The notes under the pieces: generated by a model | Told to the model about the DNA's origin: nothing | The model's database searches: none | Seen by the model: the letters and a program-made list of their open reading frames with translations, nothing else | Shown: piece by piece, positions 1 through 64,000 of the stretch | Position numbering within the stretch: the first letter of the stretch is position 1 | How the letters are laid out: each line of letters starts with the position of its first letter | From: Okamejei kenojei | Lineage: Eukaryota | Direction of reading: 5' to 3' | Length of the DNA: 64,000 nt | Assembly: GCA_035221665.1 (NCBI GenBank) | Contig: CM069147.1 | Span: 25,420,001 to 25,484,000 of the forward strand | Program-made: the position numbers and the translations under genes

Positions 1-189
1 ACATTGAAATTCTTACACTGCAGCTTCACGGACACGTTAGGTGCAACGGGAACAAAATTAAGCATACATTAGATCATTTGTTAATCTTCGTAAACTGAAC
101 TATGATAGTGCAAAGGCCAAAGCAGTAGAGCTACTGGAGTAGTGGAAATTCGGTATTAATTTGGTATTGAGGTAGGTTTGTGGGTTAGG

Positions 190-460
190 TTATGCAGGAT
201 GGTTCAGGAATCTGATGGCCAATAGAGATAAACTGTTTCTGAGCCTGGAACCTGGGCCCTCATGCTCTTCTACCTTCATCCCGATGGTGCAAGTGAAATG
301 TAAGCATGGCAATGGTGGTGTACGTCTTTGAATATGTTAGCTGTCTCTATGAAATACTCCTTCCTATAGCTCCATTCGATGTTGGGCAAGTCAGCACCCG
401 TGAAGGACCGTGAAGGGCAATATCGACCACTTTCTGCAGCATCCTTCATTCTCGAGCGTT
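190..460 (-). mobile_element. Degenerate Rex1/Babar-type LINE 3' fragment
   Basis: Resembles the other Rex-type 3' ends in the window (aaactgtttctgagcctgg...ctaccttcatcccgatgg). Confidence 0.45.
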
Positions 461-879
461 CAAACCTTACAGTAAATGGGAGATTGAGATTGCACTAGTG
501 TTCAGGTTACAAAAGTCATGCGTGGAACAGATGACTGTTGGGACTCCTTTGCTTTCTGTCCTCATTTTTTCCTTCTTTTAATTGGCACATTGTTTCTGAT
601 TGTTTGGCGATCTTCCCATGATGTAATCAAAGAACATCTCCTCAAGACTACCGTTTGCCAAATTGACCTCGCCAATTTATTTGGAGATACAACTATCCAA
701 GATTGATGTAATTCTTCCATTATAACTATGATATGATAAATAATATCATGAAAATTACTGAGACCCCACAGCTGCTTTGGAAAGAAAATTCCAAAGGTAA
801 CAAGCTTTTGCATTACAACCTATTCAGCTGAGTGCTAAACTACTTACTTCTTATTATGGGTCTTTAGGTCCTAGCATAT

Positions 880-1190
880 TGATGCAATCACAAAGAAAGT
901 CTAACAACGCCTCTAGTTCCCCAAATTGAGGAGATTCGGCGTATCGGCGAGTACCCTCTCGAATGCCCACAGGTCTGCAATCGAAGGCATACTATTGGTT
1001 GCGTTACTTACTGGTTCAGTGAAGTGGACGTCCCCAAATTTAGGAGGCAATGGTGAGTGCGATCTACAAGAAGCGATGTCTCAACAAGACAGTTAATATT
1101 ATTAAAGAACCACACGACTCTTGGTACGCTCCCACGCTCCCATCTTGCTGCTACTACTGGGATGAAGATATCAGAGGCGGAGAACCGTGT
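880..1190 (+). mobile_element. Degenerate Rex1/Babar-type LINE RT C-terminal fragment
   Basis: Degenerate KK.QQRL.F...LRRFG...IE..L.GC.T.WF-like coding remnants. Confidence 0.5.
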
Positions 1191-1475
1191 CTATTAAGTA
1201 AAGGTTCGTCCTATTAAATAACACTGTTGATCGGTGTGCAATGTTGTGATTGGGTGTTCCAATTTTAGGCACACATTTCTCCCACTTCCCGGCCCACACA
1301 CTACCTCCTCCACGCTCCCCGTTCTCTTCCACCTTTCCTTCGCCTTCACATTTACGGGCCAGCAGCCGGTAATGCCTATCAAGGGGGGGAGGGGGGGAGA
1401 TGGGAAAATCCGTTTCCTGCAGAAGCGGGAGAGATCCAATTATGAACTATCCGACAGATGTAGGGATAATGCATT

Positions 1476-2105
1476 CATAGAAAATAGGTGCAGGAGGAGG
1501 CCATTCGGCCCTTCGAGCCAGCACTGCCATTCAATATGATCATGGCTGATCGTCCGCTATCATTAACCCGTGCCTGCCTTCTCCCCATATCCCTTGACTC
1601 CACTAGCCCCTAGAGCTCTATCCAACTCTCTCTTAAATCCATCCAGTGATTTGGCTTCCACTGCCCTCAGTGGCAGGGAATTCCATAAATTCACAACTCT
1701 CTGGGTAAAAAAGTTTTTTCTCACCTCAGTCTTAAATGACCTCCCCTTTATTCTAAGACTGTGGCCCCTGGTTCTGGACTCACCCAACATTGGGAACATT
1801 TTTCCGGCACCTACTTGTCCAATCCTTTCTATAAGATACCCCCTCATCCTTCTAAACTCAAGCGAATACAAGCCTAGTCTTTTCAATGTTTCCTCATATG
1901 ACAGTCCCGCCATCCCAGGGATCAATCTCGTGAACCTACGCTGCACAGCCTCAAACACAAGGATGTCCTTCCTCAAATTAGGAGACCAAAACTGTACTCA
2001 ATACTCCAGATGTGGTCTCACCAGAGCCCTATACAACTGCGGAAGAACCTCTTTACTCCTGTACTGAAATCCTCTTGTTATGAAGGCCAACATTCCATTA
2101 GCTTT
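1476..2105 (-). mobile_element. CR1 (HER1-like) LINE, 5'-truncated 3' end
   Basis: ORF 1563-1976 (VQRRFTRLIPG...RTRGHSL...FFTQRVVNLWNSLP) plus the typical 3' UTR. Confidence 0.9.
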
Positions 2106-2724
2106 CTTCCGTCGGGGCCTAATCGAACGAGTTTCCTCCCTCATAGACACCACACCGCTTTGCATCGAATTCAGTACGAGGGATCACATCAACCTGGTTA
2201 CCACCAACAAAAAGTTTTTCATTTTACGTCGGTACACGTGACAATAACCTAAACTGAACTGAGTTGAAGCGGCATCCATTGCAAATCAAGTTGCTAGGGT
2301 GCCCCACTTGCAGACGAGAGGCCAGAGGTGTTGTTCGATGTGCAGCTAGAGAGCATGTTTCGCCAGATTTAAACATGGTTTGGCCATCGAAAGCACATGG
2401 CTGTCGTGAGAAAGATGCATTCTAAATATCTGGACAAATCGGGCAATTGTGCTGCTTCAGAGACATCCAGCTCTGCCATTTCAGTGAATATTTTCGCTGA
2501 AAAATATAATTTCCTGTATCTTTACACGGTTATGTTTCATATCAGTGCCTACTATATTCACGAATTTACATTATTATTTAAATTTGCAAAAATACATCCA
2601 GTTTGTATCAGCGTTACTTAATTGGGACTGCGAAGAGAAACCAATAATAATAATGCAGGCTAATGACACTTCATATGTTCTTGAAGGACTTGAACATGAG
2701 AACTGAGGAATAGAACATGAATAC

Positions 2725-2840
2725 ATGGGTTATGCAGGTGACGCAGATGCCATAAAAATGAACCAATATAGTAAACAGCTTGCACGATAGAACAACAATT
2801 ACGACAGGATTCAAAGCTATGTGGATTGTTAATTGTTCAG
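2725..2840 (-). other. Candidate orphan TM exon with a central lysine (NPVVIVVLSCKLFTILVHFYGICVTC)
   Basis: Pyrimidine-rich acceptor atttcattttcatatgtag, open in phase 1, hydrophobic run; weak donor CAT|gtattc. Confidence 0.35.
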
Positions 2841-3519
2841 CTACATATGAAAATGAAATCATAAAGTTAAATAATTATACTTGATAGATTGGATATTTTG
2901 TTTGGAGAGCTGAAGAAGGATCATGATCACGACCCGTCTTCCCTTCCCTTTCACAGGAGCTATCTGGCCTGCGGAGTTACCCCGACACCCCGTTTTTTGC
3001 TCAAGGTGACAGCACGCGCAGTTTCTCGTGTCTCCATTGTGTAAATATCTTTTTGTTCTCGCCTGTATAATTGTGAATCTGTAATACGGCCTATTTACTT
3101 GCCATTCATTGAGTTTGTCTACATTTCCTACCAAAGTTTGGCAGTTATCGATGGAACTTAAAGACCCACCCTGAATGCCTCTTGGAATGTGACAGCAGCT
3201 TGGAACAGAGCGCTTTGCCAGATGAGTGGAAAGACAACAGGTCAAGGTAGATCTAAAGAAGCAATTTTATTCCGAATTCATCATCTTAGTAGTTTAGTGG
3301 TAACTCAATTTCGTCAACGCAATGCACAGTAGGGCTAACGTACAATTGGGACTATTTAACGGCTTTGTCTGGCTTTAGCTGATTTACCTTTGGCGAGTGC
3401 ATGACTATGTTTAAAAGAATCAGGGGAGTGCAGCAGTCATTCGCTAGACATTCGCCAGACATAACCTCTCATATAAATAGAGGTTGCGAGTGATGGGTTT
3501 ATTCGCAGTGGAACGTTTA

Positions 3520-3758
3520 GTTTATTTTAATTTAGTTTATTGTCACGTGTACCGAGGTACAGTGAAAATATTTTCTGTCGCATGCTATTCAATTAGCGGA
3601 AAGACTTACATGATTACAATCAAGCCGCCCACAGTGTACAGATACAGGATAAAGGAAGTAAAGTTTAGTGCAAGTCCAGTAAAGTCTGATTAAAGATAGT
3701 CCGAAGGTCACCAATAAGGTAGATGATAGCACAGTTGGTGATAGGATCGTCTAGTTGC
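3520..3758 (-). mobile_element. Rex1/Babar-type LINE 3' end, left part (continues at 10141-10440)
   Basis: Collinear with the uninterrupted copy at 63255-63800. Confidence 0.7.
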
Positions 3759-3759
3759 C

Positions 3760-4332
3760 TCATGGAGTCATAGAAAGTCATACAGTAATGCAGTGTGGAA
3801 ACAGGCCCTTCAGCCCACCTTGTCCACGCTGGCCAACATGTTCCAGCTACACTAGTACCACCTGCCTTCGCTTGGTCCATATCCTTCCAAACCTGTCCTA
3901 TCCATGTACCTGTCTAACTGTATCTTAAACGATGGGATAGTCGCAGCCTCAACTTCCTCCCCTGACAGCTTGTTCCATCATCCTTCGTGTGAAAAAAAAT
4001 CCTATTAAATCTTTTCCCCTTCACCTTCAACCTGGGCACTCTGGTTCTCGATTCCCCTACTCTGGGCAAGATACTCTGTGCATCTACCTGATCTATTCCT
4101 CTCATGATTTTGTACACCTCTATAAGATCACCCCTCATCCTCCTGCATCCCAAGGGGTAGAGACCCAGCCTACTCAAGCTCTCCCTATAGCCCACGCCCT
4201 CTAGTCATGGCAACTTTCAAGCTTGACAATCTCTTTCCTCTAACATGGTGTCCAGAACTGAACACAATATTCTATGTGTTCTCAATATTCCCACCTACGT
4301 CATACACCTGCAACATGTCCTCCCAACTTGTA
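3760..4332 (-). mobile_element. CR1 LINE 3' part (continues at 9809-10136)
   Basis: ORF 3914-4195 encodes the CR1 C-terminus; ORF 9813-10082 encodes the upstream RT part. Confidence 0.8.
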
Positions 4333-4392
4333 GAAGGGTCTCGACTCGAAACATCGCCCATTCCTTCTCTCCAGAGTTACTGCCTGTCCCCT

Positions 4393-7300
4393 TTCTTTCC
4401 TTTTAAAATCTCTTTATTACTTTTTTTCAAAAACAAAAAACAAAACAACACAAAAAAAATGATAAACATAACAGTGATATTGATACATAGGGATCAGGAA
4501 TACATTAATAATAATTATAACCGAAGTATGAGTCCAGTGTCAAAATACACATTGGTATAGACTTCCCGGTCTCAATGTAAATATAGCTAAGTGTTTAAAA
4601 GATAACTTGTATACATAAAAACAAAAAGATAAAAAGAGAGAAAAAAAGAGAAGAAAGCAGAGAAAACCAAAACCCCCAAACCAAACAAAATCTGGGTTAC
4701 AAAGAATTTCAACAATTTAAGTCCCTGTTTGTCGTCAAGTCCGTTCCACTGTATAAAGGTAAAATAATTATTTTATCGGTTGGAGAGGGAACAATTTATA
4801 TCATGTGAAAATGTTGAATAAAGCTTCCCCAAGTCCTATCAAATTTAACCAAGGGTTCGACAATGTCACTCCTAATTTTTTTCTAAATTTAAAGATGATA
4901 TCGTTTCAGAGTACCAATGAAGTGTGGTAGGAGGATTAGAGTATAATACGATTTAGAAGACTTAGATAATTAGATTTAAATAAATAGATCTTCTGGCAAC
5001 CAATGTAGTAAAAGCAATCAGCCAATGGGCAGAACAGTACAGATAAGTAGAATCTAACATTGATAGCCCATAAATTGCAGTAATAGGTTGCGGTTGTAAA
5101 TCAATACCTAAAACTACAGAAATAGTGTCAAAAATATATTTCCAATATTTTTCCAATGTTGGGCAAGACCAAAACATGTGAGTCAGTGAGGCCACTTCAG
5201 TTATATTGTCACTGATAGCGTTTTATGACCATAAAAACGAGCTAACTTATCTTTTGACATATGAGCTCTGTGAACCATCTTGAATTGTATCAGAGCATGT
5301 CTTGCACACATTGAAGAGGTAATAACTAATTGAAGAATCCTCTCCCATTTCTCTATAGGAAGAGAAATTTGAAATTCTCTTTCTCAGTCATTCTTAATTT
5401 ATCCAATGTATCTATTTGTAATGTCAAAGTCAACTCATAAATAGTCGTTATTAAAACTTTCTGATAAGGGTTCAAATGTAATTTTTCCCCCAAAATTTCG
5501 GTTTGATGTGGTAACGGAAAAGAGGGTAGAGTAGCCTTCAAAGAATGTCTAATTTGTAAATATCTAAAGAAATGTGATTATATTTATTGGAGAGTTGTTC
5601 AAAAGACATAAAAAAACATTCAAAAACAAGTCACGAAAAACTGCTAATCCCTTCCTCCTCCATAACAGAAAAGCTCGATCAGTACTAGAAGGTTGGAAGA
5701 AAATATTAGATATGATAGGACTTGATAAGATAAAATCATTCTATTCCCAAAACTTATGAAATTGAAACCATTTTTGGAATGTATGTCTTATTATTGGGTT
5801 AATCGTATATTTATTCAATTTCATAATTGTACAGGGTAACGAGGCCCCTAGAATAGAAGCCAATGATAGCCCTTGCATAGAATCACGTTCAAGATTTATC
5901 AATCCTGGGCATTGGGTATCTTCTAAATCTTTTGTCCAAAACGATAACTAGCGAGCATTAACTGCCCAATAGTAATATCTATGGTTCGGCAGTGCCAAAC
6001 CACCATCTATTTTTGATTTCTGTAGGTATTTTTTACTTAGTCTGGGATTTTTATTCAATGAAGAAATTTTTGAGTCAATAATATCAAAGAAAGATTTAGC
6101 AATAAAAATTGGTATCATCTGAAATAAATAGAAAAATTCAGGTAGGATAAACTTTTTAATAGCATTGATTTGGCCGATTAGAGATAAGGACATTGGTGAC
6201 ATTTAGTAAATTGTTGTCTGATGCAGTCAATTAGCGGCATACAATTGGCTTTAAATAGATCCCTGTGTTTCTTGGTAATCTTAATGCCTAAATAAGTAAA
6301 ACAGTCGGTAGTCAATCTAAATGGAAACTGTCCATAATTCGAAATTTGATTGTTTATTGGAAAAAGCTCACTCTTACTAAGATTTGGTTTATAACCAGAA
6401 AAACGACTAAATTGATTAAGTAGTGCTACTATTGCAGGAATAGATTTTTCCGGGTTAGAGATAAATAATAACAGACCATCTGTATGAGAGATAGCTTATG
6501 TGTCTTAATCGCATGGACAATACCAAAAATATTAGGGGATTCCCTAATAGCGGTGGCCAGAGGTTCCAAAGCGATATCAAACAATAAAGGATTTAAAGGA
6601 CAGCCCTGTCTAGTACCTCGAAAGAGCCTGAAAAAAGGGGATCTCTCATTATTGGTAAGTACAGAAGCGTGAGGTATATGATATATCAGCTTGATCCAAG
6701 AGATAACTTTAATCTTAAAATGTTCAAGTTTTAGAGAGATCATTGAATAAGTATTCCCATGCTATTCTATCAAATGCCTTCTCAGCATCAAGTGGAATGG
6801 CACACTGGAGTTTTATTTGACGTTGTATATGCAATATTCATTAGTCTCCTAACATTAAAGTATGAGTAATGATTTTTAATAAAACTTGTCTGATCTTCAG
6901 AAATAATTTTCGGTAAAATATTTTCCAATCTCATAGCTAATATTTTTGAAAGAATTTTGGAATCTACATTTAACAGTGATATAGGGCTATATGATGTCAC
7001 TTCAGTAGGGTCTTTATCTTTGTTAGGAAGTAAAGGAATAGATGCTTCATAAAAGGATTGTGGTGATATGTTCATTAAAAAGGCTTCTTTAAAACCCTGA
7101 CATAGCCAGGGGGACAGTAAACTTGATAAATACTTTAAAAATTCAACTGTAAACCCATCTAAACCGGGAGCTTTACAAGAATTTATCAAAAGTATTGCTT
7201 TCTGTATTTCGTCCTTCGTGATGGGTTCATCTAGCAACGGAGACTCATTATGTGGTAAGTTTGGCAAGTTCAGCATCTTCAAAAATTCATGCATTATATT

Positions 7301-9736
7301 GGTATCCGTAGGATATTCTGATTGGTATAGGAAGGTTTAAAATTCCTGGAAGGATTTATTAATTTCATCATGGTCTACTGTCAATGTACCATCCCGTTTA
7401 CTCACTTTAATAATCTGACGTTTGGCTGACCCAGCTTTCAACTGATTGGTGAGTAATTTGCCAGATTTATCGCCATGTATATAAAATTGACTGTTTTTTT
7501 AAGTGGCCACACTTTTCATTTTTTTATTTGTAATAACATTTGAAAACCATGCATCATTTTCCTTCCACTTCACAATTATGCGCCACTTTGTTTTGGTCTA
7601 TCACATAAAATCCCAATAAAATACATTTACGTTTGTGGTTGTAACGTGACAAAAGGTGGAAAAGTTCAAGGGGAATGAATACTTTTGCAAGCCACTGTAC
7701 ATGAGAGAAATATAAAATTATTTGTCATTTGGGTGTAAGAATCTCCAGACTTCTAGCATTCTGGAGTCAAGTAAAAAATTGATGAAACTAATTGATTTAT
7801 TTGGAAGCGCATGATCAAATGCAGATCTGTCCATCAGGGGTTCAAACAGCAATTAAAATCTCCACCCATTATCAAAAGATGTTTGTTTAAATTAGGAAAG
7901 GATGTGATTGACTGTTTAAAAAACCATAACAACTTTTTGGTTTTGAAGAACACCAGTGATCCTCAAAAATCTACCATATGGATCAGAAATGGTTTCATAA
8001 TGAACAAACGAAATTGAGGAGTCAATAAAAATAGAGACTCCTTTCACATTCGCCTGTGAATTTGAATGAAACTGCTGATCTCTCCAAAACTTAAAGAATC
8101 ATTGATTGTCGTCTTTCCTTACATGAGTTTCCTGAACAAAGATAATCTGAGCATTTAGTCTACGAAGAACATAAAAAAATCCTCTTAGTGGGATGGTTCA
8201 AACCATTAACATTCCATGAAAGGAAATTAATAACTTTATCCATATTATTTGTAAAAATCTCATGGAATGTAAAGAGTTTATTTCGTAGACCATAGCAGTT
8301 CATGATACTGGAAGGAGAAAAATCTAAGGCGGAGCCAGAAGTGATGACATTTCAGGCATTTTTGTAGTTCAAATTCTGACCAGATAGAAAAAAGCAAAAT
8401 TCTGCCCAGATAAACTAAAAGCAAAAGCCCCCCCTCCCCCCACCCATGCAAAGCCTGAAACTGACCAGTAGGCAGTCAGTATGCTACCTAAACCCTCCGC
8501 TACCCCCGTCACTCCTAATGACAGCTCCCAATGTAAAAATGAGGTATATTCACCATTCAATAGCCAAAATAAATTAATATTATGATTAAAAAGTATATGC
8601 TAACTGTGAAAAACAAGCACTACTTCATATTGTTTATCCAAAGTCAAAATACGTGCAAACTATGAAAAACAAGAACTGCTTCACCTTGTTTGTCTAAAGA
8701 CAGGGGGAAAGATCCCTCGGTGGACTTTTTAAAAGTAGAAGAGCTGACAAAGACGATCTTAAAAGTTAACATATAATACCATTACATTAAATTAACAGTA
8801 TCTTAGAGAACGTAAAAGTTATGGTTTGATACCATCATACTAAAATTCTAAAAAGTAATTAGAAAATAACACATCCAATTAAATTCTTAATCATTTTCAG
8901 AACGATCTATTGTCAAAATAGGAACAATAACAATCTTCGATTGTAACTCAGTCGGCTATAAAATAACTCCCCGTCGTGGCTTCATCCCCATAAGCCTCCA
9001 GAAAGCTGTAAGCTTCTTGCGGATTGTTAAAAAAAAATCGGTTGTTACCATTAGGGAGTCATATATACTCAGTCTAGCTGGATAGAGCAAAGCAGGGCGC
9101 AGCTGTTTCTTAAACAACTCAGACATTACATTATGGAAAGGCATTCTCAGTCCCATAAGCTCACAGCTGTAATCCCCTTCTTGACCTTCAGGCAAGCCAA
9201 TAATTCGCAGATTCAGTCGACGGCTTCTGTTTTCCAGATCCATGTTTTTAGTCTTGTATTGCTCGAGTGCCCGAGTATTTTCGTTTATTTTCTGAACCAG
9301 TATTTCAATCTTCAAATCTCTTTCCTGACCCAAGGTTCGCAAATTATCAATTTGTTCCTTCTGTTCACGAGATTCATCTTGTAACATAATCAGCTTGTCT
9401 TGAACCTCCTTCAATTTGCTCGAAATTCCTTTCATCATTTCTTCCAAACTGCAGAATCTTGTGTTCATTTCTCCGTTCACTTCGATATTGCCTCTAAAGT
9501 ACCAGTCAGAGGCTGCGTCTTTCCCACGCGCCTTCCTTGGAGAAGCTTTTTTTGCTCTTGTCTCCATCCTTTACACGATTGAAGCGTATAAAAGTGTTAT
9601 CAACACTTTAAAAAAAGGTTAGACCGTGTCTTGAAATCAAGTAATAACAAGTTACATTGAAAAAGTGATAAGCAAAGAGTTAAAAGTTAAGGGAGAAAAC
9701 GACGTTACAACCTTACAGCATGCTACCACCAGGAGA
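4393..9736 (-). mobile_element. Near full-length degenerate L1-clade LINE (ORF1 plus endonuclease/RT ORF2, frameshifted)
   Basis: ORF1 8956-9567 has DLENRSRRLNLRIIGLPEG. ORF2 pieces: KAPGLDGF...PISLLNVDSKILSK, RGTRQGCPL.PLLF, GGLALPN, HMFWSC. A-rich tail near 4400-4680; TSD-like gtccc(g)ct at 4386 and 9737. Confidence 0.9.
7501..7699. mobile_element. Tc1/mariner terminal inverted repeat fragment inside the L1
   Basis: Ends ...aagttcaaggggaatgaatacttttgcaagccactg-TA, matching the fish Tc1 TIR pattern CAGTG..TTGCAAAAGTATTCA and the TA target. Confidence 0.7.
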
Positions 9737-9808
9737 GTCCCGCTTGTTACTCCAACTTTATGTTTCAATCTTCGGTTTAAACCAGCATCTGCAGCGCCTT
9801 CTTACACA

Positions 9809-10136
9809 CCTCTCAACTTCTATACACAATACTCAGACAAGCCTTTTTGACCTCCTTATCTACCTGCGACTCGACCTTCAAGGAACCATGCACCTGCACT
9901 CCTAGACCCAGATGCCTACCATTGAACGTGTAGATCTTGCCCTTGTTAGACATCCCAAACTGCAACATATCACATTTCTCTGTATTAAATTCCATCAACC
10001 ATTCCTCAGCCCACCTGGCCAATCGATCCAGATCCTGCTGCAATCTTTCACAACTATCTTTACTATCTGCAAAACCACTCACTTTTGTATCATCAACAAA
10101 CTTGCTAATGTTGCCCTATATGTTCTCATCCAAATG
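9809..10136 (-). mobile_element. CR1 LINE RT fragment (5' continuation of 3760-4332)
   Basis: LQQDLDRLARWAEEWLMEFNTEKC. Confidence 0.8.
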
Positions 10137-10140
10137 ACAC

Positions 10141-10440
10141 GATAAACGCTGGGAAGATACTGTCACTGGATCTGGACGTATGCGTTTTCATACTTCTGTA
10201 CCTCTTGCCTGGTGGGTGTGGGGAGAAGATGGAGTGTCCGGGTTGAAACCCTACCTTGATTATACCGGTGACTTTGCGAGTCAGCGTGAAATGTAGATGG
10301 AGTTAATGGCGGGGAGATGGTTTGCGTGACGGTCTGGGCTGGTCCACAATTCTCTGCTATTTCTTGCGGTCTTGGATGGAGCTATTCCCACACCACCTGT
10401 GACACATCCCGATAAAATGCTTTATACCATGCATCTGTTC
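10141..10440 (-). mobile_element. Rex1/Babar-type LINE fragment, right part
   Basis: Collinear with 63510-63800. Confidence 0.7.
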
Positions 10441-10903
10441 AGTTTTCATAAAGTATGATGAGTACAGACAGGATAGATATTCAGGGTCCTTATATTAATG
10501 TTGTGGAGAAATGTTTAACTGATGCGCGGATGCTTAAGATGAGGAGTGGGAAAGCGTGGGATAATTATGGACACAGAATGTAGTTACTACCATGGACGAG
10601 CTGGCAAGGAGTTGGTGGAGGCAGACAAAAATACAGCCTTTAACTTGCATTTCCCCCGGCACTCTGATAGGAAAAAATGTAGAGAAATGATCTTATGCGG
10701 TGAAAGGCATTATTGTGCCGAACAACTCTTAACAAGGGTAACATTCATCAGAGTAGATCATCTCTCATAAAAATCCCCTGCTCACTGCGCATTGTCTTGT
10801 AAATGATAATGTATATGTACGATCTGTGACACAATGTTAATCAGGTTTATGTAATTGAAATATCGTTGGCTTTAGAGTGAATGGACGCTTGCTGATTTCA
10901 CAG

Positions 10904-11026
10904 CTATTTAAAAATCCTGATTCCTGCATATTCTGTTTCGTTGTTCTTCACCGTTCTTGGATGTTTCAGAGAAGTGGTGAGATCCAGAGTTGTATAGGTC
11001 AGTTTATTTTCTGACACTTCTTGGAC
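10904..11026 (-). CDS. Gene A exon 7, terminal cytoplasmic exon (LTYTTL ITIM, TEYAGI ITSM, stop)
   Basis: Acceptor atttttcgatag; encodes VQEVSENKLTYTTLDL...NETEYAGIRIFK-TAG. Confidence 0.87.
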   Translation of the reverse strand, partial: VQEVSENKLTYTTLDLTTSLKHPRTVKNNETEYAGIRIFK

Positions 11027-14000
11027 CTATCGAAAAATAATCAGAGATCATGAGCTGCTGATTCCCCTATATGGGCGACGTACAGGAATTTACGTTGCAG
11101 TACACATCCGCTTTTACCTTACCTGGCCATAGGTAGTTTGTTCTTCGTGACGTCTGTTTTTCGTAGTTTTCTTCAGTCCGCTGAAATTAATATCTGCGTA
11201 CGTCGGATACTGAGGGAACATTTATTTGAAAGGAAATAAACTCCGCATTTACAAAGAACTGCGAAGACGAGCAAACGCAAAACAAGCGCGTGGAAGCTGG
11301 GTATGCACGACCAGTCATTCCATTGCTATATATGGTTACTTCCCTATGATGAGATTACTAAAAAAAAAGCAAACCGAAACAACTCGTATCTAATTGGTTT
11401 GAGTTCCCTGAATAATTTGTGAACTATTAGCCAAATCGTGAAACCAATAGGCAGAAAACTGACCGGAAGTTTGTTGGATGATGACTTCGAGGACAATATA
11501 TAGTTGACGCGATTTCTGGGCTCAGGTATATTAGCAGATTTTCCGTAATATATCAGAAAGAGCTGCCGCGCAAAAAATATGACGTGTGAATTTTGAATTG
11601 GAACAGGATGGGCCTCGGTTATGATGCTTGACGGAGTGAATAATCCGCTCGACACAGACAGAGTAGACATAAACTGTTTAGGATAACTCGAAGGTTACGC
11701 AAATGCACGTCGCTGACGGTCATGGACTATATCATAAGAATACGGAAGGATAAGGAAAATTGCAAACGAGGCACATACGGAGTTCCACGAAAAGTGGATC
11801 CATCATGTTGTCCAATCAATGTGATTATAATTACGGACGTCCATTTGCAGAACATGATACAACAGGTTATATCCTGTTATTCCATCAAAACAATTACCTG
11901 TTTTTCGGAGTGGTGGGTTCTGGCCTCAATATTTTCTGGTGCTAGTAGAGAACATAATAAAACGACCAAATTTTATCATCAGCGTGTCACAACCTGCCTG
12001 CCAATAGTCAGTTAATAATCGAGTTGTGACCAGATTCGTTCGGCTGCAGAAATTGGCCATAGCGGTCATGCTATTCTTGTTATTTAAACACATCCTCTCC
12101 TCGTTAGTCCTAATGCTAAGGAAAAACACACGGAACAGTTGAAAACCTCTTGTTTGCTTCCGCTTTCCTGTGATAACCATATAACCATATAACCATATAA
12201 CAATTACAGCACGGAAACAGGCCCTCTCGGCCCTTCCAGTCCGTGCGACCATTTGTTTTCCCCTAGTCCCATCTACCTGCACTCAGACCATACCCCTCCA
12301 TTCCATTCACGTCCATATACCTATCCACTTTACTCTTAAATGTTAAAATCGATCCTGCCTCCACCACTTCTGCTGGAAGCTGATTCCACACAGCCACCAC
12401 CCTCTGAGTAAAGAAGTTCCCCCTCACGTTACCCCGAAACCTCTGTCCCTTAATTCTCATGTCATGCCCTCTTGTTTGAATCTTCCCTACCCTCAATGGG
12501 AAAAAACGTATCCACGTCAACTCTGTCTATCCCTTTCATCATTTTAAAGACCTCAATCTAGTCCCCCCTTAACCTTCTGCGCTCCAAAGAAGAAAGACCT
12601 AACTTGTTCAACCTTTCTCTGTAACATAGTTGCTGGAACCCTGGCAACATTCTAGTAAATCTCCTCTGTACTCTCTCTATTTTGTTGACATCCTTCTATA
12701 ACTAGGCGACCAAAATTGTACACCATACTCCAGAATTGGTCTTACCAATGCCTTGTACAATTTTAACATTACTTCCCTACTCCTATATTCAATGCTCTGA
12801 TTTATAAAGGCCAGCACACCAAAGGCTTTCTTTACCACCCTATCTACATGCGATTCCACCTTCAGGGAACTATGCACAGTTATTTCTAGATCCCTCTGTT
12901 CTACAGCATTCCTCAATTCCCTACCATTTACCATGTACGTCCTATTTTGATTTGTCCTGCCAAGATGCAGCACTTCACACTTATCAGCATTAAACTCCAT
13001 CTGCCATCTTTCAGCCCACTTTTCCAAATGGCCCAAATCTCTCTGTAGACTTTGAAAATCTACTTCATTATCCACAACACCACCTATCTTAGTATCATCT
13101 GCATACTTACTTATCCAATTTTCCACCCCGTCATCCAGATCATTGATGTACATGACAAACAACAGTGGACCCAACACAGATCCCTGAGGCACCCCACTGG
13201 TCACCGGCTTCCAACCTGACAAACAGCCATCCACCATTACTCTCTGACATCTCCCATTCAGCCACTGTTGAATCCATCTTGCTACTCCACCATTAACACC
13301 CAAAGATTGAACCTTCTTAACCAACCTTCTATGGGGAACCTTGTCAAAGGCCTTACTAAAATCCATATAGACAACATCCACTGCTTTACCCTCATCAATT
13401 TCCCTATTTAACCGCCCCTATTTAAACAACCCGACCTTTGCAGCATTTCACCTAGTGTTTAAAGGCGCCTTATTTTAGAACAAACAGCTTAAACCGGTTA
13501 AAATGTTGTTTCCCACAGAATGCTGCGGCCGGAGAAAAGGTGCTGTGGTTAAAATCGTTATCTCAGCACTCCTCGTTACTCCTTCAATTGAACATTGCTA
13601 TTTTCGGAAAAAACACGAAATGTTGTAGTAATTCAGCGGGTTAGGCAGCATCTACGGGGGACATCAATAGCCGAAATTCCGGGTCGGGACCCTTCTTCAC
13701 ATGTGACTCGACCCCAAAAGTCCCCTATCCATTGTCTCCCCAGATGCTGCCAAACCGCCGAGTTACTCCAGCACTGTGTCGCTAATTTCGTACAAAGATC
13801 AAGACGCTTCTTACCTTCAGTACTGTGTAATATGCACCGCCTGGCATAAAATACCAGCGCTGGAATAATTAACACGCATATAGCAAATCCACCCGCCAGA
13901 AAGTAGACGGGTTTAACGCTTGTTCCTAAGGGGAAAATAAAATGTCAATATTATAACTTTTCAGAGGTTATCTTCATTAAATAATCAGAACACACGAACC

Positions 14001-17000
14001 ATGGATTACAGAATGGGTTCCACATTTTCACTTTAATGCGCTGTATTCCATCTGCCACTTATTTACCTACTCTCCCAAACTGTCCAGGTCCTTCAGCAAA
14101 CTCCCTGCTTCCTCAGCACTATCTGCCCCTGCACCTACCTTAGTGTCATCTGAAAAATGGCGAAAAAGCCATCAATTTCATCATCCAGATCATTAACATA
14201 TAATGTAAAATGCAGCAGACACAACATCGACCCCCTGCAGAACACCAATAGTCGACCGCAACAAATCACAAAAGGCCCCTTTATTGACACAATTTGCCTG
14301 CTGCCCGTCAGCCAATCTTTGATCCGTGCTAATCTCTTGCCTTTGATACCATGCGCTTCTATTTTATTCAGCGGCCTTACGTGTGGCACCTCATCAAAAT
14401 TCCAATCAAAATTCACCCTTAATACGGATTCTAAAATTTAAAAATATCTATCAGTAGCCTATAAAGATTGAGCTTTGTTTTACTCTTCATACTGTCTGAT
14501 TGTTGAGTATCTCAAACATTTTCCTTTGTTTCTCCTTCACACTTTATATCTACATACTATTTGGACATTGTACGGATGCGCTTGTCACCCCCTCTCCCCG
14601 TTTCGCCGTGTCACTGATGACAGCGAGGAAACCTACAGCTCTCCGGCAATCAAAATATAAACATTAAGGAAACGAATTACCTGGAGTGAAAACATCACAA
14701 ATGAATTCCACTGGGCAGAATAAAAACACGTGCACGATCTGTAATATACTTTGTATTCGGTAAAATAGATTATTCTACTGGGTTACGGGTCTGTGTCTTC
14801 TTAGTGTTGGGGTCATTGATATCGTAAAGGCTGTTGAACTGAATTATCGACCGACTTAACATTTTGGAAAGATAGCTGCAGTCGATATGGTTCATTTATC
14901 AACACAAGATCAGAATTATTCTGAGTTGTGATATATCTCTAAGAGGGTTTGGCGAACCAATCATTGATTCGCCGTCGATGTGCTGCACGTGTACTATCCC
15001 AGCTTTCAAAATGGCTTGAACAATATAGACGCAAGTCACGTTATACCACCCCGAGAAAGTGACACTCTGGATCCACTCCTGGCACATCTTCGCAGTTAGT
15101 GAATCTGTTTTCAATCTGCAGAGACTCTGGATCAAATCTGACCTCCAGTGTTCTCTGGAGTTTTTTATATTCCCACGGTGATCACGTTACTTCCGGAGGA
15201 TACTCTAACATCTTCCCAAATCTCAACGACTTGCAGGATTGTTGATTAATTGGCCACTATACTAGTCATTAATTTTGAAGAACGGTCTCAACCCGAAACG
15301 TCACCCACTCTTTCTCTCCAAAGACGCTGCATGTCCCGTTGAGCTACTCCAGTAGTTTGTGTCTATCCTCGTCATCAATGTGATGGTCATTTTGTGGGGA
15401 GTTGATGGAACTGTGCAGGGAATGAAATGGGGCGACAGTAGGTTTTGTACAATTAGTGTAGCTGATCCCAAGCACCTGGTTTCTTCTTTTAACTAGATAA
15501 AACATATACACTAGAACCGTTGGTTTTATGTCTGGAGAAAAGTATACAGTCTCCGTCGCTGCGATTGAGATTATTATTCATAATAGTGGGCAAGTGGAAA
15601 ATTTACATTTAACATTTGTACCTTATGAAAACCCAAACGAAGAAGAGACAACCAAGATTAAGCGTTAAAGAAGGAACTGCAGATGTCCCTTGTCAATTCT
15701 TCGCTTCCCTCACGCTCTACCCCTTCCCCGGGCACTTTCCCTTGCAACCGCAAGAAAATGCTACACTTGTCCCTTCACCTCCCCCCTCCACTCCTTTCAG
15801 GAACCCAAGCAGTCCTTCCAGGTCCGACAGAGGTTCACCTGCACCTCCTTCAACCTCATATACTGCATCCGCAGCTCCAGATGCCAGATGATCTATATCG
15901 GTGAGACCAAGCGGAGGCTTGGCGATCGTTTCGCCGAACACCTCCGATCGGTCCGCAATAACCAACCCGACCTCCCGGTGGGTCAGCACTTCAACTCCCC
16001 CTCCCATTCCGTATCCGACCTCTCGGTCCTGGGCCTCCTCCACGGCCAGAGTGAGCAACACCGCAATTTGGAGGAACAGCACCTCATATTCTGCTTGGGG
16101 AGTCTGCATCCTCTGGGCTTGAACATTTAATTTTCTCAATTCTGTTAACCCTTGCTGTCTCCTCCCCTTCCCACCTCTCCCTCAGCCCCCGGGCTCTGGC
16201 ATTCCTCTCTATCTCTCTCCCCCACCCTAGTCGCACTAGCTTCTCAATTTCACACCACAAACAGCTTACAATGGCTTGTTCCCTTTATCTTCGATACTTT
16301 TTTGCATATCTTTCATTCATTGTTCTTTATCTCTCCACATCACCGTCTATATCTCTCGTTTTCCTGATCCCTGACCAGTCTGAAGAAGGGTCTCGACCCG
16401 AAATGTCGCCTATCTCCTTCGCTCCTTAGATGCTGCTGCACCCGCTGAGTTTCTCCAGCCTTTTGTGTACCCAAGATTAAGCGATTGAGTTTATCAAACA
16501 AAAGAACAAAATATACAATGGTGGGTACCTGTCGAAAGAATTTCGTAATGGTAACTAAAGTTAAAGCAGGTACATAGCTAATGGGAATCTTATTATTTAT
16601 CAAGAAAGAACTAATGTGTAAAAGCAAGGAGGTTGTGCCATTGCGTTAATTCCCATTACAACCCCGCGTACTCGGACAGTTAACTCCAGCGCATTTCCTC
16701 CGCCTCAGCCAGGTGAACGGGCTCCATTACCTAATTACCTAATCAAGAATCCATTATCTAATCAAGAATCTATCTATCTCTGCCTACAAAATATCAACTG
16801 ACGGCCTCCACGGCCTTCTGTAGCAAATTATTCCACAGATTCACCGATAATCTGTAAGTAATCTTAAACAATTTTAAGTGCTGCACAATTATGCGTTCGA
16901 AAAAATCCGTTATTTCAATTGGTAACCTGAAACTCCCAGACCAATAAAACAATGAGTGCCATTTCGCAAGTCCGAGCCAGAGAAACATTCAGTGGGATGA

Positions 17001-20000
17001 TTTAACAGGCTTTGGGTTCCTTGAGAAGGGCAATCACCACCTTGTGCTCAACAGCGACACGTCTAGTAGAGCTGTTGTTCCACAGCAACAGAGATACAGG
17101 TTCAATTCTAACTTGGGCGTTGGGCCCTGTCTATGTGGAGTTTGCACTCTCTCCCTGTAATCATGTGGGTTTCCTCATGGTGCTCCAGGTTTCTCCCACA
17201 TCTCAAAGACGTGTGGATTTGTGCGGCAGCAATCGAGACTGCAGGATAGGTTATAGGGGATTGGAGTAGAATTGGGCCATTCGGCCATCCGCCATTCCAT
17301 CGTGGCTGATCTTTCTCTCTCTCCTAACCCCACGGTCTTGCCTTCTGCCCATAACCTCTGGCAACTGTACTAATCAAGAATCTATATCTCTGCCTAAAAA
17401 ATATCAACTGACGGCCTCCAAAGCCTTCTTTTAATTATTTAATTCTGAGGCTATGACCTCTAGTCCTAGACTCTCCCGCTAATGGAAACATCCTCTCCTC
17501 GTGCACTCAATCCAAGCCTTTCGCTATTCTGTATGTTTCAATGAGGTCCCGCCTCATTCTTCTAAACTTCAGCGATTACAGGCCTACTGCCGACAAACGC
17601 TCATCATAATTTAACCTACTGATTCCTGGGATAATTCTTGTAAACATCTTCCATGCTACTACCCTTTAATTTCAAGGAATCGTGCTCTGGATTTTAAGCG
17701 ACCATCGGATCGCCTGACTGCTGTTCTCCCTCTACTTTCTTTATCGCAAAAGCATTATTTAACCACAAACCATCTTCACTCTCCAGTATCCGCGAACACC
17801 TATTTCCCTTCTCACCGTACCTTCACATTCAGCGATAGATATTATAATGTTTGCCCTTTCAAAACTTCCATTAACACCATCCAGGGACCTGCGTACTCCC
17901 GCCAGAGTTCACCTTTTCAGATTTCAATTACAACAGTATATTTGGTGAGGTCTATTTTAGTTGGGAAACACCAAATGCAAACGAGAGCTGCGGCAACACA
18001 GTGTCGCAGCTGTAGAGCTGCTGTATTACAGCGCGAGAGACACAGCTTTGATCCTAACAATGAATGCTATCCGTGTGGAATGTGTACGTTCTCAATGTGA
18101 CTGCGTTTGTGTTCTTCGGGTGATACGGTCTCCTCCCACATCCCACAAAGTATGGATGTGCAGGCGTGTAGGCTAATTGGCTTCTGTAAGTTGTCGCCAG
18201 TGTGCAGGGAGTGAATGAAAAAATGTTCTAACAGAGAACTATATACCGGTGATCGATGATCAGTGTGGACTTGGTGTGCTGAAGGCTCCGTTTCCACGCG
18301 GTATCTCTAAAACTAAAACAGTCAATATGAAGATGTTAACTCAATTTCCAATTGTACCTAGAATCGTAATCCATCTTACATTTTCAATTTATTTTCTTTA
18401 CTTCTTGTCCTACCTCAACGAAGTCACAAGAATGCGTTATGGAATCTCTTCCAACTGCATTTACTGAAACCTTAGACCTGAGCAATGAATTCACCAATTT
18501 CAGAAAATTGGATGAAAACTGGCAGTTTTTATGAATAAAAATAATGGGATAAATTCCAGATGCTGGCAGCACAAAATTAACAAAACATAGAAATGTCTGG
18601 GAGCACAGACCAGATCAGACAGTTCATAGGGACGCCCATCATCCGGAATTATCGCTACTCCGTATTATGTGTATGACCGTTCGCACATTTTCTTATTTTT
18701 CCTTTATTTTCATTTTTCTCTACTGTTTGAATACAGATCAGCAACGATGAAAAAATAAATTATCTGAGTTAATGACCGCGTATGTTATTAAATTACCCGT
18801 GGCCTCTGTCCTCAGGTTTATTGGTTTGGTCAACTTGTTTTCATCCCTTCATTACCATCCCTCTCCAACGTTACAGCAATAAGACTGCAAATTATTTTAC
18901 ATTTAAACGATGTCCTTATTATGCAGGGAAATAGCTTTATAGGTATTTGCTGAGACGAGTCGAGGGTGTTCTGTGTGCTGTCCTGGTCATCCTGCTATAC
19001 GTAGCATATCATTATGTTGGAAAAGGTGCAGAAAGGATTCACCAAGGTATTACCTGGAATTAATGGCTGGAGTTATCCGGTGATGCTGAGCAGGTAGTGA
19101 CCTCTTCCCATGAGGCATAGGAGGTTTACCTAATTCAAGTATATAAAATTATGATGGGCGCATAGAAAGTGAATGCTTACAGTCGTTTTCTCCATGGTTA
19201 TGGATTCTCAACAGGGAAGGTTAAGAGGGGCCCAAGGGGCAATTTTTTTCTGAGAAAGCTACAGTAGTGTATACAATTGTGATTTTCAAAGGAAATTTGG
19301 ATAGATATGTGGATAGGAGCAATTTGGAGGGGACATTGGCAAATGCGGAGAAATGGGTCTAGTCCAGAATGCCAACTTGCTTGACGCGGACAGGGCGGGC
19401 CGAAGGGCCTTGCTTCCATGCTGTAGAGCTCTATATGATCAGAGATAAACAGCGAGTTCCAGCGTCCGCTATTATACAAACATGCAAACACAACTGTCAT
19501 CTTTGCGCGACGTCTCTTACTAACCAGTATCTAATTTCGTAGACTGATCCTACCTTTCCATTTCAACAAAGGCATGCTCACCATCTCCATTCAAACACTT
19601 ACAAACTGTCTGGCGTAAATTTTGGGTGGGAATTCATGAAATGCCGTGACATAAAAAACAGTGATATATCTCAGGACGTTATTGAAGGGATAAACCTCAT
19701 ACCGATTCCAGGAAATCTGTGAGTTTCAATGGTCGGAAACAGGAGGGTGACGTGAACCACGTGGCAACTATAAACAGATCGGCTATCTACTGCATGCAGG
19801 AAGCTGGAAGCAAGATATAATCCCTCGTCGTTCCGTATTTTAGTGGTATTTATTCCAGAAGTGATTTCGTGGTCATCTTTATACCAGGTAAGTTCACAGT
19901 CCTCCGGGAAAAACGGAGCAGTTGTACAGTTTAGGGCCAGGGAAGGAGTGTTCATCTGTTTAATCTTCAAAGGCGTCGGTGACACTGCAAACAATTTAAG

Positions 20001-23000
20001 ACAAAGGAGTTAGTACCACTATATGTTTATTTAGAAGACAATATAATCGCTTTCGAAATGGATTATGCTATACATTCTTGGGCGTTCCTTAAATAGTAAA
20101 GTATTTTAACTATGTTGGTGGAAATATATAGTACAGTAAACCGTCGTTGTAACGTAGTTGGACATGACCACTATATCTAAGCGCTGTGTGAGGCAGATGT
20201 CACCACCTATCACTTTCCCCAATGCCTTCATTCTGTCCATGCGACGAATAGAGAAACTATCGGCATGGACGGCTGAGTCTGGGGAAGAGGGGTGAGCCAA
20301 ATCTCTATGAAATAGAGCACACAACATTCGGTCATCTCTGATAAAGCTATTTTGCCTCTGGGAATTCCTTGTCATGTGCGATTCTCTTTTTTTAATGCTA
20401 AACAGTTTTACTTATTATCACGTGTACTGAGCCACATTGAAAAACTTTTTGTTGTGTGTTATTCAATCAGCGAAAATACTATACATGATTACAATTCAGC
20501 CGTCCGCATTGTACAGATTCGGGATTACCGGATAACGTTTAGTTCAAGATAAAGTCGAGTGAAGTCCGATAAAAAAGATAGTTTGAGAATCTCCAGTAAG
20601 ATAGATGGTAGGACCTGATCTCTCTCTAGTTGGTGATAGGATGGTTTTGGGTACCTGCTGGGAACGCAACAGGACAAAGCAGAGTTCAAGGTGGTACAAT
20701 CAAACGGAATATTGCGTTAATTAAATCCTAAAGGGAGTTATTTTTGTATTATATGTAAAACATGCTGAAAGAGAGAAGCAGCTTTATGTATGAGTGAAAG
20801 TCTTGTGAGGGACAACGCGCAGAATAATTTGAACGTTTGACATATGGTGTAGTATCTAATGTTACCCGGAGAATAAATAAAGTTTAGAGTGAAAATGGTA
20901 GTTTTAGGAGCAACAATAAACAATACTCAGAAGCCGTGGGAAGATCCGATCAAGTTTAAAAATGTTCTGCCGGGTTGTATTTAAGATGAACTATTAAAAG
21001 TAGGGACTTTTGGTCCCTTCTGTATGGACCAGAAATGACTTTGATAAGGTTGCTCACGGTACGTTGCTCTGGAACATTAGATCCCATGTGGTCCAGGGAG
21101 AGCTCGCCACTGGATAGAGAAATGGCTTCATGTAAGGAAGCAAAGGGTGATGGTGGAATGTTACATTTTGCGAACTGAATTCCGGGGAAGGCGAGAGGGG
21201 AACACTTACCAAGAACCTAAGGGGCATCCGTTTCATGCAGATGCTGGTGGGTATACGGAATGAGGTGCCATATGAGGTCGCGGAGGGAGGTTCAATTTTT
21301 ACCAGACATTTGGGCGGATTTATTAGGGAAAATGTTTAGAGAATGATAAAGGCCAATTACGGTGTGAGATCTTGGTGAGCATTGGACAATTGGGCTGAAA
21401 TTTCTATTTTCGTGCTCGAGGACTCTGTGATTCTATTCAATGATAGCGTTTATTTTTGCAAAGCGTGTCAACCCAATGCCAAACATATTCAGGAAAATAT
21501 ATAAAATTATGATCAATAATCAATAGATCAACAATAGATCAAGAGTACTAGACAATAATACGTAGAGTTCCGAACTAGGAATGATTTCGTATAGAAATTG
21601 GTTGATTAAGCAAATCATAATCTTTCGGATCGATTAGCGGAGGGTTATCTACCCAAGTGATGGACAATTGATAAATTAATACATTACATCTCACATAAGC
21701 TTTTGTAAAAAGGTGAGGATAATTATAGCTATCACGCCAATCAACGTGATTGCTTCCCCCCAATGATGTAATAACGGGGTGAAGTCAAAGCGCCCTCTTA
21801 TTATCAGAACGTATAAACTCCGTACAGACAAGCACCTGTAGCTAGGATCGAACGCGGGCCTCTGGCGCTGTAAGCGCTGTAGGCTGCATCTCTACCACTG
21901 CGCCACCGTGCAGAGGCTCAAATATTGGATTGTTATTAGGTGGTACAGATATAATATAATAGAATGAAAATACGACTTCATATGTCGCCATTAATGACTC
22001 AATGGGTGAGGCAGATAAATGGCTTCCCACGGAATCTGTGGAAAATGACACCCAAAGGAAACTGTCATTTGTTCCCACAAACTGAACGGATCCAGACAAA
22101 TGAAACATTAGAATCACTTCTTAACCGCAGCAAGCATGAGATGAGAGAGAGCGAGCAGGACAGGTTTTGGGGGTAGTAGCATGGGTGATGTAATGGCTGA
22201 TCCAATTGGTTTTTGACATCAGCTTGCTACATCTATAATGGAAAATAACACAGAGGAAAGAAGAAATCACTGGAGATAATCCATAATGTTCTAACAGCAG
22301 GTACACAAAAGGCCAGTTGGAACGGACCAATGCCGTGAAGCTGTCACATTCCTCACACTTCATCCTCGATAACTATCAGAACAGTGGCACCTCAAGGCTG
22401 CGTGCTAACTCTATACCCATTGATGTGTACCCGGAACAGTTCCAACTCAACCTTTAAATTTGCAGACTACACCACCGTTGCTGAACTAATTACAGGTAAT
22501 GATGTGTCAAAGTAGAAGTTGGAGATCCATCATCTCATCGAATGGTGCTAGAACAACAATCTGTCTCTCAATGTCAGTAAGATTGCCGATTGTTGACTTT
22601 AGAAGAGGAAGGACCAATGTCTTCATCGACGGGTCGGTGGTGGAGAGCCTCAAAAACTTCAAGTTCCCTGGCATGCATATTTCTGAAGATCTGTCCTGAA
22701 CTCCGCACATCCATGCAATCATATGAAAGCCCGCCAATGCTTCTAATTCTTAAGAAGATTAAGGAGATTCGGTATGTTGTCATTGAGTCATAGTCATAAT
22801 TTCCTGCTTGACACCATCTTCAATCGAAAACGCTCTTCACCCTGTGCAGTATATGATGGCGAGCGTATTAACCGGTTGCATCACGGCCTGGTTCAGTAAC
22901 TCGAACGCCCAGGAATGGAATTACAAAAAGCGGTGGACACTGCCCGGTCCATCAGGTGTTCCGACCTTCCAACCATCGAAGAGATCTATAGGGGAAGCTG

Positions 23001-25772
23001 CCTCAAAAACTCAGCCAACAGCAGGATCCCACAAAACCTTGCCACACTGTAATTACACTCCTGCCATCGAGAAGAAGGTATACGCGTTTGAAAACCATAA
23101 TCTTCATGATCAGAACGAGCTTTTTCACAACAACCATCAGGCTATTAGATACTACAAACACCAACTAAACCGAATACAACCCGTCTTTATTGTACTCGGA
23201 ACTTTGGAACATTTGTTTTTGTTTTGCACTAATATAGTTTTCTATTGAACTTATTTGGTTTTGTTTGTTGAGTACTGTGCCACAGACCCGTTATGCTGCT
23301 GCGACTAAGAACTTCATTGTTCTGTTTCTGTACATTGGTAATTAATCACCATTAACTGTTTGGGATAGATTTCAACACTCAGATGTCTGCAGCAAAAATA
23401 TGTAACTCACGTGAATCATAATAGATGAAAATGTTGAAGCAAACATTCAATCACTCACCTAGAGGGATACTCGGGTCCATTTGAACCTCAACACCCTCAA
23501 CTCACTCTATTTCTAAAATAATCGATCTCGCTATTTGTCTCTTCCAGTGCGTGGATATCCTCACTCAACCCCATCATTTTGCACCTGTCATATACTTACT
23601 TAATAAAAACATAGAAGCATAGAAAATAGGTGCAGGAGTAGACCATTCGGCCCTTCGAGCCGCCATTCAATATGATCATGGCTGATCATCCAACTCAGTA
23701 TCCTGTACCTGCCTTCTCTCCATACCCCCTGATCCCTTTAGCCACAAGGGCCACATCTAACTCCCTCTTAAATTATGTGGCAGATAATTCCACAGACTCA
23801 CCACTCTGCGTGAAAAATGTTTTCATTTTTGTTTTAGATATTTTTAAATAGGCAAAATAGGCAGGGAATGGAAGGATATGTCTCGCAAAGAGCGGATATT
23901 AATTTACCTTTGCACCATATTCGGCACTGGTATTGTGGGCCGAAGGGTCTATTCCTGTTATATGATTCGTTGTTGAATTCTATTTTGAGCTATTCTATTT
24001 TCTATTATAAGTTCGAAATTGATGGGATGCTTTAGGTATTTGTCGAGTTCGCAATACATGTCACGGTACTTAAACTGGCCAAGGTATAGTAGCGTGTCTA
24101 TGTGTATTCAGTAGTTGTTGATGTGGGATTGAAATAGTGCGCTGTGCGGAGGGAAGAGCGTACTCAGTTGGGTGAAGTTTTCTGGCATATTTCCACCCAG
24201 AAATCGAGTATGACGCTGACGTATAACTATCATTCAGACTGAAGCTTCTGTTCTCCCACTCGACGCTCTGCTGAGTTCCAATGAAACTCAACGTAAAATG
24301 AGGGATAACGTTTTGATTAATATTCACAATTTGCAATTTAATCATTTGAATTCTGGTACTACTTTTATCTCCTTTGTTTACATATTTTGTGACTTGTTGC
24401 ATTATTCTCAGATTTCCCCCCGTTTATAATTTAATGTTTTTGTTTGTCTTCCATCCATACTAATGCGCCACCACGCACACTACCTACTCTTCCTTGCTAT
24501 ACCTCTGAAATTATTTAACAATTTTCACCATGAATTTTTGTTACTTCCGCTATAACGTTCTAGGCGGAAACTAATTTCTGTATTCGCAGATATGTTGTGA
24601 CTCGTATTTTATCATTCATTTTCTTTGAAACTATGAATTCCTAAAATCATGGTAGAATAATCGTACACAAGATTGCGGTTAGAATATATCACGCTCACTA
24701 TTCACCAAATGTTTCTTCTAACAACATACATTTTGTTAACATTTACTCGTTGGACTAGAAATAACTACATAAATGGTCAAGTATGATGATTCTTCAACAA
24801 ATAGATCAATTCGTGATTCCCCCAAGAATGCTCCATCATCTGGATATCACCGGTCTAGACTGGAGCGCAATGTTTTTTTTGACTAAACGACTGCAGCTAC
24901 AATACCCGCTAACATATGACGGTTTCCATTTCATTGACTACCATCTGCAATCTTAATCTATACTCCTTTCGCAGGGTGCAGTTGAGGGGCCGCCAAGAAA
25001 ATTAACCCTACACATAAAAATGATAACTAAATGATATGAAATTAAAGAATAATGATTGTCCAAAGATCTCATGGTCCAACAATCACGAGAACTCAATTAC
25101 TTAAATCGTTAGAGCAAAACATCTAGTACATACTGAGAAAGGTCCGTGTATTGCTACTTGATAACTCTGTAGCCCACCATATTTATTTTTGTTTTGTGAT
25201 TCGAAACATCAAGTAAGACTCACCGTGAACAGTAATCCTCGTGCCATTGCTTTTGGAACTCTTTCCTTTCTCGCCTCTCACACTGCAATAATAGAACCCG
25301 GAGTCACGGAAGCTCACGTCCAACAGATGTAATTCGGCAGATCCCTTCCGAACATTGTTCTTTGTCATCCTCCTGTTTGCGAGGGGATCCAAAGTCTCTT
25401 CTTGACCGTCTCTCTTCCAGTATACATCCACCAGTGCATTCTGACCGAAGATTGGGAAAGTACAGTATAGGGATACATTTTCACCTTTCACTTTCGTTAC
25501 CTTATCGGGAATCTGACGCACCCTGAACGAGGAGGCCCGGACAGTAACTGTCAGAATTAAAAACAAACGTTAAACATGTGAAATGACAATGAACGGATTG
25601 ATAAAAATCCAAATAGCTGAAAAAGCTCGACCGAAAAGTAAGAGTTGTACATCTTATACTTTTCGTGGATTGACCTTTTCCCTATTATTTTCATTTAATA
25701 GAGAGAAATATATTAACCTGTGTAACTCATGCACAGGATCGAGAGACACAGCAGCACGGCAAACATAAACAT
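10904..25772 (-). CDS. Gene A: type I membrane IgSF receptor (leader-VJ-C1-TM-ITIM/ITSM tail), SIRP-alpha-like predicted inhibitory receptor; 7 exons, 341 aa
   Basis: Exons 25772-25718, 25547-25224, 19984-19703, 13925-13815, 11941-11898, 11209-11123 and 11026-10904 join at GT-AG sites with intron phases 1,1,1,1,0,0. They give one open frame of 1026 nt ending in TAG. Confidence 0.88.
11123..11209 (-). CDS. Gene A exon 6, cytoplasmic (YPTYADINF...QTTYGQ)
   Basis: Acceptor gttccctcag, donor CAG|gtaagg; 87 nt, phase 0-0; two tyrosine motifs. Confidence 0.85.
11898..11941 (-). CDS. Gene A exon 5, cytoplasmic linker (APENIEARTHHSEKQ)
   Basis: Acceptor ttctctactag, donor CAG|gtaatt; phase 1->0, as needed to link the TM exon to exon 6. 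Confidence 0.72.
12173..13406 (-). mobile_element. CR1 LINE, 5'-truncated, in gene A intron 4
   Basis: RT ORF 12677-13381 (DFSKAFDKV, GVPQGSVLGP, YADD); (ataaccat)n tail at 12173-12200. Confidence 0.92.
13815..13925 (-). CDS. Gene A exon 4, uncharged transmembrane segment (VYFLAGGFAICVLIIPALVFYA-RR)
   Basis: Acceptor ttattttccccttag, donor G|gtaaga; hydrophobic run followed by basic stop-transfer residues; 111 nt, phase 1-1. Confidence 0.85.
14020..14400 (-). mobile_element. CR1 RT fragment
   Basis: FDEVPH...HGIKG...YVNDLD remnants. Confidence 0.7.
15680..16470 (+). mobile_element. Penelope-like element 3' part (GIY-YIG endonuclease plus pLTR with hammerhead-like core)
   Basis: ORF 15690-16130: CTSFNLIYCI...IYIGETKRRL.DRF.EH...PV..HFN. 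ctgaagaagggtctcgacccgaaa at 16380. Confidence 0.88.
17990..18320 (+). mobile_element. tRNA-derived HE1-like V-SINE (other copies near 17040, 21840, 26350-26650, 31360-31550, 54560-54850, 58585-58720)
   Basis: tRNA-like head (gtgtcgcagctgtagagctgctg...gatcct), conserved central ctcccacatcccacaaag...gtaggctaattggc, CR1-derived tail. Confidence 0.7.
19703..19984 (-). CDS. Gene A exon 3, Ig C1-set domain
   Basis: LNC..APFFP....TWYK...GLY...S.L...YSCHVVH; acceptor tgtttgcag, donor G|gtatga; 282 nt, phase 1-1. Confidence 0.92.
22240..23340 (+). mobile_element. Degenerate Rex1/Babar-type LINE (RT and 3' end) in gene A intron 2
   Basis: PQGCVL, KFADYTTV, IVDFRR and SVLTGCITAWF remnants. Confidence 0.75.
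25224..25547 (-). CDS. Gene A exon 2, Ig V-set domain with J-like G strand
   Basis: LYC...VYW...DSGFYYC...SNGTRITVH; acceptor ttctgacag, donor G|gtgagt; 324 nt, phase 1-1. Confidence 0.93.
25718..25772 (-). CDS. Gene A exon 1, signal peptide MFMFAVLLCLSILCMSYT
   Basis: ATG, hydrophobic leader, phase-1 donor G|gttaat, 170-nt intron to the V exon. Confidence 0.8.
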
Positions 25773-27576
25773 TTTGAGCCAAGACGATGACATTCAACGA
25801 TGTTTGCTCTCTGACAGCGAGTCAAGCAGTGAAGCTTGTTGGCGACCGTCTTGCAGCAATACCGCGTGGCCCGAATGGTTCCGTTACGGTTTGACGTCAT
25901 AGCGCTGAGAAGCACACTCAATGTCACGGAGGACACAGACGTTGCAGATATTATCTAGAGAAATTGCACATTTTGTGTATCATGGAAAGTTTTGATTAGA
26001 TGCAGCTTCGCTCATGTCACAAACCCGGCTAACCTTTACAGATGCTTTAAATGATATGGCCAATGGAAAGTAGAATATCAAAGTAACGCAAAGAGAAATA
26101 CATAAATATAATTCGTGAAAAGTGTCGAAAGGAAATACCTCGCCAGTCAAATCTAAGCGCTTTACAAATACTGCAGCAGTTAGAATGGGAGAAGACAACC
26201 AACGCGTAGAACAAATAATCATATACTGTACATTATCTCTGCCTTGGGAAAAGGACAAATAAAGTTTATGGATATGCCGTTGAATAAAGGACGGGCGCAG
26301 AGGATACACAAAAATAAATACTTTCAAAACCTAAATGTTACTAAAGAGTTTAGAATTTAGAGAATACAGAAACAGTCCCATCGGAGCATCGAATCCACGA
26401 CAACTATCGATCACCCCTTGACAATAGCTCCATGTTATCCCACTTTCTCACCCACTACCTGCACGTTAAGGGCAATTTACAGCAGCCAACCAACCAGCAA
26501 GTCTTTGGGATGTAGGAAGAAATCAGAGCACACGTAGAAAATTCATGTGGTTACAAGGAGAACTTGCAAATTCCATACAGATAGCACTGAACGAGGTTAG
26601 GATCGAACGCGCATCTCCGGCAATGTGAGGCAGCATATCGACCAGTTACCACCATTGAAGAGGTTTTTGCGCCCAAGCATTGATGAATTCAAATCAGCTG
26701 GTCATCTATATTCACACATTTGTAGAATTTTGAAATATATATTGGAAGTTATCCTCCGAGGTTCTATAGATTGAGTAATTATTCCTGGATAGTTCTGAAT
26801 AGCAAATGTGAACTTTGCGTTTCGGGCAGCGAGAGAAAGAGAGAGCTAGGATCGCCGCGAAACGGGAAGCTTAGATCAAGTGTCATAGCTAACATGTGCT
26901 GTCTTGTAATTGTTGGAATGCACATCGTGCGTTTGCAAGTGGCTGCTGCTTACTTGGGGGTTTCCGCAGACTTTCAATCTTCCGCAGGCTTTTCAAAATC
27001 GGAGCTCGACGAAAAGAGCACATAGAATAGGGATCAGCAGAGACGTGTGAATTGTGACTTGGTTGCTGATTCGAAAGCGAAGAATCGGAATAAACAGACT
27101 CTTCTCAATGTGGCAGCTCGTCACCAGTGGAAATGAAATTATCCCTTATCACCATGAAAACAGGTCTGTCATAGTGGTATAGAGTCATAGAGCACGGAAA
27201 AAAGACCCTCCGGTCCAATTAGTCCACTTTAACCAAGATGCTAACATGACCGAAATACCATCACGGCGAATGGGGGCACCGGATGGCAGATCAGTGTTCT
27301 CCCTATCAAAGCGTGCATAAAACGCATTGAGCTCATCAGGAAGTGATGTTTCGCCGACATTCGAGCTGCCTCCTGATTTCGCCTTTAGGGTGTGATTGCA
27401 TTCAAGCCGCACCACCGCTGCCGAACATCTGTCTCATCCTCCAACTTGGAGCAGAAGTCCCTTTTGGCCTTTTTGATGGTCTTACCAAGGCCGTATCTGG
27501 ACTTCTTTTAGACCTCTGTATCTACAGACCTGAATGGCCGGGATCTGATCTTCAGAATGGCCGGGATCTTCAGAAC

Positions 27577-28032
27577 CATAGAAATAGGTGCAGGGGGGGG
27601 CATTCGGCCCTTCGAGCCAGCACCGCGATTCATTGAGATCATGGCTGATCATCCCCAATCAATAACACGTGCCTGCCTTCTCTCCATATCCCTTGATTCC
27701 ACTAGCCCCTAGAGTATCTAACTCTCTCTTAAATCCATCCAGTGACTTGGCCTCCAATGCCCTCTGTGGCAGGGAATTCCACAAATTCACAACTCTCTTG
27801 GTGAAAACGTTTTTTTCTCACCTCACTCTTAAATGGCTTCCCCTTTATTCTAAGACTGTGGCCCCTGGTTCTGGACTCGCCCAACATTGGGAACATTTTT
27901 TCTGCATCCAGCTTGTCCAGTCCTTTTATAATTTTATATGTTTTTATAAGATCCCCCTCATTCTTCTAAACTCCAGTGAATACAAGTCTAGTCTTTTCAA
28001 TCTTTCCTCATATGACAGTCCCGCCATCCCAA
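27577..28032 (-). mobile_element. CR1 LINE 3' end
   Basis: Antisense of GMAGLSYEERL...EFRRMRG, plus 3' UTR. Confidence 0.85.
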
Positions 28033-28076
28033 GAATGCACATCTCATGGTTCATCCGAGGCTTCTGGTTAAAAAAA

Positions 28077-28790
28077 CACCAGTCATTGAAAGTAGGCATG
28101 CAGGTGCAGCAGGCAGTGAAAAAAGCGAATGGTATGTTAGCATTCATAGCAAAATGATTTGAGTATAGGAGCAGGGAGGTTCTATTGCAGTTGTACAGGG
28201 TCTTGGTGAGACCACACCTGGATTATTGCGTACAGTTTTGGTCTCCAAATCTGAGGAAAGACATTCTTGCCATAGAGGGAGTACAGAGAAGGTTCACCAG
28301 ACTGATTCCTGGGATGTCAGGGCTTTCATATGAAGAAAGACTGGATAGACTCGGCTTGTACTCGCTAGAATTTAGAAGATTGAGGGGGGATCTCATAGAA
28401 ATGTACATAATTCTTAAGGTGTTGGACAGGCTAGATGCAGGAGGACTGTTCCCGATGTTGGGGAACTCCAGGACAAGGGGTCACAGTTTAAGGATAAGAG
28501 GGAAATCTTTTAGGACCGAGATGAGAAAAACATTTTTCACACAGAGAGTGGTGAATCTCTGGAATTCTCTGCCACAGAAGGTAGTTGAGGCCAGTTCATT
28601 GGCTATATTTAAGAGGGAGTTAAATGTGGCCCTTGTGGCTAAAGGGATCACGGGGTATGGAGAGAAGGCAGGTAAGGGATACTGAGTTGGATGATAAGCC
28701 ATAAGCCATATTGAATGGCGGTGCAGGCTCGAAGGGCCGAATGGCCTACTCCTGCACCTATTTTCTATGTTTCTATGTTTCTATTCTATG
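28077..28790 (+). mobile_element. CR1 LINE 3' end
   Basis: ORF 28185-28685; (ttctatgt)n tail. Confidence 0.9.
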
Positions 28791-29669
28791 GTATATGGAC
28801 ACAATGATCTGATATGTATTTATGCCTACAATATTCTGTTGCACTGTAGCAAGCAAGAATGTAATTGTCCTATCCGGGAAGAAGGGTTTCGGCCCGAAAC
28901 GTTGCCTATTCCCTTCGCTCCATAGATGCTGCCGAACCCGCTGAGTTTCTGCAGCAATTTTGTCTCTCTTGACTTTACTTGACTTGACTTGTCTATTGCT
29001 CTCATGGTGTTATACACACCTAGAATATCACCCTCGGCCTCCTGTGGTCCTAGTCCGCCCAACCTTACACCATAGCTCAGGCCCTCCAGTCTTGATAACA
29101 TTTGTTAAACTTCTCTAATCACTATTTACAGCATAATGGAATCCTTCCTGCAGAAGGGTGTCTAAAAGTGAAAACATTATTCAAAATGTGACCTCATCAT
29201 CGTCTCCTCCAACTTTACCATAACACAAATTCTGGACTAAATAACTTCACTGCTGAATGAAAATATGTTCAAAGCTATCCTTACTAACCCATCTACATGT
29301 GACGCCATGTACAGGTAACGATGTATCCATAAGCCTAGTTCCCATTGCTCTATAACTTTTCCCAGGCTTCACTGTAAATGGCCTGCCCTGGGGTGACCTC
29401 CCAAAATGCAACAACTCGTAATTGCTTGCATTAAGCTTCTTTAGCTATCCCTCAATCTATGTGCCCAACTGATCAAGATCCTGCTGTATTTTTTGATGGT
29501 CATCTTCACTGATTAGTCTTCTTAGTTTAGATCTACAGCATGGAAACAGACCCTTTTGCTCACTCAGTCTGCACCAACCAGCAACCCCCATACATTAACA
29601 CTGTCGTATACACACTAAGGACTTCACTAACACACACTTCACTAAGGAGGACACAAAAAATCTTCCTGA

Positions 29670-31352
29670 TATAGTGGTGGCCAGAGGATCTGGGGTGACA
29701 GAGGATCTGAAGGAAATCCACATTAGGCAGGAAATGGTGTTGGATAGACTGATGGAAGGCTGATAAATACCCAAGGCCTGATGGTCTGCATTCCAGTGTA
29801 CTAAAGGAAGTGGCTCTGGAAATCATGGATGCATTGGTGATAATTTTCCAATGTTCTATAAACTCAGGATCATTTCCATTGGATTGGAGGGTTGCTAAAG
29901 TTATCCCACTTTTGAAAAAAGGCGGGAGTAAGAAAACCAGGAATTATAGGCCAGTTAGCCTGACATTGGTGGTGGGGAAGATGCTGGAGTCAATTATAAA
30001 AGATGAGATAGCCGAACATTTGGATAGCAGTAACAGGACCGGTCCGAGTCAGCATGGATTTACGAAGGCGAATTCATGCTTGACTAATCTTCTGGATTTA
30101 TTTGAAGATGTAACTAGGAAAATGGACAAGGGCGAGCCAGTGACTGGACTTCCAAAAAACATTTGATAAGGTCCCACATAGGAGATTAGTGGGCAAAATT
30201 ATGGCACATGGTATTGGGAGTAGAGTGCGGACATGGATAGAGAAGTGGTTGGCAGGCAGGAAACAAAGAGTAGTGATTTACGGGTCCCCTTCATAATGGC
30301 AGGCAGTGACTAGTGGGCTACCACAAGGCTCGGTGCTGGGACCGAAGCTATTTACAATATACATCAATGATTTGGATGAAGGGATTCAAAGTAACATTAG
30401 CAAATTTGCAGATAACACAAAGTTGGGTGGCAGTGTGAACTGTGAGGCGGATCTTGTGAGAATGCAGGGTGACTTGGACAGGTTGGGGAAGTGGGAAGAT
30501 GCATGGCAGATGAAGTTTAATACGGATAAAAGTGAGGTTATCCACTTGGTAGCAAAAACAGGAAGGCAGATTACTCTCTAAATGGCGTCAAGTTGGGAAA
30601 AGGGGAAGTACAACGGGATCTGGGGGTCCTTGTACATCAGTCTATGAAAGTAAGCATGCAGGTACAGCAGGCAGTGAATAAAGCGAATGGCATGTTGGCC
30701 TTTAATACAAGAGGAATCGAATATAGGAGCAAAGAGGTCCTTGTGCCGTTGTACAGAGCCCTAGTGAGACCACACCTGGAGTATTGTGTGCAGTTGTGGT
30801 CCCCTAATTTGAGGAAGGACATTCTTGCTATTGAGGGAGTGCAGCGTAGGTTTACAAGGTTAATTCCCGGGATGGCGGGACTGTCATATGCTGAGAGAGT
30901 GGAGCAGCTGGGCTTGTACACGCTGGAGTTTAGAAGAATGAGAGGGGATCTCATTGAAACGTATAAGATTGTTAAGGGCTTGGACACGCTAGAGGCAGGA
31001 AACATGTTCCCGATGTTGGGGGAGTCCAGAACCAGGGGCCACAGTTTAAGATTAAGGAGTAAGCCATTTAGAACGGAGACGAGGAAACACTTTTTCTCAC
31101 AGAGAGTTGTGAGTCTGTGGAATTCTCTGCCTCAGAGGGCGGTGGAGGCAGGTTCTCTGGATGCTTGCAAGAGAGAGCTCGATAGGGCTCTTAAAAATAG
31201 TGGAGTCAGGGGATAATGGGAGAAGGCAGGAACGGGGTACTGGTTGGGGATGATCAGCATGACCACATTGATTGGCGGTGCTGGCCCGAAGGGCCGAATG
31301 GCCTAATCCTGCACCTATTGTTTATTGTCTATTGTCTATTGTCTATTGTCTA
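29670..31352 (+). mobile_element. CR1 LINE, 5'-truncated RT
   Basis: ORFs 29810, 30306 and 30593 (NYRPVSLT, PQGSVLGP, KFAD); (tctattg)n tail. Confidence 0.92.
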
Positions 31353-31989
31353 CTGGCAATTTACATTTAGACCTAGCCAATTAACCTACAAACCTGTAGT
31401 GCTTTGGAGTGTGGGAGGAAACTGACGATCTCGGAGAAAATTCACGCGGTCACAAGGAGAAATTCCTTACAGACAGCACCCATAGTCAGGATCGAACCCG
31501 TGTCTTTGACGCTGTAAGCAACTCTACCACTGCGCTACTGTGCCGCCCCTGTCGACGATACCATCTCCATTAATGGCATCTGCAGACATTGTAATCATGG
31601 CTTACTTCTTCTCATCCAAATTGCTGATATAAAACACAAACAGCAATGGACCCAGCCCCGATCCACGAACACAACAAGAGTCACAACCTTCAGTCTGAAA
31701 AACTTTTTTCAACTACTTCCTTCCATAAATCAGGTTCTCCACCCATTAAGCTAGTTCTCATGCCATCTAACTTGTCATCCTCAACCTTTTAAGTTGCTTC
31801 TTCAAAACTCTTGATCACACACGTGAGGCTATATCACCTGCGTAAATACACCAGGTTCAATATCACTGATATGCAATGGTTCATAAACCTGCATATCTCA
31901 GAATATTCCCCAGTGACATATCTGCCATAGATGTCAGGCTCACAAATCTATAGTTCCTAGGCTTTTCCTTGCATGAAAAAAACATGAAG

Positions 31990-33470
31990 ATCTGGGAACT
32001 CGGAGCAATCAATGGAAGTGTCTTGAGGGCAGTCGGTATTACGATAGAGGTGCTCAACGTCCTGACGTGTAGAGAAATCATCCGGGCCTGATCAGATTTA
32101 TCCGAGGGCACTGCGGGAAGCTAGAGAACAAATTTCAGGTGACCTGCCTAAGATATACAGTATGAGTCATCATTAAATATGGGCGATGCAGGGTGGCAAT
32201 TGTGTACGAACGAACTACAGCTGCTGGTTTAAAGCGAAGATGGACACAACATGCTGGAGTAACTCAGCGGGATAGGCAGCATCTTTGAAGAGAAGGAATG
32301 GGTGACATTTTTTAGACTGCGTCTGAAGTCTGAAAAGGTCAGACTCCGTCTGAACAAATGTCTCAAGCCGAAATGTCAGCCATTCCTTCTCTCCAGGGAT
32401 ACTGCTTGTCCCGCTGAGTTACTCCAGCAGGGTGGCAACTATTGTGCCTCTATTTAAGAAAAGCTTCAAGGAAAAACGAGGGAACCACAGGCCACTGTGC
32501 CGAAGAGCTGTCGTTGGAAAGTTACCAGACAGTACTATGAAGGATAATTTATAGATGTATTTGGATAGACAAGGGCTGATTAGGGTTACCAAGCATGGTT
32601 TTGCATGTGGAACATCGTGCCTCATGGATCTGATCTAATTTTTTCAAGATGTGGCCAAAAAGTTGATGGCGGCAGAGCTGTAAATGTCTAACTGGATTTC
32701 TGACAATGTAGGTGCTCTGGAGGGCGAGATCACATGGGATCCAGACACAAAATGCTGAAGTAACCCAGTAGGACAAACAGTATCTCCGGAGAGAAGGAAT
32801 GAGTGACATTTCGAGTCGAGACCCTTCTTCAGAAGATCGTTTTTTTTGGAATGGTGGGCGAGTGGTGTGCCTCCGGGATCGGTACAAGGCCCATTGCTGT
32901 TTGTGGCTTACTGTATATCAATGATTTGGATGAGAACATGCAAGGCCAATTAGTAAGATTGCAGATGACTGATAATTGAGTGGTATTGTAGATAGTGAAA
33001 GTGGTTATCAAATGTTACAGCAGGATCTTGATCAGTGGACAAGTGGGCTAACGAATGGTTAATGGAGTTTAATGCAGATATGTGTGAGGTTTTGCATTTG
33101 GGAAGTCATATGTGGGCAGGATCATAATAGTAAACGGCAGGGTTCTTGGGAGTTTGTAAAGCAGAGGGGTCAAGGTATGCTGGTACAGTGCATAGCTCCT
33201 TCAGAGTGGTGTCACAGGTAGACAAGGTGGTTAAGAAGCCTTTCGGTACACAGGCTTTCATCAGTCAGGATATTGAGTGTATAATTTGGGATGTTATGTT
33301 ACAGCTGTGTAAGGAGCTGAGGAACCGTTTTCCACATAGTGGGGATATGAAATTAACTGCCAGATGAGATTATTGAGGCAGAAACTACAGCAACATTTAA
33401 AGGACATTTGAACAGCACATGGATGGTTTAGGACACCAAACGCAGGCAGATGGGACGAGTGCAGATGGGG
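31990..33470 (+). mobile_element. Degenerate CR1 LINE interrupted by Penelope-derived fragments
   Basis: RT remnants; Penelope-type repeats at about 32200-32430 and 32745-32832. Confidence 0.65.
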
Positions 33471-33774
33471 CACCATGGTCACCATGGTCACCATGGACGC
33501 CGGTAGGCCCGCCACTCCTAGCAGGCAGCCGCCCTCCTGGTCCCATGCTTCCCCGCCTCGCCCTCCCTCACTGGGAGCACTCAAAGCTTCGTGGAGGCAA
33601 GGGAGGCTGGCTATGACCAGGCTCCCTCCCCCTCCACTAAATACAGCGCCTTCTAAACACCACTACGACTGTATTATTACCTCCATTTATTAACAATGGC
33701 GATAGATGTGGCCCGCCATCCGCTCACAGACATGGGTCGTGGCCCCGATGCAGAACAAGGTTGCCGACCCCTGA

Positions 33775-34255
33775 TTTAGAGGTTCAAGCTCAGTTAAAGC
33801 TTTTCTTACAGAATCTAAATGTTGTACAACATAAATTCTGTACAATAGGTTTAACACCGTCGGTACGTGCAGACCATCTAGTATTGGACATTCCATACAG
33901 AGGAACAAGATGATGTCGCATTAGAATTTCACACCTTTGTGGACTGTTGCTTCTTCTTCTTGCTTATGGCGTGCACAGCCTAAAGTTGTACGACAATTTG
34001 TTCTATTTGATCTTATTTGATTGTGCACGCCAGGTTGATTGTATTCGTCGAAACACGGCAGACCACGTGAAGGTTGCAATCTCCCACCCCTGGACTGCTG
34101 CTGAACATTTTGCACATTCGTTGAATTGTTCCAAAGTAAGTAACTGCTTCCTTGCATGACTCGGCGCAGTCAACACCCACAAGGTTTAGTGTATGATTTC
34201 CACAGCTAGAGAAAATACAGTTTGAATTACGTTCTCATAGAACTGCGTGTACACC
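33775..34255 (-). pseudogene. hAT (ZMYM1-like) transposase remnant, C-terminal to the DIRS insertion
   Basis: Reads NGVHAVL*ERNSNCIFSSCGNHTLNLVGVDCAESCKEAVTYFG...FSSSPQR...NTRWSAR (CxxH and TRW motifs). Interrupted by a ~140-bp insert (33950-34090) with a tggactg(t/c)tgct duplication. Confidence 0.8.
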
Positions 34256-35696
34256 ATTTGACTTTGGAGTCACGTGAGTGATTCCGTGAAGAAGAACCCC
34301 ACCAGTCGGCATGCACTTCATTACGTCTGACGCATGGCGAAGCGACCGGCTGGGAGGAGCAGCGCTTCTCCAGCGGTAAGTTTAAAAAGCCTCAGGTAAG
34401 TGTTACACTTGTTGGAGATCTCTACGTTTGGTAATTCTTGTTGCAGGAGGACGAGTCTAAACATGAAAAAAGTCAGGAGCAGGAAGGCGAGCCGTGCCAA
34501 ATACATCTCAAGCCTGCGGGAGTGCGGGTAGCGGGTGGCCGCCTAGCTCATCCATGGAGTCCTCGTTGTCCACCCAGCGACTACAGACTTGGTGTCTGCA
34601 AACACTGTGCCTATGCCAGAGGGGTGTAAGGCCATCTGAAAGTCTGTCCGACCGATAGAATTGGCCAAACCCGGTCGAGAGGGTTCGCCCTTAAGAATGG
34701 ATACCGCGGAACGGGTATCCAGGATGGAGCTCCTGTTGGAGAGGATGCTCCATCAAGAGCGCCGGCCTCTCCAAGAACCGGCGCTAGCAGCACCGACAGG
34801 GCTGCCTAGTATCTTCTTCCTGGACGGGTCAGAGTGAATCTGACGCCGATTCAGAGGGCTAAACGATGGAGGCTACCCCATGGGACGAGGGGCAAGTGCC
34901 AGAGGTCCCATTCCTGACGGGCAGGTTTGCCGTCCATACAGACTCTGGCGAGCCGCTTGGTGAAGAGCTGGCTGCCAGCATAAATTACCTGGCCTCGCAC
35001 CAGCTCCAGGATCTGGCCATGGACACCATGGCCAAAAAATATGATACCCCAGAGAACTGTATTCTGCTGAAGGTGCCGACAGTAAACCATGCCATTTGGG
35101 GCCACATGGGGGTAGGCATCCGCGTGCAGGAGATTAAACTGCTGCGGGTGCTGAAGCTTCTGGCATCCGGAATAACGGCTTTTGGTAGGTCAGTGGATGT
35201 TGGGCTCCTGACTGAAGTTCAGCAGGACGCCCTGGCTCTCATGTGCAATGTGCACTTTGAGATTAACTGCCTCAGAAAGAGCGCCATCCGCCCCACCATT
35301 CATCCCAGGATGCTGCCCTATGCAAGCCTGGCAATGTCCAGCCGCCGAACCTCTTATTTGGGGAGGACCTGGCTAAAAGAGTGAAGGAGCTGGACGACGA
35401 GGCTAAAACCATCGAGCTCATCAAGGCACCAGTGACCAGCAGAACCCTTCGACGGCAGTATCCCTACAAGTGGTTTGCCGAAACCGGGGCTGGGCAAGGA
35501 CCAAGCCGACCGTTTAATGTGCGTTGCTGGCGCTCCCCAGCAGGGACACGGGGAAACATGCCTTTACCACCCAGAACCAGGCAAAGAGCTCTACTGGTAT
35601 CCATGGAGGTAGGTGGGTCTGGCTCTTGTCGAAACATATTGAGAGAGAATTACCTACCAGTTGGGGGCAGATTACACAGATTTCTGGGAGAATGGT

Positions 35697-38600
35697 ATAA
35701 AATAGTAAGATTAAATGAGAACTTACCAGTTCGAAGTTTGATCTGTATTTTATGAGGAGTTACGATGAGGGATTACGTGAAGACCCCGTTCAGCACGCAT
35801 GCACGACATTCTTCAAAGCAGCGGTGTGGATTCACAGAAAAAACATGATTGAAATAAATATAGTAAAGAAAAAATAAGAACTTAATTACCAGTTGATCTG
35901 TATAATAGAGGGTGGGAGCGGAGGAAACGTAATCCCTCATCATGACTCTTCATAAAATACAGATCATACTTCGAACTGGTAAATTCTCATTTAATCTTAC
36001 TATTTTATTTCGGAGTCATGAGAGTGACTACGTGAAGACTTCAAAGCTCTGTGATGCCGAACTGTGTACCAGCTCATGCTTCACTCACTGTCTGAAGACC
36101 TTTGAGGAAGGAAGTATGTTATCACAATCAACAATAACCTGTTTGTGAACAAAAACGGTTTATTAATAACAACAAAAAACAGAGAGCTCCCCCGGGCTTA
36201 AATGAAATATTATCTGCAGACATAAATTTCTGCCTGCAAATGGAGCAGGTTCTGCCAGCGGCTTATTATAAAATCTTTGGAAAGTTCTTTCCGAGGACCA
36301 TCCTGCTCTGGTCCATAGGCACGTCCATTCACCTAGCCGCCGACGTGGATGCAGCCCTGGTGGAATGAGATTTGTAAACATTAGTGTTGATTCCCGTAGA
36401 CTTAAGCACCTGCTTGAGCCACCTTGAAATGGTTTGGCTCGTCACCTGACCATGGAGCTTCTTGTGGCTTATCCATAAGGCTTTTTCTCTCCCTCTTAAG
36501 TTGTATGTTCTGTCTATGTAAATGGCGAGATGGGTCTTGGCACACAGCCGTGGGTCAGATGAATATGCCTGGAACTCCATAACTGGAGGCGTGGTTCCTG
36601 GTCTAGTTTGTTTGACCAGACCCCGAATATGGAATGTGATACAGTCCAATGACTCTGTCATGCTGTCCAGCCTCAGAAGGTGGAGGGACTGTACCCTTTG
36701 TGCTGACACTAGTGCCATGAGCATGACTGATTTCAGGGTAAGTTGTTCCAGCATGAGTGACCTGGGTGGTGGCCATCCTCTAAGGTACGTCAGCACAATG
36801 CTGACATCCCAGATCTGAGTGAACCTTGGTCTGGGGGAATTAGTGTTAAAAATACCCCTCATGAGTTTGACCACCAGTGGATGGGACCCCCAAAGCCTGT
36901 TGTCCTGCTGCTGGAACCAAATAAGCTGACAACGCACTCCTAGCTGTATTGATGGCCATCCCGTTGTAATCCAACCAGGAACTCCACAACACTGGTAGCT
37001 GTTGCTGTTGAGTAGGTAGTTCCTGTTTTGGAGCAATACCGTTCCCATTTCCTTATGTTGGTCAGGTATTGTCTCCTGGTGTACTCCCGGTGGGATGCGG
37101 TCATCATGTTGATGGTGTCCTCGGACAGTCCCAGGCCCAGTAGAGGTCTTTTTAGAATCTGCAAGCCAGGAGATTGACTCTGTCAAGGCACGGGTGACTA
37201 ATGTCTGACACTGGGTGGATTAATAATTCTGGACTGCTGGGGAATTCCAACGATGTTTCGACAGCCATGTCGAGGGCCATTGGGAACCATAGCTGTGTAG
37301 GCCAGTCGGGTATTATCAAGATTCCTGAAGCAGAATCCAATTGAATCTTGCATAATACCCAACTGATGAGGCAGAAGGGAGGAAACGCATAGAAGAACAT
37401 TTTCCCCCAATGCAGCGTGAATGCATCAACTGCTGCTGCCTCAGGGTCTGGTTCCCAAGCGACATGCGTTGGTACCTGGTGATTCAGCCTAGATGCAAAT
37501 AGATCGATATCTGGTGTGCCATATTGCTTTGTAATTTCAGCAAATACTTTGGGATTTAACATCCATTCGATGTTATCGTTAAATTTGCGTGACCTGGTGT
37601 CTGCCACTGTATTTTGCTTACCTGGTAGGTAAGTTGCTGATAACCAAATATGTCTTTCGACACACCATTGCCAGATTAGGTTGACCAAATTGTCACATGA
37701 TATCGACTTTACATCACCCATGTAGTTGATACAAGCCACCACCGTGGTATTATCTAATTGCAACCGGACATGTGGGTGATACGTATTAGATGAATATGCT
37801 TTTAAACCATAAAACGCACCCAACATTTCTAAGTAGTTAATACCCCGTGTCTGTAGGCAAGATGATTCAAAATTAGTCCATCTGCCCCCTGTGCTGGATT
37901 GCATGTTAGTTGCTCCCCAGCCCAAAGCACTGGCATCCATTTGAATGGTTAATACTGGATTGGTGTTTATTATGGGACTGGAGCTAAGCCTAATGTTCCT
38001 TGTCCACCATTGTAACTCTAGAATGGATTCAGCAGTTAAATTCATAACTCGGTCAAAGTGACCTGCGTTTTTCTTTAGTGCGTGCACTTTTGCTCTTTGT
38101 AAATTTTGATAGTGCAGAGGCCCAAATTGTACAGCTGGAAGGGCTGCTACCATTTTCCCAATGGCACTAGCTACCTGCCGTATGGTTGGCTGATGATTAA
38201 CCATTAGTTTGTTGCATGATTGTGCCAACTCTGATGCTTTCCCCTTTGGCAGAGTTACAGTGATGTGAATAGTATCAATCGTAAATCCAAGATGGTTGTG
38301 GACGGTGTCAAATTGGATTTATCTGGATGTATGACAAACCACAAAGTTTCAAACAAGCGTTTGGTGGCTGCTACTGCCGAAATGGCTGTCTCCAAGGTTT
38401 TCCCTACTATTAAAATGTCGTCTAAGTACGCCATGACTATATGCTTTTGTTTCCTCAATAATGCCAAGGCAGGTTTTAAGATTTTTGTGAACTACCTTGG
38501 AGCTGTGGTTAGCCCATTTGGTAAGGCTTTAAATTGCCATAGCTGTTTCATCCAGATAAACTTTAGGTATTTACGATGCTCCTTGTGTATGGGCACTGAG

Positions 38601-40279
38601 TATTAGGCATCTTTTAAATCAATGCTTGCCAGAAAGTACCCTCTAGAAATCAATTGTTTGGCTGTTTCAAAAGTTTCCATCTTGAAATGTATATACTTAA
38701 TAGATTCGTTTAAAGAAGTTAAGTCAATGATGATGCGACATCCACCGTCTTTTTTAGTTTTAGTGAAAATATTAGACACAAATTCCAAAGGTTCATGTTT
38801 TGTTCTTTCAATTACAACTTTTGCTAGTAGCCTCTGAAGCTAGTTCAGCTTGACCCTCTTGTTTCTCTTTGACTGAGAGGGTGAATACCCTTTGGGGTAT
38901 ATGCTGAACTGGCAGCATGTTTTCATTAACGAAGTCAATTTTATAGCCATGAATGCTGCTGAGTATATATTTGTCATTAGTGATAGACTCCCATGCATCC
39001 AAAAACAAGTGCAATCTCCCCCCTGTTAGTATAGAGCCCCTACTGCTCATATGCTGAGAGGAACCAGACCCACCTACCTCCATGGTTACTGGTGCTTCTT
39101 CTGCCTCTTCATTGGACGATGAGGTGTCTGCTGGGCTGTAGAGGGCTGCTGTTGATGTTGATGTTGCTGTTGATGTTGATGTTGGGGGTGACGCATTTTC
39201 CATGGGGTCCGCTCTGGGCCCTGGCCTAAAAAAGGCTTATGGGGAATGGTTGCGGACCCCGAGCTTTCACAAGTCCCATATGGTAGTCGGTGACTGGTGG
39301 ACGCTGTGGGGTACTGCCACCTGGGTTTGTTAGGTCTGCTCGGTCCCAAACCTGCTGTCAGGAGTTTTAAGGTTTTCTGGAGCTTCAACTCCAGGTTCCT
39401 GATATTCTGCCCCAAATGTCCCCAAATTTGGCTGTTTACAGCTGGTACATTCAGTGATGTTCAATTTTCTGGGGCTGAATAGAATTCAACAGCCTCATTG
39501 ACCACCCATTCTTGTAGGGGTTTTGAGGACAGGTGGTCAATGCTGGCTGCACGTTTCGGCTCTAAAGGCTGACCCGCTCGTGGAGTGGCCACTTGGTGGT
39601 TGACCACACCCAGCAGCTCTTCCTGATCCTGTACACCCTGCATACTCCGGACATCTTCAGCCAGCGACCCCTCTTCTTGACCAGCCCAGACCTGGTCGCC
39701 AATACTGCCTTCAATAGAAGGTGAAGCAATGGCCAGTGCCGTAAAGGGCACTGCGGGAGTGCCTGAGCTCCCTTGGCGAGTCTGCTGCTGCTCTCTCAGT
39801 AGATCTCGCTGGAGCAATTGCTCCATAAGCCGTTCCATTCGGCTTAGGCGGTTGCCTTTGCCACTCTTGAACAGTGAGGTATCTTCATCCGAATCGTCGG
39901 ATACTACCGCCCGGTTCTGGCTGCAGGTACCTTCAGCCCGCTGTTCAGGCTGCACTAGCGGTGCTGTGCTTGGCTCAGTAGTCAATCCTGCCACCTCTCG
40001 CCCCCGCTCCAAAGAACGCTCCTCAGCGGGAGACGAACGGGGGCGAGCTACAGATTTCTTTCCTCTGGTCTTGCTCATTCTTTCTGGAACACAAAGCAGA
40101 GCACAGAGAAAATACACACGGCCACGGTAAAACACTTACCTGTCGGCCCGACTTTCAAATTGTAGCGGGAGAGCCTTGAACTCCCGTTCATCGCGGGTGC
40201 ACTGCATGAACGCTAATGTCACGCATGCATGCTGGACGGGGTCTTCACGTAGTCACTCACGTGACTCCAAAATAAAATA
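35697..40279 (-). mobile_element. DIRS1-like retrotransposon 2, full-length, inserted antisense in the RT of element 1
   Basis: gag-like 40135-39086; RT (AYLDD), RNaseH and DLFAS..YAFPPF 39085-37152; YR 37186-36230 (HSTRAAS); ICR ~35929-36040; ITRs ~40215-40272 and ~35704-35810. Confidence 0.93.
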
Positions 40280-42372
40280 ACATCAAATGTGTTTATACTG
40301 CAGAATATTCAAGGCTTTAAAATTGAATGTATTCCCAACCTGTGTCCACCCACCCAAAACGGACACTCATCTTCTCACGACCAGAGAATTTGATGATCCA
40401 AGCTGAAATAGCAAAATTATGCCTGAAGGGGATAATTGAGAAAACAATTTATCAAACTCATCAATTCGTGTCTAATGTGTTTCCTAAACCAAAGAAGGAT
40501 GGTGGGTGTCGGATTATTTTGGACCTAACAGGATTTAATCCATTTGTGCAGTATCAGCATTTAAAAATGGAAACATTTGCTACTGTCAAGCTATTGCTTT
40601 CCAGGGGGCGTTATATGGCATGTATAGATCTCCAGGATGCGTATTATGCAGTGCCTGTTCATAAAGACTATCGCAGATATTTGAAATTTAGCTGGATGGG
40701 ACAATTGTGGCAATTCGACCTCTACCTAATGGATTGACCTCAGCCCCTCGCCTATTTACAAAGCTGCTAAAACCAGTACTTGGGTTATTATGGTCACAAG
40801 GTCATATTGTCATGGCCTATTTGGATGACATTTTAATCATTGGAAACACCTTGGACGCAGCCGAGTTATCAGTTTCAGATGTTCAACTCATGATGCAGAG
40901 GCTAGGTTTCATTGTCCATCCAGTTAAATCAAAATTGGTGCAGGTTAACCTAATTGACTATCTGGGATTCACAGTTAATTCCAATCACATATCTGAGACT
41001 CTGCCCCAGGGCAAGAGAGTAGATTTAATTGAAGGCTGTATCAAGCTCTTTAGGGAGCAATCACCCTCAATTAAACAGGTCGCCAGCGTAATTGGTAAAT
41101 TGTTAGCAGCCTTTCCAGCAGCCCAATATGGACCTTTGCACTAGCAACATTTACTGAGGGCAAAGGTATAGGCACTGAGAATACATGCAAGTCATTACAA
41201 TCGGCCCATGCACTTACCATCTGAAGCCATTGCAGAAGTACAGTGGTGGATTAGAAACATATTAAATTGTTATGGCACAATTTTGGCTGAAGCACCTTCA
41301 CTTATTTTACAGACTGATGTTAGTGCCCTCGGTTGGGGTGCTACTGATACCAGGTCTAGATGTGGAGGCAGATGGGGTATGCATGAGGCACCGATTTTCC
41401 AATCACATGGAATAAATTATTTAGAACTTTTGGGAGCATTTTATGGGCTCAAAGCTTATTGTACCACTAAGCATCACTTACATGTTCAACTGCAGATTGA
41501 CAACACCACGGCAGTGGCGTATGTCAATCACATGGGTGGAACCAAGTCGAAATCTTGTGATGGATTGGCTAACATTATTTGGCACTGGTGCATTAAAAAG
41601 AATATTTGGATTTCAGCTGTCTACTTGCCAGGCAGACTTAATATAGTGGCGGACACCAGGTCACGTAAATTCAACGACAACACTGAGTGGACGTTGAATC
41701 AGGATGTATTTGATGAAATTGTCCTTCGGTATGGGATGCCAGATATCGATTTGTTTGCATACAGACATATTCACCAGGTACCAAAGTATGTTTCATGGGA
41801 ACCAGACCCAGGGGCAGTGGTGGTTAATGTGCTCTCACTGTACTGGAGCGGAATGTTTTTATATGCCTTTCTCCCCTTCTGCCTCATCAGTCGGTGCCTG
41901 ACCAAGATCAAGCAGGACTCTGCTACAGGGGTTTTGGTACTACCAACTGGCCTACACAGCCATGGTTCCCGCTCATCTCTGGCATAATCACGCACTGTAT
42001 TATGGTGGTTCCAAAATATATTGGTGCACCCTGTGACTGGGGATCCACACCCATTGAATGACCGAGTAAATTTGTTGATTTGCAGATTTTAAGAAGGCCG
42101 TACCTGGGTCTGGGACTCTCCAATCAGACTGTGGATATCATCACGTCATCCTGGAGCGATAGTACAAAAAGGCAGTACATCTCCCACATCAGGAAATTGA
42201 AGGAATTTTGCTTATATGGAAACATTACTTACCACACAGCCTCCATCCCAAATGTGCTAGAATTCCTATCCCAGTTACATTTCAATGAAGGGTTGAGTTA
42301 TAGTGTCATCAACAGTGCCAGGAGTGCCTGAGCCAGGGGTCAGGATTCCAGCTGCTAGGGTCACATCCGTTA

Positions 42373-44525
42373 TTATTACCCATATCACCCATCTGAGGTA
42401 TGCTTTTACGAAATTGTATTCCCTTCGTTTTTACTGCCAGCAGCGCTAACAGGGGAATATTTTCTTATATTCCCCTTTCTAGCGAACGCCTATGGACTTT
42501 ACCTGTTCAAAACTCTTTAGATTCTGGAGTAGTTCCTGAGGATTGGCGGGTAGCAAATGTAACCCCTCTTTTTAAGAAGGGAGGGAGAGAGAAAACGGGG
42601 AATTACAGACCAGTTAGTCTAACATCGGTAGTGGGGAAACTGCTAGAGTCAGTTATTAAAGATGGATAGCAGCACATTTGGAAAGTGGTGAAATCATTGG
42701 ACAAAGTCAGCATGGATTTACAAAAGGTAAATCATGTCTGACGAATCTTGTGGAATTTTTCGAGGATGTAACTAGTAGCGTGGATAAGGGAGAACAGTGG
42801 ATGTGGTATATCTGGACTTCCAGAAGGCTTTCGACAAGGTCCCACATAAGAGATTAGTATACAAACTTAAAGCATACGGTATTAGGGGTTCAGTATTGAT
42901 GTGGATAGAGAACTGGCTGGCAAACAGGAAGCAAAGAGTAGGAGTAAACGGGTCCTTTTCACAATGGCAGGCAGTAACTAGTGGGGTACCGCAGGGCTCA
43001 GTGCTGGGACCCCAGCTATTTACAATATATATTAATGATCTGGATGAGGGAATTGAAGGCAATATCTCCAAGTTTGCGGATGACACTAAGCTGGGGGGCA
43101 GTGTTCGCTGTGAGGAGGATGCTGGGAGACTGCAAGGTGACTTGGATAGGCTGGGTGAGTGGGCAAATGTTTGGCAGATGCAGTATAATGTGGATAAATG
43201 TGAGGTTATCCACTTTGGTGGCAAAAACAGGAAAGCAGACTATTATTTAAATGGTGGCCGATTAGGAAAAGGGGAGATGCAGCGAGACCTGGGTGTCATG
43301 GTACACCAGTCATTGAAGTAGGCATGCAGGTGCAACAGGCAGTGAAAAAAGCGAATGGTATGTTAGCTTTCATAGCAAAAGGATTTGAGTACAGGAGCAG
43401 GGAGGTTCTACTTCAGTTGTACAGGGTCTTGGTGAGACCACACCTGGAGTATTGCGTGCAGTTTTGGTCTCCAAATCTGAGGAAGGACATTATTGCCATA
43501 GAGGGAGTGCAGAGAAGGTTCACCAGACTGATTCCTGGGATGTCAGGACTGTCTTATGAAGAAAGACTGGATAGACTCGGTTTATACTCTCTGGAATTTA
43601 GGAGATTAAGAGGGGATCTTATAGAAACTTACAAAATTCTTAAGGGGTTGGACAGGCTAAATGCAGGAAGATTGTTCCCGATGTTGGGGAACTCCAGGAC
43701 AAGGGGGCACAGCTTAAGGATAAGGGGAAATCCTTTAAGACCGAGATGAGAAAGACTTTCTTCACACAGAGAGTGGTGAGTCTCTGGAACTCTCTGCCAC
43801 AGAGGGTAGTTGAGGCCAGTTCATTGGCTATATTTAAGAGTGAGTTGGATGTGGCCCTTGTGGCTAAGGGGATCAGAGGGTATGGAGAGAAGGCAGGTAC
43901 GGGATACTGAGTTGGATGATCAGCCATGATCATATTGAATGGCGGTGCAGGCTCGAAGGGCTGAATGGCCTACTCCTGCACCTAATTTCTATGTTTCTAT
44001 GTTTCTATGTAAACAGCGGGAATATAGTCTTATATTCCTGGTCTCACATCCGGGAACTTGGCAAGGTGATGGCAACGTGACGGCAACATGACGCTGCGTG
44101 CGAAATTTAAAATTTATTCTCAAAACAAACGAAATGGCAGCCGGTGCGAGAAGAGGTTCGCGATTTAAAAGTTTGACCTTCACATTGTCACATAAATGAA
44201 TTACATAAATTACATAAATGAAACATAAATGTTACATTGTTTTAGTACCCTTATTTACAATGTTGCAACGGTTTTAGTACCTTATTTACAATGTTGCAAT
44301 GCCTATTGCAAAATGTATAGATACATTCATATCATATGAGATGTTCAGATTTTCCTCTAGATGTCTGATAATGGGTAATAATAACAATATTGACTGTCCT
44401 CTTTCGGGAGATACGACATATATTGCCCTCACTAGATCCATATTGCCCTCGTCTTCGACTCGGGCAATATGAATCTACTTCAGGCAATATATGTCGTATC
44501 TGCCTCAAGGCCAGTCAATATTCTA
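42373..44525. mobile_element. Non-coding insertion with an asymmetric inverted repeat and terminal hairpin (contains a CR1); class uncertain
   Basis: Splits the YR frame GSHPL|ISRFMKG with a TTA duplication; ~135-bp hairpin at 44386-44522. Confidence 0.65.
42507..44010 (+). mobile_element. Relatively young CR1 (HER1-like) LINE, 5'-truncated
   Basis: RT ORFs 42797-43321 and 43324-43749; (ttctatgt)n tail. Confidence 0.93.
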
Positions 44526-45716
44526 TTAATATCCAGATTCATGAAGGGTGTGTTTAATTCTAATCCTCCTAGGTCTAGGTACTCTGAAATTTGGAATGTG
44601 AGCATGGTACTCACGGTGCTCCGTCAACGGGGAACAGCCACATCATTGTCCTTACCAAGGATCACCCTCAAGTTCGTTATGCTCATGGCACTTACATCAG
44701 CGCAAAGGGTTCAGACTCTCCACAAACTGCATCTGGATAGGATGGGTCATCATAGAATGGCATTACCTTTCACATCTATGACTTACTCAAACAGAGCAGA
44801 CCAGGGGTGTCCGGATACAGGCTTGTATTGTCAGCTTATCCCACAGATTCCCGGCTGTGTGTAGTGGCGCATTTGAAGCGTTATATTGACATCACAAAGA
44901 GCCTCAGAGGCTCTGAGGTAGCACTGTTTGTAAGCCACAAAAAGCCACATAGGCAAGTGTCATCTCAGAAGATCTCACGGTGGATGAAGCAAGTCCTGGG
45001 GTTAAAACAGATTTTTTTTAAATCTCACTCCACCAGGGCGGCATCAACATCAGCGGCGAGGGCAATGGACATCCCTCTAGACCACATCCTCGCGGCCGCA
45101 GGATGGTCAAATGAATCGACTTTTCCGAGGTTCTACAACAAGCCCCCTGTTGAATCCGGGGTGTTCGCCCACTCTGTGTTAAATTTTGCTTCATAGCTTC
45201 TCCCTGGGAGGGAGTAGTCGCTATTGTATTATTTTTGTTATTTGCGAATTAAAGCATTAACATGTTAATCAATATCATGAATCAATGTTGTTATGAATTC
45301 ACTCCTCCTGAGTCAACTGCTTGCAGTGTGATATGCCTGGATTGGGATCGGGGTGAAATCACAGACCTTTAAAGTCTTCACGGAATCACTCACGTGACTC
45401 CGAAGTAAAATAGTAAGATTAAACGAGAACTTACCAGTTTGAAGTTTGAACTTTATTTTATGAGGAGTTACGATGAGCGATTGCCTGCCCACCGCTCTCA
45501 ACCCTCATATCACGAAGCTCATCTTGTAGTTCTAAAGTGATAATCTTACTATTATTGAATACTTCAATTGTTGTTCTTCTGTAATTTCACACCTGCTTTG
45601 AAGATTGACGCGCATGGCGACTGGCGGGGTTCTTCTTCACGTAATCGCTCATCGTAACTCCTCATAAAATAAAGATCAAACTTCAAACTGGTAAGTTCTC
45701 GTTTAATCTTACTATT

Positions 45717-45800
45717 ATACCTTCCTAACATATTTGATCCATTATCATAAGCTTGTCCAATGGAGACTTGACAATCCAACTTAAAATATCGCCACATTGC
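45717..45800 (-). pseudogene. hAT transposase remnant, N-terminal to the DIRS insertion
   Basis: GQAYDNGSNMLGRYN, which joins in frame to GVH... at 34255. Confidence 0.8.
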
Positions 45801-48325
45801 CGCGCTACAGTCACGAAAGGAGTGACGTGCTTCATCGTCCGACAATCCAACCTTCAAAAACGGTTCACGCCCTGTGATCACTTGCTGCAGAATGTTGACC
45901 GTAAGCATACATTGATGCAAACAGGATGAAAATTGTTTTGTTTTCATCCCATGCCCTGGCGGGAGAAAGGTTTCGGGCATTATTCTTAAATCCAGTGGCT
46001 TACTGAAAATAGTCAATATGAGTCTACAGGATGCACGAGGGTATTATTGTACCATTAACCGCCGGGGCACTTTAGTTGGCAACGGTACCGGGACGACTTT
46101 AGTTGTGATGGGTAGATATATTTAAATGTGTTAGGAATGCGATTTCGCGACTGTGATATTACCCCGCAAGTAAGGTCGTTGTTCAGATTTGAATCATTTA
46201 TGCAGCCATATGAATATCATAAGTATTTCAAATTGTAAATCATACCATAGATGGTCTGCATGCTGAAAGGTATAAAGAAGATGTATCGGAAGATGTATCG
46301 GAAGTTTATTTCCAAAGTACAGCATAACACATTTCATTGTAAAATTGTAGTGGCCGTTGTGACTACGGAAAAGACATGTGCAACTATCGTAGTGGGTGAC
46401 CGCCTATGATATACCAGTTCCCCTGTCATTTCCCCCTCTATGAAATGACACCACAGTACAACTAACTTTTCCACTATGTCCATAACCCAGATGATATCTG
46501 TTATTCACAGGATATCTACTTCGTTTAGTTAAGCCATATGCCTTCTAAAGAGGATTTGAGAGCCCCGTTGTGACATTGGGGATGAATGAATGCGGAGATC
46601 CGATCGCGTTATCAATTTTTTCTTGTTCATTCTAGTCGGCGGCGTGAATGTAATTGGAAAAAAACACACATTCATATTGAGGAATGACTCATTTCCATCA
46701 TATTTCAATTGAAACATTTGCATGTGGTTAAAGGGAAGAATTTGTCCTACTGTTTAATGTGTTTCATCAATCAATTAACTTGATCAATCAACTGACCTGA
46801 GGGGAAATTTCAGATTCGGAAGCTCACAGCAATCCAAGAAAAGGAAACGCGGTATTTAATCATTTAATATGTCTGCAATATGTCGAGGCAATGCGTTTCC
46901 GTGGAATATTTAATTGAAAAATACGGCAGCCAAACGTGTCACTATCCCGAGTATTTTGCAGTCACTAGCATGCATTTCACAAAACGGATTGGCAGAAGCA
47001 GAAGTACTTGCTGATTTCTATTAAATTGCTTACACCCATTACAATCAACGGTATCTTCTGTCAACCTGACATCAGTTAACACAAAAACGAATGGTGATTA
47101 AGCGGCCCTTTCCGAACAATTCAGTTGTCATCTTCTGTAGTAGTATTTATTTTGAAATGTAAGAATAAATTCCAAGAATTTATGAATCAATCAAAAATAA
47201 AACCCAAGATGATCCCGCCATAAAAACACGCATTTTTGTGCGATTCGTATTGTGGCAATTTGAGAATTAGAATTACACCGCCGTCCTCGGCTTCTGAGTT
47301 ACAAATAACTTTTATAGCTCTGAAATGTTAGGATCATATTCTTTCAACAACCGGAACATTCCGTATTCAACATTCGCAGCGTCAGTGGAGAGATAATGAA
47401 AATAAAAAAGCTTCAGGTCTAATTCTCAATAGCAAAATGACAAAGAGGGAAAGGAGCTTAGTTTCAAGTTGCAGAAAATTTGGGACGGCTAGAACCGCAA
47501 AGGGGACATTTCGAATAGGTCTGGAGCGCATAAATGCTGGAAAACATGCGACAGAAATGCAGGGAATATTCAGTGAATTTGACAGTCTGATTTGAGAATT
47601 AACAATATAGAGCAGACCTCTTCTGCTGCGGACAAGGAAGTCGAAGACTACAGTGCAGTCTTGGATCATGGGATAAAAGGTATTATTTCATGTCAGCAGA
47701 ATGGCGGATTTTGCCGCAGAATGATAGGGTCGGTAGGATGTCCTTGCAGAACAAATGTGACTAAACTAAACTAACAGTTTTGCTTTCTCCAGTGCTCCAG
47801 TTGTTGTCTCAGTTCTGACTATAGGCGCTGTCTGCTCTGCTCAATCGAATATACTAATTTCAACAAAAGAGGGCAGCTATTTAAAATCTAGTCGCATCGG
47901 AATTGCTTTTCACGGAAGGAGCTGAATCTCCTCTCCCTTATAAAGGTAGATTATTGAAAACATTTAATCGAATTACCGATATTTGATTTGAAAGATCAGG
48001 GGATGGAATGCTATGGGGAAATGGCATAGAAGGAGAATTGGAGGCAAGGGTGGATTAAGTACTTACTGAATGGCGAGGCAGCCTTGAGTGTTCAAATGGC
48101 ATATTCCCTGTTCCTAACGTTTAAGTTGTGCGGAAGATAGATACAAATAACTGGCGTAAGTCAGCGGGACAAGCAGCATCTCTGGAGAGAAGGGAAGGGT
48201 GACACTTCAAGGCGAGACCTTCAGACAGTTTTACTTCTTCAAACTAGCCATACCTTGGGGAGATTTCGCAGTGGAGCGGGCAAAATGTGTCAAAAAAGTA
48301 CTACAGATTATGGTTTAAATCGAAG

Positions 48326-48495
48326 GAAGACACAACATGCTGGAGTAACTCAGCGGGACAGGCAGCATCTCTGGAGAGAAGGAATTGTGACGTTTCAGGT
48401 CGAGACCCTTCTTCAGTCTCGACCCGAAACGTCACCCATTCCTTCTCTCTAGAGATGCTGCCTGTCCCGCTGAGTTATTCCAGCATTCTGTGTGT
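48326..48495. repeat. Inverted (palindromic) Penelope pLTR-derived repeat with hammerhead-like core
   Basis: Arms atgctggagtaactcagcgggacaggcagcatctct and agagatgctgcctgtcccgctgagttattccagcat; similar palindromes at 13610-13780 and 32240-32430. Confidence 0.75.
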
Positions 48496-49175
48496 ATATT
48501 CAGTTGTATTTCTTGTTCTTTTGACTCCTACCGTTTTTCCCGAATCGAAAGCGATCTTTTATTTTAAATCCCGTGACAACGGAGAAATGGGGATGGCATT
48601 AAATTGGTCCCATCATCCAGGCGCTTTGATGGCGCTTTGCAAGTCATAAGGCAGTAAAATGTAGCAAAGGCTGGGCAAGGGGTGGAGGAGGCGGTGGCTG
48701 AACTGTTTCGAGAAAGGCTCCATGTACTTGCTTGATACTCCGTGATGACTTAGCTTGCTTAGCATCATGGCGTGTTGAATGGAAAGTATTGGCGCAATGA
48801 AAGCAGGGCGTATCTGCGACACGTCACTGTATTTTCACAAACGTCGACCTTGGATAGCATATTCGCGACGATCAGTACGAGCACATTGCTCAATAGATTG
48901 CATGGGGAAATGCGCAATGGCAGCAATTTCTAGCTGCATTGAATTTCTGTAGTTGTTCAGCAAATGCTTTGTGAAGTTTTCGGGAATGTGTGAGCAGCCA
49001 CTAACTTGACCTTTGATCCGCGTCAATACGCAGAGAAGCATCTCATGCATGGGATGATCATGAGCAGACTCACTTTCCGGCACACCCACTGAACCCAAGC
49101 ATACTCGCGGTGTTCCTCTCTCACTATTTATTCGACGCTTGTTTCAGTCGACTGTTCTGTGCAGTTTTGCCGTGC

Positions 49176-49227
49176 ATGATGACACGTGTCTTTCTGCAAT
49201 TGATTGTTCTTCACGTCAGCTATGCCG
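49176..49227 (+). CDS. Gene B exon 1, signal peptide MMTRVFLQLIVLHVSYA
   Basis: ATG, hydrophobic core, phase-1 donor G|gtatat; 160-nt intron, similar to gene A. Confidence 0.75.
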
Positions 49228-52200
49228 GTATATTTCACTCTTACTATAGACATTCCGACCGAAACTTAATTATCAATTTATAAGTTTGCTGACCCTTTAT
49301 TTATTTTTTCCTCGTTACGCGCAATTTTCAATTAATTTGGTCATTACCTCGGTTTAACCCTAAATTTGATTTTTCTTTTCCCGACAGCTGGTGCCAATGG
49401 TCCGTTGGACGTAACACAAGTTCCAGAAGCTGTTTTGATGCGGGGTGACTCGGCAGTGCTTTACTGCATTTATCCAATCTTCTCAGACAACAGGCCGTTC
49501 AAAGTGCATTGGTGGAGAGATGGGGATAATAGATTCCTGGATGAAAGTGCAGATAAAAGAATCCAGTTTTATTTCCTGAGACGGGGAAGCGCCGTCTTAC
49601 GGCTCGGGGACGTGACAGCGAAGGACGCCGGGCTCTATTTTTGTAGCTTGACACGTACCAAAGTTGTTAACGGGTCTGGTACAAAGCTGGTAGTTTACGG
49701 TGAGTTTCGGGGAGAGGGGTAAGCCAGATCGGTTAACTTCACCAACTCAAAGCGATAAGCTCAATCACGTTGAAGAAAATGCACGTTATTCATCATCTGT
49801 GTCATTTGATATAATATGATTTGTGTGATGGGTTAGATAGTGTTTTTGACGCAATTACCAAAAAAATCCGAATAGACTGATTGAGAGACTAAATGACGCC
49901 TTCCACATCTTCTGCTTGACAGAATTATAAAACCTTTCGCGTATATTTTAGAATTGCTTCAACGCAGAGGGAATGGTGTTACTGAAACCAACGACACGCG
50001 GTACAGGTAGTTGAGATTGAAAATATGTAGGGTTCCGAATGTGGTACTGATCAAGGAGATTATTTTTTTTAATTGATTTATTTGCAGCTGCCATCTTTTT
50101 TATCTAAAGTGTAAGGAATTGCAAGTGTAAGGAATTACAGAATCATAGAATCATACAACACAACAACTGGCCCGTTCTGCCCACGTTGTCTCTGCCGATG
50201 GTGCTACTTGTATATGTTGATGCTGTTTGCCTGCATTAGGCCCATATCCTTCTATAACTCTTCTGCGCAATTACTGGTTTAACGCAATTTAAATGTTATT
50301 ATTGTACTGCACCCTCTCCGGTGGTAGATGTTCCAGGTATGCAAACCTTCCTCTTCTCCTTTACATGTTTCCCCTTTCACCTAAAAACCCTGCCACATAG
50401 TTCTTAATTCCACTATTCTGGGGAAAAGACCCCGTCTATGCTATGAGTGGCCCCGATATTTAAAACAAAAACGTTTATTAATTTACTCCTCTGCTTCCTT
50501 TCTACCATTGAGAATAAACGCAGTTTACCAAATGTCTCGTTATAAAAAGGCCCTCTATTTCAGTCAACATTCTGGTGAACCTCTTTTGCACTTGCTCAAT
50601 AGGTACGATGTTTAACCGTAGTATAAGTTTGGTCACACTTCTAATTGTCCCGGATTACTTGAAATTATATAGGTGCCGTGAAGCGAGTCAATCATTGAGG
50701 AACTCAAAATTAAAGATCTATATTGTTACATTTAGCCTGCAGAAGGGTCACGACCCGAAATGTCACCTATCCCTTTTATCCAGAGATGCCTTCTGCGCGC
50801 TGAGTTACTCCAGCTTTTAGCCAGGTTTAACCCAGCATCTACAGTTCCTTCCTACACGTTGTTGTATTAACGTGTATTCTCCGCTCACGTTCCAAGCGAT
50901 GGAAATGGCATTAAGATCATATAGATATTGAAAACGGTTTGTTTATAAATGGTGCAAATGTACTTGTAGTTTGCATCTCAACCCTACGTTTTGGGCGGCT
51001 TACGCAGACGCTGATCACTGTTTGAGCTGTAGTAAATGGAAAGGGTTGGTGACTTTTCCATGAATGAATGTCATTGATATCGTGTCAGAGGACTTAACAT
51101 ACCATCCAGATTCTTAAGGGAATGTGTTGGTCTGGGATAATTGTTCTCGAAGTAATGCAACTACTTTCTTCTGTGCTTAACGGAATTCTAAATAGCAAGC
51201 TGTTCCCTCTGGTCCAACTTTACAATATGTTTTCACACAAGGACAAACATTCTTCTGACCTTCTAACTCAAACATATTTTTGACCTCAAGTTACTGCTGA
51301 ATAAATCTTCTGCTCGATTTAGTTATTTCAACAACGATAAAGAATATATTTGTAAAATGTTGATACTCGAGCTATTATTAAGGGTTACATTGTGTACAGT
51401 TATATCACCAAATTATAATAAAAATCGTGAAGACGTTTAGAAAATTAAAGTTAATGCTTTGGCTCTTAATGTCTGTGCATGGAACAGAACGCATAATTTA
51501 CTTGCGCTGCGAGTAGAAACAGAAAGTATATGATATTTATGATGTAAGGTAACCGTTGTATAATAGACACAAACTGTAAAATCAGCGCATACAATAAAGA
51601 GGTTTAAAAGGAATTAAATTAGACGTTAGTTTATGCCACAAGGAACAATATTAGCAGTTTTAAATCGTTTTAAGTGCTTTAAATCGCTACAACTAGCCTG
51701 AAAAGGTTCAATGAAGACCATTTTCGAGGCCACAATGACATTTGATTCGTCACGAAAAGCACCGGACCGGTAACATTTAAAAATCGTTTTATTTTCCAGA
51801 CCCTCCAACTCCTCTGAGCTTGACCACCGTGCTGCCAGAGAACGCACCAGTTACTCTAATTCTCGTTTGTAAAACAGCCACGTTCTTTCCCCTTGATCTG
51901 AATATTACTTGGTACAAAAATGGGTCCGATATGAAACATGAAATGGAGCCAAACAAAACACAGACAACATCAGGACTCTACGAGGCTTGGAGTTACCTGA
52001 CGGAGACCGAACATGTGCAGAGCGGGACAGTTTATACCTGCCAGGTATCTCATATTTCTCTTCCAAATCCAACCAATATCAGCTACACTGTCTACAGCCG
52101 AGGTAAGAACAACGATACGTTTTCGGTATAATTTGGCCACTTAGAACCCTGATTACCTCATAAACAGGCGCAGATAATAAAGAACAATATTGTTCGTTTA

Positions 52201-55200
52201 GCACATATAGGACCGTTGACATTTTGTATAGCACAATAATGGGCAATGATAGGACAAACTTTCATATTTGTGTGTGTCTCGTGAAAGTTCATAGAAACTT
52301 TTCCATCTTGCATTATGGCTAGGGTTAAACCACATACGAAGCACCTGATCATCACGAGCGAAACAAACGAATACCTAAAATTTACTGCAAGGAGTTTCAG
52401 GTCTGAAACTGGCATTCGATTGTTTATGAAAGTACATTATGGTTCCAAAACTCCACGCTATGGTAAGATCAGAAGAACAGGAATTATTGGACTTATATGT
52501 TCTGAGAGACAGGGTCTGCATGCATTTGGGGAGCCGTGGATTGATCATGGAGAGTCAAATTTTAGTTGTGCGTGGAAATTCGCGTCTTACGAAATTGAGT
52601 AAGGGGGTTGAAGCGGTGACCATAGGCATTGATCAGGAATTGCGATGCTATGCCTATTTAGACTTCAGCGAGTAATTTGATAAGGTATTGGTTGACAAAT
52701 CTGAATGGTTGGTTCGCATTGGATCCAGGGAATTGGATACCAAAATTGTCTTGAGGCAGATGGTGGTGGTAGAGGATTAATTTTATGGCTAAAGGTCTCG
52801 GATGAGTAGTATGCCACAGGGATCGGTGTTGGGTGCACTGTCTGTTTTTTTTATACTAACGATTTGGATGTGCATGCAAGCATAGTTTGCGGGTAGCACA
52901 AATAAATTGGGGTTTGGTGGACTGTGAAGTAGTTTATCAAAAATCACAACTGCATCTTGGTCAAGTCGGCCAAATCGGCTGAGGACTGACAATTGCAGTG
53001 TTGGAGGCAGATACGGTAGCGGCGTATAAGAAGGTTTTCGACAGGCGCATGGAAGTGCGGGGAATAGACGGATATAGATCATTTACAGGCAGATGAAATC
53101 AGTTTAACTTCGCATCGTGATGTGCACAAACATTGCGGGCCGAATGTAAGCCAGTGTTACACTGTTGTATGTTTTATGTTCAGCCTCCTCTACGCTAACG
53201 CAAAAAGACCTAGCAAATCCAACCCCCACCCAATAACTGAAACCATTTTGACCAGATTATATCCTCGTAATCGCCTTTGCACTGTAAATGCAGTGTTGAT
53301 TTTTCGTAAAACTAAATAGGACAGACATAAAATATACGGCAAAGCCATGGTGGGTGGCGTTGCCAGAGAGCATGAACAGTGAAGCCTAGGTATAGATGAA
53401 CAGGTATTTGGTTCCTAGAATCATAGAATCATAGAAAATAGGTGCAGGAGTAGGCCATTCGGCCCTTCGAGCCTGCACCGTCATTCAATATGATCATGGT
53501 TGATCAGCCAACTCAGTATCCTGTAGCTGACTTCTCTCCATACCCCCTGATCCCTTTAGCCACAAGGGCCACATCTAGCTCCCTCTTAAATATAGCCAAT
53601 GAACTGGCCTCAACTACCTTCTGTGGCAGAGAATTCCACAGACTCACCGCTCTCTGTGTGAAAAAAGATCTTCTCATCTCAGTCCTAAAATACTTCCCCC
53701 TTATCCTTAAACTGTGACCCCTTGTTCTGGAGTTCCCCAACATCGGGAACAATCTTCCTGCATCTAGCCTGTCCAACCCCTTAAGAATTTTATAAGCCTC
53801 TATAAGATTCCCCCCCTCAATCTCGTAAATTCGACAACAGCAACAGCGACAACAGCTAAATTCCAGCGAGTACAAGCCGAGTCTATCCAGTCTTTCTTCA
53901 TATGGAAGTCGATAGTTGTGACGAAGAAGGTTTACAGAACATTTGTCTTCATCAGTCGGTATATCGAGTGCATGAAACACACTACAAGTGTACTAAACGT
54001 GAATAATCTACATTTGTGTACACTTCTTGTCACCCTGCCGTGGAAGGGTATAAACAGTACAAAGGCGATTACGAGGATATAATCAGATCAGAATGTTTTT
54101 AGTGATAGGGTGAGGGTTGGATTGGCTGGGCCTTGTTTCCCTTGTGTAGAGGAGGCTGAACATAAAACATACAAAGTACAATGACCGCACCTATGCATCA
54201 TAAAGATATTAAGATCAACCTCATGTTTCTAAAAGCTTCTTAAATATCACTATTGTACCTTTGTATCTTTGTATCTTTCTACACTACCACGTCTATCAGC
54301 ACGCTTCAGACACCGACCACGCTCTGTGCTATGCACTTGCTCGGCATATCTCATTTAAACTTTGCCCCTCCAACGTAAACCCACGTCCTCTAGTTTTTAA
54401 CCTTTACACCATGAGAAAAGGGATCTGACTGGTAGTGCCACAATTACACGTACTTCCATCCGGAATCCATTCAGCCTCCATCGTTCGGGGGGCGACAACC
54501 TCTGTTCTAACCTCTCCTTATGACCATTACCCTCTAATCCAGAGAGCATCGTGGTTAAATGCAGCAATGTGGCGCAGCTGGCAGAGGTGCGGCATCATAA
54601 CGCTGGAAACCCTGATTCAATCCTGACCTCGGGTGCTGTTTGCATGGAGGTTGCACTTTCTCCCAATGAGCGCGTGGGCTTCGTTCCGGTGCAGCGGTTT
54701 CCTCCGACATTCCAAAGATGTACAGGTGTATAGATTAATTGGTCTCTGTAAAACTTTCAACAATGTGTAGAGAATGTATGAGAAAATGTGATAATATAGA
54801 ATGTGTAACCAAGTGATCGTTGGTCACCCTTCATACGTTGGTCCGAGTGCATCTAATAACATTAGCAGTCTTCCTGGGTGTCCGTAACTTCGCCCATTTT
54901 GGTGTCGTCTGCAAACATAATCACCAACTCATTTACAATTACATCTACGTCATTCATATAGAAATCACAGACATTGATCCCTGTGGAACTCCAATTGTCA
55001 CAGAACTCCTGCCACAATAACACCTTTCTATCCGAACCCTCTGTCTTCTATGAATAAGCCAGTTCTGAATCCATACGACCAACTAGGACCATCTCACCCT
55101 GAATCCCATGCATCCTAGTTTTCTCGATCAGTCTGACTTGCCTTGGACGTGCTGACCGTCCGTAATTAATCCACTTTCTACCAAATGGCAAGAAAATCTA

Positions 55201-58200
55201 TCCCGAATTATTATCTTCAATAACTTCCCTTTCACTGACGTGAGGCTCATCAACTGTCATTCCTTTGCGTAATTGAAGCAAAACACAGGCATTTAGCGGA
55301 CAGTAGCCAGCCTGTTTCAGTGACAGCGCTCCTGTCAGCACATCTTCAGCACGCGCACCAAAATAATATTATCCCCAAACCAGCCTTGTCTATTTCGCAA
55401 AGCCGTCTACTGTGGAGTTACTAGTTTACCACTCAACGAATTTCGAACATAGCTTAGTGCATGGCCAATAATTATTGATTAGCTAAGGCAATTACGACAA
55501 GAAAATTGATCGTATAATAATTTGAAGAGCTGGCTTTGTCTGGCAGGTTCCGCACCTGGGGAGTCATGAATACCGTCAAATGAATTCAGGTTATATTTTA
55601 GAAATCTCCGTTTTAACGCGGACGGTTCATGTATCAGGATCACACACTTGCTAAAGTTATTGTCGCCCGTCCGCGTAGGAGCAAGACATAAATGCTAGCA
55701 ATGAGAGGAACACATTGACATAGAAGTCCTACGAACAATAAACCGATGTAAAATGCTTCTTCCATCATGAATGATTGATTTACAATCTTCTTCAGCTGGA
55801 GATGTCAAACAGGACGATTCACCTCGGCATACGAACGCATGTTCGCTTGTGCAAAAGTCACACTTTCTGCATATGGCCTCACCTATCATGCAAATATACT
55901 CCTGCCATATTACGTTAGCTTCGCCCGGCATGTGATTTACTCTTCCCTCAATATGTTTCTCCAGATTTGGACTGGACTTATTCTCCTTTGCACTCAGCAC
56001 CCAGTGAGATTCTTTAAACTTCACAAGGGATTTACTCATTCCTGTCTCACGATTTCTAAACCTGTCGAGGCAGGGGAAGACAACATTCCACAAAGTACTT
56101 TTGCATGTTTTTCATTTATTTACCATTATTCTTGAACTTTATGCTCTCCATAAATTACTTTTTGCACTGGGGCCTTATCTTTCGCTTGCAGATTTCACAC
56201 GACCGGTTATAATTGACATTTGTCAAATGAATTGCGTTACATAATTCCAGGTTCACTTACTTTAGTTGTTCGAATTCAATTTCCAATGAATTCCAATTTA
56301 CTTCCTTGCTAAAAGTAGGCAGCGTCCCCCCATGATTAAACAAATCTACCAGATGGTTTCGATGTAATTGAATTAGAGACATTTGAAAATTTCGTCATGG
56401 TTACATGATCTGCCAGTATCACCATTGAAGTAAAATAACTGCATTAGAAAACCTACGCCACGATTTCGGTAAATATATTGAGGGCATGCTGTTTCATGCC
56501 CGAATAAGGACCATTGGCTGTACATTAGAGACATTTGTACATAACGGAGAAAGTCTAATTATACAATTAATTCCCGTGTGTCTATATATTGGACAAATGT
56601 TTTTTTGATGATGTAACAAGACAATTTGATGAATAATTGATGTAGATGACGTTAATAAGAAGTTTTGGGAAAAGGATTCGACAAAGCTTCAAACAAAATT
56701 TTGGTTATTAAAGTTGTCGCTCATAGGAATAAAGCAAGCAACTAATAAATAAACGAGCTTTCAGGAAGGCATACGAAGGAAAGTGATGGAGAGAGTAATC
56801 AAGAAAAACCGGGGCATTGGACGTTACTCTTCGATTATCCGTGTTCGAAAGGATGGATGTAATAAGGTCCACTAAGTAATCAGTTCACGGTTCTTACAAA
56901 ACTTACAATCAAAGATAAAAGCTGACCGATGTGTGTTGTCATTTGATGCATTTGAAATAAGATCAGGAGACAGGACGGAAATTGCTATGTGCGCATCCTT
57001 TCAATAAAGACGCGCGGTATGCCGTTCCAAATCATTGCATATTTTATGCAATTTAATAGTACTGCTGATAGGTTGTTATTAATGAATTACCTCGAATAAC
57101 AATATTCTGTGTTTGGAGGGGATAATGCGAAGCTGCCGCAATGCCTAACCCCTCCAGGTCGTTCATTGATATTCTGCAGGAAAGACGCATTGTCGACTGT
57201 GCATTTTGACTGTATCGATTTTCAATAGACAATAGGTGCAGGTGTAGACCGTTCGGCCCTTCGATCCAGCACCGCCATTCAATGTGATCATGGCTGATCA
57301 TCCCCAATCAGTACCCCGTTCTTGCCTTCTCCCCACATCCCCTGACTCCGCTATCTTTAAGAGCCCTATCTAGCTCTCTCTTGAAAGTATCCAGAGAACC
57401 GGCCGCCACCGAGGCAGATGGTCACCGTGCCACCCTGAACACAGAGAACATCAATCCACCTTTGGAAGTGAACTACGAAGTCATGCACATCAATATAATG
57501 AAGGGCTCCAAAAGACCGATTTTCTATCGGCACCTTGGATTTAAAAATAAACAAAATATAGGATTATGTATTTCTGTGTTGTACGATACCTCGTTTGTAA
57601 CTGCTCAGTCACAGCGAGCGAAATCTACCTTGGATTATCCTCCCACTCTCTTGAATTTAATTTAAAATATTCCTGTAGATTTGGGATCGTAATTCACAGC
57701 AAAATTCTATTTCCATAATTACATTCCCAATATTCCACGAATATTGCATCGTCAGGAACTCAGCTTTGGGCGCATTAGGGCTGTCATAAACGTAATGACG
57801 GCGGGGAACATTTTCTAGCCTCACTGTATAATCACATGATGAAGAGGAAATAAGTGTTTTTATAATTTCCCATTTCTGGATATTCCACAAGATGGCCTGT
57901 TGTACCGACACAGCTATACATCACTACATTCAATTCAATTCAAATTTAATGTCATTGCACAGATACAAGTATGGGTACAACGAAATGCAGTTTAGTGTCA
58001 ATACGTAGTGATAGCAATGTTTAGATAAATACAGATAAATAAATACAGATGTGGGAACCTATCGACGGGACTCAGAGTTCAGCAGTGCGATGGTGTTATT
58101 GTAGAAGCTACGTGTGACGCTCTGCAACATGGCTATATACACACCTCGAAATATTTAGTATTGGTTGTAAGCAAATATTTGTTTTTTTTCTGCACCTTAA

Positions 58201-58518
58201 TGATGCTTTTATTATATGTCATATGCACACAACTGGGATTGGACAGAAATGGAAAACAGCAACTGCGCTCATGGGTAATGTTCCTATCTGTTTATTTCGC
58301 GTCGAAAAGTCAAATCGATATATTTTTTTAACGACAGAATTACGCTGTTGAACTGATTACCTGTCCTATTATATAATGTTGTACATACGTTAAAACTGAC
58401 CGCTATTTTTTTTAATTATTTACAGTTTTTGTTAATCCACTTCACAACACGATTTTAGGTTGCATAAGAGCAGGATTGATACTGATCATATTCGTTATTT
58501 TCATTGTGATATATAAAG
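49176..58518 (+). CDS. Gene B: type I membrane IgSF receptor (leader-VJ-C1-TM with Arg), NKp30/SIRP-beta-like predicted activating receptor; last exon unresolved
   Basis: Exons 49176-49227, 49388-49699, 51800-52102 and 58426-58518 join in frame through phase-1 GT-AG introns. V and C1 are clearly paralogous to gene A. Confidence 0.85.
49388..49699 (+). CDS. Gene B exon 2, Ig V-set domain with J-like GSGTKLVV
   Basis: LYC...VHW...DAGLYFC...NGSGTKLVVY; acceptor cttttcccgacag, donor G|gtgagt; 312 nt. Confidence 0.93.
51800..52102 (+). CDS. Gene B exon 3, Ig C1-set domain
   Basis: LVCKTATFFPLDLNITWYK...GLYEAWSYL...YTCQVSHISL; acceptor ttattttccag, donor G|gtaaga; 303 nt. Confidence 0.93.
53420..53906 (-). 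mobile_element. CR1 LINE 3' end in gene B intron 3
   Basis: ORF 53513-53980 encodes the CR1 C-terminus; a short acagc-type repeat is inserted near 53830-53856. Confidence 0.85.
58426..58518 (+). CDS. Gene B exon 4, transmembrane segment with arginine (ILGCIRAGLILIIFVIFIVIYK)
   Basis: Strong acceptor ttttaattatttacag, donor G|gtaaga; 93 nt, phase 1-1; not in the ORF track. Confidence 0.82.
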
Positions 58519-59226
58519 GTAAGACTCCGAAGCTATTTGATTTCTAGATTGTTGTAAAATTAACCAATCGGAATTCAGCAATACTTTAGTTTAGTTTAGA
58601 GATACAGCGCGGAAACAAGCCCTTCGGCTCACCGAGTCGGCGCCGAACAGCGATCCCCGCAACCTACACACACTAAGGACAATTTATAATTATATCAAGC
58701 CAATTAACCTACAAACCTGTATACTGGAGAATATACTGGAGGAAATAATGTTTGCGAGTTTTATTGGATCGGCCACAACGCGGTTAGCTGATCTATAAAT
58801 ACGCCCGCCGCATCTCACTAGATGCATGGTTTCTCGGAAGTTAACCTTTGAGCTAGTCACCGATTTGTACATGAAGGATTGATGCTTGGTGTTGTGGGCC
58901 AGGTTGTGGAATAAGGGGTGGAGTCTGAGAAAATGGGTCGGTGATGCAAAAACTCATTTTGCAATTGATTCTGCTTCGATTCGACAACTTGAAGAGGACT
59001 CATATTCTGTAGAGTTTTAACTATTGATATCGTGATATTAGTTTCACTGCATACATGTATACAAACACAAAAGTAATCAGAAAAATATAACGTTTTATAT
59101 GCAGCTAGATGTACTGGCTACTACGCTTTGTCTAGGCCAATAGTGATTTCCCCCCCTCTAAATTACCTCCCTACAGGGACGTGCCGAACATCGAAAGAAA
59201 GTACCGATCAGAAAACGACGGCAAGA

Positions 59227-59263
59227 CGAATGAATGAATGAATGAATGAATGAATGAATGAAT
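59227..59263. repeat. (GAAT)n microsatellite
   Basis: About nine tandem GAAT units, read directly. Confidence 0.95.
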
Positions 59264-61369
59264 AGACATGTGTAATACTGCAGACACATTCGAACGACAC
59301 TCGGACTTTCTCCCAATAATTACGTTCGTTTGGCTTCCAAATGTTACTGCAAGTCAAATTCCGTGGAGAAATTAGAACAAAATAGATTTCCTCGGCAAAC
59401 ATAACTGGTGTAGGTTCATGTATGTACTTGATGATACTTATGGAAGCACTGAGGTAGGAACGAAGAATTTAGAGAAGAGATAGGCCATATGATCCTTCGA
59501 ATATGCTTGGTCGTTCAGTATGAATATGACTGAACTTGCAAATGCAATGTCCTGCTCCTGTTTTCTCCCAATGTCCCTTGATCCCAGATATTTGTTTCCT
59601 GCTGTAGGTCTCTATCATGTTATAACAATATGTACTCCATTGTTAATGTATTTAATGATTTGGATTCGAGTGATTTATGATATAGAGAAATAAGTATATA
59701 TTCTCAACTCCTAGAGAAGAACGCGGGCCTCACTACAGTCTGAAGTGATTTTCCCTTATTCTTTGATAATGATCCCTGGTACTAATTTCCCCATCAATCG
59801 GGAACACACTTACTCAATCATATGTTTCTTAGACCGTGGATGATAGCCGTTTCACAAATTGACGTTTACTTTAACCGGTCGTTTTGCCCCATTCTATTAT
59901 TAACTCCCTTTGCTGAATTGCTTCCAAAGCTAGTTTGTTAAGTTATACTTTGGTGGAGCCTTTTGGGTCCTCGAGATTTATTGGTGCCAGTCACCTTCGT
60001 TCCACAGACACCGTTTATCCACTCGTATTGGTTTCACTTAGTACCTCCCCTCGACTAGACAAAGTGTTTCTCACATAGATCCAAGGCCTATTTTAAATCC
60101 CCCATTCAAGCTAATGAAAAGGCATATTCAATTGTCCTGCTATTTATTTGTTTTATTAATTTGTAATTCACATTCTGTATACATTTTACCGTTCCTGACT
60201 GTAGGTACTTAAAATTTCCATCACCTATCTTCCCTCTTCACACACAAGCACACACTCACATACACACACTTATACATAGACGCTTTTGCAGTCAGTGGTT
60301 AAATATCCATAAGCTTCATCTTATATTCTACATCCACACTTCTAACCACCCTTAACCTCGTAGCTGAAGCCTTAAGTTCTCATAATCTCCAACTTTGCTA
60401 CGTTTTCCAGCCATATTTTATTACTGCTCTGTGGATGTCTTTGGGCTATATTGTAGACTTCCAATCTACTAGCGGAATAGAGAGGAACTGATATAGCTGT
60501 AAATAGAGCACTAAGTAGTGAAACTTCCAGATTATGTTCCAAACTTCCAGACGATGTCCTTGTTTTTTTTTAATCTAATTTTCCCATTGTTTCATAGCCA
60601 GTATTTTAAGTAGTATAAATCATGGAGTATAACCAAAATAATGAGATGAAGCAAAAATAAATAAACCTGTTTTTACAAAGAAAACCATCAGATATGTCCC
60701 TGTGTTCCTGCCTTTTTTGTGTGACATTTTTCAAGCAGGATACCATCAGGCTAATTTATACCAGAAAGATTATATTAATTTTGCAGTTAAATGTCAAATA
60801 CCGTTAATGCTGATGATTTTTTTTAATCATTTATCACCCGATAAGATGATTTTCTGATGCCCCAAGTGTTTGCAACAGAACGTGAGTAGCAGTGTCAATT
60901 TGGTCACGTGTTAAATGTGTTATTTAAAAGCAGATTCACTGTTTATATACATATATATATAATTGTTTAAAATCTAGTTTGCTCAAATCTAAAATAAAAA
61001 TCTAGTTTGCTCAAATATTTTAGCGATGTTTAATTCTGTATGTCCCCCCCCCCCCCCCCCCCCCCCGGTTGAGTAACGTCGTGAATACTATATATTGCGC
61101 TATTACGGGGGGGGGGGGTTGTATTCGTCGCGTTTTTTTTATTCAAATTTAATTCAACGTGATTATAATGACTCTGGCGTAAACTACGGTTCTCGTGGTG
61201 GGTTAGGTGCCGACATTTTGTAAGGGAGATTCAAAATCAGTAAGTGGCCCAAATGTCTTTTATGCTTTAAGTGTTTAAAGTATTAAATGTTGGTAAACGT
61301 TTGGTCGATTTTGATCAAAAGGATCATAGGTATGCCCATTTTAATCCTGTGATATTTCATTATGAATCC

Positions 61370-61760
61370 CATTGAAACCTACGAAATAGTGAAAGGCCTG
61401 GGTAAAATGAACGTGGAGAGGTTGGTGCCACTTATAGTCTAGGACTAGAGACCATAGCCTCAGAATAAAAGGAGGTACCTTTAGAAAAGAGATGAGGAGG
61501 CATTTCGTCACTCAGGAGGTGGTGAATCTGTGGAATTCATTGTCGTGGAAGCCAAGTCAATTGATGTTTTAAGGCGGTGAGTGACGGATTATTAGTTACC
61601 TTCCACAGGTTCACTCTCAGATGAGGAAGATGAACCATGGATGTTGTATATATGGATCTCAGTAATGCCTTGAATACGTTTCCTCGTGGTTGGCTGATCC
61701 AGCAGATCGTGGCACATTTGATCCATGGAGATTTGATAGATTGGCTTCACAATTGGCAAT
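61370..61760 (+). mobile_element. Two degenerate CR1 fragments
   Basis: FRKEMRRHFVTQEVVNLWNSL and MDVVYMDLS-like remnants. Confidence 0.65.
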
Positions 61761-63254
61761 TGAAGAGACCACCATATACTTACCATTCTTTGATTTTGTT
61801 CTAATGTTATCCCTAAATTGGATGGAACTCCATGGTTGAACCGTTTTCCTTTGGTCCAGACAGGAGAAAACAATTGCAACGTGCATGTTTTTCATTAAAT
61901 TTTTCAATAACCTATCCATTCTCATGTCATGGAGTAAAATCCAGGACCTTAATCTCAATTAACGATTCCCGCAATCTCCACCGTAATGAAGAATTCTGTT
62001 ATGTTTTGTTCGATCTTCTCTAGCGTAAAACTGTTTATTAACCTGTTCTCATTACATAGTCATGGAAATAGGCAATTCTGATCAGATTCCCCATGTCAAG
62101 ATGCCACTAATCTAAACTAATTCCATTCGTCTGCCTATGGCCAATATCTCATTAAACTTTGCTAACCAAGCATATTCCAAATATATTTTAAATCTAGTGA
62201 TTGTACTTGCCTCAACAAGTCTCTCAACGTTGTCCATCAGGTTCCTTACAAATCTCTCACCTCTCACCTTCAACCTATGTCCTCTATCTCTTGATCTCCG
62301 CCCCTTGAAAACAAATAGTATCTGTGGACTTATCCTATCATTTCACCTCTTTGATGTTATGCATTCTGTAAGATGACACCTCAGGCCCCTGCAATGCAAG
62401 GAGTAAAGCCCTAGCCTGTACGACCCCTCTCTCTACCTGAGGCGCTTGACTCCTAGCAACATTTTCGGAAATTTTCTCTACACTCTTTCTAGCTTAATGA
62501 CAGGATAAACAAAATCGAACACAATCGAACTCAAAATGCAGCCTCGCCAACATACAATTATACATAATTATACTTAAGTTATACATAACATCTGCTGGGC
62601 AATGGAATTAATAAAGAAACGTGGCAGACAACAAGAAATTAATGCAAAATACAATTCTAAAAAACAAGCTCATAGTTGTGCCATCGTGTTTTATTGTTGT
62701 GGTAGAATTAGGATTGAGCAGTCTACTTCAAGAACCTTTTGGTTGTTGGAAACTGGCTATTCCTGAACCTGGCGGCGTGGGGTTTTAGGCCTCTGCGCTT
62801 CCTGCAGGATAGTAGAGGCGTGAGACGGCATGTCCCTTATGGTTGGGTGCCTGGACGAAAGATGCCACCATCTTGAGGAATTGCCTAATGTTGATGATTT
62901 AAAATTGTGAGGATAGTGGTGATGGTTAAGTGCAGAGAACAGGTTGATGACCAGTATGGAGAAGATTGGCCAAATAGCCTATTTCTTTCCCGAAAATTCA
63001 ATTACTCTCGACAAGAAGCAACCTAAATATAATTTTCACAGTGGTAAATGGCTCGAAGCTGAAACATCTTATAATTTCTTAGTCCCGAAATGCTGAATAA
63101 ATTTGAAGATAAAAGGAATTAAACAAGATGAAAACAAGCTGATCAGGGATAATTTACCAATAAATTATTCGAGAGCTGAGAGAGGATATTTATTTTCAAT
63201 TCAGTGTTACGGAATGCATTGTATTTATTTATGGATCCATGCATAAATAAATGC

Positions 63255-64000
63255 TTTATTTTAATTTAGTTTTTTGTCACGTGTACCGAGGTACAGTGAA
63301 AATCTTTTCTATCGTGGGCGATCCAATCAGCGAAAAGACTGTACATGATTACATTCAAGCCGCCCACAGTGTACAAATACAGGATAAAGGGAGTACAGTT
63401 TAGCAAAAGTCCAGTAAAGCACGATTAAAAATAGTCCGAAGGTCACCAATGAGGCAGATAGTAGCACAAGACTGCTCGGTAGTTGGTGATAGGATGGTCC
63501 AGTTGCTAATAACAGCTGGGAAGAAACTGTCACTGAATCTGGATTGTGCGTTTTCATACTTCTGTAATCCCCTTGCCTGATGGGAGTGAGGAGAAGAGGG
63601 GTGCCCGGGTTGAGACCCATCATTGATTATGCTGGTGGCTTTGCGAGGCAGCGTGAAATGTGGATGGTGTCAATGGCCGTTTGCGCGACGGTCTGGGCTG
63701 CTCCACAATTCTCTGCAATTTCTTGCGGTCTGGGATGGAGCTATTTCCAAACCAGCTGTGATACATCCCGATACGATGCTTTCTACGGTGCATCTGTTCA
63801 GTTTTCTTGAAGACTACAGGCAGGATAGATATACAAAGTATTTTTCTTAATATAGTGGATAATATTTTTAACTGAGGAGCATATGCTTCAGGTGTAATAG
63901 AGTGGGATAATTATGTACGCACAATGTGGTGACTACCATGGACAACCTGGCAAGGAGTTGTGGCAGACATAAACACAGTCTTTAGCCTGCATTCCCACAA
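63255..64000. repeat. Paralogous copy of the gene A 3' flank (Rex1/Babar 3' end joined to an old CR1 remnant)
   Basis: Collinear with 3520-3758 plus 10141-10660, including the shared junction catctgttcagttttc. Confidence 0.8.

Follow-up and report, generated by a model that had tools for sequence, protein, structure and literature searches.

In the stretch of skate DNA analysed here (the window: 64,000 nucleotides of Okamejei kenojei, contig CM069147.1, positions 25,420,001 to 25,484,000), we identified a gene, gene A, predicted to encode an intact receptor of V-C1-transmembrane build. We read gene A as the likely inhibitory partner in a paired receptor system, with a four-tyrosine tail that likely arose by duplication of a two-tyrosine exon within its own family, and we put the probability of this reading at roughly 0.7.

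Gene A is modeled as seven exons on the minus strand, encoding a signal peptide, a V domain, a C1 domain, a transmembrane segment and a tail in an open frame of 341 amino acids. Exon 1 (25718..25772, 55 nt, ending in phase 1) carries the signal peptide, and its N-terminus aligns with the leaders of relatives in full-length BLASTP alignments. Exon 2 (25224..25547) encodes a short VJ-type V-set domain, exon 3 (19703..19984) a single C1-set domain, and exon 4 (13815..13925) a transmembrane segment with no charged residue, a hydropathy of 2.49 and a weak match to the corresponding segment of relatives. Exon 5 (11898..11941, 44 nt, phase 1 to 0) is a cytoplasmic linker that aligns with the linker of relatives and ends in the same Gln. 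The tyrosines lie on exon 6 (11123..11209), a phase 0-0 cassette carrying module 1 (Tyr273, the ITIM-like Tyr276 and the ITSM Tyr299), and on exon 7 (10904..11026), the best conserved, which carries module 2 (the ITIM Tyr312 and the ITSM Tyr334) and the stop codon.

An initial annotation of this DNA had drawn attention to positions 10904-11209, exactly the stretch between the first base of exon 6 (11209) and the stop codon that closes exon 7 (10904). Its four motifs, all on the minus strand, start at 11206 (PTYADINF), 11137 (TTYGQV), 11002 (LTYTTLDL) and 10936 (TEYAGI). The intron between the two exons is 96 nt long and of GT-AG type, and its third codon is an in-frame stop. With the exons spliced in phase 0, the motif tyrosines fall at 276, 299, 312 and 334, and both the order that had been described (ITIM-like, ITSM, ITIM, ITSM) and the spacings of 23, 13 and 22 are exact in the predicted spliced model. 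A fifth tail tyrosine, Tyr273, lies three residues ahead of Tyr276 and had gone unmentioned. The Val of TTYGQV is encoded by exon 7, and an unspliced intron would give Val as well.

Several features speak for a working gene. The model's six introns all have GT-AG ends and keep the phase, the seven exons are free of stops and frameshifts, and the two Ig exons are recognized by Pfam as V-set (E 6.5e-13) and C1-set (E 2.3e-12), with canonical Cys pairs and Trp residues retained in both. When a profile of the transmembrane segment and tail was built from 14 relatives, leaving gene A out, its two best matches in the six-frame translation of the window were exon 7 (E 4.2e-8) and exon 6 (E 2.5e-7), so the match of the tail exons is not a matter of chance. 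The boundaries of these exons are supported by the gene models of P0152 and P0162, which lack just the exon-6 block, and by the remaining relatives, whose linkers end at the same Gln. These observations bear on the suggestion that gene A is a decaying copy, or that its tail exons are unused and the four-tyrosine protein is not made. Such a reading could point to turnover in the cluster, where a third V exon of the same V-C1 family is broken (45889..46113, plus strand; a 3' half with a stop in the C strand, E 1.9e-9) and a neighboring paralogue, gene B, seemingly has no tail exons, and to exon 6 of gene A itself, which starts about eight codons shorter than in relatives. Set against the clean splice sites, the open exons, the retained Ig residues and the exon boundaries common to relatives, we regard it as highly improbable. 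The predicted product is an intact receptor of inhibitory type, and the proposal of an ITIM/ITSM tail on a V-C1-transmembrane receptor is thereby supported for the predicted splicing.

The single C1 domain given to gene A in the initial annotation also held up. The C1 profile matches the window only at 19985 on the minus strand and 51802 on the plus strand, and the idea that gene A hides a second C1 exon was rejected. An alternative transmembrane exon of the activating type was rejected too, the best candidate, at 16892, scoring 4.4 bits (E 1.2). Contigs from three runs of the same species, two of them probably DNA, consist mostly of repeats; the joints shown run from repeat to repeat, the exon bins are almost uncovered, and these contigs have no bearing on splicing.

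The window also contains gene B (49176..59247, plus strand), a paralogue from another subfamily with an ectodomain 38% identical to that of gene A. It comprises a leader (49176-49227), a V exon (49388-49699), a C1 exon (51800-52102), a transmembrane exon with an Arg (58426-58518) and a putative exon from 59177; a search of the window for a tyrosine-module exon belonging to it found none. A first reading of gene B as an activating receptor is now less certain: its orthologues have tyrosine tails, and its transmembrane segment is of the orthologues' type, with one Arg. Among 11 other long open reading frames scanned in the window, three encode reverse transcriptase and eight have no Pfam match.

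Gene A is an ordinary member of a large chondrichthyan multigene family that is already present in public gene databases. HMMER with the V exon, together with two profile searches, returned named matches from 21 species, among them rays, skates, sharks and the chimaera Callorhinchus. Of 102 matches to the C1 profile, the best 69 comprise one unnamed protein and 68 chondrichthyan proteins with names, and the rest (33) are nephrins of arthropods, a further unnamed protein and one eel tapasin-related protein; in the second profile search, 23 of 24 matches are chondrichthyan. SIRP, Ig and bony-vertebrate MHC proteins are absent from the 102 C1-profile matches, a weak blank given that a word-index search with the V exon had missed existing relatives; no bona fide SIRP sequence came from the V-exon searches or the other profile either. 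Over its full length, gene A is 42-49% identical by BLASTP to its ten best relatives, which come from rays and sharks. Within each species, nearly all family matches lie on contigs of one same size (99,651,266 in Heterodontus), which is consistent with a single cluster of family genes per species.

The 116 profile-positive records, which include isoforms, genes A and B and four reptile proteins, comprise 95 of V-C1 build, nine with V only (P0006 and P0017 are V-only family models) and a single V-C1-C1 record. The two C1 copies of that record are 97% identical and, judging by their sequences, are a recent duplication. The automatic NCBI names vary within the family: many members are called 'tyrosine-protein phosphatase non-receptor type substrate 1-like' (that is, SIRP-alpha-like), and others tapasin-like, NCR3LG1-like, Ig-lambda-like or CD276-like. 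Since one family bears all of these names, they carry little weight. In a quick tree of V domains (103 rows, without SIRP, NCR3 or PRARP reference sequences), 83 family rows group together (SH-aLRT 89), and the multi-V receptors of tetrapods and sharks stand apart. Gene A falls within an 18-row elasmobranch subfamily (96), adjoining manta and stingray genes (92), and the partner of gene B is a Leucoraja protein (98), a placement that points to a skate-like genome; the deep forks of this tree are unsure because the alignment has few columns. The literature searched listed no paper on this receptor cluster, and it may well have been described before among shark NCR3-family or VJ-C1 genes.

One of the clearest features of the family is the occurrence of long- and short-tailed siblings with near-identical ectodomains (82-92% identity) and different tails. 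Such pairs are found in Heptranchias (P0160/P0166, 89.8%), Chiloscyllium (P0224/P0026, 88.6%) and Scyliorhinus (P0181/P0182, 92.4%), as well as between Mobula species (P0005/P0168, 91.8%) and between Heptranchias and Heterodontus (P0204/P0027, 81.8%). In the short-tailed siblings the transmembrane segment carries an Arg close to its outer end, and seven records fit a strict form of this pattern. Near-identical ectodomains joined to opposite signaling ends, among clustered paralogues, amount to the general anatomy of paired IgSF receptors. We infer that the family is a paired activating/inhibitory receptor cluster, with the direction of signaling read from sequence.

The tails of the family are built from a repeated unit, an ITIM followed, typically 23 residues on, by an ITSM-like tyrosine. 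Among the 116 records, 29 have one intact two-tyrosine module, 18 have two and one has three. When module 1 was compared with module 2 in the 19 multi-module proteins, the mean score was 43.9, as against 48 for module 2 with itself and 19.3 +/- 0.3 for a control in which the ITIM/ITSM core residues were fixed and the rest shuffled; the module pairs compared are related sequences and not independent trials. Family modules score about 24 against the ITIM+ITSM units of six reptile multi-V receptors, and in P0184 and P0221 the tandem modules are near-identical. The internal duplication suggested by the initial annotation is thus borne out at the level of the family, but exons 6 and 7 of gene A taken alone do not reveal it; shuffling gave as high a score in 1615 of 5000 trials with the protein and in 386 of 2000 with the DNA.

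Conservation of the tyrosines is similarly uneven. In a set of 14 subfamily tails (isoforms and paralogues included, with P0213 added although it is outside the tree and P0019 cut ahead of a duplicated transmembrane segment), Tyr1 is retained in 12, Tyr3 in all 14 and Tyr4 in 11, so the expectation that elasmobranch relatives would keep the tyrosines holds for these three. It fails for Tyr2, which is found in five tails; the manta and stingray relatives have Asn at this position, and all four tyrosines are present in 3 of 14. The Pro at position -2 of the first motif, which lies outside the ITIM consensus, is common to most relatives. On the records compared, four tyrosines are one of several states that a variable cassette can take.

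The initial annotation had taken the four-tyrosine layout as a sign of SIRP-alpha ancestry, and this part of it we do not uphold. The tail is a module present in one to three copies, the same ITIM+ITSM pair also occurs on reptile multi-V receptors of a different architecture, and the V domain, as discussed below, leans elsewhere. In mouse Sirpa, the ITIMs all lie within exon 8 (PMC9071265). The variable module number and this exon arrangement weaken the link, and the four-tyrosine tail of gene A likely goes back to a two-tyrosine exon that duplicated inside the chondrichthyan family, and not to descent from SIRP-alpha.

If gene A acts as an inhibitory receptor, its V domain would bind a cell-surface ligand, and Src-family kinases, which phosphorylate ITIM/ITSM receptors, would be expected to phosphorylate the tail tyrosines. 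Each ITIM+ITSM pair, with its tyrosines 22-23 residues apart, could then dock the tandem SH2 domains of SHP-1/SHP-2 and so damp activation. Module 2 (Tyr312/Tyr334) may be the conserved working core, and module 1 an optional booster on a phase 0-0 cassette open to loss or skipping. The short-tailed siblings, by virtue of their transmembrane Arg, might signal activation through an ITAM adaptor. Activating siblings are the usual answer of paired receptors to pathogens that exploit the inhibitory member.

The origin of the ectodomain is harder to place. In the V domain of gene A, the stretch from the Trp of strand C to the Cys of strand F is 45 residues long. Most family members counted share this length (66 of 89); in SIRP-alpha it is 54 by alignment. 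The V domain and its G strand share one exon, followed by the C1 exon, and the Gly positions of the GxG motif are near-invariant in the family; the J motif lacks its aromatic residue, and in gene A the first Gly is replaced by Ser. In the structural model (pLDDT 87.4, no C'' strand), Foldseek placed NKp30 first (3noi, E 8.4e-9, 27% identity), with NCAM Ig1 and VNARs practically tied. VIA placed NCAM and a VNAR first, and NKp30 16th (Z 13.6 vs 15.0). In the V-profile search, NKp30 was the best-scoring single-domain mammalian chain among the matches listed (42 bits), and the V domain of gene B matches NKp30 end to end (E 0.0011). The V domain of gene A thus leans to NKp30/VNAR rather than to SIRP, by small margins.

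Conceivably, though this is doubtful, the family branched off from NKp30/PRARP, which are VJ receptors that do not rearrange. Its members would then be found on NK-like or T cells and bind ligands of the B7 family or of MHC-like type, and the signaling outlined above would be unchanged. The V-domain matches would accord with such an origin, and the Arg of the short-tailed siblings resembles that of NKp30, whose transmembrane Arg has a similar position. The margins are, however, small, given the Foldseek ties and the VIA rank, and NKp30 has no C1 domain; its PDB chains are 112-126 aa. In PMC11599192, NKp30, PRARP, SIRP, NITR, CD8 and CD79 are grouped as joined-VJ receptors, a grouping that would suit this origin.

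Alternatively, the cluster might be the chondrichthyan SIRP family, with gene A a single-C1 co-orthologue of SIRP-alpha that reads CD47 and restrains phagocytosis, and with the Arg-bearing siblings as equivalents of SIRP-beta. We consider this unlikely, although the C1 domain gives it some footing. Among the best 60 PDB matches of a V-C1 profile, the receptors that bear C1 and are not antibodies are limited to SIRP-alpha and SIRP-gamma, shark UrIg2 aside. SIRP-alpha is the fourth match, and its third domain scores 46.7 bits with this profile, shares the VPPT start and is the best single C1 stretch of the five alignments shown. Its V-C1 stretch, however, reaches 65.1 bits against 68.7 for Ig lambda V-C; with the C1-only profile, Ig lambda C scores 42.6 bits. 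UrIg2 is a top PDB match of the C1 exon. ESM features of the full-length relative P0167 put SIRP-alpha clusters first and third (0.96, 0.95), with CD33, BTLA and CD22 next at 0.94, and those of the V exon alone put a cluster of antigen-receptor fragments first. The many SIRP-alpha-like automatic names would agree with a SIRP family, but the same family carries the tapasin, NCR3LG1, Ig-lambda and CD276 names. The shorter V domain also tells against it: aligned with SIRP-alpha, it has gaps in the C'-C'', D-side and FG stretches, which in SIRP-alpha lie near the CD47-contact loops. SIRP chains did not appear among the best 60 sequence matches of the V and C1 exons or of their profiles, or among the listed matches of four fold searches with V and V-C1 models; these lists are flooded by antibodies, and the missing SIRP chains are therefore no argument against SIRP. 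The V-only isoforms parallel the short form of SIRP-alpha, and the tail introns differ in position from those of mouse Sirpa.

In the V-C1 model of the relative P0005, the match to B7-H6 (Z 16.9, rmsd 4.6, 190 aligned, 19% identity) ties with those to Rst, Neph1, PD-L2 and butyrophilins, and so reflects a shared two-Ig arrangement only. The ectodomain of gene A thus sits among joined-VJ and C1 receptors, with SIRP not singled out.

To our knowledge, which inhibitory receptors serve self/non-self recognition on shark and ray leukocytes is a largely open question. What is apparently a single paired cluster is hidden behind five or more automatic names (SIRP, tapasin, B7-H6, Ig lambda and CD276), and its recognition offers concrete receptors for work on ligands and cell types; it also cautions that a four-tyrosine tail is no marker of SIRP-alpha descent. 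A bolder idea, which we offer as speculation with the odds well against it, is that the cluster serves cartilaginous fish for self-recognition, as a system not yet described: a paired family of non-rearranging VJ-C1 genes, extending from chimaeras to rays, that has kept the build of an antigen-receptor precursor, with an NKp30-like V domain and a SIRP-like C1 domain, and that stands near the common ancestor of both. If this were true, the cluster would supply the 'missing-self' or 'don't-eat-me' inhibitory receptors of sharks and rays, and the number of cassette exons in the tail would set how strongly they inhibit. Non-rearranging VJ-C1 genes are presented as the main candidates for antigen-receptor precursors in PMC10751288 and PMC12227049, whose main texts do not bring up SIRP.

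Gene A shares something with each of several known systems. Like B7-H6 (NCR3LG1) and the B7/butyrophilin proteins, it has a two-Ig ectodomain, and some family members are automatically named NCR3LG1-like; unlike B7-H6 and the butyrophilins, it has a receptor-type inhibitory tail. With PRARP and shark UrIg and UrIg2, which are non-rearranging VJ-C1 genes, it shares a V domain, apparently of VJ type, in a single exon followed by C1, and PRARP also carries ITIM/ITSM motifs. It differs from them in the missing J-motif aromatic residue, in the Ser of its GxG motif and in belonging to a large paired cluster, as against one or two genes. NKp30 (NCR3) leads, or shares the lead, among the matches of the V domain in profile and fold comparisons, and the family resembles it in a GNGT-type G strand and in the transmembrane Arg of the short-tailed siblings. 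Gene A departs from NKp30 in having a C1 domain, an uncharged transmembrane segment, a long inhibitory tyrosine tail and a shorter V domain.

SIRP-alpha, too, is similar in outline. Both combine V and C1 domains with an uncharged transmembrane segment and four tail tyrosines in the order ITIM-ITSM-ITIM-ITSM. Gene A differs from SIRP-alpha in having one C1 domain, not two, and a V domain nine residues shorter from Trp to Cys, and its family in a module number of one to three and in the frequent loss of Tyr2. The charge in the transmembrane segment of SIRP-beta is Lys, unlike the Arg of the putative activating siblings here. According to PMC12324903, mouse Sirpa has eight exons, two of them C1 exons, and SIRP-alpha recruits SHP-1/2; three exons follow the transmembrane exon, and one isoform skips the C1 exons (PMC12324903, PMC9071265). 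The family is like the SIRP family in its three exons after the transmembrane exon, its C1-skipping forms and its short-tailed siblings with a charged transmembrane segment, but the motifs of gene A are spread over exons 6 and 7 and do not all lie in one exon, as those of mouse Sirpa do in exon 8. By analogy, gene A likely works in the manner of SIRP-alpha, through docking of SHP-1/2, and it is probably not a SIRP-alpha orthologue. It may nevertheless be distant kin of SIRP, in which case the tail exons could differ because the SIRP line lost introns.

The plus-strand paralogue of gene A, which we refer to as gene B, differs from its own orthologues in its transmembrane segment. Comparison with the orthologues over 58426-59247 (+), from the transmembrane segment through the next putative exon, places an arginine in that segment at the position they fill with glycine. 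The putative exon, if real, is 44 nt long, matching exon 5 of gene A, and is directly followed by GC rather than GT. The orthologues carry tyrosine tails, in contrast to gene B within the window, where we found no tyrosine-module exon 3' of it. Gene B may be an inhibitory gene becoming an activating one, a truncated gene, or a gene whose tail exons lie beyond the window.

In the predicted model of gene A, the minus-strand V-C1 receptor, intron 6 spans 96 nt (11122-11027, minus strand), and, if it were retained, the predicted protein would stop two residues past the intact first ITSM, leaving a clean single-module tail.

The 3' flank of gene A (10142-10654, +) matches 63509-63996 (+) at 79% identity in the same orientation within the window, and this copy extends up to the window end. 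Another gene-A-like unit may lie just past 64000; part of the duplicated flank may be a common repeat. A third subfamily is represented by a broken V exon (45889-46113, +; best match P0116, E 1e-13), which has a stop in its C strand; a search for its 5' half found nothing. Most of the window outside exons looks like retroelement remains (4400-9600, 12300-13420, and 34000-45700), with reverse transcriptase matches at 6791-7336, 12680-13417, and 40692-41141, and we found no host genes in the window other than members of the gene A/gene B family.

Among the protein records recovered with gene A family sequences, multi-V receptors with one ITIM+ITSM pair (P0020, P0046, P0048, P0052, P0063, P0072, and P0092) form a distinct set; those with a species name come from turtles, a lizard, and a viper. 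Their automatic names are arbitrary (titin-like, pIgR-like, otk-like), and they constitute a separate, apparently poorly annotated reptile receptor family. Five gene A family models (P0006, P0017, P0177, P0011, and P0144) lack C1 and consist of a V domain, transmembrane segment, and tail. The annotation lists P0017 as an isoform of P0015, a V-C1 gene, and this V-only isoform is paralleled by short SIRP-alpha, the Sirpa isoform that skips the C1 exons.

What the first reader, a model, noticed from the sequence alone, without database searches (positions are those of the whole stretch)
10904..58518. Head-to-head pair of non-rearranging VJ-C1 immune receptors with opposite signalling modules
Seen: two divergently oriented paralogous genes share exon order and phases (leader, V, C1, TM), ~160-170-nt first introns, and motifs (LYCxxPIF, WxRDG, RxGSAxLxLxDV, PTPL, FFPxD..TWYK, GLY). 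Gene A has a neutral TM plus four Tyr motifs; gene B has a TM arginine. Established: this split defines paired receptor families such as SIRP-alpha/beta, LILR, CD300 and teleost NITRs. Inference: a cartilaginous-fish paired receptor system on an antigen-receptor-like V-C1 ectodomain, combining a SIRP-alpha-type inhibitor with an NKp30-type activator. I cannot assign it to a named family. An alternative is that the two chains form a TCR-like heterodimer.
Basis: partly seen in the sequence, partly recalled or inferred. Interest (0 to 1): 0.92.

Follow-up and report, generated by a model that had tools for sequence, protein, structure and literature searches.

The report
Skate V-C1 immune receptor gene pair
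Two back-to-back genes in a skate genome belong to a large, still uncharacterised family of immune receptors found only in sharks, rays and chimaeras; one is a typical "brake" receptor, while the other probably switched from brake to "accelerator", and the two are not a matched pair.

Summary
Pfam confirms V-set plus C1-set in both.

A and B share just 38-40% identity. They belong to different, well-supported subfamilies of a family found only in cartilaginous fishes. NCBI names its members inconsistently (SIRP-alpha-like, tapasin-related, NCR3LG1-like, uncharacterised).

Gene B's full-length relatives in four shark and ray species all have a neutral TM and a long ITIM tail. Its TM is that same type with a lineage-specific Arg. 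A profile search that detects gene A's tail exons finds no tail exon in the 5.5 kb downstream of B. So B is probably a recent inhibitory-to-activating convert, but its 3' end is unresolved.

True activating partners in this family have 84-86% identical ectodomains and a different conserved TM (Arg ... IVDH). None is in the window.

No RNA evidence was obtainable. The scan has noted similar clusters elsewhere in this genome.

The parts
25718..25772 (-). Gene A leader exon (MFMFAVLLCLSILCMSYT + 1 nt, phase 1)
   Evidence: Read from sequence; donor GT at 25717-25716
25224..25547 (-). Gene A VJ-type V exon. The J-like end is degenerate (SNGTRITV), two residues shorter than the GNGTxLIV of its relatives.
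   Evidence: V-set, E 6.5e-13; 54-59% identity to ray and shark relatives
19703..19984 (-). Gene A C1-set exon, 282 nt, phase 1 at both ends
   Evidence: (C1-set, E 2.3e-12)
13815..13925 (-). Gene A transmembrane exon with no charged residue in the core (GGFAICVLIIPALVFY), followed by RRCILHSTE
11898..11941 (-). Gene A cytoplasmic exon 1, newly proposed here. It is 44 nt, converts phase 1 to phase 0, and is needed to keep the tyrosine tail in frame.
   Evidence: resembles the Mobula segment AAENDENLSRYLENQ
11123..11209 (-). Gene A cytoplasmic exon 2 (YPTYADINF...TTYGQ)
   Evidence: (E 2e-6 to Heptranchias P0162)
10904..11026 (-). Gene A cytoplasmic exon 3 (LTYTTL ITIM, TEYAGI ITSM, stop TAG 10906-10904)
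   Evidence: (63% identity to Hemitrygon P0157)
49176..49227 (+). Gene B leader exon (MMTRVFLQLIVLHVSYA + 1 nt, phase 1)
49388..49699 (+). Gene B VJ-type V exon with a canonical GSGTKLVV J-like motif
   Evidence: V-set, E 4.6e-9; 88.5% identity to Leucoraja erinacea P0175
51800..52102 (+). Gene B C1-set exon. If its donor is read through, a stop follows at 52129-52131, which would give a possible soluble form.
   Evidence: (C1-set, E 7.2e-14)
58426..58518 (+). Gene B transmembrane exon (ILGCIRAGLILIIFVIFIVIYK). Arg sits in the outer third of the TM. The exon ends in a phase-1 donor. If unspliced, the reading frame ends GKTPKLFDF with a stop at 58545-58547.

Best explanation
The window holds two intact-looking members of a multigene family of germline-joined V(J)-C1-TM surface receptors found only in cartilaginous fishes. 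The species is a skate close to Leucoraja erinacea.

The V domain is antigen-receptor/NKp30-like. The C1 domain and the tyrosine tail are SIRP-alpha-like. The family runs on the usual paired-receptor logic:
- Inhibitory members have a neutral TM and a long tail with ITIM/ITSM tyrosines. By inference these recruit SHP-1/SHP-2 after Src-kinase phosphorylation.
- Activating members have a short tail and a TM arginine. By inference this couples to an ITAM adaptor of the FcR-gamma/CD3-zeta type.

Gene A is a typical inhibitory member of one old subfamily.

Gene B belongs to a different old subfamily whose full-length members elsewhere are all inhibitory. In this skate lineage its TM has gained an Arg (GCLGAGL to GCIRAGL), and no conserved tail exon is detectable downstream. 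It is therefore most likely a recent conversion from inhibitory to activating, or possibly a decoy.

A and B are neighbours in a tandem cluster shaped by duplication and transposon insertion. They are not a ligand-sharing matched pair.

Shown: exon anatomy, domain types, family membership, subfamily placement, and the absence of recognisable tail exons in 5.5 kb. Inferred: expression, splicing, adaptor and phosphatase coupling, and ligand.
For: - Exon anatomy.
- Domains.
- Relatives, all from cartilaginous fishes: 54-59% (A-V) and 52-89% (B-V) identity.
- V tree: B groups with Leucoraja, Mobula, Heterodontus and Heptranchias at 100/99 support; A falls with the ray and shark A-type sequences.
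- B-subfamily full-length proteins P0171, P0172, P0173 and P0174 have neutral TMs and ITIM tails.
- Of 49 family proteins, 29 are the inhibitory type and 8 the Arg-TM short-tail type. No inhibitory-type TM carries an Arg.
- A profile of B-subfamily tails finds gene A's two tail exons (17.5 and 16.9 bits, the two best hits in the whole window). It finds nothing above 3 bits on the plus strand after 58518.
- V profile against solved structures: TCR V-alpha 48.9 bits, VNAR 44, human NKp30 41-42.
- Fold of a family member: nearest solved chains are TCR-beta and Ig light chains.
Against: - There is no transcript evidence. No RNA run held the locus, and the three runs laid covered only repeats.
- B's TM exon keeps a near-consensus phase-1 splice donor, which argues that it still splices to something downstream.
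- Tail exons are short and fast-evolving, and could lie beyond the window end.
- The skate orthologue model P0175 lacks a TM exon, so conservation of the Arg among skates is untested.
- The nurse-shark NCR3 family paper (Kinlein et al. 2021) could not be read, so overlap with a published family is not excluded.
Confidence: 0.65

Rival explanations
1. A and B are a matched inhibitory/activating pair that see the same ligand and deliver opposite signals, in the manner of SIRP-alpha/beta.
For: The genes are adjacent and divergent, with the same exon plan and shared motifs. A has an ITIM tail and B a TM Arg.
Against: - Ectodomain identity is only 38-40%.
- The two genes lie in separate subfamilies that predate the shark-ray split.
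- Real pairs in this family are 84-86% identical and use a different activating TM.
- B's subfamily is ancestrally inhibitory.
Confidence: 0.12
2. Gene B is still an inhibitory receptor, or is decaying. Its ITIM exons lie beyond the window or are too diverged to detect, and the TM Arg is a neutral or deleterious substitution.
For: - The TM exon keeps a strong phase-1 donor.
- All full-length B-subfamily relatives are inhibitory.
- A high-copy repeat begins about 67 bp after the exon, so the locus may have been rearranged.
Against: - The positive-control profile search finds no tail exon in 5.5 kb, whereas A's three tail exons lie within 2.9 kb of its TM exon.
- All four B exons found are open with canonical splice sites.
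Confidence: 0.3
3. A and B chains form a TCR-like heterodimer.
For: - Each chain is V-C1, and the nearest folds are TCR-beta and Ig light chains.
- A Cys sits in or at the outer edge of the TM in both genes and in most relatives.
- A-type and B-type genes have adjacent accession numbers in Mobula birostris.
Against: - Both subfamilies carry their own signalling tails.
- The A subfamily also has activating twins of its own.
- Gene A's J-like G-x-G bulge is degenerate.
- No binding test was run.
Confidence: 0.07
4. The genes are members of the already published shark NCR3 (NKp30) family, so nothing is new.
For: - Human NKp30 is the best non-rearranging single-V match to the family V profile, at 41-42 bits.
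- NCBI names a V-only isoform from Pristis 'NCR3-like'.
- Eight divergent nurse-shark NCR3 subtypes are published; this is recalled from the paper's abstract and from its citation in PMC12227049.
Against: - NKp30 does not score above TCR V-alpha or VNAR.
- PMC10751288 treats NKp30 as a VJ gene and UrIg as the novel VJ-C1 gene.
- Full-length family members are never named NCR3 by NCBI.
- The scan's notes list separate V-only NKp30-like genes elsewhere in this genome.
Confidence: 0.2

Closest known systems
SIRP family (SIRP-alpha / SIRP-beta)
   Same: - Non-rearranging V with a J-like end, followed by a C1-set domain.
- The inhibitory form has four cytoplasmic tyrosines, including YADL/I and TEYA(S/G)I-type motifs.
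- The family also has short-tailed forms with a basic TM residue.
- NCBI names many relatives 'SHPS-1-like' or 'SIRP-beta-1-like'.
   Different: - One C1 domain here, not two.
- The SIRP-alpha V domain is not among the 60 best matches to the family V profile.
- The activating forms use Arg with a conserved IVDH end. SIRP-beta uses a Lys that pairs with DAP12 (from my own knowledge).
- No bony-vertebrate orthologue was found.
NKp30 / NCR3
   Same: - VJ-type non-rearranging V domain.
- Best non-rearranging V match among solved structures.
- TM Arg in the outer part of the membrane, as in gene B.
   Different: - Human NKp30 has no C1 domain and no ITIM tail.
- B's Arg is not conserved in its own subfamily.
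- MHC linkage and a B7H6-type ligand were not tested.
UrIg / UrIg2 (shark non-rearranging VJ-C1 genes, PMC12227049)
   Same: A germline-joined VJ exon with a split leader, followed by C1-type domains, restricted to cartilaginous fishes. UrIg2 is the top solved-structure hit for A's C1, although that score is summed over its several domains.
   Different: - UrIg has three C1 domains and is secreted, and UrIg2 has nine or more. Here there is a single C1.
- This family also has ITIM or Arg-TM signalling modules and is greatly expanded in copy number.
Xenopus XMIV and teleost NITR paired V-type receptors
   Same: Multigene families of VJ-type receptors with both ITIM and charged-TM members (from my own knowledge, not tested here).
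   Different: Those families lack a C1-set domain. No sequence relationship was tested here.

Membership tests
V(J)-C1-TM receptor family of cartilaginous fishes (unnamed; known only from NCBI gene models) | Leader, VJ-type V and C1-set domains, with the conserved motifs (YC.FP.F, WW+.G, GSA.L.L, PPTPL, FFP...LTWYKNG, GLY, YTC.VSH) | tested here: met
   A-V is 54-59% and B-V 52-89% identical to named gene models.
V(J)-C1-TM receptor family of cartilaginous fishes (unnamed; known only from NCBI gene models) | Either a neutral TM with an ITIM/ITSM tail, or an Arg-TM with a short tail | tested here: met
   Gene A is the first type. Gene B has an Arg-TM, but on the inhibitory-type TM backbone, and its tail is unresolved.
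SIRP | V-C1-C1 ectodomain | tested here: not met
   Each gene has only one C1 exon. A tblastn of the exons against the whole window finds no further C1 exon.
SIRP | Sequence orthology to SIRP V and C1 domains | tested here: inconclusive
   SIRP-alpha and SIRP-gamma appear among the C1 hits (50 and 47 bits) but below Ig heavy chains. The SIRP V domain is absent from the top 60 for the V profile. No reference SIRP sequences were available for a tree.
SIRP | Four-tyrosine inhibitory tail that binds SHP-1/2; CD47 as ligand | not testable with these tools
   The motif layout is present in gene A. Binding needs experiments.
NKp30 / NCR3 | Single VJ-type V ectodomain with no C domain | tested here: not met
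   A C1-set exon is present in both genes.
NKp30 / NCR3 | V domain closer to NKp30 than to other V domains | tested here: inconclusive
   NKp30 scores 41-42 bits, against 48.9 for TCR V-alpha, 44 for VNAR and 40 for CD79b.
NKp30 / NCR3 | TM arginine conserved, coupling to CD3-zeta/FcR-gamma | tested here: inconclusive
   An Arg is present in B but absent from the four full-length B-subfamily relatives. Coupling is not testable here.
NKp30 / NCR3 | Linkage to the MHC | not tested
Rearranging antigen receptors (TCR/Ig) | Separate V and J segments flanked by recombination signals | tested here: not met
   The V and J-like parts are one exon that ends in a splice donor.
Tapasin / TAPBPR | Large N-terminal tapasin domain ahead of the Ig domains | tested here: not met
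   The leader splices directly to the V exon. Pfam reports only Ig-type domains.
UrIg / UrIg2 | VJ followed by three or more C1 domains | tested here: not met
   One C1 exon only.

The most novel reading that the evidence does not exclude
This family, found only in cartilaginous fishes, combines an NKp30-like VJ domain with a SIRP-alpha-like C1 domain and four-tyrosine tail. It could be a surviving form of the ancestral non-rearranging VJ-C1 receptor from which NKp30-type and SIRP-type receptors later diverged. Skate gene B would then capture an inhibitory receptor in the act of becoming activating, through one TM substitution (Gly/Ala to Arg) plus loss of its tail.
Probability: 0.12. Interest if true: 0.8.

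Novelty: new member of a known kind. Interest (0 to 1): 0.52.

Why it matters
Paired inhibitory/activating receptor families are among the fastest-evolving immune genes, and they are poorly charted in the oldest jawed vertebrates.

A family spanning all cartilaginous fishes, with a germline-joined VJ domain and a C1 domain, bears on how antigen-receptor-like ectodomains were used before or alongside RAG-mediated rearrangement.

It also offers a clean system for studying how inhibitory receptors turn into activating ones. One conserved activating TM type runs from chimaera to rays, and gene B is a possible independent switch in skates.

In practical terms, the inconsistent automatic names hide one coherent family. 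The names in use are SIRP-alpha-like, tapasin-related, NCR3LG1-like, CD276 homolog and Ig lambda-like.

Tried and rejected
- **RNA support.** The look-up of sequencing runs listed no RNA holder. Laying the three runs with the same species label on 58300-64000 covered only high-copy repeats and gave zero depth on B's TM exon. No junction could be checked.
- **Literature.** Kinlein et al. 2021, Flajnik et al. 2012 and 2023, and Ohta and Flajnik 2015 are not held. Searches for shark SIRP-like or paired V-C1 receptors found nothing relevant.
- **Single-exon searches of solved structures** gave only generic Ig-superfamily hits.
- **ESM Atlas** returned only generic 'antigen receptor' V-set clusters.
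- **Fold search** of a modelled family member gave TCR-beta and Ig light chains with poor superposition of the two domains. It does not discriminate between families.
- **Classical activating TM exon (Arg...IVDH)** in the window: none found.
- **Extra TM exon at 52820:** rejected. It is a reverse-transcriptase motif (PQGSVLG).
- **Pair of ITIM-like motifs at 59938 and 60010:** rejected as chance. There is no homology, and about this many motif pairs are expected by my own estimate.
- **Joined spliced model.** All searches used single exons by reference or natural database proteins.
Full report
**What is in the sequence.** Gene A lies on the minus strand and gene B on the plus strand, head to head. 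Exon coordinates for both genes are listed under Parts; they were read.
- Each gene has a leader exon, a VJ-type V exon, a C1 exon and a TM exon. The first introns are 170 nt (A) and 160 nt (B).
- All Ig and TM exons are phase 1 at both ends, with canonical AG/GT boundaries.
- Pfam gives V-set and C1-set for the respective exons of both genes.
- A and B share 38% identity in V and 40% in C1.
- A's TM core is uncharged. B's TM reads ILGCIRAGLILIIF..., with the Arg in the outer third of the membrane span.

**Corrections to the gene models.**
- A's tail exons are 11209-11123 (PTYADI, TTYGQV) and 11026-10904 (LTYTTL, TEYAGI, then the stop). Exon 11209 is phase 0 and the TM exon ends in phase 1, so direct splicing would hit a stop after seven codons.
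- A 44-nt exon at 11941-11898 restores the frame. It has a strong polypyrimidine tract with AG and a GTAATT donor. Its product, APENIEARTHHSEKQ, resembles the corresponding Mobula segment AAENDENLSRYLENQ.
- B's TM exon ends in a near-consensus phase-1 donor, so the gene as described is incomplete at its 3' end.
- If that donor is not used, the frame ends GKTPKLFDF with a stop at 58545-58547.
- The two start codons are 23.4 kb apart, with reverse-transcriptase fragments between them. Another such fragment sits in A's intron after the TM exon.

**What family it is.** An exhaustive HMMER search with A's V exon found full-length relatives of 220-450 residues. All those whose source was looked up come from cartilaginous fishes:
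- Rays, skates and sawfish: Mobula, Hemitrygon, Hypanus, Pristis, Leucoraja, Amblyraja.
- Sharks: Scyliorhinus, Cetorhinus, Carcharodon, Heterodontus, Heptranchias, Chiloscyllium, Hemiscyllium, Mustelus.
- Chimaera: Callorhinchus.

NCBI's automatic names for them are inconsistent. They include 'tyrosine-protein phosphatase non-receptor type substrate 1-like' (that is, SIRP-alpha-like), 'signal-regulatory protein beta-1-like', 'tapasin-related protein-like', 'NCR3 ligand 1-like', 'CD276 homolog', 'Ig lambda-like' and 'uncharacterized'.

One case is telling. A V-only isoform from Pristis is named 'NCR3-like', while its full-length isoform is named SIRP-alpha-like.

A profile of 20 members found no convincing bony-vertebrate relative. 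That search scores only candidates that share short words with the query.

**Resemblance to characterised families.**
- A profile of family V domains, searched against solved structures, ranks TCR V-alpha (48.9 bits), shark VNAR (44), human NKp30 (41-42) and CD79b (40) as the best whole-domain matches. The SIRP-alpha V domain is not in the top 60.
- The C1 exons hit Ig heavy-chain constant domains, MHC, beta-2-microglobulin, SIRP-alpha/gamma and UrIg2 without any clear preference.
- An AlphaFold model of the Heptranchias member P0162 has 217 of 360 residues at pLDDT 70 or above, mostly in the ectodomain. Its nearest solved chains are TCR-beta and Ig light chains.
- In short, the V domain is antigen-receptor/NKp30-like. 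The single C1 plus the four-tyrosine tail is SIRP-alpha-like. The architecture matches neither family.

**A and B are not a matched pair.**
- In a V-domain tree, B sits in a clade with 100/99 support together with Leucoraja erinacea P0175 (88.5% identity in V and 84% in C1), Mobula, Heterodontus and Heptranchias.
- That level of identity to L. erinacea indicates that the window comes from a closely related skate.
- A falls with the ray and shark A-type sequences.
- Both subfamilies therefore predate the split between sharks and rays.
- Genuine pairs in this family look different. Mobula hypostoma P0160 is 84% identical to the inhibitory P0005 over the aligned ectodomain. Heptranchias P0179 and P0180 are 84-86% identical to the inhibitory P0162.
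- Those activating twins carry a distinct TM, with Arg near its outer end, IV(D/N)(H/Y) at its inner end, and a tail of 6-19 residues.
- This TM type recurs from Callorhinchus to Mobula.
- No such exon exists in the window.

**Gene B's signalling module.**
- The four full-length B-subfamily proteins (Mobula, Hypanus, Heptranchias, Heterodontus) have neutral TMs (GCLGAGLIIFL or LGTGIILFL) and long tails with ITIM/ITSM motifs.
- B's TM is that same type, with Arg in place of Gly or Ala. None of the 29 inhibitory-type TMs examined carries an Arg there.
- A profile of B-subfamily tails was searched against all six reading frames of the whole window. Its two best hits were gene A's two tail exons (17.5 and 16.9 bits). 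Nothing above 3 bits lay on the plus strand after 58518. tblastn and a motif scan agree.
- A's three tail exons lie within 2.9 kb of its TM exon, whereas 5.5 kb were searched downstream of B's.
- A high-copy repeat starts about 67 bp after B's TM exon.
- My reading is that B lost its ancestral tail and gained a TM Arg, so it became an activating or decoy receptor. I put this at about 55%. About 30% goes to B still being inhibitory, or decaying, with tail exons that were missed.

**Mechanism (inferred, not shown).** For A, ligand binding through the VJ domain would lead to phosphorylation of the ITIM/ITSM tyrosines and recruitment of SHP-1/2, which damps activation. For B, the outer-leaflet Arg would pair with the TM Asp of an FcR-gamma/CD3-zeta-type adaptor. 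The ligands are unknown.

**Heterodimer alternative.** This is unlikely. Each subfamily has its own signalling tails, and the A subfamily also has activating twins. A's J-like G-x-G bulge is degenerate. A conserved Cys in or at the outer edge of the TM does leave room for disulfide-linked dimers.

**Limits.**
- There is no RNA evidence.
- The key shark NCR3 paper could not be read, so overlap with that published family cannot be excluded.
All searches used single exons by reference or natural database proteins.
- The scan has already noted similar VJ-C1 clusters elsewhere in this genome.

Noticed in passing
window 45940-46110 (+): A relic of the 3' half of a VJ exon (...[37 protein letters not shown]), 40% identical to B's V exon (E 5e-5). 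It lies about 3 kb upstream of gene B's leader in the same orientation, and the 5' half is missing. It is probably the remnant of another family member.
   Followed up: partly
window 63509-63996 versus 10142-10654: A direct duplication at 79% identity of sequence lying 250-760 bp 3' of gene A's stop. Read depth shows that 63266-63838 is high-copy repeat, so that prediction is weak.
   Followed up: partly
window 58586-58720, 61356-61546, 63266-63838: Very high-copy short repeats, with contig word depth in the thousands to tens of thousands in three runs. The first begins about 67 bp after gene B's TM exon and may mark a rearranged 3' end.
   Followed up: no
window 52103-52131 (+): If the donor of B's C1 exon is read through, the frame ends ...SRGKNNDTFSV with a stop, giving a possible soluble V-C1 form. 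The Leucoraja erinacea gene model P0175 uses the equivalent read-through and has no TM exon.
   Followed up: partly
window 12263-13381 (-), 27669-31216 (+), 34866-45196 (both strands): Retroelement debris. Pfam confirms reverse-transcriptase fragments at 12680-13381, 40707-41141 and 42797-43318. Two similar long ORF sets in opposite orientation (36329-38228 minus; 40327-41987 and 44469-45196 plus) look like copies of one retroelement, but they got no Pfam name apart from the 40707-41141 RT fragment.
   Followed up: partly
relatives outside the window (P0160, P0179, P0026, P0114, P0045, P0027, P0177): A conserved activating TM exon type, with Arg near the outer end and IV(D/E/N)(H/Y) at the inner end followed by a very short tail. 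It is shared from chimaera to rays, which suggests one ancient adaptor-coupling module in this family.
   Followed up: partly
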